A DNA stretch of 64,000 nucleotides from Stegostoma tigrinum (taxonomy: Eukaryota). This document shows, piece by piece, positions 1 to 64,000 of this stretch. The notes below the pieces were generated by a model. That model was not told where the DNA came from. It did not search any database and saw only the letters and a program-made list of their open reading frames with translations. The stretch lies in contig NC_081357.1 in the NCBI RefSeq assembly GCF_030684315.1, forward strand, positions 91,892,788-91,956,787, read 5' to 3'. Numbering within the stretch: the stretch's first letter is position 1; each line of letters opens with the position of its first letter. A program made the translations under genes and the position numbers.

Positions 1-1079
1 TAAATGTTCATTGCACATCTGGGGAGTGATGACTGACATATCCATCCCATAATTATTCTCCTCCATAATCCCTCAGAGACAGGACAATATGTTGCTGACC
101 TCATTTGTGGCCTTCTCCATAAGAACTCTGAATGAGAGCTGATGTATGGATGAGGATATGCCCTCGGGGTGGCTTGCTAATTATCATTTTAATTTTATTA
201 AATTTGTTTCCTACATGTTTTTATCGTTGATGTTTGTGATAAAGTGCGATTTTCACGCTCTTTAGTTATTATTTGCTTTGTGTTACTTTTTAACGAACAA
301 GCAGTTACCCAAAATGATTTTCTGTATGGGATCTCCCATGTTGACACTAAAGTGAAAGAGAAGGCAAGGCAAGGGAGGCAATACTGTTTTAGTTATAGAA
401 AAACAAGGCTGTATAATCTGAAGATCCTCTGGGAAGGCTCTGTAGAATTACCTAGGGATATCTGTAAACCCACCATGATGTAATTTCCACCTTCTTTCTA
501 TCCTGAAGTGTGGCATCAAGCATCTTTATAGAAAGCCCACAGAGGGTCACTCATCTCATTCAGGATGGCTATGGAATTTGCCAATTTCAGTTCAGCCCGT
601 TCTTGGACGTTTCATCACATGATTTCTCAGTTCCGTGCTCCTGCCATTGGCCAATCCAACATCTAACCTTCATAACACACTGCCAATGGGAAAGCAAACA
701 GGGCTCATCATGAACCAATTGGATAATGCTCGCCTAATAAAGCAGCATTCTTTAAACCTCAATTCAGGTACTTGGATAATCTTTTGAAAACAGCATTCAA
801 GAACAATGATTTTCCTTGTTGGTAACAAGGTTAATTTTGGGAATTCCTCACCCAAGGATTTAAGGAAAGCAGGAATGTGAGGATTGGAAAAGTAACAATA
901 TACCAAATACAGACAGCAAGAACCCACCATCCAAAAAATCCCCTCCAAATTAACATGTTGTGCAGATAGTAAACTCAACTCCTGAAGGCAATCTGGATCT
1001 GTGAATAACAATTTGCATAACAAGCTTGATTGTAGGTCACTTTTGCCTGAGATTAATGGGGTAGTAACAGTATCTTAAG

Positions 1080-1330
1080 CCACTGACCATTTAGCCCCTC
1101 AAACCTGTTCTATCATTCAGTTTGATCGAGCTTAATCTGTGTCTTAACTCTATCAACCTGTCATGCTCCATATCCCTTTATATTATCGACTATTGCAAGA
1201 ATCCATCAATCTCCGCTTGTAAGTTATTCATTGAGTGAGAGTTACTGCTTTTGTTTTGTGGAAGCAAGAATTCCAAGCCTCAATCTTTATACAAAGGAGG
1301 AGTTCCTAACTTTTCCCCATAGTTGCCCTG
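1080..1330 (-). mobile_element. Highly decayed CR1 LINE 3' end
   Basis: ccatttagcccctcaaacctgttc... resembles the reverse-complemented CR1 3' UTR seen at 11470 and 40020. Confidence 0.45.
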
Positions 1331-1947
1331 GCTCCATGTTATACAGTACTCCAGAGACTGGGAACAGAATTCTGCGGAGATTATGCCCATTTAATTGCTG
1401 AGTTTTGTGGTGCATTAGAAGGGGTTAGTCCATCATTAATGAGGTTTCCACAAACTGCTAGTTCTAGCCCATCAAGTTAGTGGTAGAAAGGCTTACTGAT
1501 GGCCTTCCTGCCCCTCTGCTGATTGAAGATCTTAAGTTGGCGATGAATGCACGCTTGAAGGCCTCAGTCACTTCGTGGCATTAAGTCTCTAGTGGGGTGG
1601 GGGCTCATCATTCTTGGAAAATGACAAAACAACCCTACATTAGGGTTGTTTGTGAACTTCCCAGGGTGGAGTCCCTCATTCAAAGGTACTTAGCCTCTGA
1701 TCAGGTGACCAGCATCAGGAGTTAGGGGACTGACTGAGAACATTCTTGTAACTGATGACCCTCCCTTGTCCAACCCACAAACCCTATCCCATGAGCTGAC
1801 CTCGCACCATCACGTCTGTGATCTTGGATTCAGCAAGGGTCCTGAGTCTCAACTGGGTGTCATACTGGCAGCAACCGGTCCCTCCCTGGTGGTGCTGCCA
1901 CTCAAAAGTGCAGCCAACCTCTGATCGACTCAGATTGTTCAACAGAA

Positions 1948-2920
1948 TAGCCAATGTGGTTCCTATGTTTAGCAAGGGCAAAAGGAATAATCTGGGAAAT
2001 TATAGGCCAGTGAGCTTTACATCAGTGGTAGGGAAATTATAGGAGAAGATTCTTAGAAGCAGCATTTATTCACATTGGGAGAAGAATGGACTTATAAAGA
2101 ATAGTCAGCATGGCTTTATGAAAGCCTTATCTCACAAATCTGGTTGAATTTTTTGAGGAAGTGACAAAGTGGATATTGTCTACATGGATTTTACTAAAGC
2201 ATTTGACAAGGTCCCTTATGGTAGACTGGTCCAGAAGAGTAAGCCACATGGGATCCACAGTGAGTAGGTAAGTGGGATACAAAATTGGCTTGGTCACAGA
2301 AGGCAAATGATACTTGTGTAGGGTTATTTTTCTGACTGGCATCTGTGACCAGTGGTATTCCTTAAAAGATTAGCGCTGGGACCTCTGATATTTTTAATAT
2401 TTATTAATGATTTGGTTGAAAATTGGTTGATTAGCAAGTTTCCAGACGATGTGAAAATTGGTGGAGTTGTGGATACTGAGGAGGGTTATCGAAGGAGACA
2501 GCAAGATCTAAATCAGTTGGAAATTTGGGTGGAGAAATGGCAGATAGAGTTTAATCCAGCCAAGTGTGAGGTGACGCATTTTGGAGGGTCAAACAGAAGT
2601 GCAACATATACAGTAAATGGCGTGATCCTTAGGAGCATTGATATACAGAGGGATCTTAGGGTGCAAGTTCATAGCTCTGCAAGAGCAGCAACACGAGTGG
2701 ATAAAATGGTATAGAAGGCACATAGCATGCTCACCTTGATCAACCAAGACATTGAGTATAAATGTCCTGAAGCCATACTGCAGCTGTAAGATTGACATAT
2801 GAAAAGCCAGGGAATAGAGGGCTGTGGGCAATATGCAAGCAGATGGGATTAGTTTGGAATAGCGTCATGGTTGGTACAGAAAGGTGGGCCAAAGTCAATG
2901 TGTTGTACAGTTCTATATTC
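1948..2920 (+). mobile_element. CR1/HER1 LINE RT fragment, pseudogenised
   Basis: Translates to ANVVPMFSKG..GNYRPVSFTSVVGKL and LGPLIFLIFINDL..SKFPDDVKIGG..WQIEFNPAKCEV, with frameshifts and stops. Confidence 0.93.
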
Positions 2921-2929
2921 TCAGTTTGT

Positions 2930-4050
2930 GGCTGATTTGCTCACATTTCAAATTCTGCATTTGCCCCTATCCCCAATAACGCTTGATCCCTTGCTTAGCA
3001 ATAATCTATCTCCTTTTTTTAAAAAATATATAAAGACCCCATCTCCAGCACCTCTGAGAGTTCCAAAACTACACAACTTTCTGAGTGAAAAATGTCCTCT
3101 TCATTTCTGTTCTGAGTGATGTTTAATTCTAACACAGTGCCCTCTAGTTCTAGACTCTCCTACAAGAGAAAACATCCTTTTCACTCCAATATATAAAAGA
3201 TTACTCAGGGTACAATACAGTTTAATCAAGTCACCCCTCATCTTACTAAACTCCAGTAGAAAGAAACTCAGTCTATCAAACCTTTCCTCATAAGACAACA
3301 CACCCATTTCAGGTATCAATCTAGTAAACCTCCTCCAAATTGCCTCCAATGTACTTATATCTTTTTCCAAAACAAGAAAACCAAAACTTCACACAGTATC
3401 CAAGATGTGGTTTCACCAATGCCCTATATAACTGAAGCAAAACGCCCTTATTTTTAACGTCAATTCCTCCAGTAATAACAGATAGTATCCCATTTGCCTT
3501 CTTGATTCTGAGCTTTAGCTGCAATGGTAACCTTCTGTGACTTATATATTCAAAAACCCATATCTCTGTGTAATTCAGGATTCACAGGCATTCTCAATTT
3601 TAATAATATGCCATTTTATTCTTTTTTATTGTTTTCTTATTGTTCCTGTCAACAAGAACAACATTGCATTTTTCCACATTATATTCCTTCCGTTAGATTT
3701 TTGCTCACTCATTCAAACATCTGTATCTCTCTTCGAGTTTTTATTCTTCTTCACATTATACTTTTCTACTACCTTGGTATTAACTATGAATTTACTAATC
3801 TCCCTGTGCTCTATTATCTAAGTCATTGATTCAAATTGTAACGAGTTGAGGCCCCAGCCCAGATCCCGATGGTTCTCCAATCATGACAATCTGCCAATCA
3901 ATCAAAACCCATTTGTGTACATTCTCTTTAGTCCACCAGCAAACCAGTCTCCTATCTATGCTGACATTTTCCACATGAGTTTTCATTTTCCGCAATAAAT
4001 ATTGATATGGCACCATAATCAAATGCCTTCTGGATATCCAAGCACACTAT
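2930..4050 (-). mobile_element. CR1/HER1 LINE RT 3' fragment
   Basis: Minus ORFs LLQLYRALVKPHLGYCVKFW, LEAIWRRFTRLIPEM..RGDLI and GSGLGPQL. Confidence 0.9.
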
Positions 4051-4484
4051 GCCTATAACCAACCCACTCCCTTTAGGGAGGGTGCAACACTATTAACTGT
4101 CATATTCCATTCAACCAAGCCCTGCCTAATTTGTTAAATTCTTTTGTATACAGTCTCCATTTTTCCCTCAGGCCTTGGCCATAGGCTGAATCAGGTGGAG
4201 GCTGTTCCCAGAGATATAGCTCCTTCCTGTCCCAGTACTGGTACCAGTGTCCCACAAAATGGTAACGTCCCTTCGTACACTACTCCTTTAACCAAATGTT
4301 AATTTTCATGATCTGATTGACCCTTCGTGTGCTAATGAACACATAATTCAAATAATAATCCTGAATTTACCACATTTGAGGTTTGCTTTCTAATTTAGCT
4401 CATAATTAGTTAACTTATCAATTAACTCCTAATCATCTTATATAAACATTTAATAAACATGTAAAATGCCGAGGGTACCTGACT

Positions 4485-4800
4485 CGCTGGAAGCATGTGC
4501 TTCCTGGTGGGAGAAACTAGATCAAGAGCATTCTGTTTAAAAATAAGAGGTGCCCCACTTAAGACAGAGGTGAAGTGGAAAATTTTTCTTCTTTTAAAGG
4601 GTCTTTGCAACTCTCTTTCCCAGAGACACGTGGAGACAAAGTCATTGAATACTTTTACAGCAGAAGTACATAGATTCTTGTCTAACAAGAGGGCCAAAGG
4701 TTATGGGGCTGCATTCAGATCATCCATTAAATTCTTGAATGGCAGAGTGGGCATGAGGGGCTGAATGGCTTACTCCTGCTCCTGTTCTTATGACCTTCCT
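4485..4800 (+). mobile_element. CR1 LINE 3' end
   Basis: LVGETRSR..LKIRG..NSLSQR..FTAEVHRFL, followed by UTR gggctgaatggcttactcctgctcct. Confidence 0.85.
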
Positions 4801-6375
4801 TGTTAAGAAACTTAAAAATGGGGTCATTTTCTCTGGTATGAAATCAATTGCTCTCAGAAATCTGTCTTGGGAAGTTATATGTTAGCATTGCAAAATCTCA
4901 GGGACATACAAACATTCCTGTGCACAGGGATACTTTACAACAAATAGTTATGACATAGTTTCATCATTTGAAGGCTGTCATAAAACATTGGACTAGATAA
5001 TAGCAACTTTACACTTCCAAGGCCTTGGAATTGTAGTGCTATGATGCCTAGTTTACATTTCATAAAACATTCCACAGAAGAAAAAAGACAACTTTAGTGA
5101 TGCTATTAAATTATCCAGAGGGAAGATCAATTTCCTGCTCAGCTGAAACCAAGCAGAATTTTCTGCTCTCAATTAAATCAAAGGCCATGTCAAGATTTTG
5201 TAATATGGATGTTGCATCATGTATATCATGTAAGTAGCATGTAATAACAGGTCAGGATTTTGCTGGTAGACTGACAGTAAGTTTAATGGTCCTCACCATT
5301 ATTAATGTAAAAAATCATCAAGCAGCTTGTGGTGCGGAATAGATAACCCGTGAACTGTGAAATACCACACGCTGTTGACTGATTTGCAATATTTCGTTGT
5401 TATCCTAACAGAAGTGACATTTCACTCGGCCTCCTGCTGAGTTCCATTGAATTACTGCAGTTGTGCATTAATTGCCTGCTGAATTCACTGCTAAAGGTTA
5501 GTTAGTATTTAGCAGTTTATAATCTTTGGAATTATGCTATTTATGCTGTTAGGGTGTTATTCAAAGTCTTTGGCTCAAGTGATATTGAGAGTGTCATTCT
5601 TGCAGGGAGTGAATTGTTGTTAGAGATTTCTAAAATTTTAAAATAAAAATGTTTAACCATTTTTCTTTCATTTCTTTTTTTGCTTCTTTCTCTCATTTTC
5701 CAATCATTCAATTCTTTTTTTCTATACATGACTGGGTTTTAATTCACCTTCTTTCCTTCTCCCTCATTCCTAGCTATTTCTTAGTTGTTAAAAGTCAGGA
5801 TCAACTGTTGCCCTGTCCTTTACATAGATCCAACTGTGTTTGCCACATTGTCACTGGTTCACCCATTTAACAAGTTCCATAAAAGATTTGCAAGCTGAAA
5901 AGTGATGGGAAAAATTAAACTTATGGAGCATGGGGCAAGATGGTCCGCTCAAGCAAAATCTAGTCAATTCAATAGATATGTAGAAAGCAGGAGAGCAATA
6001 GAACTCTGAACTTACAACTTGGCACCTTGCCATCTGTTTGATGGACAATTTTGTTGAATTGATATTTCTTAAAGAGACTTGCTGTGTATAAAATGAACAA
6101 AATGTTTTGACATGGTGAAGTTAGTTCATGCATCCCAAGTACGAATCCATTCGTCTTTTTTTATTAAGATGTTGACATTGATCTCTGAGAGATTTAATTC
6201 CTCTGTTCAGTCGAAAATCCAAAATCAGCCCGTGTCTAGAAGAGAAACGTAAGCTGGAAACATTGACACTGAGAGTACAATCAGGATCATGAATAGTGGT
6301 TCACGTATTCTGGGTGTACAAAATAGAGTTTGGTAGCAATTCAGATCCCACCGAATTTTAAGGCATTCAAACAAA

Positions 6376-6448
6376 TCAGTAGAAAACCCTGCGGGCTCTG
6401 TACAGAGGCTGCATCATTCCCAAAACAATCCTCGTGTACAAGCTGTGC
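6376..6448 (-). CDS. Candidate terminal coding exon of an unidentified host gene (frame uncertain)
   Basis: Long pyrimidine tract acceptor ttttcctcctttccacttcgattccctcacag|; reads HSLYTRIVLGMMQPLYRARRVFY* (phase 2) or TACTRGLFWE* (phase 1); AATAAA on minus at 6160-6165; no recognisable repeat; CpGs retained. Confidence 0.3.
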
Positions 6449-6789
6449 CTGTGAGGGAATCGAAGTGGAAAGGAGGAAAACATTTTCTCCTTTCATAAGA
6501 ATTTTGTTCCGAATATTACATTGGTAACTGGGAACTTGATAACTTGTTTTATAGTAGCAAGGACTTTTTTAAAAATTGTATTAACAGGTTGGGTTGCTTT
6601 AGTGACATCCCAAATACCTTCTGTAAGTATCCTCCAAAGCCATTTCCTTGAGAACATTACCAGTGCTTCTGCATAACTGGTCCAGCGATAATACCACTAC
6701 CATATGGATTTTGATTTAAACAATGTCATTCCATCAGAATGATAAAGAAAACAGCAAAAGAGGTATGCATTCACATAACTTCTACTTTC

Positions 6790-7045
6790 AGGACTTTCAG
6801 CTGTTCAAACTGTGGTCACTGTTACAGTACAAGAAATGTGGCCATCAATTCATGTACGGCAAAATCCCATGTGATAAATAATTACATAATCTGGTGCCGA
6901 TGTTAGTCGATCATTCAGTGATGACGAGCAAAATGACCCTTGCTCTTCTTTTTTTAAGTAACATGGCAGGAATGTTTCTATTCCCCTGAGTGTGCAAACA
7001 AACTCTCTGTTTTATATTTCATATACAAGATCACATTTCAGACAG
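6790..7045 (-). mobile_element. Decayed SacSINE1/Deu-domain-like SINE
   Basis: Similar to the 13020-13800 copy and to my recollection of the shark Deu-SINE consensus. Confidence 0.45.
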
Positions 7046-7534
7046 GCCGGGCTTTAACCACGTAGGGCAAGGTTCTAAGGCCTAATCTGGGCCAGCAGCA
7101 AAGACGGCAGGAACTAGAAGGCTCCTGCTGGAGTGCTGGATCCCGGTCTCAAGCCTGCCTGTGGGCATTTAGTTTGGAGATTGGGATGCAAAGTGGTGGA
7201 GGATTGGTATTCTCTATGTGCCTGCTTTGGGTGGTGGATGTTTTCGGAGCCTCTTGGACCCAGTTAAAAGATGGACTGGGATTCTCCAGGAAATAGACCA
7301 AGGAGGGACTAATTCACCAGGTAGGAGGGATGCATCAGTTCCCGCTGAATGCTGTGTGAGAATCTGCACCAGACAGTGGCTATTCAGCTACAGCATCAAG
7401 ATTTTTGTTTCATTAAAAATTTAAAAGCCTCAGAGCTAGAGCAGTTGTCTCCATTCTGAAGCAGCCTCTTCCTTGCTTCCACTCCACTGAGACCTTTCAG
7501 GCCTGCAATTGAGACCCAGGGTTTGAGAGAGCCA

Positions 7535-7820
7535 TTAGGCCATAAGAAATAGGAACAGGATTAGGCTATTCAGCCCCTTCAGCCTGTGAATAGATTTCAG
7601 TGAGTAATGTCCCAACCAGTTTAGCCTTTACTCATAAGAAAATCTCCCCATTCCAGAGATTATCTGAGTGAACCTTCTTTGAATTACCCCCAAAGAAATA
7701 GCACTTTTTTCCTTAAATAAGGGGACCAGAACTGCTCACAGCACTCCTGATGTGGTCTCACCAGCACCTTGTACGGTTGTGGTGCACTTCTCTAGAAGTA
7801 AGAGCCAACATTCCATTCCA
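7535..7820 (-). mobile_element. CR1 3' fragment with internal deletion
   Basis: cataagaaataggaacaggattaggctattcagccc tail; ggggaccagaactgctcacagcactcc (LEYCVQFWSP motif, reverse). Confidence 0.75.
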
Positions 7821-7956
7821 AAAACCGAAACAACTGTGGATGCTGTTAATCAGGAACAAAAACAGAAACTGCTGGAAAACCACAGCAGGTCTGGCAGCAT
7901 CTGTGAAGAAAAAAAAATCAGAGTTAGCGTTTCGGGTCCTGTGACCCTTCCTCAAA
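7820..7956 (-). mobile_element. Penelope-like terminal fragment (family B) with degenerate hammerhead motif
   Basis: Minus strand tTGAGGA-aGGGTC-acag-GACCC-GAAAC-GCT; homologous to 13196-13322. Confidence 0.7.
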
Positions 7957-8164
7957 GGAAGTCCCTTTGTGTTGTAGCTTTCTGTAGCTTTTCACCATTT
8001 AAATAAACCTCAGTTGGTCGGCTGACCTCCCTCAAGGGTAATTAAATGGGCACTCCCTGTGCAAATCATTGTGATTATCTACTTCCTTATCCCCAAAGGG
8101 ATGTTGAGAGTTCAGAAAGAAAGCAATTATTTGAAAAGGTTAACTAGCATCATAAGTTAGAGGT

Positions 8165-8256
8165 GAATGAAGAAGGATAATACCCAAAACATTGACTGTT
8201 CCTTTCCTCCAGATGCTGCCTAGCCTACTGTGCTCTTCCAGCCTCCTGTTTGTCGA
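8165..8256 (+). mobile_element. Penelope-like terminal fragment (family C), decayed hammerhead
   Basis: tgaagaaggataatacccaaaacattgact...cagatgctgcc; matches the reverse complement of 44870-44992. Confidence 0.6.
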
Positions 8257-8329
8257 ACTAACATCATAAGATGTCTCATGCCGCAAAAACTATAAAAGGC
8301 ACTGGCAAACTGAATATAACAGAATATGA

Positions 8330-8858
8330 GTGGAATACTGTGAACAGTTTTGGGGCCCTTATCTAAGGAAAGGTGTACTGATGTTGGAGGCAGTCCGCAG
8401 AAGATTCATTAGGTTCCTACCAGGTATTTTATAAGAGGGTGTGTAGGCTTGACGTGTACTCACTGGAATACAGAAGGTTGAGAGTCAACATTATTGAAAT
8501 ATAAAAGATTCTTAAGGGACTCGACAGGGCAGATGCAGAGAAGTCACTGCCAGTTGTGGGAGAGTCTAAGACCAGATGGTATAATCTCAAAATGAGGGGT
8601 CACCTAATTAGGACAGAGATTAGGAATTTCTTCTCTCTGAGTGTTCTGAATCTGTGGGTTTCTTTACCACAGAGGGCTGTGGAAGCTGGGCCATCAAGCA
8701 TATTCAAGACTGAGATAGGCAGAATTTTAATCAGTAAGGAAATCAAGGGTTGGGGGGAAAAGCAGGAGCGTGGAATTGGGGATTATCAACCACAATTTCA
8801 TTTGTTGGCTGGCAAGACTCAGTGGGCTGAATGTCCAACTTTTGTTCCTATGTCTGAA
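8330..8858 (+). mobile_element. CR1 LINE 3' fragment
   Basis: EYCEQFWGPYLRK..LEAVRRRF; GESKTRWYNLKMRG..RNFFS..WVSLPQRAVEA. Confidence 0.9.
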
Positions 8859-9542
8859 ATTCTTCTAGCGCTCTGTCAGTATGTAAAACACTGTTCCTGG
8901 GAGGACCTAACTAGAGCATGTGTTGCTAAGATTGTATACCAAAGTGGTTCAGTAACAGTAATGCGTATTTACTCTTAAGTATATCCTGAGGGGTTACCAA
9001 AGTCTCTCATGCATCTCAGAGAAAATGTAATTAGCAATTAAGTGTTATTTAATAAACCTATTATGATTAACAAGATTGAGTCTATCTTGTGCTGAAAATT
9101 TTGTCTGGACATCTTTCCCCACTTAGTGTCAGGAACTTGGACCAATGCCAATGAAAAGGCTGGATGGCAGATCATACCCAAGATATTTCAGTGGGTCCAG
9201 TGTACACAGCATGCTAATGTTTGAAAATTGCTCCCGGAGTCAGATTTGAAATTGCAACTTTGAAATCACAGACAAGTGTTCTACCAATTAAGCTGGAATC
9301 CTTGTTTATATTGTTATCCTTAGATGATGATTTGTGGCTTGATTGGATGTTCATTACAGCACCATGATACCAAAACCTTGAACTGAAGATTGCTAATTTG
9401 CTAGAGAAGTGTCAATCATAAGGGCAGTGCAAGTATAATCTTGTTAACAGTCTGCTATTGGTTGTAAGCGCTATTAGAGATCAATCTAATTGTCCTTTGG
9501 TTTTACAGCCTTTCTCAAACTGGAGTGTACCTTCTACACAGT

Positions 9543-9673
9543 AATAATGGGAACTGCAGATGGTGCAACTGCAGCTCTCTCTGATGAAGGGTCTAGGCCG
9601 GAAACGTTAGCTTTTGTGCTCCTGAGATGCTGCTGGGCCTGCTGTGTTCATCCAGCCTCACATTTCATTATCT
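9543..9673. mobile_element. Penelope-like mini insertion (family A): inverted tail plus hammerhead-bearing arm
   Basis: 17-bp TSD tgtaccttct(a/t)cacagt at 9526-9542 and 9674-9690; CTGATGA..GAAACGTT at 9581-9608. Confidence 0.85.
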
Positions 9674-10149
9674 TGTACCTTCTTCACAGTTCATTTTACT
9701 TACATAAATTGCTCAACAACTGCTCAGCTTAAAAAATAATGCCCTGTCAACTACATAATTAATATCTGGGCACCTCCAGAACAGAAACTTGTAGTGGCCT
9801 GAGCAACATGGACTATCGCAGAATCAAGTGAGAAGTCCAATGAGGGCCATGTCGAAAGTGGGAGCTGCATCTTTTATGCTTTCGATGAACGAGTCGATGG
9901 CATGTTTCTCATTAGGCAGTGGTGAGTTTCCAATTAAGGGGGATTATTGTACAGTAAACATCTGATTAGCAGCACAACTTGTCTTGTTAATATTCAGCTC
10001 TCCATTTTACCAACCAAACTTCGAGAAATCTCAACATATAAGTCACCGAGGTTAGCTCAATAGTTACTTGAATATTAGACACTGGCACAAACTTCTCAGG
10101 GCATGCTCCATGACCATGGGTTACATGCACCCCACATCAACAGACATTG

Positions 10150-10990
10150 GCATCTAATATGTACCAGCTTCTGAAAACCCTCATGCCACATCTCCAATCC
10201 ATTTACAGGAAGTGTCTATATCCCAATGCTACACCTCAGCCTGCACCAGCCACAATCATTGTAATGCTACAAAAAGGACACCGTATGATCAGGGTGGTAT
10301 CCCAAGCTCGAGAGTCAGCAACACATAGGACATGCATTGTTAGTGTTGTCAGGGATTGTGATAGGTGAAAGTGTGTGTGGGGAGATGTTGCAGGCAATAG
10401 TGGTAGAGTGGTAGAGCATGAGCCCTTGGTAGGATGTGGGTGTAGTAGCAGAGATAGAGTGAGCGTGTGGTATGAAGGAAGATGGTGGCAGTTAACACTG
10501 GCACAGTGGAGGAGGAGATTGATCTTCAATCTACAATGCAGGGCATTCCTGCTGAAAGCTGAGACTGCAGTGATTTGGGTGGCAACCTTAGAGCAGGTTG
10601 GCATGGTCTGATGTGATGGGTTCCTCTGCTGGTCTTGAGCACAGAGGATGTCCCTGTGTCTCTACTGTTCCATCCAGCAAGGCTTCCAGCTCCCAGCCTG
10701 CAAAGCAGAGTACCAGCTCCCCCCACCGCCACCCCCAACTGCCATGTCAGGCAAATGCCAGGAGCTGTGCAGTGTAGCTCCAGACCAACAGCACTTATTC
10801 AGGTACCTTTTAAAGATTGTGCCAGGGATGTCAGTGAATTCTGGGCTCTCCAGGCAGTGGCATTTTTCTGGGAAATGGCCTGTGATAGAGTGGGGCTCAA
10901 ATTGCACATGACTAATGCCATAGAGGTGGGGTAGATGGTTAAAGAGATAAGACTTGGCAGGAAAACCCGTTTGAACTATGAGAATCCCTC
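10150..10990 (-). mobile_element. PIF/Harbinger-type relic with decayed Myb/SANT-like ORF
   Basis: Minus frame RHRDILCAQDQQRNPSHQTMPTCSKVATQITAVSAFSRNALHCRLKINLLLH resembles the Harbinger Myb-like motif W.EVA..V.A....R...QCRKK.NDL. Confidence 0.6.
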
Positions 10991-11469
10991 CAAAAACTAA
11001 ACATAATTTGCACTTAGCAAGAAAATATAAGATACATGCCCAATCTTAGTTTTGAGTTCAAATTGTCTTGATTTTTAAACCCAGTGTAGGAATCTAATCA
11101 ACTTCACCTCACTTGGTGCAATAATCCATTGCTTCAATCAAGAATAATTAAGATTATCAAATTGTACTGTACTGTACCTGTTTAAATGTTAGTGGTTTAT
11201 AGTTAATAAGTAGTGAGAAGGGATGGTGCTGATTGGTTTAAGTCAAGTGGCCCAAGCATCAGATTGTTGTGGAAAGCTAGGAACACTTTTCCCATTAATC
11301 AAAGATGGTAAATGCTGTTTGGTCCTGTTGATACTGATACATGGATTGATTCGAATATTGCAAAGTCACCTTTGTGGAGGGTTGTAAACATATAAACATA
11401 TAATGTCTCAAAATTATCAAGATTGTTGCACTTGCCAAGGAATAACATTCGTCAGAGGACATTTCGACA

Positions 11470-11680
11470 CTATAAGAAGCAGAAGGAGGCTATTCAGCCC
11501 ATTGAATTTGCTCCGCCATTCAGTGAGATCATGGCTAATCAAATGATCCTCAACTCCACTTTCTTGCCTTTTCCTCATTGGCCTTACTGATGAAAAATTT
11601 AACAGTCTCAGCCTTGAAAATACTTAATGACCCAGCCTCAATAGCCATGTGTAGCAAAGAATTTCACAGATTCCACTCAA
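11470..11680 (-). mobile_element. CR1 3' end
   Basis: ggctattcagcccattgaatttgctccgccattcagtgagatcatggct, reverse CR1 3' UTR. Confidence 0.75.
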
Positions 11681-13116
11681 TAACAAAATCAAGGCTAGGA
11701 GTAAGACATTTGCTACAGAGTTAGCATTTGCATGGGAAAGACATTACCAGTTGACAAATAAAATGTCCCAGTTTAGGATTTGCTATAAAAATCTAGAGTT
11801 GCCAAAGGAATTGTCATAGGTTGGGGTTTATCATAAGAAATCCGGAGATGGATTTGCAGTTGCCTCAAGAAATTTAAACCAATAATAGATCAGATTCCAG
11901 TATAAGACCAATCAGTACACATTAAACTTGTGTACCACTTCATACCTCAACTGGCAAAATGTTGAATATTAATCTTTCTTGTCCAAAAAACCTTGCCTTC
12001 CAAATCAGTGATGTCCATTTTGCCAATATGGTCATTCCCTGACAAGAAGTTTCTGACAGGGCAGTACAGTAAAATGTCCAAATCCCAGCAATTCCATTCA
12101 GCTTGTCTTGCCAGTATTAGCTCTTTGAAATAGCTGTGCAATTATTCCCAATTTTCATATTTTTCCCTAAACCTTGGCATTTGGTTACATACTTCCAGAG
12201 GATGAATAGAGCAAAACAGCAAGTTGGAATGCAACATAAGAGGAAACTGTCATTAAATTTTCATCTTCCTGGTTGCCTTTATGTAGCTTATTTTAAAATC
12301 AACCTGCATTGAGATGTTATTGCACATCTCTGGAGTATGTGGGACATGAACTTAGGTCACATATATGTCGGTGGTAGGAACAATAACATTGCACCAGAAG
12401 AGTCATAGATGACTTTAAATCATTTGAGGCGCAAATGACAGCAGCTGCCTTTCATGGTCACAAATTCCAGGAGCTTCAGCATAATTAAACAGGCCAAGTC
12501 CCTCAAATTACTGACTACTCGAAACTGTTGCTGAGACAAAGATCATCTGATATAAAGAAGCTCAGAAAAGGCACATTATTGAATTTCTTTGCATTTGAAA
12601 TGAAGTCAGGCTTGATATCATCAATCCATGTCAATTAGTGTCAATTTCTTGCAGCATTCACACAAACTGCACACCCTGAAGTCAGCTGAGTAGATGCTCT
12701 GTTTGTGGTTGAGTTGTACATCTCCTCGAAACAGATTTTTGACTTCAAAATAAACTAACTTCCCAGGCTTTCTCACAGTTATATTAGCTTGTTATAACTA
12801 AGCTCAGCTCAGAATACCTTGGCCAGTTTAATTTTGTCAAGCAAACTGAAATTTAATGGCCCAGTTATTGTCGCTTCAACAATAACAAAAGTTGACAGCC
12901 AAGAGACAGGACTTAGGCTGAGATGGTGGCTTTAGCCACAAGTACCATTTACAATGTTGTCCTCGGGTTGTCATGTTGCTAATTGAAGGAAATGAAAGAA
13001 AGGATGCCTGCCACAACCTTAGGACACTTTACAGTCAATGAAGTAATTCTGAAGTGTCGGCATGGTTGTATTGAATCACTGTTTTCTTTTAGTTAGGGAT
13101 AAAGGGGCAGCAAACT

Positions 13117-13580
13117 GGCAGAGTGGTTAGCACTTCTGCCCACAGCACAAGAGACTCAGGTTTGATTCCTCCCTCCAATGACTGTCTGTATGGAAAACTA
13201 AAGAAGTGCAGACGCTGTAAATCAGGAACAAACACAAAGTTGCTGGAAAAGCTCAGTAGGTCTGGCAGCATCTGTGAAGGAACAAAGAGAGTTAACGTTC
13301 CAGGTGACCCTTCCTCAGAAAGGCGTTTGCACATTCTCCCTGTGTCTGTGTGAGTATCCTCCGGGTGCTCCAGTCTCCTCCCATAGTCCAAATATGTTCA
13401 GGTTAGGTAGATTGGCCATGTTAAACTCCCTATAGTGTCCACATATGGGCAGGCTAGGTGGATTAGCCATGGGAAATGCAGGGTTACATGGACAGGATAG
13501 GCTAGGGTAGGGGATTGGGTCTGCGGAGGGTCGGTGTGGATTCCATGAGCTGAATAGCCTGCTTCCACACTACTGCAATT
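13117..13580 (+). mobile_element. HE1-type tRNA-derived SINE interrupted by a Penelope-like fragment
   Basis: ggcagagtggttagcact (A box), ggtttgattcc (B box), gtttgcacattctccctgtgtctg (V-domain-like), CR1-derived tail. Confidence 0.9.
13196..13322 (-). mobile_element. Penelope-like terminal fragment (family B) nested in the HE1 SINE
   Basis: Splits the SINE motif tgtgtgga|gtttgcac; minus strand ttCTGAGGAagggtcacctGGAACGTTaac. Confidence 0.75.
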
Positions 13581-14390
13581 CACAATTCAATAATTAGTGG
13601 CCAGGAGATTTATCCTGTTTTTTGCTAAAAGTGTACCATGGGATCTGTTATATCCACTTAAAGCTGAAAGACAGCATCTCTGTTAGTGCAGCACCCACTC
13701 TCTAATGTGCTGAGCAGTCACTCTGAATTTTGTGTTCAAGTTTCTGGCCCACAGCCTTCCGACTCTGAGGCCAGAGCACTACTGACTGCTGTCAGTCATG
13801 GAATAGCACCAAGGACAAGCCACACAACACATATTAGACTTCAATTAAAGAAAGGACAAAAAAAGCTATGAATTCAGGAGTGTGCTACTTTTGAATTCTC
13901 AACATTAAGTATTTCATAAGTTGTGTATTTGAGGAAAACAAAATTGAAAACACAACAGGATAGAATTCTGAGCACAAGCAGTTTTTAATTCCAATGTTCA
14001 TTCAGCTATAACTGCAACCTGCTCTGAGCATTAATTCTTCAGAGATCAGGAATTGTGAACTTAAATAAGGTCTGAAGGAAGAGCTTTACAGATTGCAATA
14101 AGTAGGTACATAGCAGGATGATATAGAATTCACAGGAACAGCCAAATTTTCTATGTCAATTATAATGCTCCACAAGCTTTCTCCCATCCCTCTTCACCCC
14201 ACCTTGTTCCATTCTTTCTCTATCATGTACTTATCGGACTTTCCCTGAAATATGCCTATGTGGTTCTCTTCAACCTCTCCATGCAGCAGAGAATCCCACT
14301 CTAGCTCTGTTGGATTTGTTGGTGATGGTCTTTATATGTAGTACCTCCCAATTCTGGTCACCTGCAAAAGTGGAAACATATTCCCTGTGA

Positions 14391-14530
14391 AAGTAGGAAT
14401 TGCAGATGCTGGAGAATTTGAGATAACAAGGTGTAGAGCTGGATGACATAGCAGGCCAAGCAGCATCAGAGATGGTGCTGCTTTGATGCTGCTTGGCCTG
14501 CTGTGTTCATCCAGCTCTGCACCTTGTTAT
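14391..14530. mobile_element. Penelope-like fold-back mini insertion lacking the hammerhead core
   Basis: 16-bp perfect TSD aacatattccctgtga at 14375-14390 and 14531-14546; ~50-bp inverted arms; inserted in a decayed CR1 3' end. Confidence 0.85.
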
Positions 14531-15419
14531 AACATATTCCCTGTGACTACTTTACCAAATTCTTTCAAAATTAGGAAACGGTCATGTTCACCCTTCATTT
14601 CTCAGGGCAAAAGACCTCCCTGACTGTCTATCTTTTTCTGAGAGATAATCTATTTAGGTTAAACACATCCACTGCCAGTGCATTGGGCATTGTTCACCAA
14701 CAGTGAAGAGATTTCATACATTAGGATCATTGAGCAACATCAGGGAAGAGCAAGTGGCTGCAAACACTTTCAATGAATTGGCAGAATGAACGCTGTCATC
14801 TTGTAGACATGCAAATTAACATCTGCGATTTTAACTCCCATTGCCTGGATACTATCCTATTTTTGAAATCTGGCAGACTGTTGTTATTGCTTTAACTGTT
14901 CAGCAATCTGTTTGGCAGTGAGGCGATGATTTAATCTAATAAACACATAAGGAAAACTTGTGTCTTCACGTTGACTGCTGTCTCATCATATACAAACAGA
15001 AAGGAGCCTCTGGCAATCAGAAATAAATCTGTTTATTGTTAGCTATATTGATGCTGCATTGTTTTATTAGTTCAAAGAATTGAATCACATGATTTTCAAC
15101 ATCATCCATTCACCCAGGGCTTTGTACATAATGTTGAATACTTTAATATTTGTATAATATAATTGGAATTAATAATGTAGTCTAATACTCAGGAATTTAT
15201 TTCCAATAAGGTGCTCAAAGGTGCAACAGAGGTGCGTGAGAAATATTGTGAACTGGGGAGGATTTCAAGGCCCTGACAGTCCCAGCCAGTGAGAGCTACC
15301 GTCCTCTTAAAGGATTTTGTACTGAGCAGAACTGTGGGTGCTGGCAGATGAGCATCCCAGAGTTCCAGCATCATAGAGCAACCAAAGACAAAGATAGATG
15401 ATGAGGGAGGTGGGTGTTT

Positions 15420-15437
15420 GGGGGGGGGGGGGGGGGG
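15420..15437 (+). repeat. G18 homopolymer
   Basis: Direct reading. Confidence 0.95.
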
Positions 15438-16209
15438 TTTGGTGGAAGAGAATTGACTTTGAATGGGGACAAGGGCAAACAGGGCAAGGGATGTTGGAAG
15501 CAAGAACAGAGTCCTGCCAGACATTCAGTCCTTCAACCACTGATCAATTACTGAATGACTTTGATCAAGAATGACCCTGTACTCCCTTCCCCCAAAATGA
15601 CTGGGGGTAGGTGGGGGCAGTGGGGGGGAGGGGTGTGGGGGTGGGTGGCATTGTTGGAAGTAGAGGCTGGTAAAAGGCTCACTTACAACTGGGCTAATGT
15701 CAGAAGCAGTAGGCTGAGCCCACAAATATTCACTAATTGGCTACTTAAAGCCTCCAATTGCAATGGGGTTGGTCAAGTCAAGCCAGAATCCTGGCACTCA
15801 GACCTGATCTCAGTGGAGGCTGAAAGGCCATGAGGTTTTTGTAAGCCATCAACCCATGCTTCCTGCCTCTCAGGCACACCTCTCCCCACGTCCTCCATTC
15901 CACCAGTGAATTAAACCGAACCAGGAATTTCCTAATCTGCGAGGAATTGATTGGTTGAATTGATGTCTTTGATTTCTATAGGTTTAAATACATTAAATCA
16001 TCAACTTACATTTATATAAAACCTTTAACAAACCGAAATGACTCAAGGTGCTACAGAAAAGCACTATAAAACAAAATACCCATCTACACAGGAAGATAGC
16101 AGACCAAATGCTTAGTTAAAGCAGAAAGTTTTAAGGAGAATCTTAAACCAAAAAAGTGAAATAGGGAGTTGGATGGGATTCCAGAGCTTGGCCATTTGTC
16201 TACTTTGTA

Positions 16210-18595
16210 TATAATTCCTGGTTCCAAAGGAAGCATCAACATGACGATGGGCAACAAGAGTGGGATCCTACCCACAAACTGTGCATAAATGCCATTTGCT
16301 TTTAGCAAGAGTAAACATCACCTGGGCATCAGAAATGGCATGGGATTAAGGAAATAACATCAAGGAAAGCAGTCATGAGGGGAGTCGGCCCATAGTCAAC
16401 ACAAGGAAAGGAGGTATTACCACAGAGTGGGTCAAGACCAGTGTTGTGAGGGGAGTTCGGCCAACAGCTGATAAAGAAAGTACACACCCAGGAGCTATTG
16501 AAGTCCTTGCAGAGAGAGGTCACATGAAGACTCAGGCTGCAGGTGACGCCAGGAAGGAAATGTACACTAGCATAGCCAGTGAGGCAACAGTCGATGCACA
16601 GAGCTTCTGGACTCAAATGGCAGGAAAAATTCCCACATGGTGAGAAAATAAAATGGCGGTCCAATTAGAAGTGATGGGACCATTTATATACAGAATGTTT
16701 TAATTCATTCTTAAGGTGTTTGATAAGGTTCCCCACGGGAGGCTGATGGAGAAAGTGAAGTCACATGGGGTCCAGGGCGTGCTAGCTAGATGGATAAAAA
16801 CTGGCTAGGCAACAGGAGACAGAGAGTAGTGGTGGAACAAGGTTTCTCAAATTGGAGACCTGTGACCAGTGGTGTTCCACAGGGATCTGTGCTCAGACCA
16901 CTTTTACTTGTGATATATGTAAATGATTTGGAGGAAGGTATAGGTGGTCTGATTAGCAAGTTAGCAGATGACATGAAGATTGGTGGAGTAACAGATAGTG
17001 AAGGGGATTACAGCAGAAAATAGATAGATTGAAGAGTTGGGCAGATAAATGGCAGATGGAGTTCAATCCAGGCAAATGCGAGGTGATACATTTTGGAAGA
17101 GCTAATTCAAGAGCGAACTATACAGTAAATAGAAAAGATCTGGGGAAAATTGATGTACAGAGAGATCTGGGTGTTCAGGTCCATTGTTCCCTGAAGGTGG
17201 CAATGCAGGTCAATAGAGTGGTCAAGAAGGCGTACGGCATGCTTTCCTTCAAGGAAGGGGTATTGAGTTGGCAGGTCATGTTACAGTTGTATAAGGCTTT
17301 GGTTCGGCCACATTTGGAATACTGCGTACCGTTCCGGTTTCCACATTACCAAAAGGATTTGGATGCTTTGGAGAGGGTGCAGAGGAGGTTCACCAGGATG
17401 TTGCCTGGTATGGAGGGCGCTAGCTAAGAAGAAAGGTTGAGTGGATTAAGATTATTTTCATTAGAAAGACAGGGATTGAGGGGAGACCTGATTAAGGTCT
17501 ATAAAATCATGAGGGGTATAGACAAGGTGGATAGCAAGAAGCTTTCTCCCAGAGTGGGGGATTCAATTACCGGGGTCATGAGTTCAAAGTGAGAAAAGGA
17601 AAGTTTAGGGGAGATATGCATGGAAAGTTCTTTATGCAGAGGGTGGTGGGTGCCTGGAATGCGTTGTTAGCGGAAGTGGTAGACGCGGACATGATAGTGT
17701 CTTTTAACGTGTATTTGGACAGGTACATGGATGGGCAGGGAGCAACGGGATACAGACCCTTAGAAAATAGATGACAGGTTTAGTTAGAGGATCTCAACTG
17801 GTGCAGGCTTGGAGGGCCAAAGGGCCTGTTCCTGTGCGTTATTTTCTTTGTTCTTTGTTCTTTGTTAAAAGACACACAAAGCCTATGAGGACATTATGGT
17901 ACCAATTTTCTTAAGTACCATTGGAAAGATTTTTGTGATTCTAAGGAGTCTGGTGCAATTAGAGAAACCCACCAGAAGACATTACAAAAGCAATGTGAAG
18001 TGTTAGGAAATTATTTTCACACCCAAGCCACTGATGATCACGGTACAGCACAAAGGAAAAGAGTCCATCACCCAATTTATGGCTGCCTTTAAGAGGTTAG
18101 CAGAACTTAGTGAATGCAGAGGGTTCCTCCAAAATGCCTCGTGGAACTGTTTAGTTTGTGGCCTCAATACTAGGTCATCCAACAGAAACTACTAACAAGG
18201 AGAGACCTATATTTTATGGCAGTTTTCAACATTGCTACCTCAGTGGTGCTGTCTCCCAGCGAAGCAACACAGTAGGCTTGACAACACCCTGGTGCGTCAA
18301 GTAGTGGAAACATGACAGAGTGTGGCACCAACTGTGGAATGCAGCTAAGGGAGCAAGACAGGCCACAAAGAGTCAATGTGTTGGACTCAAGAAGACCAGT
18401 CCCATAGGTGTAAGCGAGTGGGTCATCTGGCCTGACATTGCCAGATACAACGTAAACCAGAGAAGGAGAGTCAGAATGAAACAACACTGACGGACAAGAT
18501 ATAAAATACATGCTACCAGCCAGGGAGGTCCACCTGGCTGACTTTGTTGTAATCGCTGCATGTATAATTCCTGGTTCCAAAGGAAGCACCAACAT
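16210..18595 (+). mobile_element. Heavily deleted Gypsy LTR retrotransposon relic interrupted by CR1
   Basis: 33-bp direct repeat at 16210-16242 and 18563-18595; PBS-like tgggcaacaag after the first copy; gag-like KESITQFMAAFKRLAE..LVCGLN..IQQKLLT at 17900-18250. Confidence 0.55.
16714..17868 (+). mobile_element. CR1/HER1 LINE, 5'-truncated and relatively well preserved
   Basis: FDKVPHGRL, WRPVTSGVPQGSVL, WQMEFNPGKCEV, LVRPHLEYCV, ALERVQRRFTRMLPG; (ttctttg)n tail. Confidence 0.96.
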
Positions 18596-19174
18596 AATAG
18601 ATTGGCTATCTATGGAAGACCAAAAGTTTGAATACGGGTCTTTCTTAGGCTGGCAACCTGTGACTACTGTGTGCCACAGGGATCAGTGCTGGGACTAAAA
18701 TTATTTACAATATATGTTAATGACCTGGACGAGGAAAATGAATATAGTATTAGCCAAGTGTACGGCTGACACAAAAGATAAGTCATAAGGCAAGTGGTGA
18801 GGATGACACACAGAGGAATATACACAAGTTAGCAAATGGGTAATAAATTTAACACGTGGAATACAATGTTGGGAAATGTTTAGTTATGCACTTTAGAAGA
18901 AGAGTAGAGGAGGTGACTATCTGAATGGAGAGAGACTGCAGAAAGCTACAAAATGAAAGGAGTTGGGAGTCCTCATCTATGCATCATAAAAAGATAGTAT
19001 CCAAGTTTATCAGGTAATAAGGAAAGCAAATGGAATGTTATCCTTTATTTCGAAGGGAATAGTGTATAAAAATAGGAAGGATTTGCAAAAATAATACAAG
19101 GCATTCATCAGATAATAAAATGTGAGGCTGGATGAACACAGCAGGCCAAGCAGCATCTCAGGAGCACAAAAGCT

Positions 19175-19202
19175 GACGTTTCGGGCCTAGACCCTTCATC
19201 AG
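19175..19202 (-). ncRNA. Minimal type I hammerhead ribozyme motif (antisense arm)
   Basis: Exact reverse complement of 19213-19240. Confidence 0.65.
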
Positions 19203-19212
19203 AGAGTGCTCT

Positions 19213-19240
19213 CTGATGAAGGGTCTAGGCCCGAAACGTC
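19213..19240 (+). ncRNA. Minimal type I hammerhead ribozyme motif
   Basis: CTGATGA-A-GGGTC/TA/GGCCC-GAAA-CG-TC: conserved core, helix II, palindromic ACGT in place of helix III as described for Penelope-like element hammerheads; helix I only ~2 bp. Confidence 0.7.
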
Positions 19241-20640
19241 AGCTTTTGTGCTCCTGAGATGCTGCTTGGCCTGCTGTGTTCATCCAGCCTCACATTTTAT
19301 TATCTTGGAATCTCCAGCATCTGCAGTTCCCATTATCTCACAAGGCATTCATCAGCCAGCTGGCATGCTGTGAAAATTTTGGGTCTTTTATCTAATAAAG
19401 CTATAATGTCTTTGGAGGCAGTCCAGAAAAAGCTCACTAGGCTGATCCTGGATATGAAAGGACTGTCTTATGAGGAACGGTTGAGCCTGCACTCATTGGA
19501 ACTTAGAAGGTGTGAGATGACCTTATTGAAGCGCACACGATTCTTAGGGAACTTGACAGGATAAATGCAAAAAGATTGATTCCCCTTGTGGGAGAGTCTA
19601 TGACCAAAGGGCAAAATCTCAGAATAAGGGATCGCAAATTTAAGATAAAGATGAAGGATTTTTTTTCTCTCAGAGGGTGAGATAAATAGGTTTTAATTCA
19701 GTAAAAGAATCAAGGGTTATGGGGAAAAGGCATGAAAGAGGAGTTGAGGATTATCAGATCATCCATGTAATGATGGAGCACACCTGATGAGCTGATTTGC
19801 CTATTTCTGGCCCTATGTTTTATGAGTTTTTTTGACAATCTCCATCACAGTAAAGTGGCTTGAAGGAATTCAGTGAGACATCTCCACAACAAGATGGCAG
19901 CCTGCTGTGGGAATCCACCATTCTCCAGGAGAAAAACCAGTTCCTAGAATCAAATGTCAGTCTGACCTCAGCAACAAAGGATTGTGACCCAATCAGTCCT
20001 TTTTGTGCCGGAACATTGAACAGGCTGCACAGCAGTCATCTTGTGATTGCCTGCATTGTCAAGGATTGGTAGTTGGAATGGGTTCCTATGCCTATAACCA
20101 TGTCTTCAATTATAGTTTTCCCAATTCTGGCATCCCTCATCTCCTTCGATTCACCACCGGTGGTGGTGGTTCCATATAACTGCAAGTGGTTTGTTCCTTT
20201 CCTCATTTGCCTATAGCATCACTTGATGGGTTTAGATGTCAACAAAATGTGATTAATATCTTGAGTCTCTCTTCACCAATACACACAAGCCAGCATGTTT
20301 GCAATGTTCACTGCTGAAAACTTGGTAATTTCAATGAGTTTTGGCTCACAAAGAATTAATTAAACAAACAACCCTGACACTAGCTAACAGATAAAGAACA
20401 GCACTCCATAACTTGAGGCCTATCTGTGACACTTGGGAATGTTTCAAACCGACTGAAGTAATTTTGAAGATAAATAATTAAAATGTTACTAGAAAAAATT
20501 AAAGCTGAAAGGGAAAATGAGGATTAAATTTATTTCTATTTGCTCATGGGATGTGGCTGTCACAGGCAAGACTGATTTTTGTTGCTCATCCCTAATTGCC
20601 CTTCAGCAAGTAATAATGAATCATTGTCGTCCCACAGCCA

Positions 20641-21885
20641 TAAAAGAACAAAGAAAATTACAGCACAGGAACAGGACCTTTGACCCTCCACACATACACC
20701 AACATGCTGTCGATCACAACTAAAGCCCCATACCCACCCTTTATTCACATCTCATCCATGTATTTGTCAAGACGTCCGGTGAATGTCACTATCGTATCAG
20801 CTTCCTCTACCTCCTCTGGCAGCGAGTTCCAGACACCCACCATCCTCTGTGTAAAAACACTTGCCCTCACACCTTAAACCAATGCCCCCTAGTAAGTGAC
20901 TCTTCCAATCTGGGAAAAATCTTCTGACTACTCTTCCTATACCCGTCATAATCTTGTAGACCTCTATCAGGTCGACCCTCACCCTCCATTGTTCCACTGA
21001 GAACAATCCAAGTTTCTCCAACCCCTCTTCATAGCTAATGCCCTCCATACCAGGCAACATTCTGATAAATCTTTTCTGTATTCTCTCCAAAGCCACCACA
21101 TCCTTCTAATAGTGTAGTGACCAGAATTGAACACAATATTCCAAATGCGGCCTAACCGAGGTTCTATAAAGATGTAACATTACCTGCCAATATTTAAACT
21201 CTATGCCCCAGCTGATGAAGGCAAGCATGCCATATGCCTTGTTGATGACCTTCTCCATCTACGCTACCACTTTCAGTGACCTGTGTACCTGTACGCCCAG
21301 ATCCCTCTGCCTATCAGTACTCATAAGTGTTCTAGCATTTACTGTGTGTTTTCCATCTTGATTAGACCTTCTGAAATGCATTACCTCACATTTTTCCAGA
21401 TTAAATTCCATCTGCCACCTCTCTGCCCAAGACACCAACCGATCTATATCCTGCTGTATCCTTTGATGGTACGCATTGCTATTTGCAATTCCACCAACCT
21501 TTGTGTTATCGGCAAACTTACGAATCAAACCAGTTACCTTTTCCTCCAAATTATTTATATATATTACAAATAGCAAAGGTCCCAATACTGATCCTTGAGG
21601 AATGCCTCTAGTCATAGCCCCCTATTCAGAAATGCACCCTTCCACTGGTACCCTTGGTCTTCTATGACTGAACCAGTTTTTTATCCATCTTGCAAGCTCA
21701 TCTCTGACCCCATGCAACTTTACCTTCTGTATAAGCCTGCCATGAGGGACCTTGTTAAAGGCCTTACTGAAGTCCATGTAGACAACATCCACTGCCCTAC
21801 CGTCATCGATCATCTTCATCACTTCCTCAAAAAACTCAACCAAGTTAGTCAGACACAACCTCCCCTTCACAAAACCATGTTGCCA
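20641..21885 (-). mobile_element. CR1/HER1 LINE RT-3' fragment
   Basis: QHGFVKGRLCLTNLVEFFEEV, YMDFSKAFNKVPH, GIPQGSVLGPLLFVIYIN, FADNTK, ALERIQKRFIRMLPG. Confidence 0.95.
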
Positions 21886-21899
21886 TGTTCCTTTTTGTT

Positions 21900-24750
21900 T
21901 CACTTCCTCCTGCATGGTCTTTCAAGGCCCATTTGCAGTATCAGGTTCCAAAAACAGGGATGCCCAGTGGCTGAACTTTTTTTCAAAAATTCATCAAGGT
22001 ATTGCCCTAATCTACTGCATCTGTAACATCACCAAAAAAATTTGAGCAAAATAGTTAAATACAATTTGTGTCTTTGGAAATCCATGTTGACATGCCTCAA
22101 TTCATCCACACTTGTCCAAGTATCTGTTAAGGGTGTCCCAGATTATTATTCTCCCCAACCCAGTGAGGCGGAGCTCAGTCAGATGGAATTGTTTGATTTA
22201 ATTTCTTTTCTCATTTCATGAAAGATTTCCTTCTCTGATCAAAGATATCACATTCGCAATTTTTCTGTTCTCTGACACCATTCCTGAATCTGGAGGTTTG
22301 GAAGATTATGACCAGTGTATCTGCAGTGTATCCCACTCTTACTTCCCTCGGTATCTTCAAAAAGATCCCATCCAGTTCTCATGGCATATCAACTTTCAGT
22401 ACTGTTAACCTTTCCAATACTGCCTCCTCGTCCCTTTTATGCTCATCCAGCACCTCAAGTACCTTCTCTTGCACAACCATTTTGGTAACATCTACATAAA
22501 AATAGATACAAGGTAGTAACTTAGCCTCCTCTGTAAGTCTTATTTTTGGTCCCCATTCTGCTCCATCCCTCCTCTTACTGCTCTTTTATCATATATATGC
22601 CTATGGAAGACATTTGGACTTACCTTCACATTTTCATACTCTCTCCTTGTTGCTCTTCTTTCCTTTCTCACTTCAGGCCTTTTAGTCAGCAATTTCTATT
22701 AGCAACCTGATATCTTTCATGCACACCCTTTTTTCTGATTCTTCTTACTATCTCTTCAGCCTCTAGAGAATTCTTGTTTTGTTTGCCCAACTTTTAACTC
22801 ATTGTAGAAATATAACTCAACTGACTCAAAATATCTCCTCTTTAAAGAGTTAAAATTTTGATTGCCTCTCATAGAATCCCTACAGTGTGGAAACAGACCC
22901 TTTGGCCCAACAAGTCCACACTGGCCCTCAGAGCATCCCAGCCAGACCCATCACCCTATAACCCATCTAATCTATACATCCCTGAACACTATAAGTAATT
23001 TAGCATGGCTAATCCACATAGACTGCTCATCTTTTGACTGTGGGAGGAAACTGAAACTCCCATAGGGAACCCATGCAGACACAGGGAGAGTGTGCAAACT
23101 CCACACAGACAGTCGCCCAAGGTTGGAATCAAACCCAGATCCCTGGTGCTGTGATGTAGGGGTACTAACCACGGAGCCACCATGCCGTTTTGATTTCAAT
23201 TTACCATTCTCACCCACAAAAAAAGCTAACTTTCTTTTAAATTCTAGATTTCTCTTTGTCCTTTTTCATAGCTAAGCTCATCCTTATGAGGTAGATAATT
23301 CTCCTTCACGTACTATGAAAATTCTTGCCTCTCACAGTCTTTCAGGCAGTTATTATTACAGTCTGCATTACGGTAATCAAAGTACCCTGATCCAAAATGT
23401 CTGCAGTGTTTGCACCTCATTGTAAATTTCTTGCAGGTTTGGTCTTCCACATCATTCCAGATGGAGGTCTATGGAATTCACCTGGAGTACTATTTTTAAT
23501 CAATACTGTCATCTCCCCTGTTTCCTTTCCTACCTTTTCTGGATGCTTTCTGGTGCTCAGCCTTATAATTTTTCAAGTTTCTGTTATTACCACAAAATCA
23601 CATCCCAACATGGCTTCCCATCATTGCAGCTCACTCATCACTGTGCATTCACACACATGCACTTGATACCTAATTTAGACCTATCACATTCCCACTTCCT
23701 CAGATCCCACTTAACACCTCATTAGTTCTAGTGCTGAATGTCCTTCCCAAGTCTTTAGGTGGCTTGTTTTTCCTTTTTATTAGCTGCTGAGTCTGATACT
23801 CCTCACATGTTAGTTTAAACCCTCCTAACAGCACTTGCAAATTGCCTCATAAGGATGTCAGTCTCTGCTCAATTTAGGTGCAATGCTTCCACTCTGTTCA
23901 AGTCACCTATCACCCAGAACCAATACATATCTCCCAAGAACCCAGAAGCTTCCCACCATCATAATCCATCCAACCACATATCTATTTGTTCCATCTTGTC
24001 AATCTTTATGTTCACCAGCACAAAGCATCAGGAGTAATCCAGAAATTGTTCCTGTGAGCTCCTGCATCTTAATGTCCCTCTCCCCAGCTGCATAATGTCT
24101 GTCTGCAAGACTATGTTGTCCTTTCCAGCTATACCATTGGCACTGTTAAAGGTGACAGCCACTGACTAGTTGCTGTATCCCCTTCAGAATGCACTGCTGT
24201 TGTTTAGTCACATTCTGAGCCCTGGACTTAGTAAAGGCAGCATACCATCCTGGATTTACATCTGTAGCCACAGAATGACTGTTTGTCCCTTAACTACAGA
24301 ATCCTTGATCACTGTTAATTTCCTCATCTTGCTCCATTCACTGCCTTACCCTGACTAACAATCAGCCAAGTACAGCCTGCAAACCGTTAAGCGGCAGGAT
24401 GGCTACATAAGAAACATGCAGTCCATGAAACTCACAGCCCAGAGGTGCACCACAGTGACACTAGTTGCTACTTAATCATTAAAACCTGAAACTCAAGCTC
24501 CTTCAGCTGATGACAATTGCTGCACATGTGGCTGTCCAGGACAGGAAAAGAAATCCTGGTGTGTTCCCGCACAGAGCAGGGTACGCACTTCATATGGCAT
24601 TATATGTTAAACTACTACGTAACTACTCAGAAATGAACTTAAGACTTAAATAACTGATGATTCACCAGCTACTTGCCATTCAGTTGCTTCCATCACCCTC
24701 TATCTTACAGGGATGTTAATGTTTAACATAACTCTTATAACAGATATCCC
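21900..24750 (-). mobile_element. Old, long CR1 relic including ORF2 fragments and the ORF1 region
   Basis: Decayed RT linker at 22050-22850; ORF1 3' signature ttagtttaaaccctcc..tttaggtgcaa at 23810-23885; zinc-finger-like HMCSNCHQLKELE at ~24490-24530. Confidence 0.6.
22870..23187 (-). mobile_element. HE1-type SINE
   Basis: catagaatccctacagtgtggaaacag tail; tgcaaactccacacagacagtcgcccaagg; tRNA-like head. Confidence 0.92.
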
Positions 24751-25547
24751 TCGAATTTTAATTGAATGAAAAACTCAGAGGCCTGATATGTTGCTATCTC
24801 CTTTACAATTGAGATAGCTTTGTCCTTAGATTTGATTAATTAATTGAACACTGATTATAACTAATAAATTATTGAGTTGACTTTAGTTTTACAGTAATTA
24901 ATTGATCGAATATTACTTTATAATTCAAAAATTACAATAAAAAATAATTGTCTGCCAGTGCACTCAGTCTTTATCCTGTTTTGTCACTTCGTAATATATT
25001 CCCATCTCTTCTAACTGCCTTTACTCCCATCTTGTGTTGTCTAGATTTCAATGAAAAATACAATCTGCAACTTATTTTCATCACTTCCATTTTTCATTTC
25101 CTAATTGGTCCCTGGAGGCAATCCTCTCTTCCCAGAAAGTCAATTTTAAAAGTTTGGCAACTGCATCAAGCTCAGCCATGGACAACAGCAATAGATATTG
25201 ACAGGAAATTGACTGGGAGTTGGGAGGGTGGTGAGGGGCATGAGGAGGGAAGCTCCAGCGAGGAATAAATCCTTCAGAGGCAAGTGGGAAGGAAAGCTGC
25301 AAAACTGGAGGGAAAAGTGAAATCAGGAAAATGCAGAGATCCCAGGGAGCAACACCTTCTTCCGGTCCTCCTTCAACCAGTCAGTCCCACCTGCACAAGT
25401 GCATGAAAACGTTTGCAAATTTTCTCTTTCTTTGCAAATTCCATACTTTTAAGGAAAAACGCCTTCAACACACTAAAGGGACAAACCCTTAACCAGTGAA
25501 TGAAAGGCTGAGAATCAACATTCACAACCTTGTGTCCTCCTCAAGTC

Positions 25548-25870
25548 GTAGAATCCCCACAGTGTGGAAACAGGCCATTCAACCCATTGAGACCACACCA
25601 ACTCTCTGAAGAGCATCCGATTCAGACCGACTCCCTACCCCATCCCTGTAGCCCTAACCTGCCCATCACTGGACAATTTTGCATGGCCAATCCAACTAGC
25701 CCGCACATCATTGGGCTGTGGGAGGAAGCCAGAGCACCTAGAGGAAACCCACGCAGACTCAGGGACAATGTGCTAATTCCACACAGACAGTCACCTGAGG
25801 CTAGATTCAAACTCAGGTCCCTGGTGTCATGAGGCAATATTGCAAATCACTGAGCCACTGTGCCGCCCAA
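25548..25870 (-). mobile_element. HE1-type SINE
   Basis: Same head, body and tail as 22870-23187. Confidence 0.9.
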
Positions 25871-25944
25871 ATGGTTAGAAGGCATCAGAGGGGAACTGAA
25901 GAAAAACATCACATTAACATCACATTAACACCAGAAATATGCCC

Positions 25945-26460
25945 TCTAAAGAAAGATATACTGGCATTGGAAGCAGTCCAGAGAAGGCTCACTATGTTGA
26001 TACTGGGATTGATGAAGGGATTGTCATGACAGGAGTTTACACCTGATCTTACTGGAATTTAGAAGGATGAAAGGCAACCTTATTGAAGCATTTAAGATTC
26101 TTAAAGGCTTGACAGACTAAATACTGAGAGGTTCCCCTCATGGGAGAATCTAGGAACAGAGGGTATGATCTCCAAGTGGCCACACTGCTAGAACAGAGAT
26201 GAGGTGGAATTTCTTCTCTCTGAGAGTATGAATTTGTGGCATTCTTTACTGTAGAGGACTATTGTGGCTGCGTTATTAAATATATTCAAGACTAAGAAAG
26301 ACTGATTTTTAACTATTAAGGAAATCAAGGATTATGGGTTAAGGGCAGGGAAGTGTAGCTGAAGAGTGTGAGATCAACTATGATCTCATTAAATGGCAGA
26401 CCAGACTCAATGGGCAACTTCTAGTAACCTACTTCTGCTCCCATATCTTATGGTCTTATG
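25945..26460 (+). mobile_element. CR1 3' fragment
   Basis: LKKDILALEAVQRRLT; 3' UTR with (tcttatgg)n tail. Confidence 0.88.
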
Positions 26461-27152
26461 ATTGTAAGTTAGCAATTCATGTTTTGTGTCTGCCACCGGC
26501 AAGCACAATCTGTTTGCAGTAAATAGCTGCTTTTGTATGAAGTACAGAAACCTGATGAGCCTTTTATTTTAACTTGGCATCATCAGTGAGGTAAACTGGG
26601 GACTTTGATTAAATCTTTTCTTTGTGACGACTCCAGCAATAATGGGGCTTGATTTCCAGCACATCATCCTGATGAGCCCTGACTATTGGAAAGACTAGGA
26701 GAAAAGAAAAAAAGTGACTCCTATTATTGTTACAACATCCAGTGTGAGGGTTAAAAGCTTCAATTTAATAATTGTGATCTGCGAGAGCATTATTGTGGAT
26801 TGTGGTTGTGTGGATTTCTTATCTGGAATCTGTGGCTAAAGTGAAAGAGACTGCTTGCTCTTGTTCAATAATCTCTCTGTCATTGTTGCTAGTCCCACAG
26901 GACTTAATGATCCAAGGACTGAAGTTTTGTCATTCTTTTCATCATGTACCGTTCTATGTTGTACTATGAACTGCAGCTGAAGCTACACATGTTGGGATTA
27001 AAGTCAGGCCTATTGAGGCTTCGAGCTATCAAAAATCTAACAGCAGGAACAGGGCTCACATAAATTTAGCGGTAACTGAATTTTTTTTCTCTCTGTTGTC
27101 TGCAAAGAGGCCTCTTCATAATCAGTTTTTGTTCTGAGTGCACTGCACTAAC

Positions 27153-27301
27153 CATTGCAGATATCCATCAGTGATGATGAATATTATCTCCCCCGGTGTG
27201 TACAAGAGCTGTAATCTTCTGAAGACTCTAGTGGGCAGATTGCATTGACCCGAAGCATAAGTCTTTGAGTAAAGGTCAACTGCTGTATTCAGGGCTAATT
27301 C
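27153..27301 (-). CDS. Candidate internal coding exon (phase 0 to 2), unidentified gene
   Basis: tttctgtaaacag|149 nt|gttagt; the only open frame is ELALNTAVDLYSKTYASGQCNLPTRVFRRLQLLYTPGEIIFIITDGYLQ+TG; phase-compatible with the 6448 acceptor. Confidence 0.27.
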
Positions 27302-27591
27302 CTGTTTACAGAAACAATCTCTGATCGAGGCTTTATACCATTTGTATTACCTACGCATTGAGATTCATTGAATCACCCTCAAATTACAAATCTTTGTTAC
27401 TAGCTGATGGCAAGTCTGCAATTATTGAGCGATAATGAAAAAATGCTCTGGAATATGCCAGTATTTTACATCACACATTTATATTCATGTTGGCCTATGT
27501 TGAAACAATACACCCTTTCAGTATCTGATTTGGGTCTTGATTGTGAATCACTAAACATTATGTTCTCATCAAATTCTATTGATTTGCCACA

Positions 27592-27935
27592 TCATAGAAT
27601 CCCTACCATTTCAAAAAAGGCCATTCAGCTCATCAAGTCTGCACCAATTCTCTGAACAATATCCCGTCCAGACACCCACTCTATCCCCATATTTACTATG
27701 ACAAATCCACATAGCCTGCACATCCCTGGGCACTATAGGGAAATTCAGCGTGGCCAATCCACCCAACCTGCATTTCTTTGGACTGTGGGAGGAAACCAGA
27801 GCACCCAATGAAAACCCACACAGACACATAGAGACATGCAAACTCCACACAGATGGTCACCCAACATTAGAATCAAAACCAGTTCCCTGGTAGCTCTAAG
27901 GCAGCAGTGCTAACCACTGAGCCACCATGCCACTC
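27592..27935 (-). mobile_element. HE1-type SINE
   Basis: catagaatccctac...ggactgtgggaggaaaccagagcacc...gtgctaaccactgagccacc. Confidence 0.92.
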
Positions 27936-28204
27936 TGCCGAGAATCACCTTCAAATCCATCCAATTCCCTCTCCTCTTCCTCCGTCTTCTGCTCTCCTCT
28001 AAGATTTCCTCCAACCCAACACTACTCCATGCCTCCATCACAAAAACATCTTGTATTTATGTAGCATGTTTAACATTGTAAATTGTCACAAATTGCCTGG
28101 AAGGAGCACTCAGACAACATGTGCTGCCAAGAAGCTAGGTGACCAACAACTTGGTCAAAGTGGCAAATTTCAAGGAATATTTCAAAAGAGGAAAGAAATG
28201 TACC

Positions 28205-28455
28205 AAAGGAGAGAATGGGTAGGAAGGCCTAGCCTGTTCACCCTTTCATTATAAGAAAAACTACCCATTTCATGTACTAGTCCAGTAAACATTCTTTGAA
28301 GTACTTCAAACACAGTTATATCCTCTCTTAAATAAGGTAACCAGTACTGTACATTGTACTCCTGATGTGTTCTCACAATGCCCTGTATAACTGAAGCATA
28401 ACCTCATTGCTTTTGAATTCAGTTCCCCTTGCAATCTGTTCACTTTCCTAGCCAC
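28205..28455 (-). mobile_element. CR1 RT fragment
   Basis: RTHQEYNVQYWLPYLREDI..LQRMFT. Confidence 0.75.
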
Positions 28456-28461
28456 TAACAA

Positions 28462-28520
28462 TTGTGCTCCTGAGATGCTGCTTGGCCTGCTGTGTTCATC
28501 CAGCCTCACATTTTGTTGTC
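28462..28520 (+). mobile_element. Short Penelope-like terminal fragment (family A)
   Basis: ttgtgctcctgagatgctgcttggcctgctgtgttcatccagcctcacatttt, identical to the arm at 19245-19298. Confidence 0.8.
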
Positions 28521-29269
28521 AACAGTTGGGAGGACCAGGTTCAGGGGAATAGTTAAGGTGGCAACCTCACAAGAGGGTAGATGGGGACATTGATTTAATA
28601 TTGAAGCCAGAAGGTGGAGCCTCAGATAGAGCAGTAATCTGTTTAATCCAGGTACAATGATGCTTTGATGGGCAAAATAGTGCTAAAAGAACTGGCATGT
28701 GACCTTTGTGACCTTGGCACAGATAATTCTGTGGTTTGAAGCAAGTGATAATCACATTACCGTGACTTCCAATTGTTGCTCACTGGTGTGTAAATCACAT
28801 CTTCCTAAAGCAGCAGTCTGTGCAAACTGCAATTATAATGCACCACATTTTACGGGCAGTGGCAGTGCTAAGGTACAAATGAAGTTCATTACTCCTACAA
28901 CCAACTTGATGAATCAGGAGGGAAGAGCAGAAAATCCTGGTGATACACAAAAAAAAATTAATGAGCCAACAACCAACTGCCAACAAATAAATCATTTTAA
29001 GAGGTTGGTTTTGGTCTGTGATTCACAACTAAGTGAATGTATTTTTTTTTGTCTGTAACCGTGTTGGAAATGGAATGTAGGTATGCACATAGCAAATAAA
29101 AATGGAACTGAAATCATTGTGAATACTGGAAATACTCATTGTCTTCTTAAATTTCCAACACTATTGTCCTCACACAATTGAATATTCCTATTTTAATATG
29201 AATATTATCTTGTTTTTGGTTCCAAGATGACCACATGTGTCAACTAAAGAAGACTAAACTCCAGCCTCA

Positions 29270-32200
29270 GAGCATGTCTGGCTCTGGAGACACAATGACA
29301 CATCCACAAAGCTGGCAGTTACCTGGATAGCACCTTCAGAGTGATCACACACTGCACCTGTAGGGCCTGAAGCAGTAAGGAAATAGGTGACCACAAGGCA
29401 GAAACAGGGAGGTAGAACAGGAGCACCCCGGGGTTCAGCTTAAAAATCAGTTTTCCAATCTGGTAGGTGGTGAGGTCACCTGTTCCTCAAGAGAATATAG
29501 TCATAGACATGTTTGTGCCACCACAAGTGGCTCAGCTGTCAAGACAGGAGGAAAGGTGGCGCAGTGGCTCAACGGTTAGTGCTGCTGCCTCACAGTGCTA
29601 GGGACCTGGGTTAGATTCCACTCTTGGATGACTGTCTGTGTGGAGTTTGCACATTCTTGCCATGTCTGCATGGGTTTCCTCCCACACTCCCAAAATGTTC
29701 AATTTAGGTGGAGATAGTAGGAACTGCTGGAGCCTGAGAAAACAAGGTGTGGAGCTGGAGGAACTGAATCTGTTATCTCATTTTAGGTGGATTGGCCATG
29801 CTAAATTGCCCGTAGTATGCAGGAATATGCTGGCTAGACAGATTAGCTATGGGAATAGGTTAGGGGAGGGCGGCTAAGCAGGATGCTCTTCAAAGGGCTG
29901 ATGTGGATTTATTAGGCCACGCATTCGATGTGGCTTTCACACTATAGGGATTTGAGGAAGAGAGGAGGAGCAATAGTGATAGAGGATTAATTAGTTTGGG
30001 GAATTTCTGCTGCCACAGATGAGACTCCACAATTGAGTATTGCCTCCACAGTGCTAGAGCAGCTATAGGACATTCTTTTGGAGGAGTGTGAATGTCCAAT
30101 GGCTTGGTTAAGAAGAGAGTTGTCATCCTAGAATAAGAATTTAGGGAGCAGATAGAAAATGACAAAACAAAACTTCAAATCCTTTAATCCCCAGATTACT
30201 TCTGGTGCCACATTCAAATGCATAAAGAAAGGGGAGAATTAGGCAGATGAGTGGTTTGAAAGATGATGCAGGAGGAAGAGTTTTAGGTTTCTGGGACATT
30301 GGGATTGGCTCTGGGGAAGATAGCCCCTGTATAAGCCAGACAGATAGCATCTGAACAAGATTGGGACTGATTTCTTTTTGAGGTGTTTTGCTAAAGCAGT
30401 TAAGGAAGGCTTTAATATAACTCAACAGGGATGTGTAAACCAAGAAAGAATATTAGACTGGAATACTACAGCACTCAAATATTTGGAGAGAGAAGCAGCA
30501 CCAGTATAGAGACTAATAAGTTACTCAGTGAAGTCAAAGTAAGGAGGAAAGTAATGAAGTCTAAATCACAGTTATTGCACATGAGTTTAGTAAATAAGAC
30601 TGGGGAGTTACAGACACAGATTGCTAAGTGGAAATATTGTGTTGAGACAATAAAAGTGATCTGGCTTAGGGAAGGACAGGACTAGGTGTTAAAAGTTCCT
30701 AGGTACAAGATGTCCAGAAAAGATAGAAAGGATAAGAAATTAAGAAGGGTGGTGATATTGATTAAGGAGAGCATTGCAGTGCTGGAAAAAGAGAATGTCT
30801 GAGAGGGCTCATGGACAGAGCTTCAAAACAAAAAGGGGGAAATTACATCATTGGGTGTAGTCTAAGTGCAAGATGAAGTTTGAACTGGAGAATTATGAAG
30901 AGCAAAGACAGAAAATAAAAAACAAGGTGTACAATTCCAAAGAGGGTGTAACAGCAAATGGCCTGTCTGTGAATGTACATTGATCATGTCTCATAGCAAG
31001 ACAGGTGGAGAAAGCAGTTCAAACCTTGGGTATCAAGGGCTTTATTAATAGGAGCAGAGAGTACAAGAGAATGGAGTTTTGCTGAAGTAATCCAGGACAC
31101 TTGTTAAACCTCAGCTGGAGTATGGTGTGCATTTCTTTGTTCTATATTGTAGCAATGATGAGAATGTATAGAAGAGAGTGCAGAAGAACTTTACATGAAT
31201 CATTCCAGGAATGTGAAACTTCACCTGTGAAGATAAATTGGAAAGGTTGGTGGTATTATATTAGAATGAGAAGAGGATTGGCTAAAAATGGAAGACAGAG
31301 AGTTGGGATAAGGGTTGCATATTCAGGATGTCAATCTATTACTTGTGGAGTGCCACATGGACCAGTGCAGGAGGTGCAATTGCTTATATTAATAAATTGG
31401 ATGAGGAAAGTGAATGTACAACCGCCAAGTTTGCAGATAACATAAAAATAGATGGGAAGGCAAGTGGTATGGATGACGCAAAGAATCTGCAGAGAAATAT
31501 AGACAGGTTAAATGAGTAGACAAAAACTCAGCAGACAGAATACAATGTGGGAAATAGTTATGCACATTGCTACGAAGAATATAGGAGCTGAATATCACTT
31601 AAATGGTGAAAGATAGCACCGAGGTACTTGGGTATCCCTGTCTATAAATCATTAAACATTAACATCCAAGTTCAGCAGGTCATAGAGAAGGCAAATGGAA
31701 TGTTGGCCTCTATTTCAAAGGGAATGGTCTATAAAGGTACTGAGGTTTTGCTAAAAGTGTATAGGGCACTGGCCAGACCACAGCTGGAATACTGTGAACA
31801 GTTTTAGCTTAGGAAAGGCACACTGATATTGGAAGCATTCCAGAAAAGTTTCAATATGGTGATCTTTGATATGGAAGGGCTATTTTCAGAGGAGAAGTTG
31901 CATAAGTCAGGACTGAACTCACTGGACTTTAAAAAAATGACTGCATTGAAACATACAGATTCTGACAGAACTTGACAAAGTAGTCACAAGAATGTTGTTT
32001 GCCCTTCTGGAAGAGCCTCAGAGTAAGGTGTTGTACTTTTATGACAGAAATGAAGAGGAGTTTCTTCTCTCAGAGGGTAGTGAATCTCTGGAATTCTTTA
32101 TAGCAGAGTCCTGTTAAGGTTTGGCCATCAGTTACATACAAGGCTCAGATGAATTTTTAATTAGTAAGGGAATCAAGGGTTCTGAGGAAAGGCAGGAAAG

Positions 32201-32300
32201 TGAATTTGGTGATAATCAGATCAGCCATGATCTCACTGAGTATCAGAGCAGACTCAATAGGCCAAATGGTCTGCTTCTACTCCTATGTCTTATGATCTAA
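29270..32300 (+). mobile_element. Long decayed CR1 (ORF1 esterase-like region, endonuclease start, RT), interrupted by a SINE and probably composite
   Basis: AIVI.D..(GDS-like)..YCL..AR at 29970-30060; NKTGELQTQI..WLREGQD (endonuclease) at 30590-30690; AKFADNIKIDG and the CR1 3' UTR at 31400-32300. Confidence 0.75.
29555..29952 (+). mobile_element. HE1-type SINE containing a 69-bp Penelope-like tail insertion
   Basis: ggcgcagtggctcaacggttag head; insertion 29713-29781 flanked by 10-bp TSD tttaggtgga at 29703-29712 and 29782-29791. Confidence 0.88.
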
Positions 32301-32369
32301 CGGTCTTATTGGTTGCAACTGTCCTCATCGAAGTGAAGAAGACAGAGTAGAAATCTTGTAAAAGTTTCT

Positions 32370-32735
32370 GAAATCATGTAAGGTCTTGAAAAATAGTTTA
32401 GGAGAGTTGAGTTCCTGCTCAGAAAAGGATTGAGATCGAGATGGCATAAATTTAAAATGTTTTCCAAATGTAGCAAATGTAATGTGAAAATATGCACTGA
32501 CACACAATGAATGGTTAGTATATGGAATGTACTTCCTGGAAGTACAGTGCAGCCAGGTTCAGTTAAGACATTCATGAGGGCATTTGATGATTGTTTGAAT
32601 AGAAACAATAGGTGAGGATATGAGGTAAAAAAACAGGAGAATCTCGCTACATCACAATGCTTATTTGGAGAAAGTGTGCTGATACAGTGGATCAAATGGC
32701 CCCCTTCTGCATCGTGAAACTTCTGTGATTTTGTG
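32370..32735 (+). mobile_element. Decayed CR1 3' end
   Basis: gaaatcatgtaagg..ggcataaatttaaa..tggaatgtacttcctgg pattern. Confidence 0.6.
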
Positions 32736-33484
32736 AGCCTCCCACTTCAAAGTAAAAGTATGTGGTTCAATCTATGTACCAGACAAATGGCTGCCATGTG
32801 GAATGATATGGCAGTGCACACACACTGTAGTAACTCACCAAGTCTCCCTAGACAGTAGCTCCCTCCCTAACAGCATTGTGAGTAAACCAACAGCACATCG
32901 GCTGCAACAGTTCAAAAAGGCAACAATGTCCACATCCCAGGAATGAAAAAATGAACCTTCTTCTAAACTGACTAATGTGTCTCCGATTTCTGCTCTGCAA
33001 CAGTAGGGCAATATTTATTCAAAGGCATGATGAGATATTGGAAGAAAAATGATAGAAAAATACTATTCTTTTTTAATCAACATTATTATTGATTTTGTTA
33101 AAATTCAACTTATAAGCATCACAGGAGAAGATTTAAACTACTGAGTAAGGATGCCAACAAATTCAGAACAAACAGCACTAATTTACAGAATCTATACTCT
33201 TACATCTGCAACCTGGATCACTTTCCAACAAATCGTGAACAAAATCTATCAATTATTATTAAGGATTAGATTTCAAACTGTACTAATCTCCCTGGTCACT
33301 GCTGAAACACTAGAAGGAATTGCTGAGATTTTAGATAACTTCCTTGATCCTGTGCACGATCCAATGAACTCAAATTGGTAAATACTGTGATTTGAGCAAT
33401 AGATGAGATTAGAATTCAGATCTTTCTGTGGCTTAGTGGCTGGCACGCACAACCTTCTCTAGGGGCAGCAAAACTGCTTGATGT

Positions 33485-33645
33485 TCTAGTCAATATTTAT
33501 CTCTCATCTAGCACCATGGAAACAGATGATCTGGTTATTTATACTTTATCATTTGTGGGATCTTGCTCTGTGCAGTTTGGCTGTCATTTTTTTCTACCTT
33601 TCATATTTCAAATGGTATTTATTGGCTGGGAAGTGCTATGGCGCA
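33485..33645 (+). mobile_element. SacSINE1/Deu-like SINE 3' half
   Basis: aacagatgatctggtt..tgtgggatcttgctctgtgcagtttggctg. Confidence 0.5.
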
Positions 33646-34769
33646 TATAGGGATTGCCAGTACTGTTGCAGTATTTCCTCCAAGTATTAACAAGTCTCTT
33701 GGTTAATGAGCCTTCCCAAAGTGAGTATGTGACTCACACTTGAAACTGAGCTTTGATGTGGTACGGAGACATTTTGGTATTTAAGGAACCTGAATCCAAC
33801 ATAAACCTGCACCCTCAGGAAATCACTCAAGGGTCATAAAAGAAAATAAATTTTCAGGGTAATCCTATATTTTATCTTTCATCAGAGGTCATGCAAAGCA
33901 TGAATGAAACACCTTTCAGTTGATCTCATCAGTGAATACTAAGGTCTAGAATGTTGATGATACAATGGCTGATTGACAGGTACAAAGGAATCATGTGAAC
34001 CTTAGTGTGCATCTCCTGAACCAGTCAGGAGACAGCACCAAACTAATAAATCTCAGTACAAGTGCACGGGGCCAACACCTGAAACAAGAATTAGCCCCTG
34101 AGCATGTGCAAGTGGCCTAGATCATGCTTTGGGCTTTCAAATGACCTGTTCCACAGATGGTCAGGGCCATGGTGGCTCTCTGCAGTTAAACATGGCTTGT
34201 GGCAGCCCTTTAAGGAGCCTCTAAGTGTTACTAATAAAAAGGTATGCTATTTGAAAATCATTCTTCAAATTCAAGGCTGAAAAAAGCTGCAATGTTGATG
34301 TCATGGTATATGGGTCTTAACGCATTAAAACTGGACAAAAGGACTGCTATAAGTGCCACCTGCTCAATGATGTCATATGGACTCATAGTTGGAAATAGTA
34401 TACATTTTCCACAAAATCTGTGTAACAAAGTCTATTATATCAGTGTAAACTCTACTTAGTTATTAACATACAATAAGCCATATCTTGTTAACTACAAGAG
34501 ACTCTTCTAGTTAGACCAGGAAGTAGTTTTCTTCTATCTCAAACCAAAAAGGTACTGTAGATTCCAACACTTAATAAAGGATGTTGGCAGCAGCCTTCAT
34601 TATCTGTAGCAGTTGTTACAGTACAGTGAGCTGATATGACCATACAATATGCAGGTAGAGGTACAGATTTGATCTGGCTACAGCCATAAGACATGGTGAG
34701 CAGCAGTGTGGTATCTTCAGACTCAGCTTTAAGTAAAAATGACTGCAAGTGGCTCTGGCAAAATAACAC

Positions 34770-35740
34770 TAATAACATTATAGCACACCAAGAGGGTAAA
34801 AGAAGCAACAAATATTTTTGAAGAGGTACTGAAAGCCTTTAATAATTACTTTATCCTCAGAGTTAAAAGAAAACCTTTTACAGCGCAAGATTTAATAAAA
34901 GAGTTCAACATTCAGGGGATTCATCCTCACTACAGATTAGTGGAAAAATGTGACTGGTGACTGGTGACTTCAAGTCAGAATTCATGGGAAAGTGGTGTTG
35001 TTGAAATTGTTGATGAATTTGTCAGATTTAGAACAATTCAAAGAAGATTTGATTTTGGAGAGAGCCATTCAGACAGTGATTGAAGCAGATATCCAGAAAT
35101 GACACACATTAATCTTCAGACAAGCAGATCAACCTTGTCACAGTTCAGGAGGTCAGAAAGTCCATTTAATTCTTAAGGTTTACAACCACAATATACACAA
35201 GTGAGAAACCAGGACAGTGATTCAGACAAGCATCCTTATAAATAATGTGGCGCAAAGAAACCTTGCAGGCAGGGACAATGCTGAAAGCTATTAAAAGTGA
35301 ACCCGATACCTGTCACACAATGGGCTACTTTCAGAAAAAAAAACTAAGGTCACAGGTTCAGGAAAGCAAGAAATTAAGTAGCTACACACACAAAGAGTTT
35401 AATGAGCTAAACTGGCCTAACACAAAAGAATAAACTAAATTGTTCGCAGGGATATAGGTGATACTTAAGTTAACAGTCAGCTCACAATTTTCAAGTTTGA
35501 CACTTTGGTAAGCGTTGACCATATTATGAGATAGTGAACCATGGTTACGGAAATAAGTCTACAGTGAGAAACAGTGCAGTTACATGGCCCAGGAGGCATA
35601 GCGCTTACAATTAAAGGTATGCTGCAAGCAACTCCCCAATATACGGGGCACTGAGCAGTAGAAAATCAATTATACCATAACAATCAAGAATTCTCTCTCT
35701 TGAGAAGGAAGGTATGTCTCAGCCTCAATCTTCTTCCAAA
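34770..35740 (+). mobile_element. Gypsy gag/protease relic
   Basis: FEEVLKAFNNYF...ARFNKRVQ gag-like motif; FKFDT protease-like motif near 35490. Confidence 0.55.
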
Positions 35741-36287
35741 TCTGGGAGTTCAATGACATAAAGTTATGGAACAGCTTGTCAAGAAATAAATGGCCAAAGA
35801 ACAATCAATAGAAGACTTCATTAGGTTTCCTAAACTCATGGTGAAACCTGAGCAAAAATCAAAATCCATTGAGATTGTTTGTGTTGGTGAAAGATATCTG
35901 TGTTATGCTGTCAAAGAGATGGGAATTTGTGACTATGTTGGATTGATGAATACAAATGTATTCTACTGCTATCACAGAATTTTCAGACTTCAGTAGCCAG
36001 CAAGTATTGTGAGGAAAAACAAACAATGAGATAGCTAATGAGCAGCATAGCCTACTTAAACCAATTGATAAAGTTGTAATTGGTGCAACTCACAGATTGG
36101 TGAGGAAATAGCTATGACATCTTCAGTCGAATCTTAGATGCTGAGGTAACTCAAGAGCAGAATGTTTGACTTCCCAGAATGAATCCTCAGCAACAGTGAT
36201 AGAGATCACGCCAAGCTGGAAGCAATCCTCAATAGCTGAACTGAGGAGTGAGCATGGTAGTTTCACCAATTATGCGTTCACTGAGTT

Positions 36288-36301
36288 GGGGGGGGGGGGG
36301 G
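36288..36301 (+). repeat. G14 homopolymer
   Basis: Direct reading. Confidence 0.9.
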
Positions 36302-37299
36302 AAGAGAGTCCAAACTAATCAACATGTAAAAGTAGCAAGTCTGCATGCCTCAGCCTAAATATACAAGCAGATTGAGAATAAAACACTTTTAAAGCAGGTT
36401 AAGGATGTGGTACCAACAACTCCATGGAAGCCAACACTGACGAGGGACAACCAATGTCCAACTATTCAAAATACTGCAAGGAAGTAAATGCGTGTTTCAG
36501 CAGGGAAGAAGTCAAATGTCCCCAATTTAAACTCTCATACAGTCAGGAAGAGAGTCTATCAGTCCTCATAATCCAAACAGAATGTGTTCCTGGAGAATAG
36601 TGAATCCTCCTGTTTGCATTTGTAAAGTCGGAGATTTGGGGCAAAACACAATAGTGACAGACTGGTGATAAATGTCATTATGTACACAAACGTATAATAT
36701 TAATCCTGAGAAAAAAAAGCTTGGAGGAGATATTATATATGGATCTGAAATACTAAACTGGGTCATAAGCATCACTATGATGATGTGATTTGGACTGTTG
36801 GCAGCCCAGTTTAAAATCTTGAAGGGTTCAGGTCCTCCTCAAAATCTCTGTAACAATGGGTGGGATTTACCACTTCCCTGAGCAGCACAGGCAATGTTGA
36901 AAAAGATGGGAGAATGCAGAGAAAATGAGAAAAATCAGATTTTCAATATGTAGAAGGAAAATTCCAATTTTCCCCTGACTATTTAAACAGCAAGTTCTAA
37001 GTCTCTCTAATGAATGTTGACTACTTCATTTCTGTATATTGTTAGCTAATTTTGGCTTATTTTAACCCAGCTCCCAACTCTTCTCTCCTTCAATTTTTCC
37101 TGCAATAAGACAACAGGGGTATGATAATATTGATGGAAGAGCTCTTGTTGATGCAAGAGCTAGAGAGGAGATAAGATGTCTCAAGTTAGTGAGTAGGAGG
37201 AACGGAGGGCATGAAGGTTAGCAATTGGGGAAGTTAAGATGGGTGAGAGCTATTGAATGGGCATACTGCATGAAACAGTTGTGGACGCTGAGCCTTAGT

Positions 37300-37620
37300 G
37301 AGATGCGTGTGCAGTGACAGAGTTAGAGTGGGTGGTGGCCCATGAGTGTGGGTTGGCAGAGAGAAAATGGTGCCATTAGCCCTTCTAGAATGCAGGAGGT
37401 CTTTCACCTTCTTCTAACACTGCTGGGCATTACATTACGCCCTGAGTACTGCCCTGACCCTGGCTGCTATCTTGGTTCAGGAATGGCTGTGTCTGGTAGC
37501 ATGGCCTCCTTTTGTAAATCAGAGGGATAAAGCACTCCTCTCCTTTTCACCATCCCATCCACTGGCACCTCTGAGTCCCTTTTGGTGAACTCAGGAACCA
37601 ACTGTGCTTCCTGGGCTGTT
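37300..37620 (-). mobile_element. Second Harbinger-type Myb/SANT relic
   Basis: Minus frames VDGMVKRRGVLYPSD..., KIAARVRAV...NAQQC*KKVKDLLHS. Confidence 0.6.
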
Positions 37621-40314
37621 TTACAGGGGTAATCTTGCATGGCACATGGTGATGGGCCAGTTTCTTCTTTGCAGACCCTGAAGCACTGTGGAACTGGGGT
37701 TTAAACATGGTGCCAGTGGCCTAAGTGTCACTAGGTCCTGGCAGCAGTGAACACTTGCATTTCCCCTGCTGCCTAATTCTCTGAGAGGGATGTGGTAGAG
37801 GTCAGTTCTGTGTAATTGATGAAGTGAACTGTGGGGAGATAGCATGAGAAAAGTTACATAAGCCATTGCAGAACACCCGGTATGAGTCTCACTGAAATAA
37901 AAACACCAAAAACATGGGAAAGCCAGCCTAAAGTCTATCATTTCAATGTATACTATGATTCATTGTTAACATGCAATAAGCTATATTTTGTTAACTACAT
38001 GGGACTCTTCAAGTCAGACCAGCAACTGGGTTTCAAATATCACAGCAGACCAGCAAGCCTTGTAGGTTCCTCACTTAAAGAGGATGGCACCAGCAATCTA
38101 CACCATAAACAGCCAACAGTATAGTGAGCCGATACACACGCATTGCATGGTGACAGCAGTACAAATTTGATTTGACTGCTTAAATAATAGTTTCCAATTT
38201 CATGCAACTGTCTGGTATTGCACATTCACCACATATCTCAACCCCCTTCTCCCAGTTGTTATCTTAATACCAGTTAAAACCATTTTATTTCCAAGTGAGC
38301 CTAAGTCACTTTCTGTCCCTGTTGTCTATCTGAACTCCAGATATCCCAAAGCCATCTCAATAGCCTGTACCCTGCCAAGTCTTCTGTCCTATACTTTGTC
38401 TTTGGTCTTTCATCAACCACCCGCACATACCTTCTTTCCCAGTCCACTCCTACCTCTTGTCAGAATTGGGTTTAAAAAATACATTGATAAGCCTCTGATA
38501 TATAATGTGAAGTAACTGCAACAATACAATGCCATTTGTTTGAGACTAGTACATCTCAGATCATACTATTCTGTAACTCTACTATTAGGTATAGTTTGTT
38601 TATTTAAATGGAATCCAGAAGTCAGGCCGGAGTTTGTGTTAATCCATTCTAGAGGCCCTCTGTCTTTCAATTTCATACAGCCTATCAGGTTTCTACTCTC
38701 CTTCATTTCAGAGGAAGAATCAAATTGGGCTTGAAGCATTAACTCTGTTTCTATCTCCAAATATGCTGTTGAACGAGCAGAGTTTTTCTGGCACTTTCTG
38801 TCCTTTATATCTTACGAGTTTTATATATGTTGCAGCTCTGAAATTCAAATGGGTCTACCAGGAAGCAAACTGGACACAACCAACTTATCCATTAGGTGCC
38901 CTGGAGGCCAAAGACCCAAAACGTGCTGAGGCTGAGAGCAACAGTTATGCCACACCAATAAACCCATACATTCAGTTCATGTCATTTCAAGAGAAAGGAA
39001 GATGCTTATAGCTAGCAAAAGCATAGTCAAGTACAGAGATCTTAAGGGTCTTTCTGATCCTCAGCCTTTGCTTAAAGTTCACTAACACTGAAAATGGTCA
39101 GCCCTGAACAACAGACCATTGTATTGCCATCCATTCTCCAGCAATTAGCCTCTAGAATGATATCCATGTAGGCAGCCCTCAAGCTGTGCTTGCTACACTG
39201 AACAACTTATGGACCACAAATATAGTTTGCCATGGTCAAAGCTCCGTGCCATAGGTTGTACCGTCACTGACACATTTAATAACTGACCGATTTCCTTTTG
39301 TCCTAGGCTGATGCAGAGTGCTGTCAGATTCTATTGTTCCTCTTCCAGCCACATAACAAACTAAACATGTTTGAGCACCTCAAATTAGCAGTCGACAGAA
39401 GTAGATTAAACTTCGGTCTCCTAAAGTGTGTGAAAGAATCAGGCGATTTTTTTGTTTCCAAATTAATCCGCCACAAATACCCAGAATTAAATTGATTCAC
39501 AGGATCAAGGAAGATGTACAATTAATTGAATCAAGCTCATTCAGCAGGAGTACAAGCTATAAAATTGCACCTGTCATAATATAGCAGGACAGATTGTTCA
39601 GTTTGACCTCATTTGCTGAGTTGAATCAGTCCAAGAGGGTAGGAAACCAATTTGCACTTGCTGTTTTGAGTGCAAAACGATAGCTAACTGTGAAATGACC
39701 TTTCAACTCAAGTAGTTTTAAGCAGCAATAACAGTAAAAGCAACTGTACAGTTGCCAATGAGTATTCGTAGAAAAGTACAAATGAACAAAAAAAGACCAT
39801 TAGGCCCATTGTGCTTGCACTAGCAGTTTGCCAGTCTTCTGATAGATTTTACAGCTATCCCTGTAATCCTGTATTTCCTATGGCTAATCCACCTAACCTG
39901 CACATCTCAAGACACAATGGGCAATTTAGAATGGTCAATCCACCAAACCTGCACGTCTTTGGACTGTGGGAGGAGCCCGGAACACTCGGAAAAAACAACA
40001 GACAATAGACAACAGGTGCTGGAGTAGGCCATTCGGCCCTCCGAGCCAGCACCACCATTCATTATGATCATGGCTGATCATCCACAATCACTATCCTGTT
40101 CCTGCCTTATCCCGATAACCCTTGATTCCACTATCTTTAAGAGCTCTATCTATCTCTTTCTTGAAACTATCCAGATACTTGGCCTCCACTGCCTTCTGGG
40201 GCAGAGTATTCCATACATCCACCACTCTCTGGGTGAAGACGTTTCTCCTCAACTCTGTTCTAAATGGCCTACTCCTTATTTTTAAACTGCGTCCCCTGGT
40301 TCTGGACTCACCCA

Positions 40315-42330
40315 TCATCGGAAACATGCTTCCTGCCTCCAGAGAGTGTCCAATCCCTTAATAATCTTAATCGCCTCAATCAGATCCCCTCTCATCCTTC
40401 TAAACTCAAGAGTATACGAGCCCAGTCGCTCCAATCTTTCAACATATGATAGTCCCGCCATTCCGGGAATTGACCTTGTGAACCTACGCTGCACTCCCTC
40501 AATAGCAAGAATGTCCTTCCTCAAATTTGGAGACCAAAACTGCACACAATACTCCAGGTGCGGTCTCACCAGGGCCCTGTACAGCTGCAGAAGGACCTCT
40601 TTGCTCCTATACTCAATTCCGCTTGTTATGAAGGCCAGCATGCTATTAGCTTTCTTCACTGCCTGCTGTACCTGCATGCTTGCTTTCATTGACTGATGTA
40701 CAAGAACACCTAGATCTCGTTGTACTTCCCCTTTACCTAACTTGACTCTATTGAGATAGTAATCTGCTTTCCTGTTCTTGCCACCAAAGTGGATAACCGC
40801 ACATTTATCCACATTAAAATGCATCTGCCATGCATCCATCCACTCACCTAGCCTGTCCAAGTCACCCTGTATTCTAATAACATCCTCCTCACATTTCACA
40901 CTGCCACCCAACTGTGTGTCATCAGCAAATTTGCTAATATTACTCTTAATGCCTTCATCTATATCATTAATATATATCATAAACAGCTGCAGTCCCAGCA
41001 CCGAACCTTGTGGTACCCCACTGGTCACTGCCTGCCATTCCGAAAGGGACCCATTTATCACTACTCTTCGCTTCCTGTCAGCCAGCCAATTTTCAATCCA
41101 ACTCAGTATTTTGCCCTCAATATCATGTGCCCTAACTTTGGTCACCAATCTCCTATGCGGGACTTTATCAAAGGCTTTCTGAAAGTCCAGGTACACTACA
41201 TCCACTGGTTTTCCCTTATCCATCTTCATAGATACATCCTCAAAAAATTCCAGAAGATTTGTCAAATACAATTTCCCCTTCATAAATCCATGCTGACTCT
41301 GACCTATTCTGTTACTGCTATCCAAATGAGTCTTAATTTCATCTTTTATAATTGACCCCAGAATCTTTCCCACCACTGACATCAGGCTAACTGGTCTATA
41401 ATTTCCTGTTTTCTCTCTCCCTCCTTTCTTGAAAAATGGGACAACATTTGCCACCCTCCAATCCACAGGAACTGATCCTGAATCTACAGAACGTTGGAAA
41501 ATAATTACCAATGCATCCACGATTTCTAGAGCCACCTCCCTGAGTACCCTGGGACGTGGACAATCAGGTCCCAGGGATTTATCGGCCTTCAGACCAAATA
41601 GTCTATCCAACACCATTCCCTGCCTAATATAAATACCCTTCAGTTCACCCATTACCCTAGGTCCTTCAGCCACTATTGCATCTGGGAGATTGCTTGTGTC
41701 TTTCCTAGTGAAGACAGATCCAAAGTACCTATTCAACTCTTCTGCCATTTCCTTGTTCCCCATAATAAATTCACCCGTTTCTGACTTCAAGGGCCCAATT
41801 TTAGTCTTAACCTTTTTTTTCTTTTCACATACCTAAAAAAGCTTTTACTATCCTCCTTTATATTTTTGGCCAGTGTGCCTTCATACCTCATTTTTTCTCC
41901 ACGTATTGCCTTTTTAGTTGTCCTCTGTTGCTCTTTAAAACTTTCCCAGTCCTCCGGCTTCCCACTCATCTTTGCTATGTTATACTTCTTCTCTTTTATC
42001 TTTATACAGTCCTTAACTTCCCTCGTCAGCCACGGCCACCCCTGCCTCCCCTTCGGATCTTTCTTCCTCTTTGGAATGAACTGATCCTGCACCTTCTGCA
42101 TTATATCCAGAAATGCCTGCCATTGTTGTTCCACTGCCATCCCTGCTAAGATATTGTACCATTGAACTTTGGCCAGCTCCTCCCTCATAGTTCCATAGTT
42201 CCCTTTATTCAACTGCAATACTGGCACTTCCGATTCTCCCTTCTCCCTCACAAACTGCAGATTAAAACTTATCATATTATGGTCACCACCTCCTAATGGC
42301 TCCTTTACTTTGACATCCCTGATCACACCT
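40315..42330 (-). pseudogene. CR1 ORF2 (endonuclease C-terminal motif, linker, reverse transcriptase), frameshifted
   Basis: ORF 41787-42347 (EPLGGGDHN) and ORF 40315-41790 (GNYRPVSL, QHGF, YLDFQKAFDKVPH, GVPQGSVLG, FADD); frameshift near the T-run at 41813-41820 and a second near 40340. Confidence 0.93.
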
Positions 42331-42522
42331 ACTTTAATAGCACTCACCGACCTTCCCGACTGCCTCTCTGCCCTGACCTCACGTCCGCCCGGCTCGCGCC
42401 GCTCTCCGCTGCGAAAAGGACTGCTGGCTTCGAGGTAAGTACTTAAATAGCACTCACTTACCTTCCCAACTGCCTCTCTGCCCTGACCTCACATCCGCCC
42501 GGCTCGTGCCGCTCTCCGCTGC
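42330..42522 (-). repeat. 110-bp CpG-rich tandem monomers (1.75 copies), putative CR1 5' UTR/promoter
   Basis: tactt(t/a)aatagcactcac recurs at 42330 and 42440. Confidence 0.85.
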
Positions 42523-42759
42523 AAAAACCTGTGCAGACAAGTGGAGAATGTGCAAACTCCACACAGACAGTCACACAAGACTGAATCAAACCTGGGTCAT
42601 TGGCATTGTGAGGGCAGCAGTGCTAACCACTGAGCCACTTAGTTTATTAATTACCATGTTTTGCTGGTTATTTTGGGATCTGTTCTTCTAATGTGATTTT
42701 CAATTTGTTGGTTTCCTTTGTAAATGGTGGGATAAAATTGATACGTCGACTGTTTTTTT

Positions 42760-43045
42760 AAATTTATTCACAGCATGGTGTTCTCACTGGCTAAGCCAGC
42801 ATTTATCAGCAATCCCTAAGAGCCAACAACATCGCTGTGCTTCTGAAGTCACATGTAGGCCACAGCCAGGTAAGGACAGCAGTTTCCTTCCCCAAAGGAC
42901 ATTTGTGAATCAGATGTGCTTTCCCCCACGGATAACTTCATGGGCATTATCGGACTCTTCAGTACTGATTAGCCATGATTGGATTGGAACTTGCTTTCTA
43001 GACTAATAGGTCTAGCAACAGCATGATCAGGCCATCACCTCTCCA
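42760..43045 (-). mobile_element. Decayed SINE sharing a LINE-type 3' end; second copy on plus at ~43770-43960
   Basis: gtcacatgtaggcc..ccaggtaagga..tttccttccccaaaggacatt is the reverse complement of the 43795-43860 motif. Confidence 0.55.
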
Positions 43046-43409
43046 CATGCATTAGTTGTCATTGCTGTGCACCCCTTAGTGACACAATCCTATTCTGCTT
43101 TACATTTTTTTTATGTATCTGCAGAATGCATGCCAATCTAATTTGACTTTCCCTGATAATATAATATTGGAGATCTATTTTGCTTTCCTGAGATTTTTTT
43201 AAATGTCTTTCCAAACATCTTTAAATTCTTCTTGCCATCCCCACTTTTATTGTTTAAATAAAACACAAAACTAACAATGCTTACCTGTACAATGAGGTTA
43301 ACGTCCTACAGTCAGCATCTTCAGGAGAAGACCCAGGATCCCAAGAAAAGCCTTCATTTGAACACATATCCTAATATGGGGATAGACCAAACCATCAATT
43401 TTAAAGATG

Positions 43410-43700
43410 TGAATCAACCTTTCTTAGAAGCAAAAGGTGACTCATCTGATCCAGATATAACAGAGATCATCGAGGTTAATGGTTATCCAACTCATTTCAA
43501 ACTTGATACTGAGCAAGTATTACTGTATTATCTGAAAAAAATGTTCTTTGATGTAAAGAATCACGGAAAACTGCCTTGCAGAACACAGCTCAAAATGAAA
43601 GGAAAGCTAAAAGCTCTCTTTAAAATGCAGGGAACAACATGATGTGAAACCAGTGTATGTCATCAGAAGCCAACACTTCTCACTTTTACTTCACTCTTAA
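43410..43700 (+). mobile_element. Gypsy aspartic protease relic
   Basis: IEVNGYPTHFKLDT(G), frameshifted after the DT motif. Confidence 0.6.
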
Positions 43701-44867
43701 AACGCTACAATACATTGAAGAATCTCAATAAACAGCTGAAATTAAGAGTCAAATGATGAATCCATTGTTGATTGTCATGCAAAACCATCTAGCTCACTAA
43801 TGCCCTTTCGGGAAAAAAACCACTATCCTTACTTGTTCTGAACTACATGTGACTTCGGACTCATAGCAAAGTAGTTGACTCTTAACTGCCCTCTGGGAAA
43901 TTAGAGATGTGCAATAACTGCTGTTCTAGCCAGCAACTCCTCCATCCTAGGAGTGGGAATGGAAGAATCACATGCATGTTGTCTGGTTGTTCTATAAAAA
44001 GCAGAAGCTCATTTCTTTCAGGAAACACAACTATCTTCTCTGACATAACTTGTGAATCTAAAGACCCTTCACGGAGTACAATGGCGACATTGATGCCAGA
44101 GAATGTCTTCTGCAAAAGGCATTCAGAAAATTAGTGATCCACCAAATTTCCAGTACAGCAACAAAGTGCACCTGAATACTTTTCTCTCAGGTAGCAGATT
44201 TGCAACCTAACCAAATTGTCAGCCATTCCTAAAATGAGATTCTCGTTAGTGATAAACCTAATTTATTTATTTGAAACCATTGTATAAATAATTTATAGCC
44301 AGATAAAAGCTAAGGGTGGAGATGTTTTGAATCAGGCAGTTAGTACATGAAAGGGTTAATAGGTATGGGATAAGCTCCATTCACCAGGATATAAGATACT
44401 GTTCATGGGATGAGCTAACCAAAGTTGCTAGTGTCGACTGCATCGTTTCTGGTCTCATGTGTACCACAATGTTTCAGTAGCCATAATGTGTGTCTTACAT
44501 CTCTTAGATGTAATGTACCTATCTATTAAGGACTGTGTAATTAACCAGTTGTTTCAGCAAGACTGAGTTTCTCTTTTGCCACATACTCTGAGTGGGTATC
44601 ACTCCCCACTTGGTATCAGAGACTTACAGTAACACCAATGGGAAGGATTGACAGCATGAATCTACCCTAGCCATTTCAGGTGGTCCCTAGACAACCATGA
44701 CATTGTAAGATATTGAAATCCACACCATCTTTCAAACAAGACTTTAACTTTGCAGGCTGATGGAAAAAATCTTTCAGAATTATGCTTGAAATATAGAGAT
44801 TTTGAAGATGGCAGAGAGAACTGACAGGATGTTTGGTAACAAGAAGTCACAGATTTAAGTTAGAGAC

Positions 44868-44992
44868 AAAAAAAATTGCAGATGCTGAAAACAATGGTAG
44901 ACAAACAGGAGGCTGGAAGAACATAATGAGCCAGGCAGCATCTGGAGGAAAGAAAAAGTCAACGTTTCAGGTATTACCCTTCTTCAGGACTC
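44868..44992 (-). mobile_element. Penelope-like terminal fragment (family C)
   Basis: ttgcagatgctg tail, ccaggcagcatctgg body, ends at a hammerhead motif. Confidence 0.7.
44956..44992 (-). ncRNA. Minimal hammerhead ribozyme motif with complete helix I
   Basis: gagtc-CTGAAGA-aGGGT/aat/ACCT-GAAA-CG-TT-gactt; helix I is gagtc:gactt. Confidence 0.65.
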
Positions 44993-45444
44993 ATTTTTAA
45001 GATAATTGACCAAAGAATCAGAGGGGAGACAAGAGGAATTCTTCTCATATCCAAACACAAATTATGACTTGGAATGCTTGTCTGAGAAGGTAATGGGATC
45101 AGAATTAATCAGTATTCTGAAAGGGGGATTGAAAGAATATTTTGGGGTGAAGAAAGTTTTCAAGAACATAGGGTTTAAGCATAGGAATAGGATTAATGGT
45201 AGCCGAATGGTCTCATTTTGCATTATATAATTCTATGAGGAAATTAGACGTGCATGACAGAGTAGGATAGGCTGTTCTATATGCAGCACATGGAGAAATG
45301 CCCATGTCCTGTATATATTCAATCACCTTAACGATGATATCCAGGTTCACCCTCAAGAAGGCTTGTACATCAAGCACATTTCTATCAGTAGCAGACAATT
45401 AGGATGACGTGCTTCATAGACATAGCAGCATTCACAAAAACATT

Positions 45445-45650
45445 GGAATGTCAGAGGGAGCCTGTTAGAGGCATTCAAAATTATGTGGCATTTTAATACA
45501 GCCAATGTATAGAGGCTGTTTCCTTGGGCAAGTGAGTCAACAAAGCAGAGTTCACAGATTTCAGACAATTGGTAAGAGAAGTAGAAGGGGGATGAGGAAA
45601 TTACTTCACATGACGGGTTGAAGTGATCTGAAATACCACCTGATTGGCAG
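45445..45650 (+). mobile_element. Decayed CR1 3' fragment
   Basis: RGSLLEAFKIM..ERLFPWASES motif. Confidence 0.6.
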
Positions 45651-48599
45651 AGTCAAATTGCCCAGGAACAACAAGCCCCTATTCTGCAGTAAGATTCTAT
45701 TCTAAGAAAACACAATTATTTCAGACATCCTGAAGGCTCTGCATTAATGCAGCGGGCTCTCCTTAACAAGGCAGAGCCTTTAAACCCTGCACAAAGCACA
45801 ACAAATGATCAGATGCACCAAGAGACTTTGCCCAACAAATAACGCGCTCTTAATGGGAAATCACATGGTGTGTGGTAGAAAAATAAATTATCCAAGAAAT
45901 TCAGAGCTGTTCACTGGCAGCAGGAATATTGATAGAATCTTCACGGCAGTGGTTCTTGAAATAGGAATGGGAGGAGGCCATTCAGCCCTTCCAGCCTATT
46001 TCACCACTCAAATAGATTATCATTGATCTGCATCATAACTCCATCTACCAGCCAGGCTGTTCCAAATCTTTTTTAGAATCTGTAACCAACACTTTATTTA
46101 TACTGTATTCGAGGCCATAACAACTCATTGTAGAAAGATAAATTTTTGATACAGAATTTGCTGTCAGTGAGAAAGGAACAGTTTTCACTGTTTACGTCAA
46201 AGGTGCCTACATGTTCCAACTACCATTCTAGTGTGCATTTCTCCTTTCCCAATGTTAATTTGAAGCTGGCATTAAGTCAAGGAGATATCCAGTTGTCAGC
46301 TAACAAAGCTGTCAGCAACAGGATACACAACCAGTCACATTGAAGAATTCTGACATGCAGCAACACGGAAAGCAAAATGAACAGAAAGTTCTCCACTTGA
46401 GATAAATCAAACAAACATTTTTTTTAACTGGCACTTGATGAGCCGATGCTCTTTATAAACCAGCAAATGCTGAATATCTCAAATACCATGAAGTTTATTG
46501 TGTTATTCTGTCCATTTATTACAGCTTTTTAATTTACATCAATGTACACATACTTGGTAATCAATTAAATGGCGACACAAAATATCAACAGTTGATTCAA
46601 TTTCAAGTCAATTTCTTCTCGAATACCACAATCTGCTGTGATGTCCAAGTAGTTAGTTGAGGGTGGGAGTGAGAAGACTTTCTGCCAGTCAGTTTGATTT
46701 AAGGCAAAGTTGCAAAATTATTTAAGTGTTTTATGCTGGAAGTAATGCCCCCTGCATTATGTTTCTTTTCACTGTATTAAGAAGTTAAATTTATATCACG
46801 ATACAAACATTTGACATTAAATAAATTTGAATTTGGAACCTGGCTTCATTGGAGTCTTGGTAAGTTGCTAAAGTGTATCTTGTACTTGGTTCACAATGCG
46901 GTACTGTACATCAGTGTTGAAAGGAATGACTGTTTAAGATGATGATCAAACTGATTGTTTTGTCCTGAATGCAATGAGCCTCTTGCATGTTGTTGGAACT
47001 TCAGGATATTTGCATCTCGAGGTAGGATGTCAATGTATTAGAGAGGATGCATCAGGAACATACTAAAGTAGTACCCAGTATAATGGAATTCAATTGTGTG
47101 GCAAGAATGGATACACTGCAATTCTCCTTAAAATAGAGAGAAGCCATTTTGATCAGTGTGTTCAAAATCATAAGGTTTCTCACAAGGCGAGAGGTTTAAT
47201 CGTCTGAAAGTGTGAATTTAAAAACAGAGACAGCATGAGGAAATAATGATTTAAACGATGAGTTATTAGGATCTGGAATGCAAAAACAGTTAAAACTTGG
47301 TCAGTAATAGTGTTCAAACGAAATTTTGACCACAGTTGAAGGAGAACTTGCTGAGCTATGTGGTGTGGTTATTTGAATAGACCTTTCAATGGAGAACATG
47401 AAGTGAATTTCTTGCACCCACGCTTTATTTATTTTATTCTTTAATATTTTGATTTCTAACTTCTGTATGGCATATTTTTGTGAAAGTCATTTTCAAATGT
47501 CTTGCCAGTCATGCAAACTGAAAGATGTGGTTTGAAGAGCCTGTATTTGAAATTATAACCTGACTTTTGTTCAAAATTTGCGATGCACTTCTTGCAATTT
47601 CAAACCTTATTTCACATTTGAAACATTTCTAGTGCGTGCTGTTCATTAGACATCTTCCACAGTTGTTTAAATTACTGCAAAATGTTGCCTGTGCAATGTG
47701 TTAACTGTTGACCTAATTTCTTTGCTATTTTTGTCATGAAAATAAAAAATCATTGCTACTGGCAAAATAGTACAGATGTTGGCCATCTGAAAAATAAACA
47801 GCAAGAGTTGAACACCCTCAGCAGGTCAGGCAGCATTACAACTCTGGTGACTGCACCTTGATCTGGGATGTGACATTGTTTTTCTCTGTCTGCACTATAG
47901 ATGCTGCCAGGACTGCTTAGCAATGTTCCCTTTAACTTTTGCTATGCCTACATTGGCATATGAGTCATCTGAACAATGTATTTAAACTAGAGTAGAAATC
48001 ATATGGCAGAAGATGATAGATTTTCTTAGCTGCTGCATGCATACAGATTGCAGGGAACATCATTGCTGACTACTTCCAGCATGGATTTTAATCTATATTG
48101 TGAAAAAAAAAGTTAAATATGTCAGCAGAGGAAATAGGTTGCGTTAAAACCTTTTAGAGGCAGTGACCAAAAATGTAGAATGTGAATCAATTTTTAAAAA
48201 ATCGTTTCCACAGTGTAGCCTTCAGATAGTACCACTGTCACAAAGCTGGAGGAGACACAAGAAATACCAGAGGCTTAAGGTATACAAAAGAAAAAAAATT
48301 GAAAGAAAAATGTTCTGGCACAAATTGCAACCTTCCAACACACTTGGGAGTTCTGAGGCACAGTCAGAACACTCAGAGACAACTGGTGAAAAATGCTGAT
48401 CCCATTTTAGCATCTAGAAAGGGTCTGAGAAATGAAAGGAGAAATCTGAAAGAAAATAAGAAGAATACAGTCAAATGAAACTATAGGCAAATCAACTATT
48501 GTCAGGAGCTTCACTCAACACCAGCAATAGTAATGCGTATGCTTTGCCACAGTGAAATGCTGCACTTTACACTCTGGAAGGTTCCGCTTTAAGTGTTAG

Positions 48600-49245
48600 A
48601 TACTGTAGCAGTGAATGGCCAGAATTGGCTGTTCTATTAAAGTCCAACACTCCTCCATCACCATCGTTTGCCTGGGAAACATTGTCAAATTCGTCCCAGT
48701 CTTTGATGGCAGGATCAAATGGGTCAAGGTTCCCATGGGGCGTGGAATGCCCTGCCTGCCAATGTCGTTAACTCAGCCACATTTGGGATATTTAAACAGT
48801 CCTTGGATAAGCATATGGATGATGATGGGATAGTGTAGGGGGAGGGGCTTAGATTCGTTCACAGGTCGGCGCAACATCGAAGGCCGAAGGGCCTGTTCTG
48901 CGTTGTATTGTTCTATGTTCTATGTAAAGGCATGATGCTAGAAATGCTCAACCGAAGTCAAAGATGACCATTGTGAGCAAATTTCTCCAGCGTGTTTTTC
49001 TCTCATCGCCACAGAAATAACACTACAGAGGTCGGTATCCTGTCACCAAGTCACCCTTTATTTACATGTAGAGAGACCTTGACACTGATCCAGTTCCTCA
49101 GAGCCAACTTTCAGAGTGAACAGAATTTCTGACACTTCTGTTTATATCTATCGCCAGGGTTGTTTGATTGGACCAAGTTAACAACCCAATCAGGAAACTC
49201 ATATTCTATGCGGTCCACATGGGTGACCCTGTTACAATCACTACC
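48600..49245 (-). mobile_element. Gypsy 5' LTR, PBS and gag start, interrupted by a CR1 3' end
   Basis: LTR-like 49013-49245; PBS-like tggcgatgag on minus at 49002-49011; gag-like GNLDPFDPAIKDW at 48690-48735. Confidence 0.5.
48735..48925 (+). mobile_element. CR1 3' end with (ttctatg)n tail
   Basis: gcgtggaatgccctgcctg...ggccgaagggcctgttctgcg...ttctatgttctatgt. Confidence 0.88.
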
Positions 49246-49499
49246 ATACCATACATAAAATACACTGCCTTGACTTGTAATAGATTATTGAATAGTGTCT
49301 GCCAAGCCCATGACCTCCACCACATCCTAGGACAAGGACAGCAGATAGACTAGAACACGATCACCTGCAATTTCCCCTCCAAACCACACATCATTCTGGC
49401 CTGGAAATATTCCTTCAGTGACACTAGATCAAAATTCTGAAACTCCTTCCTTAACAGCAGTATAGTTCTGTCTACAGGACAATCATAAATAATCAACAT

Positions 49500-49800
49500 C
49501 ATAGAATCCCTACAGCATGGAAGCAGGCTATTTGGTCCATCGAATCAACAACAAGCCTCCAAAGAGTCACATAGACCCAACTCCCTACCCTATCCATGTA
49601 ATCCTGCATTTCCTATGGCCAATCCACCTAAACTGCACACCTTTGGACTGTGGGAAGAAACCGGAGCACCTGAAGGAAACCCATGCAGACACAGGGAAAA
49701 TGTGCAAACTCGACGCAGACAGTTTCCCAAGGGTGGAGTCAGGCCTAGATCCCTGGAGCTGTCAAACAGCAGTGCCAACCACTGAGTCACTCTGCTGCCC
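49500..49800 (-). mobile_element. HE1-type SINE
   Basis: catagaatccctacag tail, ggactgtgggaagaaaccggagcacc body. Confidence 0.9.
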
Positions 49801-50073
49801 CAGAACTATGATGGTTCACCAAGACAACTCACTTATGTTTTTCAAAACAATAATGGTTGGATATCAAACATGGGCCTTACTAGCTACACAATAAACCCAT
49901 GAATAAATATAAAAAATTGAAAGTGTGGTATTAATGATTAATATTCTTATTTGAAATTATCAATTCCTGGGGAGAGGAGGCGATTTCTGATGTCCTAGCT
50001 CACAGTAAATATTGAACAGTTTCTCTCCACACCGGAGATATCAGAGATTTGGCCAGGGAGAGACTCTAAAGAG

Positions 50074-52218
50074 ATAATAGGAACTGCAGATACTGGAGAA
50101 TCTGAGATAATAAGGTGAGGAGCTGGATGAACACAGCAGGCCAAGCAGCGTCTTAGGAGCAGGAAAGCTGATGTTTCGGGCCTAGGCCCTTCATCGGAAA
50201 TGGGGGAGGGGAAGAGGGTTCTCAAATAAATAGGGAGAGAGGGGAGGTGGATCGAAGATGGATAGAGGAGAAGATTGGTGGAGAGGAGACAGACAAGTTA
50301 AAGAGGCGGGGATGGAACCAGTAGAGGTAAGTGTAGGTGGGGAGGTAGGGAGGGGATATGTCAGTCTGGGGAGGACGAACAGGTCAAGGGGGCGGGATGA
50401 GGTTAGTAGGTAGGAAATGGGGGTGCGGCTTGAGGTGGGAGGAGGGGATAGGTGAGAGGAAGAACAGATTAGGGACGTGGGGATGAGCTGGGCTGGTTTT
50501 GTCCTGCAGTAAGGGGAGGGGAGATTTTGAAGCTTGTGAAATCCACATTGATACCATTGGGCTGCAGGGTTCCCAAGCAGAATATGAGTTGCTGTTCCTG
50601 CAACCTTTGGGTGGCATCATTGTGGCACTGCAGGAGGTCCAGGATGGACATGTCGTCTGAGGAGTGGGAGGGGGAGTTAAAATGGTTCGCGACTGGGAGG
50701 TAGTTGTTTATTGCGAACCGAGCGGAGGTGTTCTACAAAGCAGTCGCCAAGTCTCCGCTTGGTTTCCCTGATGTAGAGGAGGCCACAGCAGGTATAGCGG
50801 ATGCAGTATACCACAGTGGCAGATGTTCAGGTGAACATCCGCTTGATGTGGAAAGTCTTCTTGGGCCCTGGGATGGGGGTTAGAGAGGAGGTGTGGGGCA
50901 GGTGTAGCACTTCCTGCGGTTGCAGGGAAAAGTGCAGGTGTGATGGGGCTGGAGGGGAGTGTGGAGCGGACAAGGGAGTCACGGAGATAGTGGTCCCTCC
51001 GGAAAGCAGACAAGGGTGGAGAGGGAAAAATGTCTTCGGTGGTGTGGTCAGATTGCAGCTGGCAGAAGTGTCCTCATTTTTCAAAGACCACAACATGCCC
51101 CCCACACTGGTCAAGAACGGCCTCGACGGTGTCTCCCGCATTTCCTGCAACTCATCCCCCACACCCCATCCCCACAATAACAAGTGAAACAGAATCCCCC
51201 TCGTCCTCATGTACCACCCCACCAACCTCCAGATTCAAAGCATCATCCTCCGACACTTCACCATCTACAATCCAACCCCACCACCAAAGATATTTTTCCC
51301 TCGCCACCCTTGTCTGCTTTCCAGAGAGACCACTCTCTCTGTGACTCCCTTGTCCACTCCACACTCCCCTCCAACCCCACCACACCCGGCACCTTCCCCT
51401 GCAACCGCAGGAAATGCTACACTTGCCCCCACACCTCCTCCCTCACCCCTATCCCAGGCCCCAAGATGACTTTCCAGATCAAACAGATGTTCACCTTCAC
51501 ATCTGCCAATGTGGTATACTGTATCCATTGTACCCATTGTGCCCTCCTCTACATCGGGGAAACCAAGTGGAGGCTTGGGGACCGCTTTGCAGAACTCCTA
51601 CACTCGGTTCGCAATAAACAACTGCACCTCCCAGTCGCGAACCATTTCAACTCGCCCTCCATCCCTCAGATGAAATGTCCATCCTGGACCTTCTGCAGTG
51701 CCACAATGATGCCACCCAAAGGTTGCAGTAATTGCAACTCATATTCTGCTTAGGAAACCTGCAGCCCAGTGGTATCAATGTAGATTTCACAAGCTTCAAA
51801 ACCTCTCCTCCCCCTATGCACCCCAAAACCAGACCAGCCTGTCTCTACCTCCCTAACTTGTTCTCCCTCTCACCTGTCTCCTCCTCCCACCTCAAGCTGC
51901 ACCCCCATTTCCTACCTACTAACCTCATCCCGCCCCCTTGACCAGTCCGTCCTCCCTGGACTGACCTAGCACCTCCCTACCTCCCAACCTACACTCATGT
52001 TTACTGGCTCCATCCCACCTCTTTAACTTGTCTGTTTCCTCACCACCGATCTTCTCCTCTATCCATCTTCGATCTGCCTCCCCCTCTCTCCCTATTTATT
52101 TCAGAACCCTCTTCCCCTCCCCCATTTCTGATGAAGGGTCTAGGCCAGAAACGTCAGCTTTCCTGCTCCTAAGATGCTGCTTGGCCTGCTTGTTCATCCA
52201 GCTCCACACTTTGTTATC
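50074..52218. mobile_element. Penelope-like (Neptune-type) 2.1-kb fold-back insertion
   Basis: Minus arm 50074-51072 and plus arm 51069-52218; 15-bp TSD agaga(c/t)tctaaagag at 50059-50073 and 52219-52233; hammerhead motifs at 50170-50197 (-) and 52128-52155 (+). Confidence 0.93.
51069..51810 (+). pseudogene. Penelope-like ORF C-terminus: Cys-rich linker plus GIY-YIG endonuclease, frameshifted
   Basis: PGTFPCNRRKCYTCP linker, NVVYCIHCTHCALLYIGETKWRLGDRF..VANHFN, LQPSGIN; RT core absent. Confidence 0.9.
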
Positions 52219-52530
52219 AGAGATTCTAAAGAGTTTGATAGGATCAATGTTTCCATCTGTAATGAAGAACAAAACCAGGTTTATAAATTTGAAACAAATG
52301 TAAATACATCCAATAGGGAATTTAGGTAAAATTTCTTTACACAGAAAGTAGACAGAATATGGAACTAACTACGACATGGAGTGGTTGAGAATCAAGGGAA
52401 AAACTGCGTGAATACAAGTAGGCAAAGGGAATAGAAGGATGTCTTGATGGCATTAGATAAATGATGCAAAGAGGATGCTCCTGTATAGTAGGAACATGAT
52501 TAGAGCAGTAATATCGAATGGCCAGTTGTA
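52219..52530 (+). mobile_element. Decayed CR1 3' end (target of the Penelope-like insertion)
   Basis: ILKSLIG..MFP.., aatttctttacacagaaagtag..atggaac. Confidence 0.6.
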
Positions 52531-53430
52531 CTTTTATTGTACTTAAGCAGCTTGTACATTGCTATTAAGTAGATAGTAACTAGAATTTGAGCTAACAATG
52601 ATGAAAGGAATATACATTCAAGTTTGAGTAATGTGTGTCTTTGAAGGCAAACTTGGAGGCAATAGTGTTCACAAGCATCTGCCCGTGTCCTTCTAAATGG
52701 CAGAGTTTGCAGTGAGAGGAAGGCAGAGCTAATGAGAGCCCATTGAATAGTTTTGACGGTCTGCTCTCAAGCAGTTGAAAATTCAGGCTGTTCCAGTTCA
52801 TCACTTCTTCAGGCTCTGAAGATTCAGACTGCCCCAGTTAATGTCTTCTACCTGTGAAAGTTCTGTCTGCTGCAGTGAACCTGTACTTCTAATCTCAAAG
52901 TAGAGTGCATGGAGACATCCCCAAGAGCCTTGATGAGTTTCCCCTCAGTTAGAACCTGTTACAAAGATTGGGATGTGGCTGACTACAATTCAGGTTTGTT
53001 TCCACATTGCTGTAAATACAGTGAGCCTATTTAGCAAATTATGCTACAATGCAACTTACATGTTCTGATCATTGCTGCATTCCAATTCCTTCATGGTAGG
53101 AACACAATCTCTGCAATCTCCTCTAGATTTTACAACCTTCTCAGATACCTGCATTTTTCCAATGCTAGTCTTCTGCACAGCCCTGATGCATATTGAAAAG
53201 CAGGTTTTTAGCTGCCTAGATCTGAAATACTAATTAGAAATCCAAATATATTAGTTCCCCTTTATTCATCCTGCTTGTTACTTGCTCAAAGAATTCAAAT
53301 AAATTTGTCAGACATGATTCCACTTCGTGAAACTATGCTGACTCTGCTTGATCATATTATGTATTTCTAATGCTCTGTTATTACATCCTTTATAATAAAA
53401 TCTGATATTTTCCCAACACAGTTAAGCTAC

Positions 53431-53562
53431 AGTTCTGAAGAATTATACCGGACTCAAAACATTAACTTTGTTTCTGCCACGACAGGCGCCGCCAATCCTG
53501 CTGAGTTACTCCAGCATTCTGTATTTGTTTCAGATTTTAAACATCTGCAGTATTTTGCTTTA
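53431..53562 (+). mobile_element. Penelope-like terminal fragment with decayed hammerhead
   Basis: agtt-CTGAAGA...aAAACATT-aact; catctgcagtattttgcttt tail. Confidence 0.65.
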
Positions 53563-53667
53563 TACAAATGTTTAGTCAACTAGCTTATAGTAACCTGTTT
53601 AATCCTCTGGGACTTTTTCATTACGTAAGGATTCCTGCAAGATTACTACCAGTGTATCAACTTTTGT

Positions 53668-53915
53668 AGAATCCCTACAATGTGGAAGTAGGCCATTTGG
53701 CCCATTGAGTCCACACTGACCCTCTGAAGAGCATCCTAACCTGGCCCACCCCCAACCCTACCCCTTTATTTCACACCTTAGACACAATGGGCAATTTAAC
53801 ATGGCCAATCCACTTAACCTGCACATCCTTCAACTGTGGGAGGAAACCCACACATACACAGGGGGAACATGCAAACTCCACACAGACAGTCACCCTAGGC
53901 AGGAATCAAACCCAG
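53668..53915 (-). mobile_element. HE1-type SINE lacking the head
   Basis: tagaatccctacaatgtggaag...gcaaactccacacagacagtcacc. Confidence 0.85.
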
Positions 53916-56099
53916 ACTACTCCTGCTCTTATTTCCTATACATCTATGTACTGTGAAGACTAATGCAAAATATCACAGCTATTTCCTGGTTTCCCATGAT
54001 TATTTCCCTAGCCTTGTTCTCTTAATCACCAGTGAGCATTGTTGCCTCTCTCTTACTTTTTATAGGTTAGCCTAAGCTCTTACTGACCATTTTTGTGTTC
54101 CTTGTTAGTTTGCCCTCATTTTTTGATTGTCTTTTGTTTGCGTTTTAAAACTTTCCCAATCAGCTGATGTACCACTAATCTTTGCCATGTTGTATGTTTT
54201 TCTTCCAATTTGACACTGTCTTTAACTTCCCTGGTTAACCATGGTCAGTTTATCCCCTTCCTAGAATCTTTCTTTCATACTGGGGTTTATGTTTGCTGCA
54301 AGTAATGAACCCTTTTTTCAAACATCTGCCATTTTTCCTCAACCACATTTTCTATTAATTTCCTTTCCTAGACCACTCCAGCTAATTCTACACTGTTTGG
54401 AAAAGAATTTCCTATATTTGCTACTGTTTAAATCTTCTTTCTGGTTCTGGTACCAATTTGTTGTGACGAACTTTCAGTACCAACTTACTACTACCGAATT
54501 TTAATGTCCACTTTCTGCCACAGAGATGCCATGTGGTTTTCTATATGTTAGACTATATGTTAGTCTATATGTGTAACATGTATCACAGAAACTGCATTCA
54601 TATTAAGACAGATGTCTTGAAGTTTATCTGCAATGCTGACTGTGCATGTTAACATAAAGTCACAGGGTTAGATACGCAGTCTGACTACTATGCTTACATT
54701 GATTACTGTTATGCTAAATATATGAGTGATTGACTGAACAAACCAAAACAAAACAAAGAACTGTGGATGCTGAAGAACTGAAACAAAAACTCAGCAGGCC
54801 TGAAAGCAGCAAATCCAATGAACTCAATATCGAAATATATTGAAACCTGAATGCTTCCTTCTATGTCGTTTTACTCACCCCTATAGTGAGTGCAATAATT
54901 TTACAACCTGAACACCTCCTTCTGTATCCTTTACCCAATTTGCATCCCAGGCCCTGTTGTGACAGAGCAGTGGACCAATTTTCACATACATGCGCTCTAC
55001 ATCATCAGTGTTTCTTTCTCCCTGGCATATTAACTCTACGCCTTTGTCAGGCTAATTGTTGTTCTCCCTCTCTGGACTCCCTTATCATAGTTACTATCAG
55101 TTTTGAAGAAGGACCACTGACATTACAAATGCTGTCAGATCAGCATAACAAACAATCCAGAATGAGTCAGACTCACTGTTGTAAATAAGATGGAGATCTT
55201 AGAACATCACATGCCATGGTGTCACCAAGCTGAGTTAAAGGTACAGTGCCTGATGAGATCTATGCAACGATCATATGATACTTCTGGGCTTGTTTTTAAC
55301 CCAAGAGCAGCAACATCAGCCGAACTGATATTTGCTTAAAGCACTGCTGGGAGCAACATCCCTGTATACTTCAAATGGTCTTGGATCAATGCAGATTGAA
55401 GGAGAACTGTGAACAAAACTGATATGTTATTCTTGATGACAGATTGCACTTTAAATGGGATTACATTTCCTGGTTCTGATAGGTACATTGTATAAAGTGA
55501 TAAACATTCAAGGTCTTTAAAGCCTCTTTGGGAACCAAAGCACCTCTGTAATTGTTTCCATCCCCGGCAGCATCTATTGCTAGACAGGTCATTTATAGAG
55601 GTGATTTTATTTTCGCAGAGACTTGATTTAGTAAAGTGGCAGTGTTGATGTATGGTCCACCTTCTGGCTTTGCTCATACTAACCAGTCAACAATAGCGAA
55701 CCTTTAAAGAATAACTTCTCCTGTACACAGGCAGTGGAGATGACATTAATAGTTGCCATCACTCGCTGGTGAGATTTCATAAAGTTATAGAACGATAACA
55801 GCACAGAGGCAGGATGTTTAGCCCTTCATGCCTGTTCTGGCTCTTTAACAGAATGATCCAATTAATCCCCCTCCCTGATTTTTCTTCCTACTTCTGTAAA
55901 TTTGTTGCCTTCAAGCATTTACAGAATTCTGTTTGGAAAGTTACCAATGTATCCACTTACACTACTTTTTCAGGAACAGCGCTTCAGATCACGAGAACCT
56001 ATAGAGCAAATGATTCTTTCCTCGTTTCATCTCTCACTTTTTTTGCCAATCTCCTAAAAACCATGTCCATTGGTTACAAACCCTAATGCTATGGGAAAC

Positions 56100-56890
56100 T
56101 CCCCCTCCCATTCCTCAGATGACATGTCCATCATGGGCCTCCTGCAGTGCCACAATGATGCCACCCGAAGGTTGCAGAAACAGCAACTCATATTCCACTT
56201 GGGAACCCTGCAGCCCAATGGTATCAATGTGGACTTCATAAGCTTCAAAATCTCCCCTTCCCCCACAGCATCCCAAAACCAGCCCAGCCTGTCTCCGTGA
56301 TAATGGGAACTGCAGATGCTGGAGAATCCCAGATAATAAAATGTGAGGCTGGATGAACACAGCAGGCCCAGCGGCATCTCAGGAGCACAAAAGCTGACGT
56401 TTCAGGCCCATCCTCTCTGATGAAGTGTCTAGGCCCGAAATGTCAGCTTTTGTGCTCCTGAGATGCTGCTGGGCCTGCTGTGTTCATCCAGCCTCACATT
56501 TTATTATCCCAGCCTGTCTCCTCTTCCCTAACCTGTTCTTCCTCTCACCCATCCCTTCCTCCCACCTCAAGCCACACCTCCATCTCCTACCTACTAACCT
56601 CATCCCACCTCCTTGACCTGTCCATTTTCCCTGGGCTGACCTATCCCCTCCCTACCTCCCCAACTACACTCTCCTCTCCACCTATCTTCTTTTCTCTCCA
56701 TCTTCAGTCCGCCTCCCCCTCTCTCCCTATTTATTCCAGAACCCTCTCCCCAGCCCCCTCTCTGATGAAGGGCCTAGGCCCAAAACGTCAGCTTTTGTGC
56801 TCCTGAGATGCTGCTTGGCCTGCGGTGTTCATCCAGCTTCACACTTTGTTATCTTGGATTCTCCAGCATCTGCAGTTCCCATTATCACTA
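56100..56890 (+). mobile_element. 5'-truncated Penelope-like insertion (endonuclease C-terminus, terminal repeat, tail)
   Basis: 11-bp TSD ctatgggaaac at 56089-56099 and 56891-56901; QQLIFHLGTLQPNGINVDF; hammerhead-like 56762-56789. Confidence 0.9.
56297..56507. mobile_element. Fold-back mini Penelope-like element nested in a copy of its own family
   Basis: 14-bp TSD cccagcctgtctcc at 56283-56296 and 56508-56521; inverted arms; tail on the left arm only. Confidence 0.9.
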
Positions 56891-57571
56891 CTATGGGAAA
56901 CAGCCTTTTTTTGTTTACATTTTTAAATTATTTGTGTTTTTAGATAGCTGTATTTATTCTGTCTTTAAGCATTTGCTGCAGGTATGATCACTTGCAGCTT
57001 CTCTACATTATGCTCTCCAAATTCTGAAGTCCCCAGTTCCTATCAGCACTCGAGTCTGTGCCCTTCCTTTCGTGCACTGCCCAGGAATGACTGCAATACT
57101 CCAGTTCAGGCTTATAATCAATGTTTTACTAGCTTAGAAAATGTAGCACCCTCGTTATATAGATTTCTAGACTATGACAATATTTTTTAAAAAAGGGTTC
57201 CACTTTCATCTTTTCATCCCCCAACCCAGTAAGAGCAATTTTGTGTCTTGTTAAAAGTTTTTGAGGAGCAACAGTCAGAAAGGGAAGACCCGAGGCAGAG
57301 TGCTGTCGCTTAGAGTGAAGGATTGACCTGTCTGACGTGTCACACTCCATTTCCACGAAAAATTTCATACATTAGCCCCTTGGAAAATGGGCATAAATTA
57401 TTGTGCTTGACAATGATGAATTCAGGCATCAAGCACTGTACAAAGTCATTGAAGTCACTGTTTTCAGAGTAGCTTACAACACAACTCTACATGCCGTATC
57501 AAGTACATTTCCTGCATGTCCCTCAGACTATTTAAAGGTAACTGGTGCCTCTTAAGAAAGGATGGCACAGT

Positions 57572-57800
57572 GTGGGGTCAGTTAGCTCAGTTGGTTGCCA
57601 TGTGATCCAAAATAATGCGAACAGTACAGGTTCAATTCCTGCACTGGTTGAGATCAACTATGAAGGTGTTGCCTTCTCGATATTGCCCCTTACCAGAGGC
57701 ATGGCCACCCTCGGGTTAAACTCACCACCAGTCATCTCTCTCTAATGAGAGAGCAAACCTCTGAGACAATGGTGACCTTGCCTTTACCTTTACCTTTACA
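57572..57800 (+). mobile_element. tRNA-derived SINE (non-HE1) with (tttacc)n tail
   Basis: A box tagctcagttgg, B box ggttcaattcc, tail cctttacctttacctttac. Confidence 0.75.
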
Positions 57801-58857
57801 ATGTGGCTGCCAGGAAGAGGGAACAACTGTGAACAGAAATGACTCAAAGACCAAGTGATCATGCTCCCTAATGCAATGTTGAAATTCTTGATCTAGGAGG
57901 TGGAGAGACAAAGCTGTGTCCATGCTTCTCTCCCAGCTCCCGTTGTGTGCAACAAGGAATATCTTCAGGAAGTCCTAGTACATGAGTTATGGACATGTCA
58001 GCACGCAGTTCTGGAGGAATCATGGAATTTCCACACTCCTTTCCAATGCTTCCAGTGGAGATGGGATTCTCCCAATCCTTGACTGAGGTTACAAGACACT
58101 TGCTATCCAGCAGCCAGTTTCTGAGGAGATGGCATGAATGCAACATCAGAAGCAGTGGACTGGCATAGGCTGATAGAACCAGGAGACCAACAACAGGAAA
58201 ATAGCCTGTACGAAATGCTGCATGTGGCCCTCCCATGAAGAGAGGACCTCAATGAGTATTTGGCTTTCCACCTGTACTGTTTATAATAGATTTCTCCATT
58301 TTCTGTTCATTCACGAGTTCTCGGTCCATGCCTGTAAATTACCCCCATTCCTTTCTGTTCTAATTTTGTTTAACAATTTCTTGTCTAGGATCTTATCAAA
58401 AGTTTTCCAAAAATCCAAGTACACCACATTCATTCAAAGCAATATCATGAACAGCCAATGCTCACTTTCCTTGTTTGGAGAGCTTACTCTTTACTATTTA
58501 GCTGCCACATTACAACAGCGACTACACCTCAAAACACTTTGAAGCACTTGGGTATGTGGTAAACATAATATAAATAGTAGTTCCTCTTTCTCAATCTGAA
58601 CAGGCAGATTAACTCTCAGTGTTAAAATGCAGCTCCCAGCCAATACTATGGAACTAGCTGAGAAAAGTTAGCTCTATCATTAAGCTGGAATTATTGGAAC
58701 CTGTCCAAAAAAACTACATTTTGTTTTATATGTTACCTTGAAGTTACAGAACAGAAACTGGCCATTCCGCTCAAAGGACCCATTCTGGTCATCGCGCTGC
58801 ACACAAGCCTCCTCATTTTTTTCTGCACCCAACTGATCAACATACATTTTCTGAAAA

Positions 58858-59490
58858 AAGAATCATGTATGGGATATGGGCATTGTTGGCTAGGCCAGCA
58901 ATTATTGTCCTTAAGAAAATGGTTTTGAACTATCTTCCTGAACCACAATCCATCTGGTACAAACACAGCAACAATGCTTGTTAAAAGGGGAGTTCCAGAA
59001 CTTTGACCCAGTGACAGTGAAGGAATGGTGATATATTTACAAATCAGGATGGTGAGTGACTTGTAGGGGAACTTACAGGTGGTGGTTTCCCCATGTATCT
59101 GCTGCCCTTGTCCTTCTATGCAGTGTTGATTGCAGGTTTAGAAGGTGCTAGGTATGGAGCTTTGGTGAGTTGCTACAGTATAGCTTGTAGATGGTACACA
59201 CTAACTGTATTGAGGGAGTAATGATGGGATATCAGTCAAGTGGACTGTCTTGTCTTTGATGGAATCAAGCGTCTTGAGTGTTGTTGGAGGTGCATTCATC
59301 CAGGCAAGTGGGGAATATTCCATCACAATCCTGACTTGTGTCTTGTAGATAGTTGATAGACATTGGAGTGTTAGGAGGTGAGGTTCACATCCAGAATTCT
59401 GATCCTCAGAACTGGACTTGTAGCCATAGTATTTACATGGCTCTCATGTCTAATTTTTGGTCAATAGCAAGCTGTGGGATATTGAAGATC
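58858..59490 (-). mobile_element. CR1/L2-group LINE 3' end (family distinct from HER1); related bits at 20530-20630, 46850-47010, 49290-49480 (+), 52600-52720
   Basis: Minus strand ..YKTQVRIVMEYSPLAWMNAPPTTLKTLDSI-like frame and shared 3' terminus. Confidence 0.75.
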
Positions 59491-60747
59491 GGTGAGCTTT
59501 CTGTTTGATTCTTGATGTATTCCACTAACTTCAATTTTATTGTGGCTCCTTGAGGCCACAAATGGTCAAATGTCGCCTTCAATTCCTCTATAATCGGATT
59601 ATGGCTACTTTCCACTATGTTGCTCATCCTCAACATTGCAATGGAATGACTAACCACATCTTCAGATGTTCACTAAATGAGCTAACTGGACTCTTAATCA
59701 CCACAATGTAGATTTGCTACTATAATCCCCCATTAGCTTAAAATCAATTGCTTTGTTTAGTGTGATAGAGGAAAATCAGTATGTCGTCTAATCAGGAAAG
59801 ACTGTTGTCTTAAACCAAATATAATTTATTGCATGATAAGAATCAGACACAACTTGTTTTGATCATGGACATGGCTACTAAGACTATGAGGAAACTTAAA
59901 TGCTAACACAATCTCTTTAGAGATCCTGAGCGGTTCTACCTTTTCCCCACTCTAGACTTTCTGACAGCATCAGATTGGATGGAGCATAGTGCAATCTTCA
60001 GCATTAACCCTTTCAATATTGTTCCCTTTTACAACAGTCAATAGGCCTTCTGTAGCTATAAGTGCATAAGCATTCTTATCAAAATAGAAGTTACTTTCAA
60101 AATATTTTTCATTTAAGTTGTGGAAACAATGAAATTGTTTTTTGCAATGAACTTGCTAACTCGTGATTAAATTCTGAATTGACTGCAAAACTTTAAAAAT
60201 ATTCAAAGGGTATGCTCCTCAGTAAATTGAGATAATTGCATGGTATAGTTGCTGCTTGTTACCTTCAATTGACAACATCAACAATGTACTAAGAATTCGT
60301 GCACTTCATCATAGTTACAAAACACTCATCCAGCAAACACAAGTATCTTCCCAGTGGAGAGATATTCGCTCAGTTCCCATTCAGTTTTGCTTTGTAAAGG
60401 CTCCTTGATATCAGACTCTGTCAAACAGTAGATCAACGTTAAGCCAGTCACATCCACTTCCCTTCTGAAATTTAGCTCTTTCTCCTGAATAGGTGCTGCT
60501 TGATAGCTCTGATAAAGACATTTTCCATCACTGTGGAGTGATCAAGAGGTAGTTGGCCAGCTGGATTTGTCCTGCTTTTTGTGAACATAAGGTATCTGAG
60601 CAATTTTACACGTTAACAGATAGATGCTAATGTTACCACTATACCAAGACTGCCTCTTATGAAAACAGCTAATTCTGGGACTAGGTCTTAAGTACTATTG
60701 CTGAAATGTTGTCAGGTCCCATAGTCCTTGCACCATCCAAGGCCTTT

Positions 60748-61548
60748 AAGATGGTAATGCAATAAGATGCTCCTGCCGGAGATCCTCTGCTCAACCTGTT
60801 TTCATTTCTTTCTTTTTCATTTTTTCCCTCTCTTATTCTCGTTTTCTTTTCCTCTCCCCTTAGTCCCAGAGGTGAATCCTGGACCAGCGGCAGGCACAGG
60901 CTGCAAGCTCCAAAGTTGTGGGCTACTAGCCCCAGAGCAGTGTGGGCAACATGTTCCAGAGTCGTGGGCTACGAGCCCCAGAGCAGCGTGGGCGGCTTGT
61001 TCCAGAGTCGTGGGCTGTGAGCCCCAGAGCAGCGCTGGCAGCATGTTCCAGAGTCGTGGGCCGCGAGCCCCAGAGCAGCGCGGGCAGCAAGTCCAAGAGC
61101 AGCATGAGAGGACCGAGTCCCAGACAGAGACCGGAGCGGGGAAGGCAGTCCTAGAGCTTACTTTGGTGCAGCTGACTGCCAATACAGAGCCGTCTGGAGG
61201 CTGGGGGCAGAGTGGGGATGGCTGTTGGACTGGGGTCTAGTGCGGGCGGTCAGACCACATGCAGAGGCACTGCACTGAGCTGCTACACTGGAATGTTTAT
61301 TTGAATTTGTTTTTAACCTGACGGTAAAGTCAATGCTTTAATGATGTCTTATTTCTAACTTATTTTTTAAATTCTGTAAAGTAATGCAACAACATTTCAT
61401 TTCTCTTTTGTATCCAAGATTTGTACCTAGGTACTTGTACCTAAGATAGTGTCGTAAGAGGCAGACATTGTAAAAGCTTTTCACTGTACTTTGACAGTAG
61501 AGTATATGTGACAATAAAGGATATTCTACTTTAAATATTCTAAATATT
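60748..61548 (+). mobile_element. Non-autonomous retroposon with Rex1-like 3' end and internal minisatellite
   Basis: Starts aagatgg; ends ttttcactgtac..tgtgacaataaa plus (tattcta)-like tail; splits the older LINE. Confidence 0.5.
60903..61095 (+). repeat. 46-bp GC-rich minisatellite, ~4 copies
   Basis: gccccagagcag recurs at 60929, 60975, 61021 and 61067. Confidence 0.93.
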
Positions 61549-61882
61549 CAGTTGTTTCTTGATATCACGTGGTGTGAATCAAATTGGCTGAAGACTGCTA
61601 TCTGTGGTGCTGGAGCCCTCTGGAGATGGCTGAGACGGATCATCCGCCGTTTGAACTCAGGAATATTTCTATAAAACAGAAATGACATTTAGTTTGGAAT
61701 AAGATAAAGGATTAAACTGATGCTGAAATTTTTTCTGGACAAGAATGTTGAATGAATATTTGACATTTGACAATTGTCCAGCAATCCAGCTGCTCAGGAG
61801 ATTGAATTTTATGCCAGATGATGCTTGAGGCAGAATGGAATGGTAACTGAGTAACTGTTGAAATACTCAACAAATGTTACAG

Positions 61883-61985
61883 AAAAACAAACTCCTACAG
61901 ATGCTGAAAATCTGAAATAATAACAGAAAATACTAAAATTTCACAGCAGGTCTGGCATCAGCGGTGGAGAGAGAAACAGAACGCC
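61883..61985 (-). mobile_element. Penelope-like terminal fragment
   Basis: cagatgctgaaaatctgaaataataacagaaaa..cagcaggtctggcatca. Confidence 0.6.
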
Positions 61986-62904
61986 CATTCTTTAGAGTTA
62001 TGTCAGGATTGTCTTTTAACCTCACTCAGCAAAGCTGTTTGTTTGAATGCATAATTTGACCATGTGTAAGAAGACAGTAGAATGTGCTAGTACAAATATA
62101 ACAAATTGTTCTATGATAGTTTGAGAAAGGAATAGACCTGTCAGACTAGGGAGCTGGTATTTGACCAGCTCTAAGCTCAGTTATTGATAGGTAACACATA
62201 GAATCAAAAATTGAGATGTTGACTAACTAATTTTAAAGCATGCATCATGAGATTTGTGAAGCTGGTCATGAGGAAACAACCCATGGGTATGAAGCAACAT
62301 AAAGGTAGGCTTCTCTTCACAATTTGAAGAATGAATTTGATTTACTGTTGGGCACTTTGTATTAAAGAGAACCTCCCCAAGACAAGGAGATCTCATCAAC
62401 GGTGAACACCATGTCCACCCCCTGTTAAAGGGTACAAATCATACGGTTTGGAAGGACTCCAGTGCAGTAGACAGTGAGAAGAATGGTTGGTAGCTCAAGG
62501 AGTCTTTGAAAAGAAGCAATATACCGAGAAGAAAAAGGGTTGTTTGCATGTGCCACCCAAGAAGGCTGACCTGATTAAGCACCCACTTGTCACATCTGTA
62601 AGATTAGCTGCAAAATTAGTGTGTCATATCCCATCTTAAACTGTGATTCAACACAGGAAACTAATAGTATTTCTTGCAGCCAGTCTTGTGTTTCAAAATG
62701 AAAACATCGCTCATACAATTCTGTCTGAAGATTATCAAAAACATTTCACCCTTGCCTCACAGCTGACCTGTTTTGAGCTGCTGGATCTGTTCAGAGCTTA
62801 CCCCCATTTAGCACAGTTGTCGTGTCTCACAACATGATGGAGGACAAACCCTGATTAAAGATGGGCAAGGACTGTTGACTGGATCTGTCTGCCAAGGTTG
62901 TCAT

Positions 62905-63985
62905 TGGCAGATACATCAATCATTGTGGACGACGACGTCAGCCAAGCCAACCTCAAGAGGGTGCTGCCAAAGTGCCACCAACACATCTCCTGCTCCACCA
63001 GAGGGTAAGACATTTAGGACCACTGCTACACATCAAAGACACCCACCACTCCTTCGCCCCGCCCACACTTCGGAAAATCAGACCACAGTGCTGTGTTCCT
63101 CCTCCCAGCTTACAAGCAGAAGCTTAAACAGGGGGACCCTTCACAAAAGGAAGTACAATGCTGGTCTGAAGCTGTGGAAGACTATCTCTGGAACTGCTTG
63201 GGATCAATAAACTGGATTGTGTTCAAATGCTCAGAGGAACACTTAACAAGAATGCCACCACCGTTGCAGACTCCATTAGCAAATGAGTGGAGGTCTGTGT
63301 ACAAAAGAAGTCACTCCGAGTGTTCCCCAACCATAAACCTTGAATGAATCAGGAAATCAAGTCAGACGACCCAGACCTATACAGGAAATCCAGATATGAC
63401 CTCCGCAAAGTCATCAGGGATGCCAAGAGGCAATGCCGGACAATTTAGAAGATCAAACCAATAAGCAAAATCCCATTGCCTATGGCAAGGCCTAAATGAC
63501 ATTACGGGATACAAAATGAAGCAGAGCATGATAGGCAAACAAAGATGCATCCCTCCCTGATTCGCTCAAGTCTCTATGCTCGGTTCGGGCAGAATGACAG
63601 CGGCATGGCGGCACTTGACTCAACAGCCCCAGATGCACCTGGGTCCACTATCAGAAGTCAACTTGGTCTTCTTGGGAGTTAGCCTAGGAAAGCATTGGGC
63701 CCCAATGGTGTCCCCGTCAAACACTCAGATCCTGTGTGGACCAACTGGTGGAGGTATTCACCAACATCTTCAACCTCTCCCTATTATAAACCAAAGTCCC
63801 CAGTTGCTTCAAGAAGACCACCGTCATCCACATGCTCAAGAAAAGACATGCAGTGTGCCTAATGACCACCAATCAGTGGTTCTGACCTCAACAATCATGA
63901 AGTGATTCAAGAGGCTGACCATGGCCCACATCAGTTCCAGTCTCCCATCCTGCCTCAATCCCCTACTATTTGCCTACAGGTCCAA
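62905..63985 (+). mobile_element. Rex1/Babar-type LINE fragment (endonuclease C-terminus to RT start), pseudogenised
   Basis: QANLKRVLPK..DHCYT..PRPHFGKSDHSAVFLLPAYKQKLK; CVDQLVEVFTNIFNLSL; ND..SVVLTSTIMK. Confidence 0.88.
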
Positions 63986-64000
63986 AGCAAAAGCAAAATC

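Follow-up and report, generated by a model that had tools for sequence, protein, structure and literature searches.

The window analyzed here is a 64,000-nucleotide stretch of the Stegostoma tigrinum genome (contig NC_081357.1, positions 91,892,788 to 91,956,787, forward strand). In a profile search it yielded 20 pLTR-like pieces, against none in a reversed 1.214-Mb control. All 12 hammerhead motif sites listed in a preliminary description made from the sequence alone are present, as are the helix II and helix I variants quoted there, although its minus-strand positions sit near the low end of each motif (the corresponding C3 positions are 19202, 50197, 7955, 13318, and 44987). The 20 pieces include a decayed 13th motif at 38709 and pieces without a hammerhead. 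The main features are as follows (numbered within the window; copy-end positions such as -4 are relative to the hammerhead core).

7829..7959, minus strand: family B pLTR; hammerhead 7922-7959 broken (C3, U16.1)
8163..8255, plus strand: family C pLTR without tail; hammerhead broken (C3, G12); TSD of ~15 bp
9577..9612, plus strand: family A1 minimal hammerhead with intact core and broken helix II closing pair; the copy starts at -4, lacks a tail, and is fused to an inverted tail fragment, with a 16-bp TSD around the insertion
13200..13322, minus strand: family B pLTR; part of helix II deleted
14396..14542, both orientations: head-to-head pLTR pair, truncated downstream of the hammerhead
19110..19206, minus strand: inverted pLTR arm without tail; hammerhead 19171-19206 intact
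19209..19339, plus strand: full family A1 pLTR with 34-nt tail; hammerhead 19209-19244 intact, predicted cut after 19240
19110..19339: the head-to-head pair formed by these two arms; 16-bp TSD at 19096-19111 and 19340-19355
28462..28520, plus strand: family A pLTR fragment starting 5 nt past the cut site
38705..38805, plus strand: decayed B-related pLTR with hammerhead remnant, absent from the preliminary description
44871..44991, minus strand: family C pLTR; hammerhead 44957-44991 intact, 4-bp helix I, G preceding the first base
50074..51073, minus strand: family A2 arm with tail, 3' UTR, and endonuclease remnant; hammerhead 50166-50201 broken (U4, G16.2)
51074..52218, plus strand: mirror arm of the same 2.15-kb insertion (15-bp TSD, 50059-50073 and 52219-52233), without tail; TATA-like box at 52093; hammerhead 52124-52159 with one helix II pair broken
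51181-51753, plus strand: remnant of the RT end, Cys linker, and GIY-YIG within that mirror arm
53431..53557, plus strand: B-related (family D) pLTR; helix I intact, G12 lost, helix II degenerate
56100..56890, plus strand: host family A copy with endonuclease end, 3' UTR, and tail; 11-bp TSD; TATA-like box at 56728; hammerhead 56758-56793, G12 lost
56297..56508, both orientations: young head-to-head pLTR pair within that older copy; 14-bp TSD; the plus-arm hammerhead (56413-56448) begins near -4 and the minus arm begins within the hammerhead

Hammerhead motifs and their decay

The motifs are the known minimal type I hammerheads of Penelope elements (Cervera and De la Peña, 2014). Three of the 12 sites are fully intact (19202 minus, 19213 plus, and 44987 minus), and three more keep all core bases with one helix II pair broken (9581, 52128, and 56417). 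In the other six, core bases are lost: U4 and G16.2 at 50197, G12 at 56762 and at 53435, C3 and U16.1 at 7955, C3 and G12 at 8167, and part of helix II/GAAA at 13318. The predicted cut sites read GTC|A in family A, GTT|A in family B, and GTT|G in family C. The CUGANGA, GAAA, and UH core appears in the majority line of every family and is kept whole in 6 of the 12 window copies; by their sequence, most of the copies are catalytically broken. A search of Rfam returned 12 matches at E<=10, none of them to a hammerhead covariance model.

Helix II, which has G10.1-C11.1 and leaves the base after A9 unpaired, is paired in 88.8% of alignment cells, and three of its four pairs show two-sided changes. 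Helix I closes the motif (hence type I) with 4 bp and compensatory changes in families B, C, and E, but with only 2 bp in lineage A. Intact copies carry ACGU at the palindromic 15.1-16.1 segment, which would permit a dimeric helix III. For the A1 monomer, folding predicts a hairpin that traps the core (-11.4 kcal/mol, 84% of the ensemble); the active dimer, at a predicted -5.5, lies far above two monomers at -22.8 and is a drawable rather than a predicted stable fold. Compensatory changes across families affect 5 of 8 pairs; the covariation originally proposed for the stems holds between families and was overstated within them. Inserted copies gave no sign of purifying selection (changes at 15/510 core versus 42/2193 downstream positions, p=0.17), with G12 altered in 9 of 51, and variation within family A looks like neutral decay. 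The initial observation was borne out in part: its sites and variants are present, with corrections on the intactness of the motifs, helix I of family A, and covariation within families.

The very high density claimed from the window extends to the genome: 176,000 matches to the intact core were found, against 712 in the control (3.2 Gb), and a family A 30-mer occurs in 90,316 exact copies, against 0. These differences exclude chance. The copies had been described as lying mostly in tiny noncoding insertions; the motifs at 50197/52128 and at 56762 instead belong to insertions of 0.8 to 2.2 kb with endonuclease-coding remnants. Judging from their sequences, the tiny insertions are 5'-truncated pLTRs and not a separate element.

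The parent Penelope element

The Penelope origin proposed for these motifs was upheld for family A by two intact pLTR-ORF-pLTR copies (L135 and L136) and for families B and C by single copies in which the pLTR lies downstream of GIY-YIG or RT remnants (L231 and L210). Intact ORFs of 1,075 to 1,089 amino acids lie between two pLTRs and contain RT motifs, a C-x4-C-x2-C linker, and GIY-YIG. Pfam matches to RVT_1 and GIY-YIG both fall under the curated cutoffs, and a PDB sequence search with the ORF gave no match. The linker of L135 and L136 fits the CX2-5CxxC pattern of Neptune, which is also found in Nematis. The hammerheads sit at the pLTRs of endonuclease-bearing, Neptune-like Penelope elements. 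The first Met of the ORF lies 166 nt after C3, past the tail. A splice acceptor after the cut site (branch-like motif, pyrimidine tract, and AG before the ATG) was considered and rejected, because subfamilies A2 and A3 lack the AG and the tail is predicted to base-pair with this segment.

The insertion anatomy of EN+ PLEs, including the partial tandem and the inverted 5' copy, is found in this genome; in the window it shows in the 34-nt tail and TSDs of 11 to 16 bp. Reading upstream of 5'-complete copies mostly revealed 3' UTR sequence from a partial tandem ahead of the 5' pLTR. Partial tandems, an inverted 5'-truncated copy, a 30- to 40-bp tail at one end, and TSDs are likewise described in the available portions of two EN+ PLE papers (Craig et al., bioRxiv 10.1101/2021.04.23.441226; Arkhipova et al., 2013, PMC3846280). 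These portions also report a putative TATA and Inr in a rotifer pLTR and term hammerhead function in EN+ PLEs unclear; we found nothing in them that maps 5' ends to the cut site or to a capped start.

Copy ends at the likely RNA start and the predicted cut site

Among 107 randomly sampled copies, 3' ends fell at +89 to +95 in 43 and at +124 to +126 in 53, and 5' ends fell within -6 to +1 in 31. The sequence TATTTAT starts 29 to 31 nt ahead of -4 in all 119 copies that have it (at -30 in 104); TATAAA lies at -29 in one family B copy and TTTAT at -30 in one family C copy. In a hand count of 100 matches listed, the base before -4 starts was G in 67, T in 26, and A in 7 (C was ruled out by the search pattern), and 38 of the 67 G's are unexplained by an inverted arm. 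A single G occurs at 4 of the 12 listed contig joints with inserted letters; all lead to -4 or -2. An extra G is a mark of capped L1 insertions (PMC11702581). The -4 starts, with a TATA-like box 30 nt upstream and in most cases an additional G, fit a capped RNA start, and the element RNA likely starts just ahead of the hammerhead core, 4 nt before it. Such a TATA model is not general, as the Drosophila virilis Penelope promoter is internal and TATA-less (PMC2377424).

At the four downstream positions profiled genome-wide, apparent starts numbered 552 (+27), 2,433 (+28), 688 (+29), and 601 (+30). The +28 peak is one base wide, smaller than the -4 peak, and exactly at the predicted cut site. With A, G, and T preceding 46, 34, and 20 of 100 matches listed (hand count), there is no cap-like G excess at +28. 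The random sample contained 0 to 1 such copies, which is consistent with 1 to 2% and gives the peak no independent support. For family B (277 matches), ~11 among 100 listed start at the cut site (the helix I complement accounts for 5 of these) and ~12 begin 3 nt ahead of it. From the +28 peak, we infer that the hammerhead likely cuts element RNA now and then in the living animal.

The +28 peak could instead have arisen from the same elements with the same capped start but without cutting in vivo, through RT stalling at the foot of the predicted inactive hairpin, whose closing pair is at +29, combined with fold-back microhomology at the AGCT palindrome. We regard this as unlikely, even though the inactive A1 fold is predicted to be stable, helix I of the most abundant family has 2 bp, and mutants of the Anolis carolinensis Poseidon element PAc insert normally, as reported in the available text of PMC11167929. 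Stalling should halt RT no later than the first paired base (+30 or +29), yet both positions show only background. Microhomology models with general partners gave ratios of 0.43 to 1.26, versus 3.96 observed; one fold-back model, with short offsets and a strong microhomology preference, attains 4.9 and can match the observation. That model nevertheless predicts 76 to 90% of +28 junctions in one context, where 15 of 100 were observed, so that it accounts for only part of the peak. Perfect AGCT fold-backs are already left out by the +28 search pattern. Fold-backs with 3-nt microhomology do occur at 5 of 30 +28 loci examined, but exact pLTR-arm microhomology is absent at 24 of the 30, and the conservation of core and stems, with compensatory changes across families, also argues against a ribozyme that never cuts.

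It is improbable that the -4 pile-up arises where RT stops on the C-rich tract ahead of the hammerhead and not at an RNA 5' end: family A does have such a tract immediately ahead of -4, but the junction G excess and the fixed spacing of the TATA-like box speak against it, and -4 is also where many family B and C copies begin, although their upstream sequence is unrelated. An independent, nonautonomous retrozyme- or SINE-like element starting at -4 and replicating via its own RNA would suit the sharp 5' boundary, the TSDs, the tens of thousands of copies, and the derivation of animal retrozymes from pLTRs (available text of bioRxiv 10.64898/2026.07.22.740005), but is highly improbable, as the TATA-like box upstream is missing from the short copies, 5' ends continue out to -2,435, short-copy pLTRs are 96 to 100% identical to those of full-length copies, and window copies are dispersed or head-to-head, with no tandem arrays.

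Proposed mechanism and relation to known systems

We consider it probable that the tiny insertions are RT runoff copies of a capped RNA that starts 4 nt before the core and of which a small minority is self-cut. Where copies form a partial tandem, the 3' UTR of the upstream copy would give the downstream copy its TATA box and an initiator that also forms the 5' strand of helix I. Two pLTR sites 34 nt apart would serve as starts for reverse transcription, yielding tailless and tailed ends; synthesis would either run on through the body or meet the RNA 5' end after ~100 to 130 nt. Copies made from capped ends would begin at -4 and carry an extra G, and RNA cut by a dimeric or protein-assisted hammerhead would produce copies starting at +28. 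Once dispersed, the copies would be promoterless and decay neutrally.

The minimal hammerhead motif class is already described. As presented in the available parts of PMC4209133, PLE minimal hammerheads share with those found here the type I topology, the lack of a monomeric helix III, the palindromic 15.2-16.2 segment, the unpaired base between 9 and 10.1, G10.1-C11.1, the pLTR location, and the occurrence of many families per genome, mostly as solo truncated copies; dimeric activity is taken from the literature. The 176,000 intact cores here compare with ~4,000 in coelacanth and ~9,000 in Xenopus tropicalis, with descriptors that differ, and helix I of the dominant family has 2 bp rather than 4 to 5 bp. 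We found no shark genus terms in the searchable supplements of that paper (file 1 excepted) and no copy-end analysis in its available text. Nor did the openly searchable literature yield a paper that maps PLE copy ends to the cut site.

PAc (Frangieh et al., 2024; PMC11167929, available text) shares the pLTR hammerhead, the tandem organization, and a pair of RT start sites on either side of the tail, matched here by the two clusters of 3' ends. Its ORF begins within the hammerhead, whereas here the first Met lies beyond the tail, and the Cys linker here indicates Neptune/Nematis rather than Poseidon. Uncut RNA is the dominant insertion substrate of PAc, and no RNA-seq reads end at its cut site, whereas genomic copy ends peak at the cut site here. 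The R2 HDV-like ribozyme (Eickbush et al., 2013; PMC3774820, available text) also shows its cut site in genomic 5' junctions. Its cleavage frees the element from the rRNA cotranscript and sets most 5' ends; the cut proposed here would instead remove a 32-nt capped leader, in ~1 to 2% of copies. Non-LTR retrozymes are likewise pLTR derived, hammerhead bearing, and noncoding; they are defined, in the available text of a survey that sampled one chondrichthyan genome (bioRxiv 10.64898/2026.07.22.740005), as tandem repeats with a hammerhead per unit, whereas window copies are dispersed, TSD flanked, and often head-to-head.

Taken one step further, and with somewhat less assurance than the runoff mechanism, we favor the view that Penelope RNA ends are preserved in this genome as fossils on a population scale: the RNA would have a capped TATA/initiator start, with the helix I 5' strand serving as the initiator, and in vivo cleavage would decap it 32 nt downstream and leave the cut RNA as an insertion template. 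Whether animal Penelope minimal hammerheads cut in cells, and why they persist, is posed as open in the available literature. If the proposal is true, it would speak for in vivo cutting by a metazoan PLE hammerhead, even one whose helix I has 2 bp. Should the copy-end peaks mark RNA ends, they would show without RNA data where the transcript of an active vertebrate element starts and where it is cut, account for the abundance of tiny pLTR insertions, and make L135 and L136 exact constructs for biochemistry; cleavage would then be a decapping of the element's own leader and not an obligatory release of units.

Host element and abundance

All 12 hammerhead motifs previously claimed were found in the window: 3 are fully intact, 3 retain the whole core with one helix II pair broken, and 6 have lost core bases. 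An Rfam scan of the window gave no hammerhead family match. A profile made from window copies of the terminal repeat (pLTR) retrieved 20 pLTR-like pieces in the window, 403 in a 1.214-Mb genome sample, and none in the reversed sample. The very high density proposed earlier holds genome-wide (3.2 Gb), with 90,316 copies of a family A 30-mer (control, 0) and 176,000 matches to the intact core pattern (control, 712).

The motifs belong, as proposed, to Penelope-like elements (PLEs). The frame at 51181-51753 (190 aa) returned at least 150 matches when used as a query, and near-complete open reading frames (ORFs) at fetched loci carry reverse transcriptase (RT) motifs, a C-x4-C-x2-C linker, and GIY-YIG, with Pfam matches (RT, GIY-YIG) under curated cutoffs. 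Among 10 candidate loci fetched for the full-length search, 2 hold intact family A pLTR-ORF-pLTR elements of ~3.7 kb (L136 and L135, with ORFs of 1,075 and 1,089 aa, respectively). Families B and C are each linked to PLE coding remnants by a single copy (L231 and L210, respectively). By the criterion of Craig et al. (bioRxiv 10.1101/2021.04.23.441226), the linker sequence would place the elements in Neptune or Nematis. Window insertions have 11- to 16-bp target site duplications, a second, inverted copy, and a 34-nt tail confined to one arm of the pair, shapes already described for EN+ PLEs (same preprint; Arkhipova et al. 2013, PMC3846280). The hammerhead is the described min-HHR of metazoan PLEs, with the same motif (Cervera & De la Peña 2014, PMC4209133), and the elements are a very abundant new representative of an already described type.

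Within the pLTR, GATGCTG, downstream of the hammerhead, is predicted to pair with CAGCATC of the tail, forming a stem conserved in families A and C; this modeled stem is a candidate RT-recognition structure. An ATG at +46 (L135/L136 5' pLTR; window 19259-19339) starts a 27-codon frame that stops at a TGA just past the tail; it shares its reading frame with the main ORF, whose first Met is at +166. Family C does not preserve this short frame, which may therefore be due to chance.

Further features of the window
19254-19325: GATGCTG/CAGCATC stem region (fold prediction)
44870-44945 (-): GATGCTG/CAGCATC stem region (fold prediction)
40315-42488 (-): LINE-type RT ORF (Pfam RVT_1, E 1e-32), presumably CR1/L2-like
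2349-2714, 17002-17427, 21259-21621: further LINE-type RT fragments
14396-14542: hammerhead-less head-to-head pLTR pair, giving sub-threshold Rfam miRNA matches
60899-61128: tandem repeat, 46-bp unit, ~4-5 units
22872-23185, 25549-25863, 49502-49795, 53667-53932: second dispersed repeat family, ~300 bp, SINE-like by appearance

Covariation and decay of the hammerhead

Clustering of 255 hammerhead-bearing copies gave a large lineage A (n=141) and many older families. The covarying stems of the preliminary description are seen between families rather than within them. In a set of 20 hand-picked copies drawn from these families, changes on both sides occur in 5 of 8 pairs. Helix I reads AGTT/AACT in B, AGTC/GACT in C, and AGCT/AGCT in E, but is only 2 bp long in lineage A. 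The two-sided changes fill 11 cells, a number equalled in 0 of 500 shuffles, the count of pairs was matched in 27 of 500, and pairing is 84% in true stems versus at most 49% in slid controls; as the copies are related and were picked by motif, these figures are supportive, with no probability attached. The core is not protected in copies of subfamily A1, which differ at 15/510 core sites versus 42/2,193 downstream (p=0.17). G12, embedded in a CpG, is altered in 9 of 51 A1 copies, and 35 of the 51 cores are still intact. Selection is therefore likely to operate on master elements rather than on inserted copies.

Copy ends and a putative RNA start

Positions are numbered from hammerhead C3 (0), with the predicted cut between +27 and +28. 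Among 107 copies (at least 88% identity, from 1.014 Mb), 3' ends fall at +89 to +95 (43 copies) or +124 to +126 (53 copies), matching the two RT start sites reported for Anolis PAc (PMC11167929). The 5' ends are concentrated at -6 to +1 (31/107). A pattern for the -4 start, which lets through about half of such copies and excludes C as the preceding base, found 4,594 genome-wide. By hand count, 67 of the 100 matches listed have G immediately before the start, 26 have T, and 7 have A; 29 of these G's are possibly templated by an inverted arm, and 38 could not be. Capped full-length L1 insertions are reported to bear an extra G (PMC11702581). A TATA-like TATTTAT begins 29 to 31 nt 5' of -4 in 119 of the 119 copies where it was detected, and in one family B copy TATAAA lies at -29, with an initiator-like CATCAGTT after it; the AGTT of this initiator-like sequence is the helix I 5' strand. 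From these features we infer a capped RNA start at -4 of the downstream copy, with transcription that would be driven from the upstream tandem copy.

Counted from this putative start, the palindromic ACGT found in all families (window 19236-19239) occupies +28 to +31, the usual site of a downstream promoter element (DPE). The DPE reported for Drosophila virilis Penelope is RGACGTGY (PMC2377424), and the palindrome might also have a role at the DNA level.

The cut-site peak and cleavage in vivo

Apparent copy starts genome-wide, counted with intact hammerheads and perfect fold-backs at the AGCT palindrome left out, number 552 at +27, 2,433 at +28, 688 at +29, and 601 at +30. The +28 starts amount to ~1.3% of the exact copies, whose number was estimated at 184,000 (extrapolated from 70 in 1.214 Mb). 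Their count is impure, since the 30 loci examined include one copy that is intact but carries an inserted base, as well as several deletions or duplications. A parallel count in family B gave 277 matches; among the 100 listed, ~11 begin at the cut site, 5 of which the helix I complement accounts for, and ~12 begin 3 nt before it. A ribozyme cut-site footprint in copy ends has a precedent in the R2 retrotransposon (PMC3774820). In the openly accessible literature on in vivo cleavage, truncation, promoters, Chondrichthyes, and junction signatures, no study turned up that relates the ends of PLE copies to a capped start or cut site. At four loci (L207, L209, L210, and L225), the copy that starts at +28 abuts tail sequence or sequence for the ORF N terminus, an arrangement that template jumping off a cut RNA end would leave.

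The main rival explanation is RT stalling at the base of an inactive hairpin. Fold prediction pairs the A1 monomer core in such a hairpin and puts the active dimer ~17 kcal/mol above two monomers. Among 12 fold-back models, one gives a ratio of 4.9 and another 2.6 (observed, 3.96), but these two expect 76 to 90% of +28 junctions in one context, which was observed in 15 of the 100 listed junctions and 4 of the 30 examined loci. Counted by hand, the base preceding the +28 start is A in 46, G in 34, and T in 20 of those 100; the G's include 15 that share that context. Microhomology models with general partners (n=12) reach ratios of only 0.43 to 1.26.

For Anolis PAc, cleavage is reported to require the element's protein, and insertion to be dominated by uncut RNA (PMC11167929). 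Infrequent, protein-assisted cleavage fits the evidence on both sides, and the copy ends, read from sequence, would be a testable, unproven sign that the hammerhead is active in vivo.
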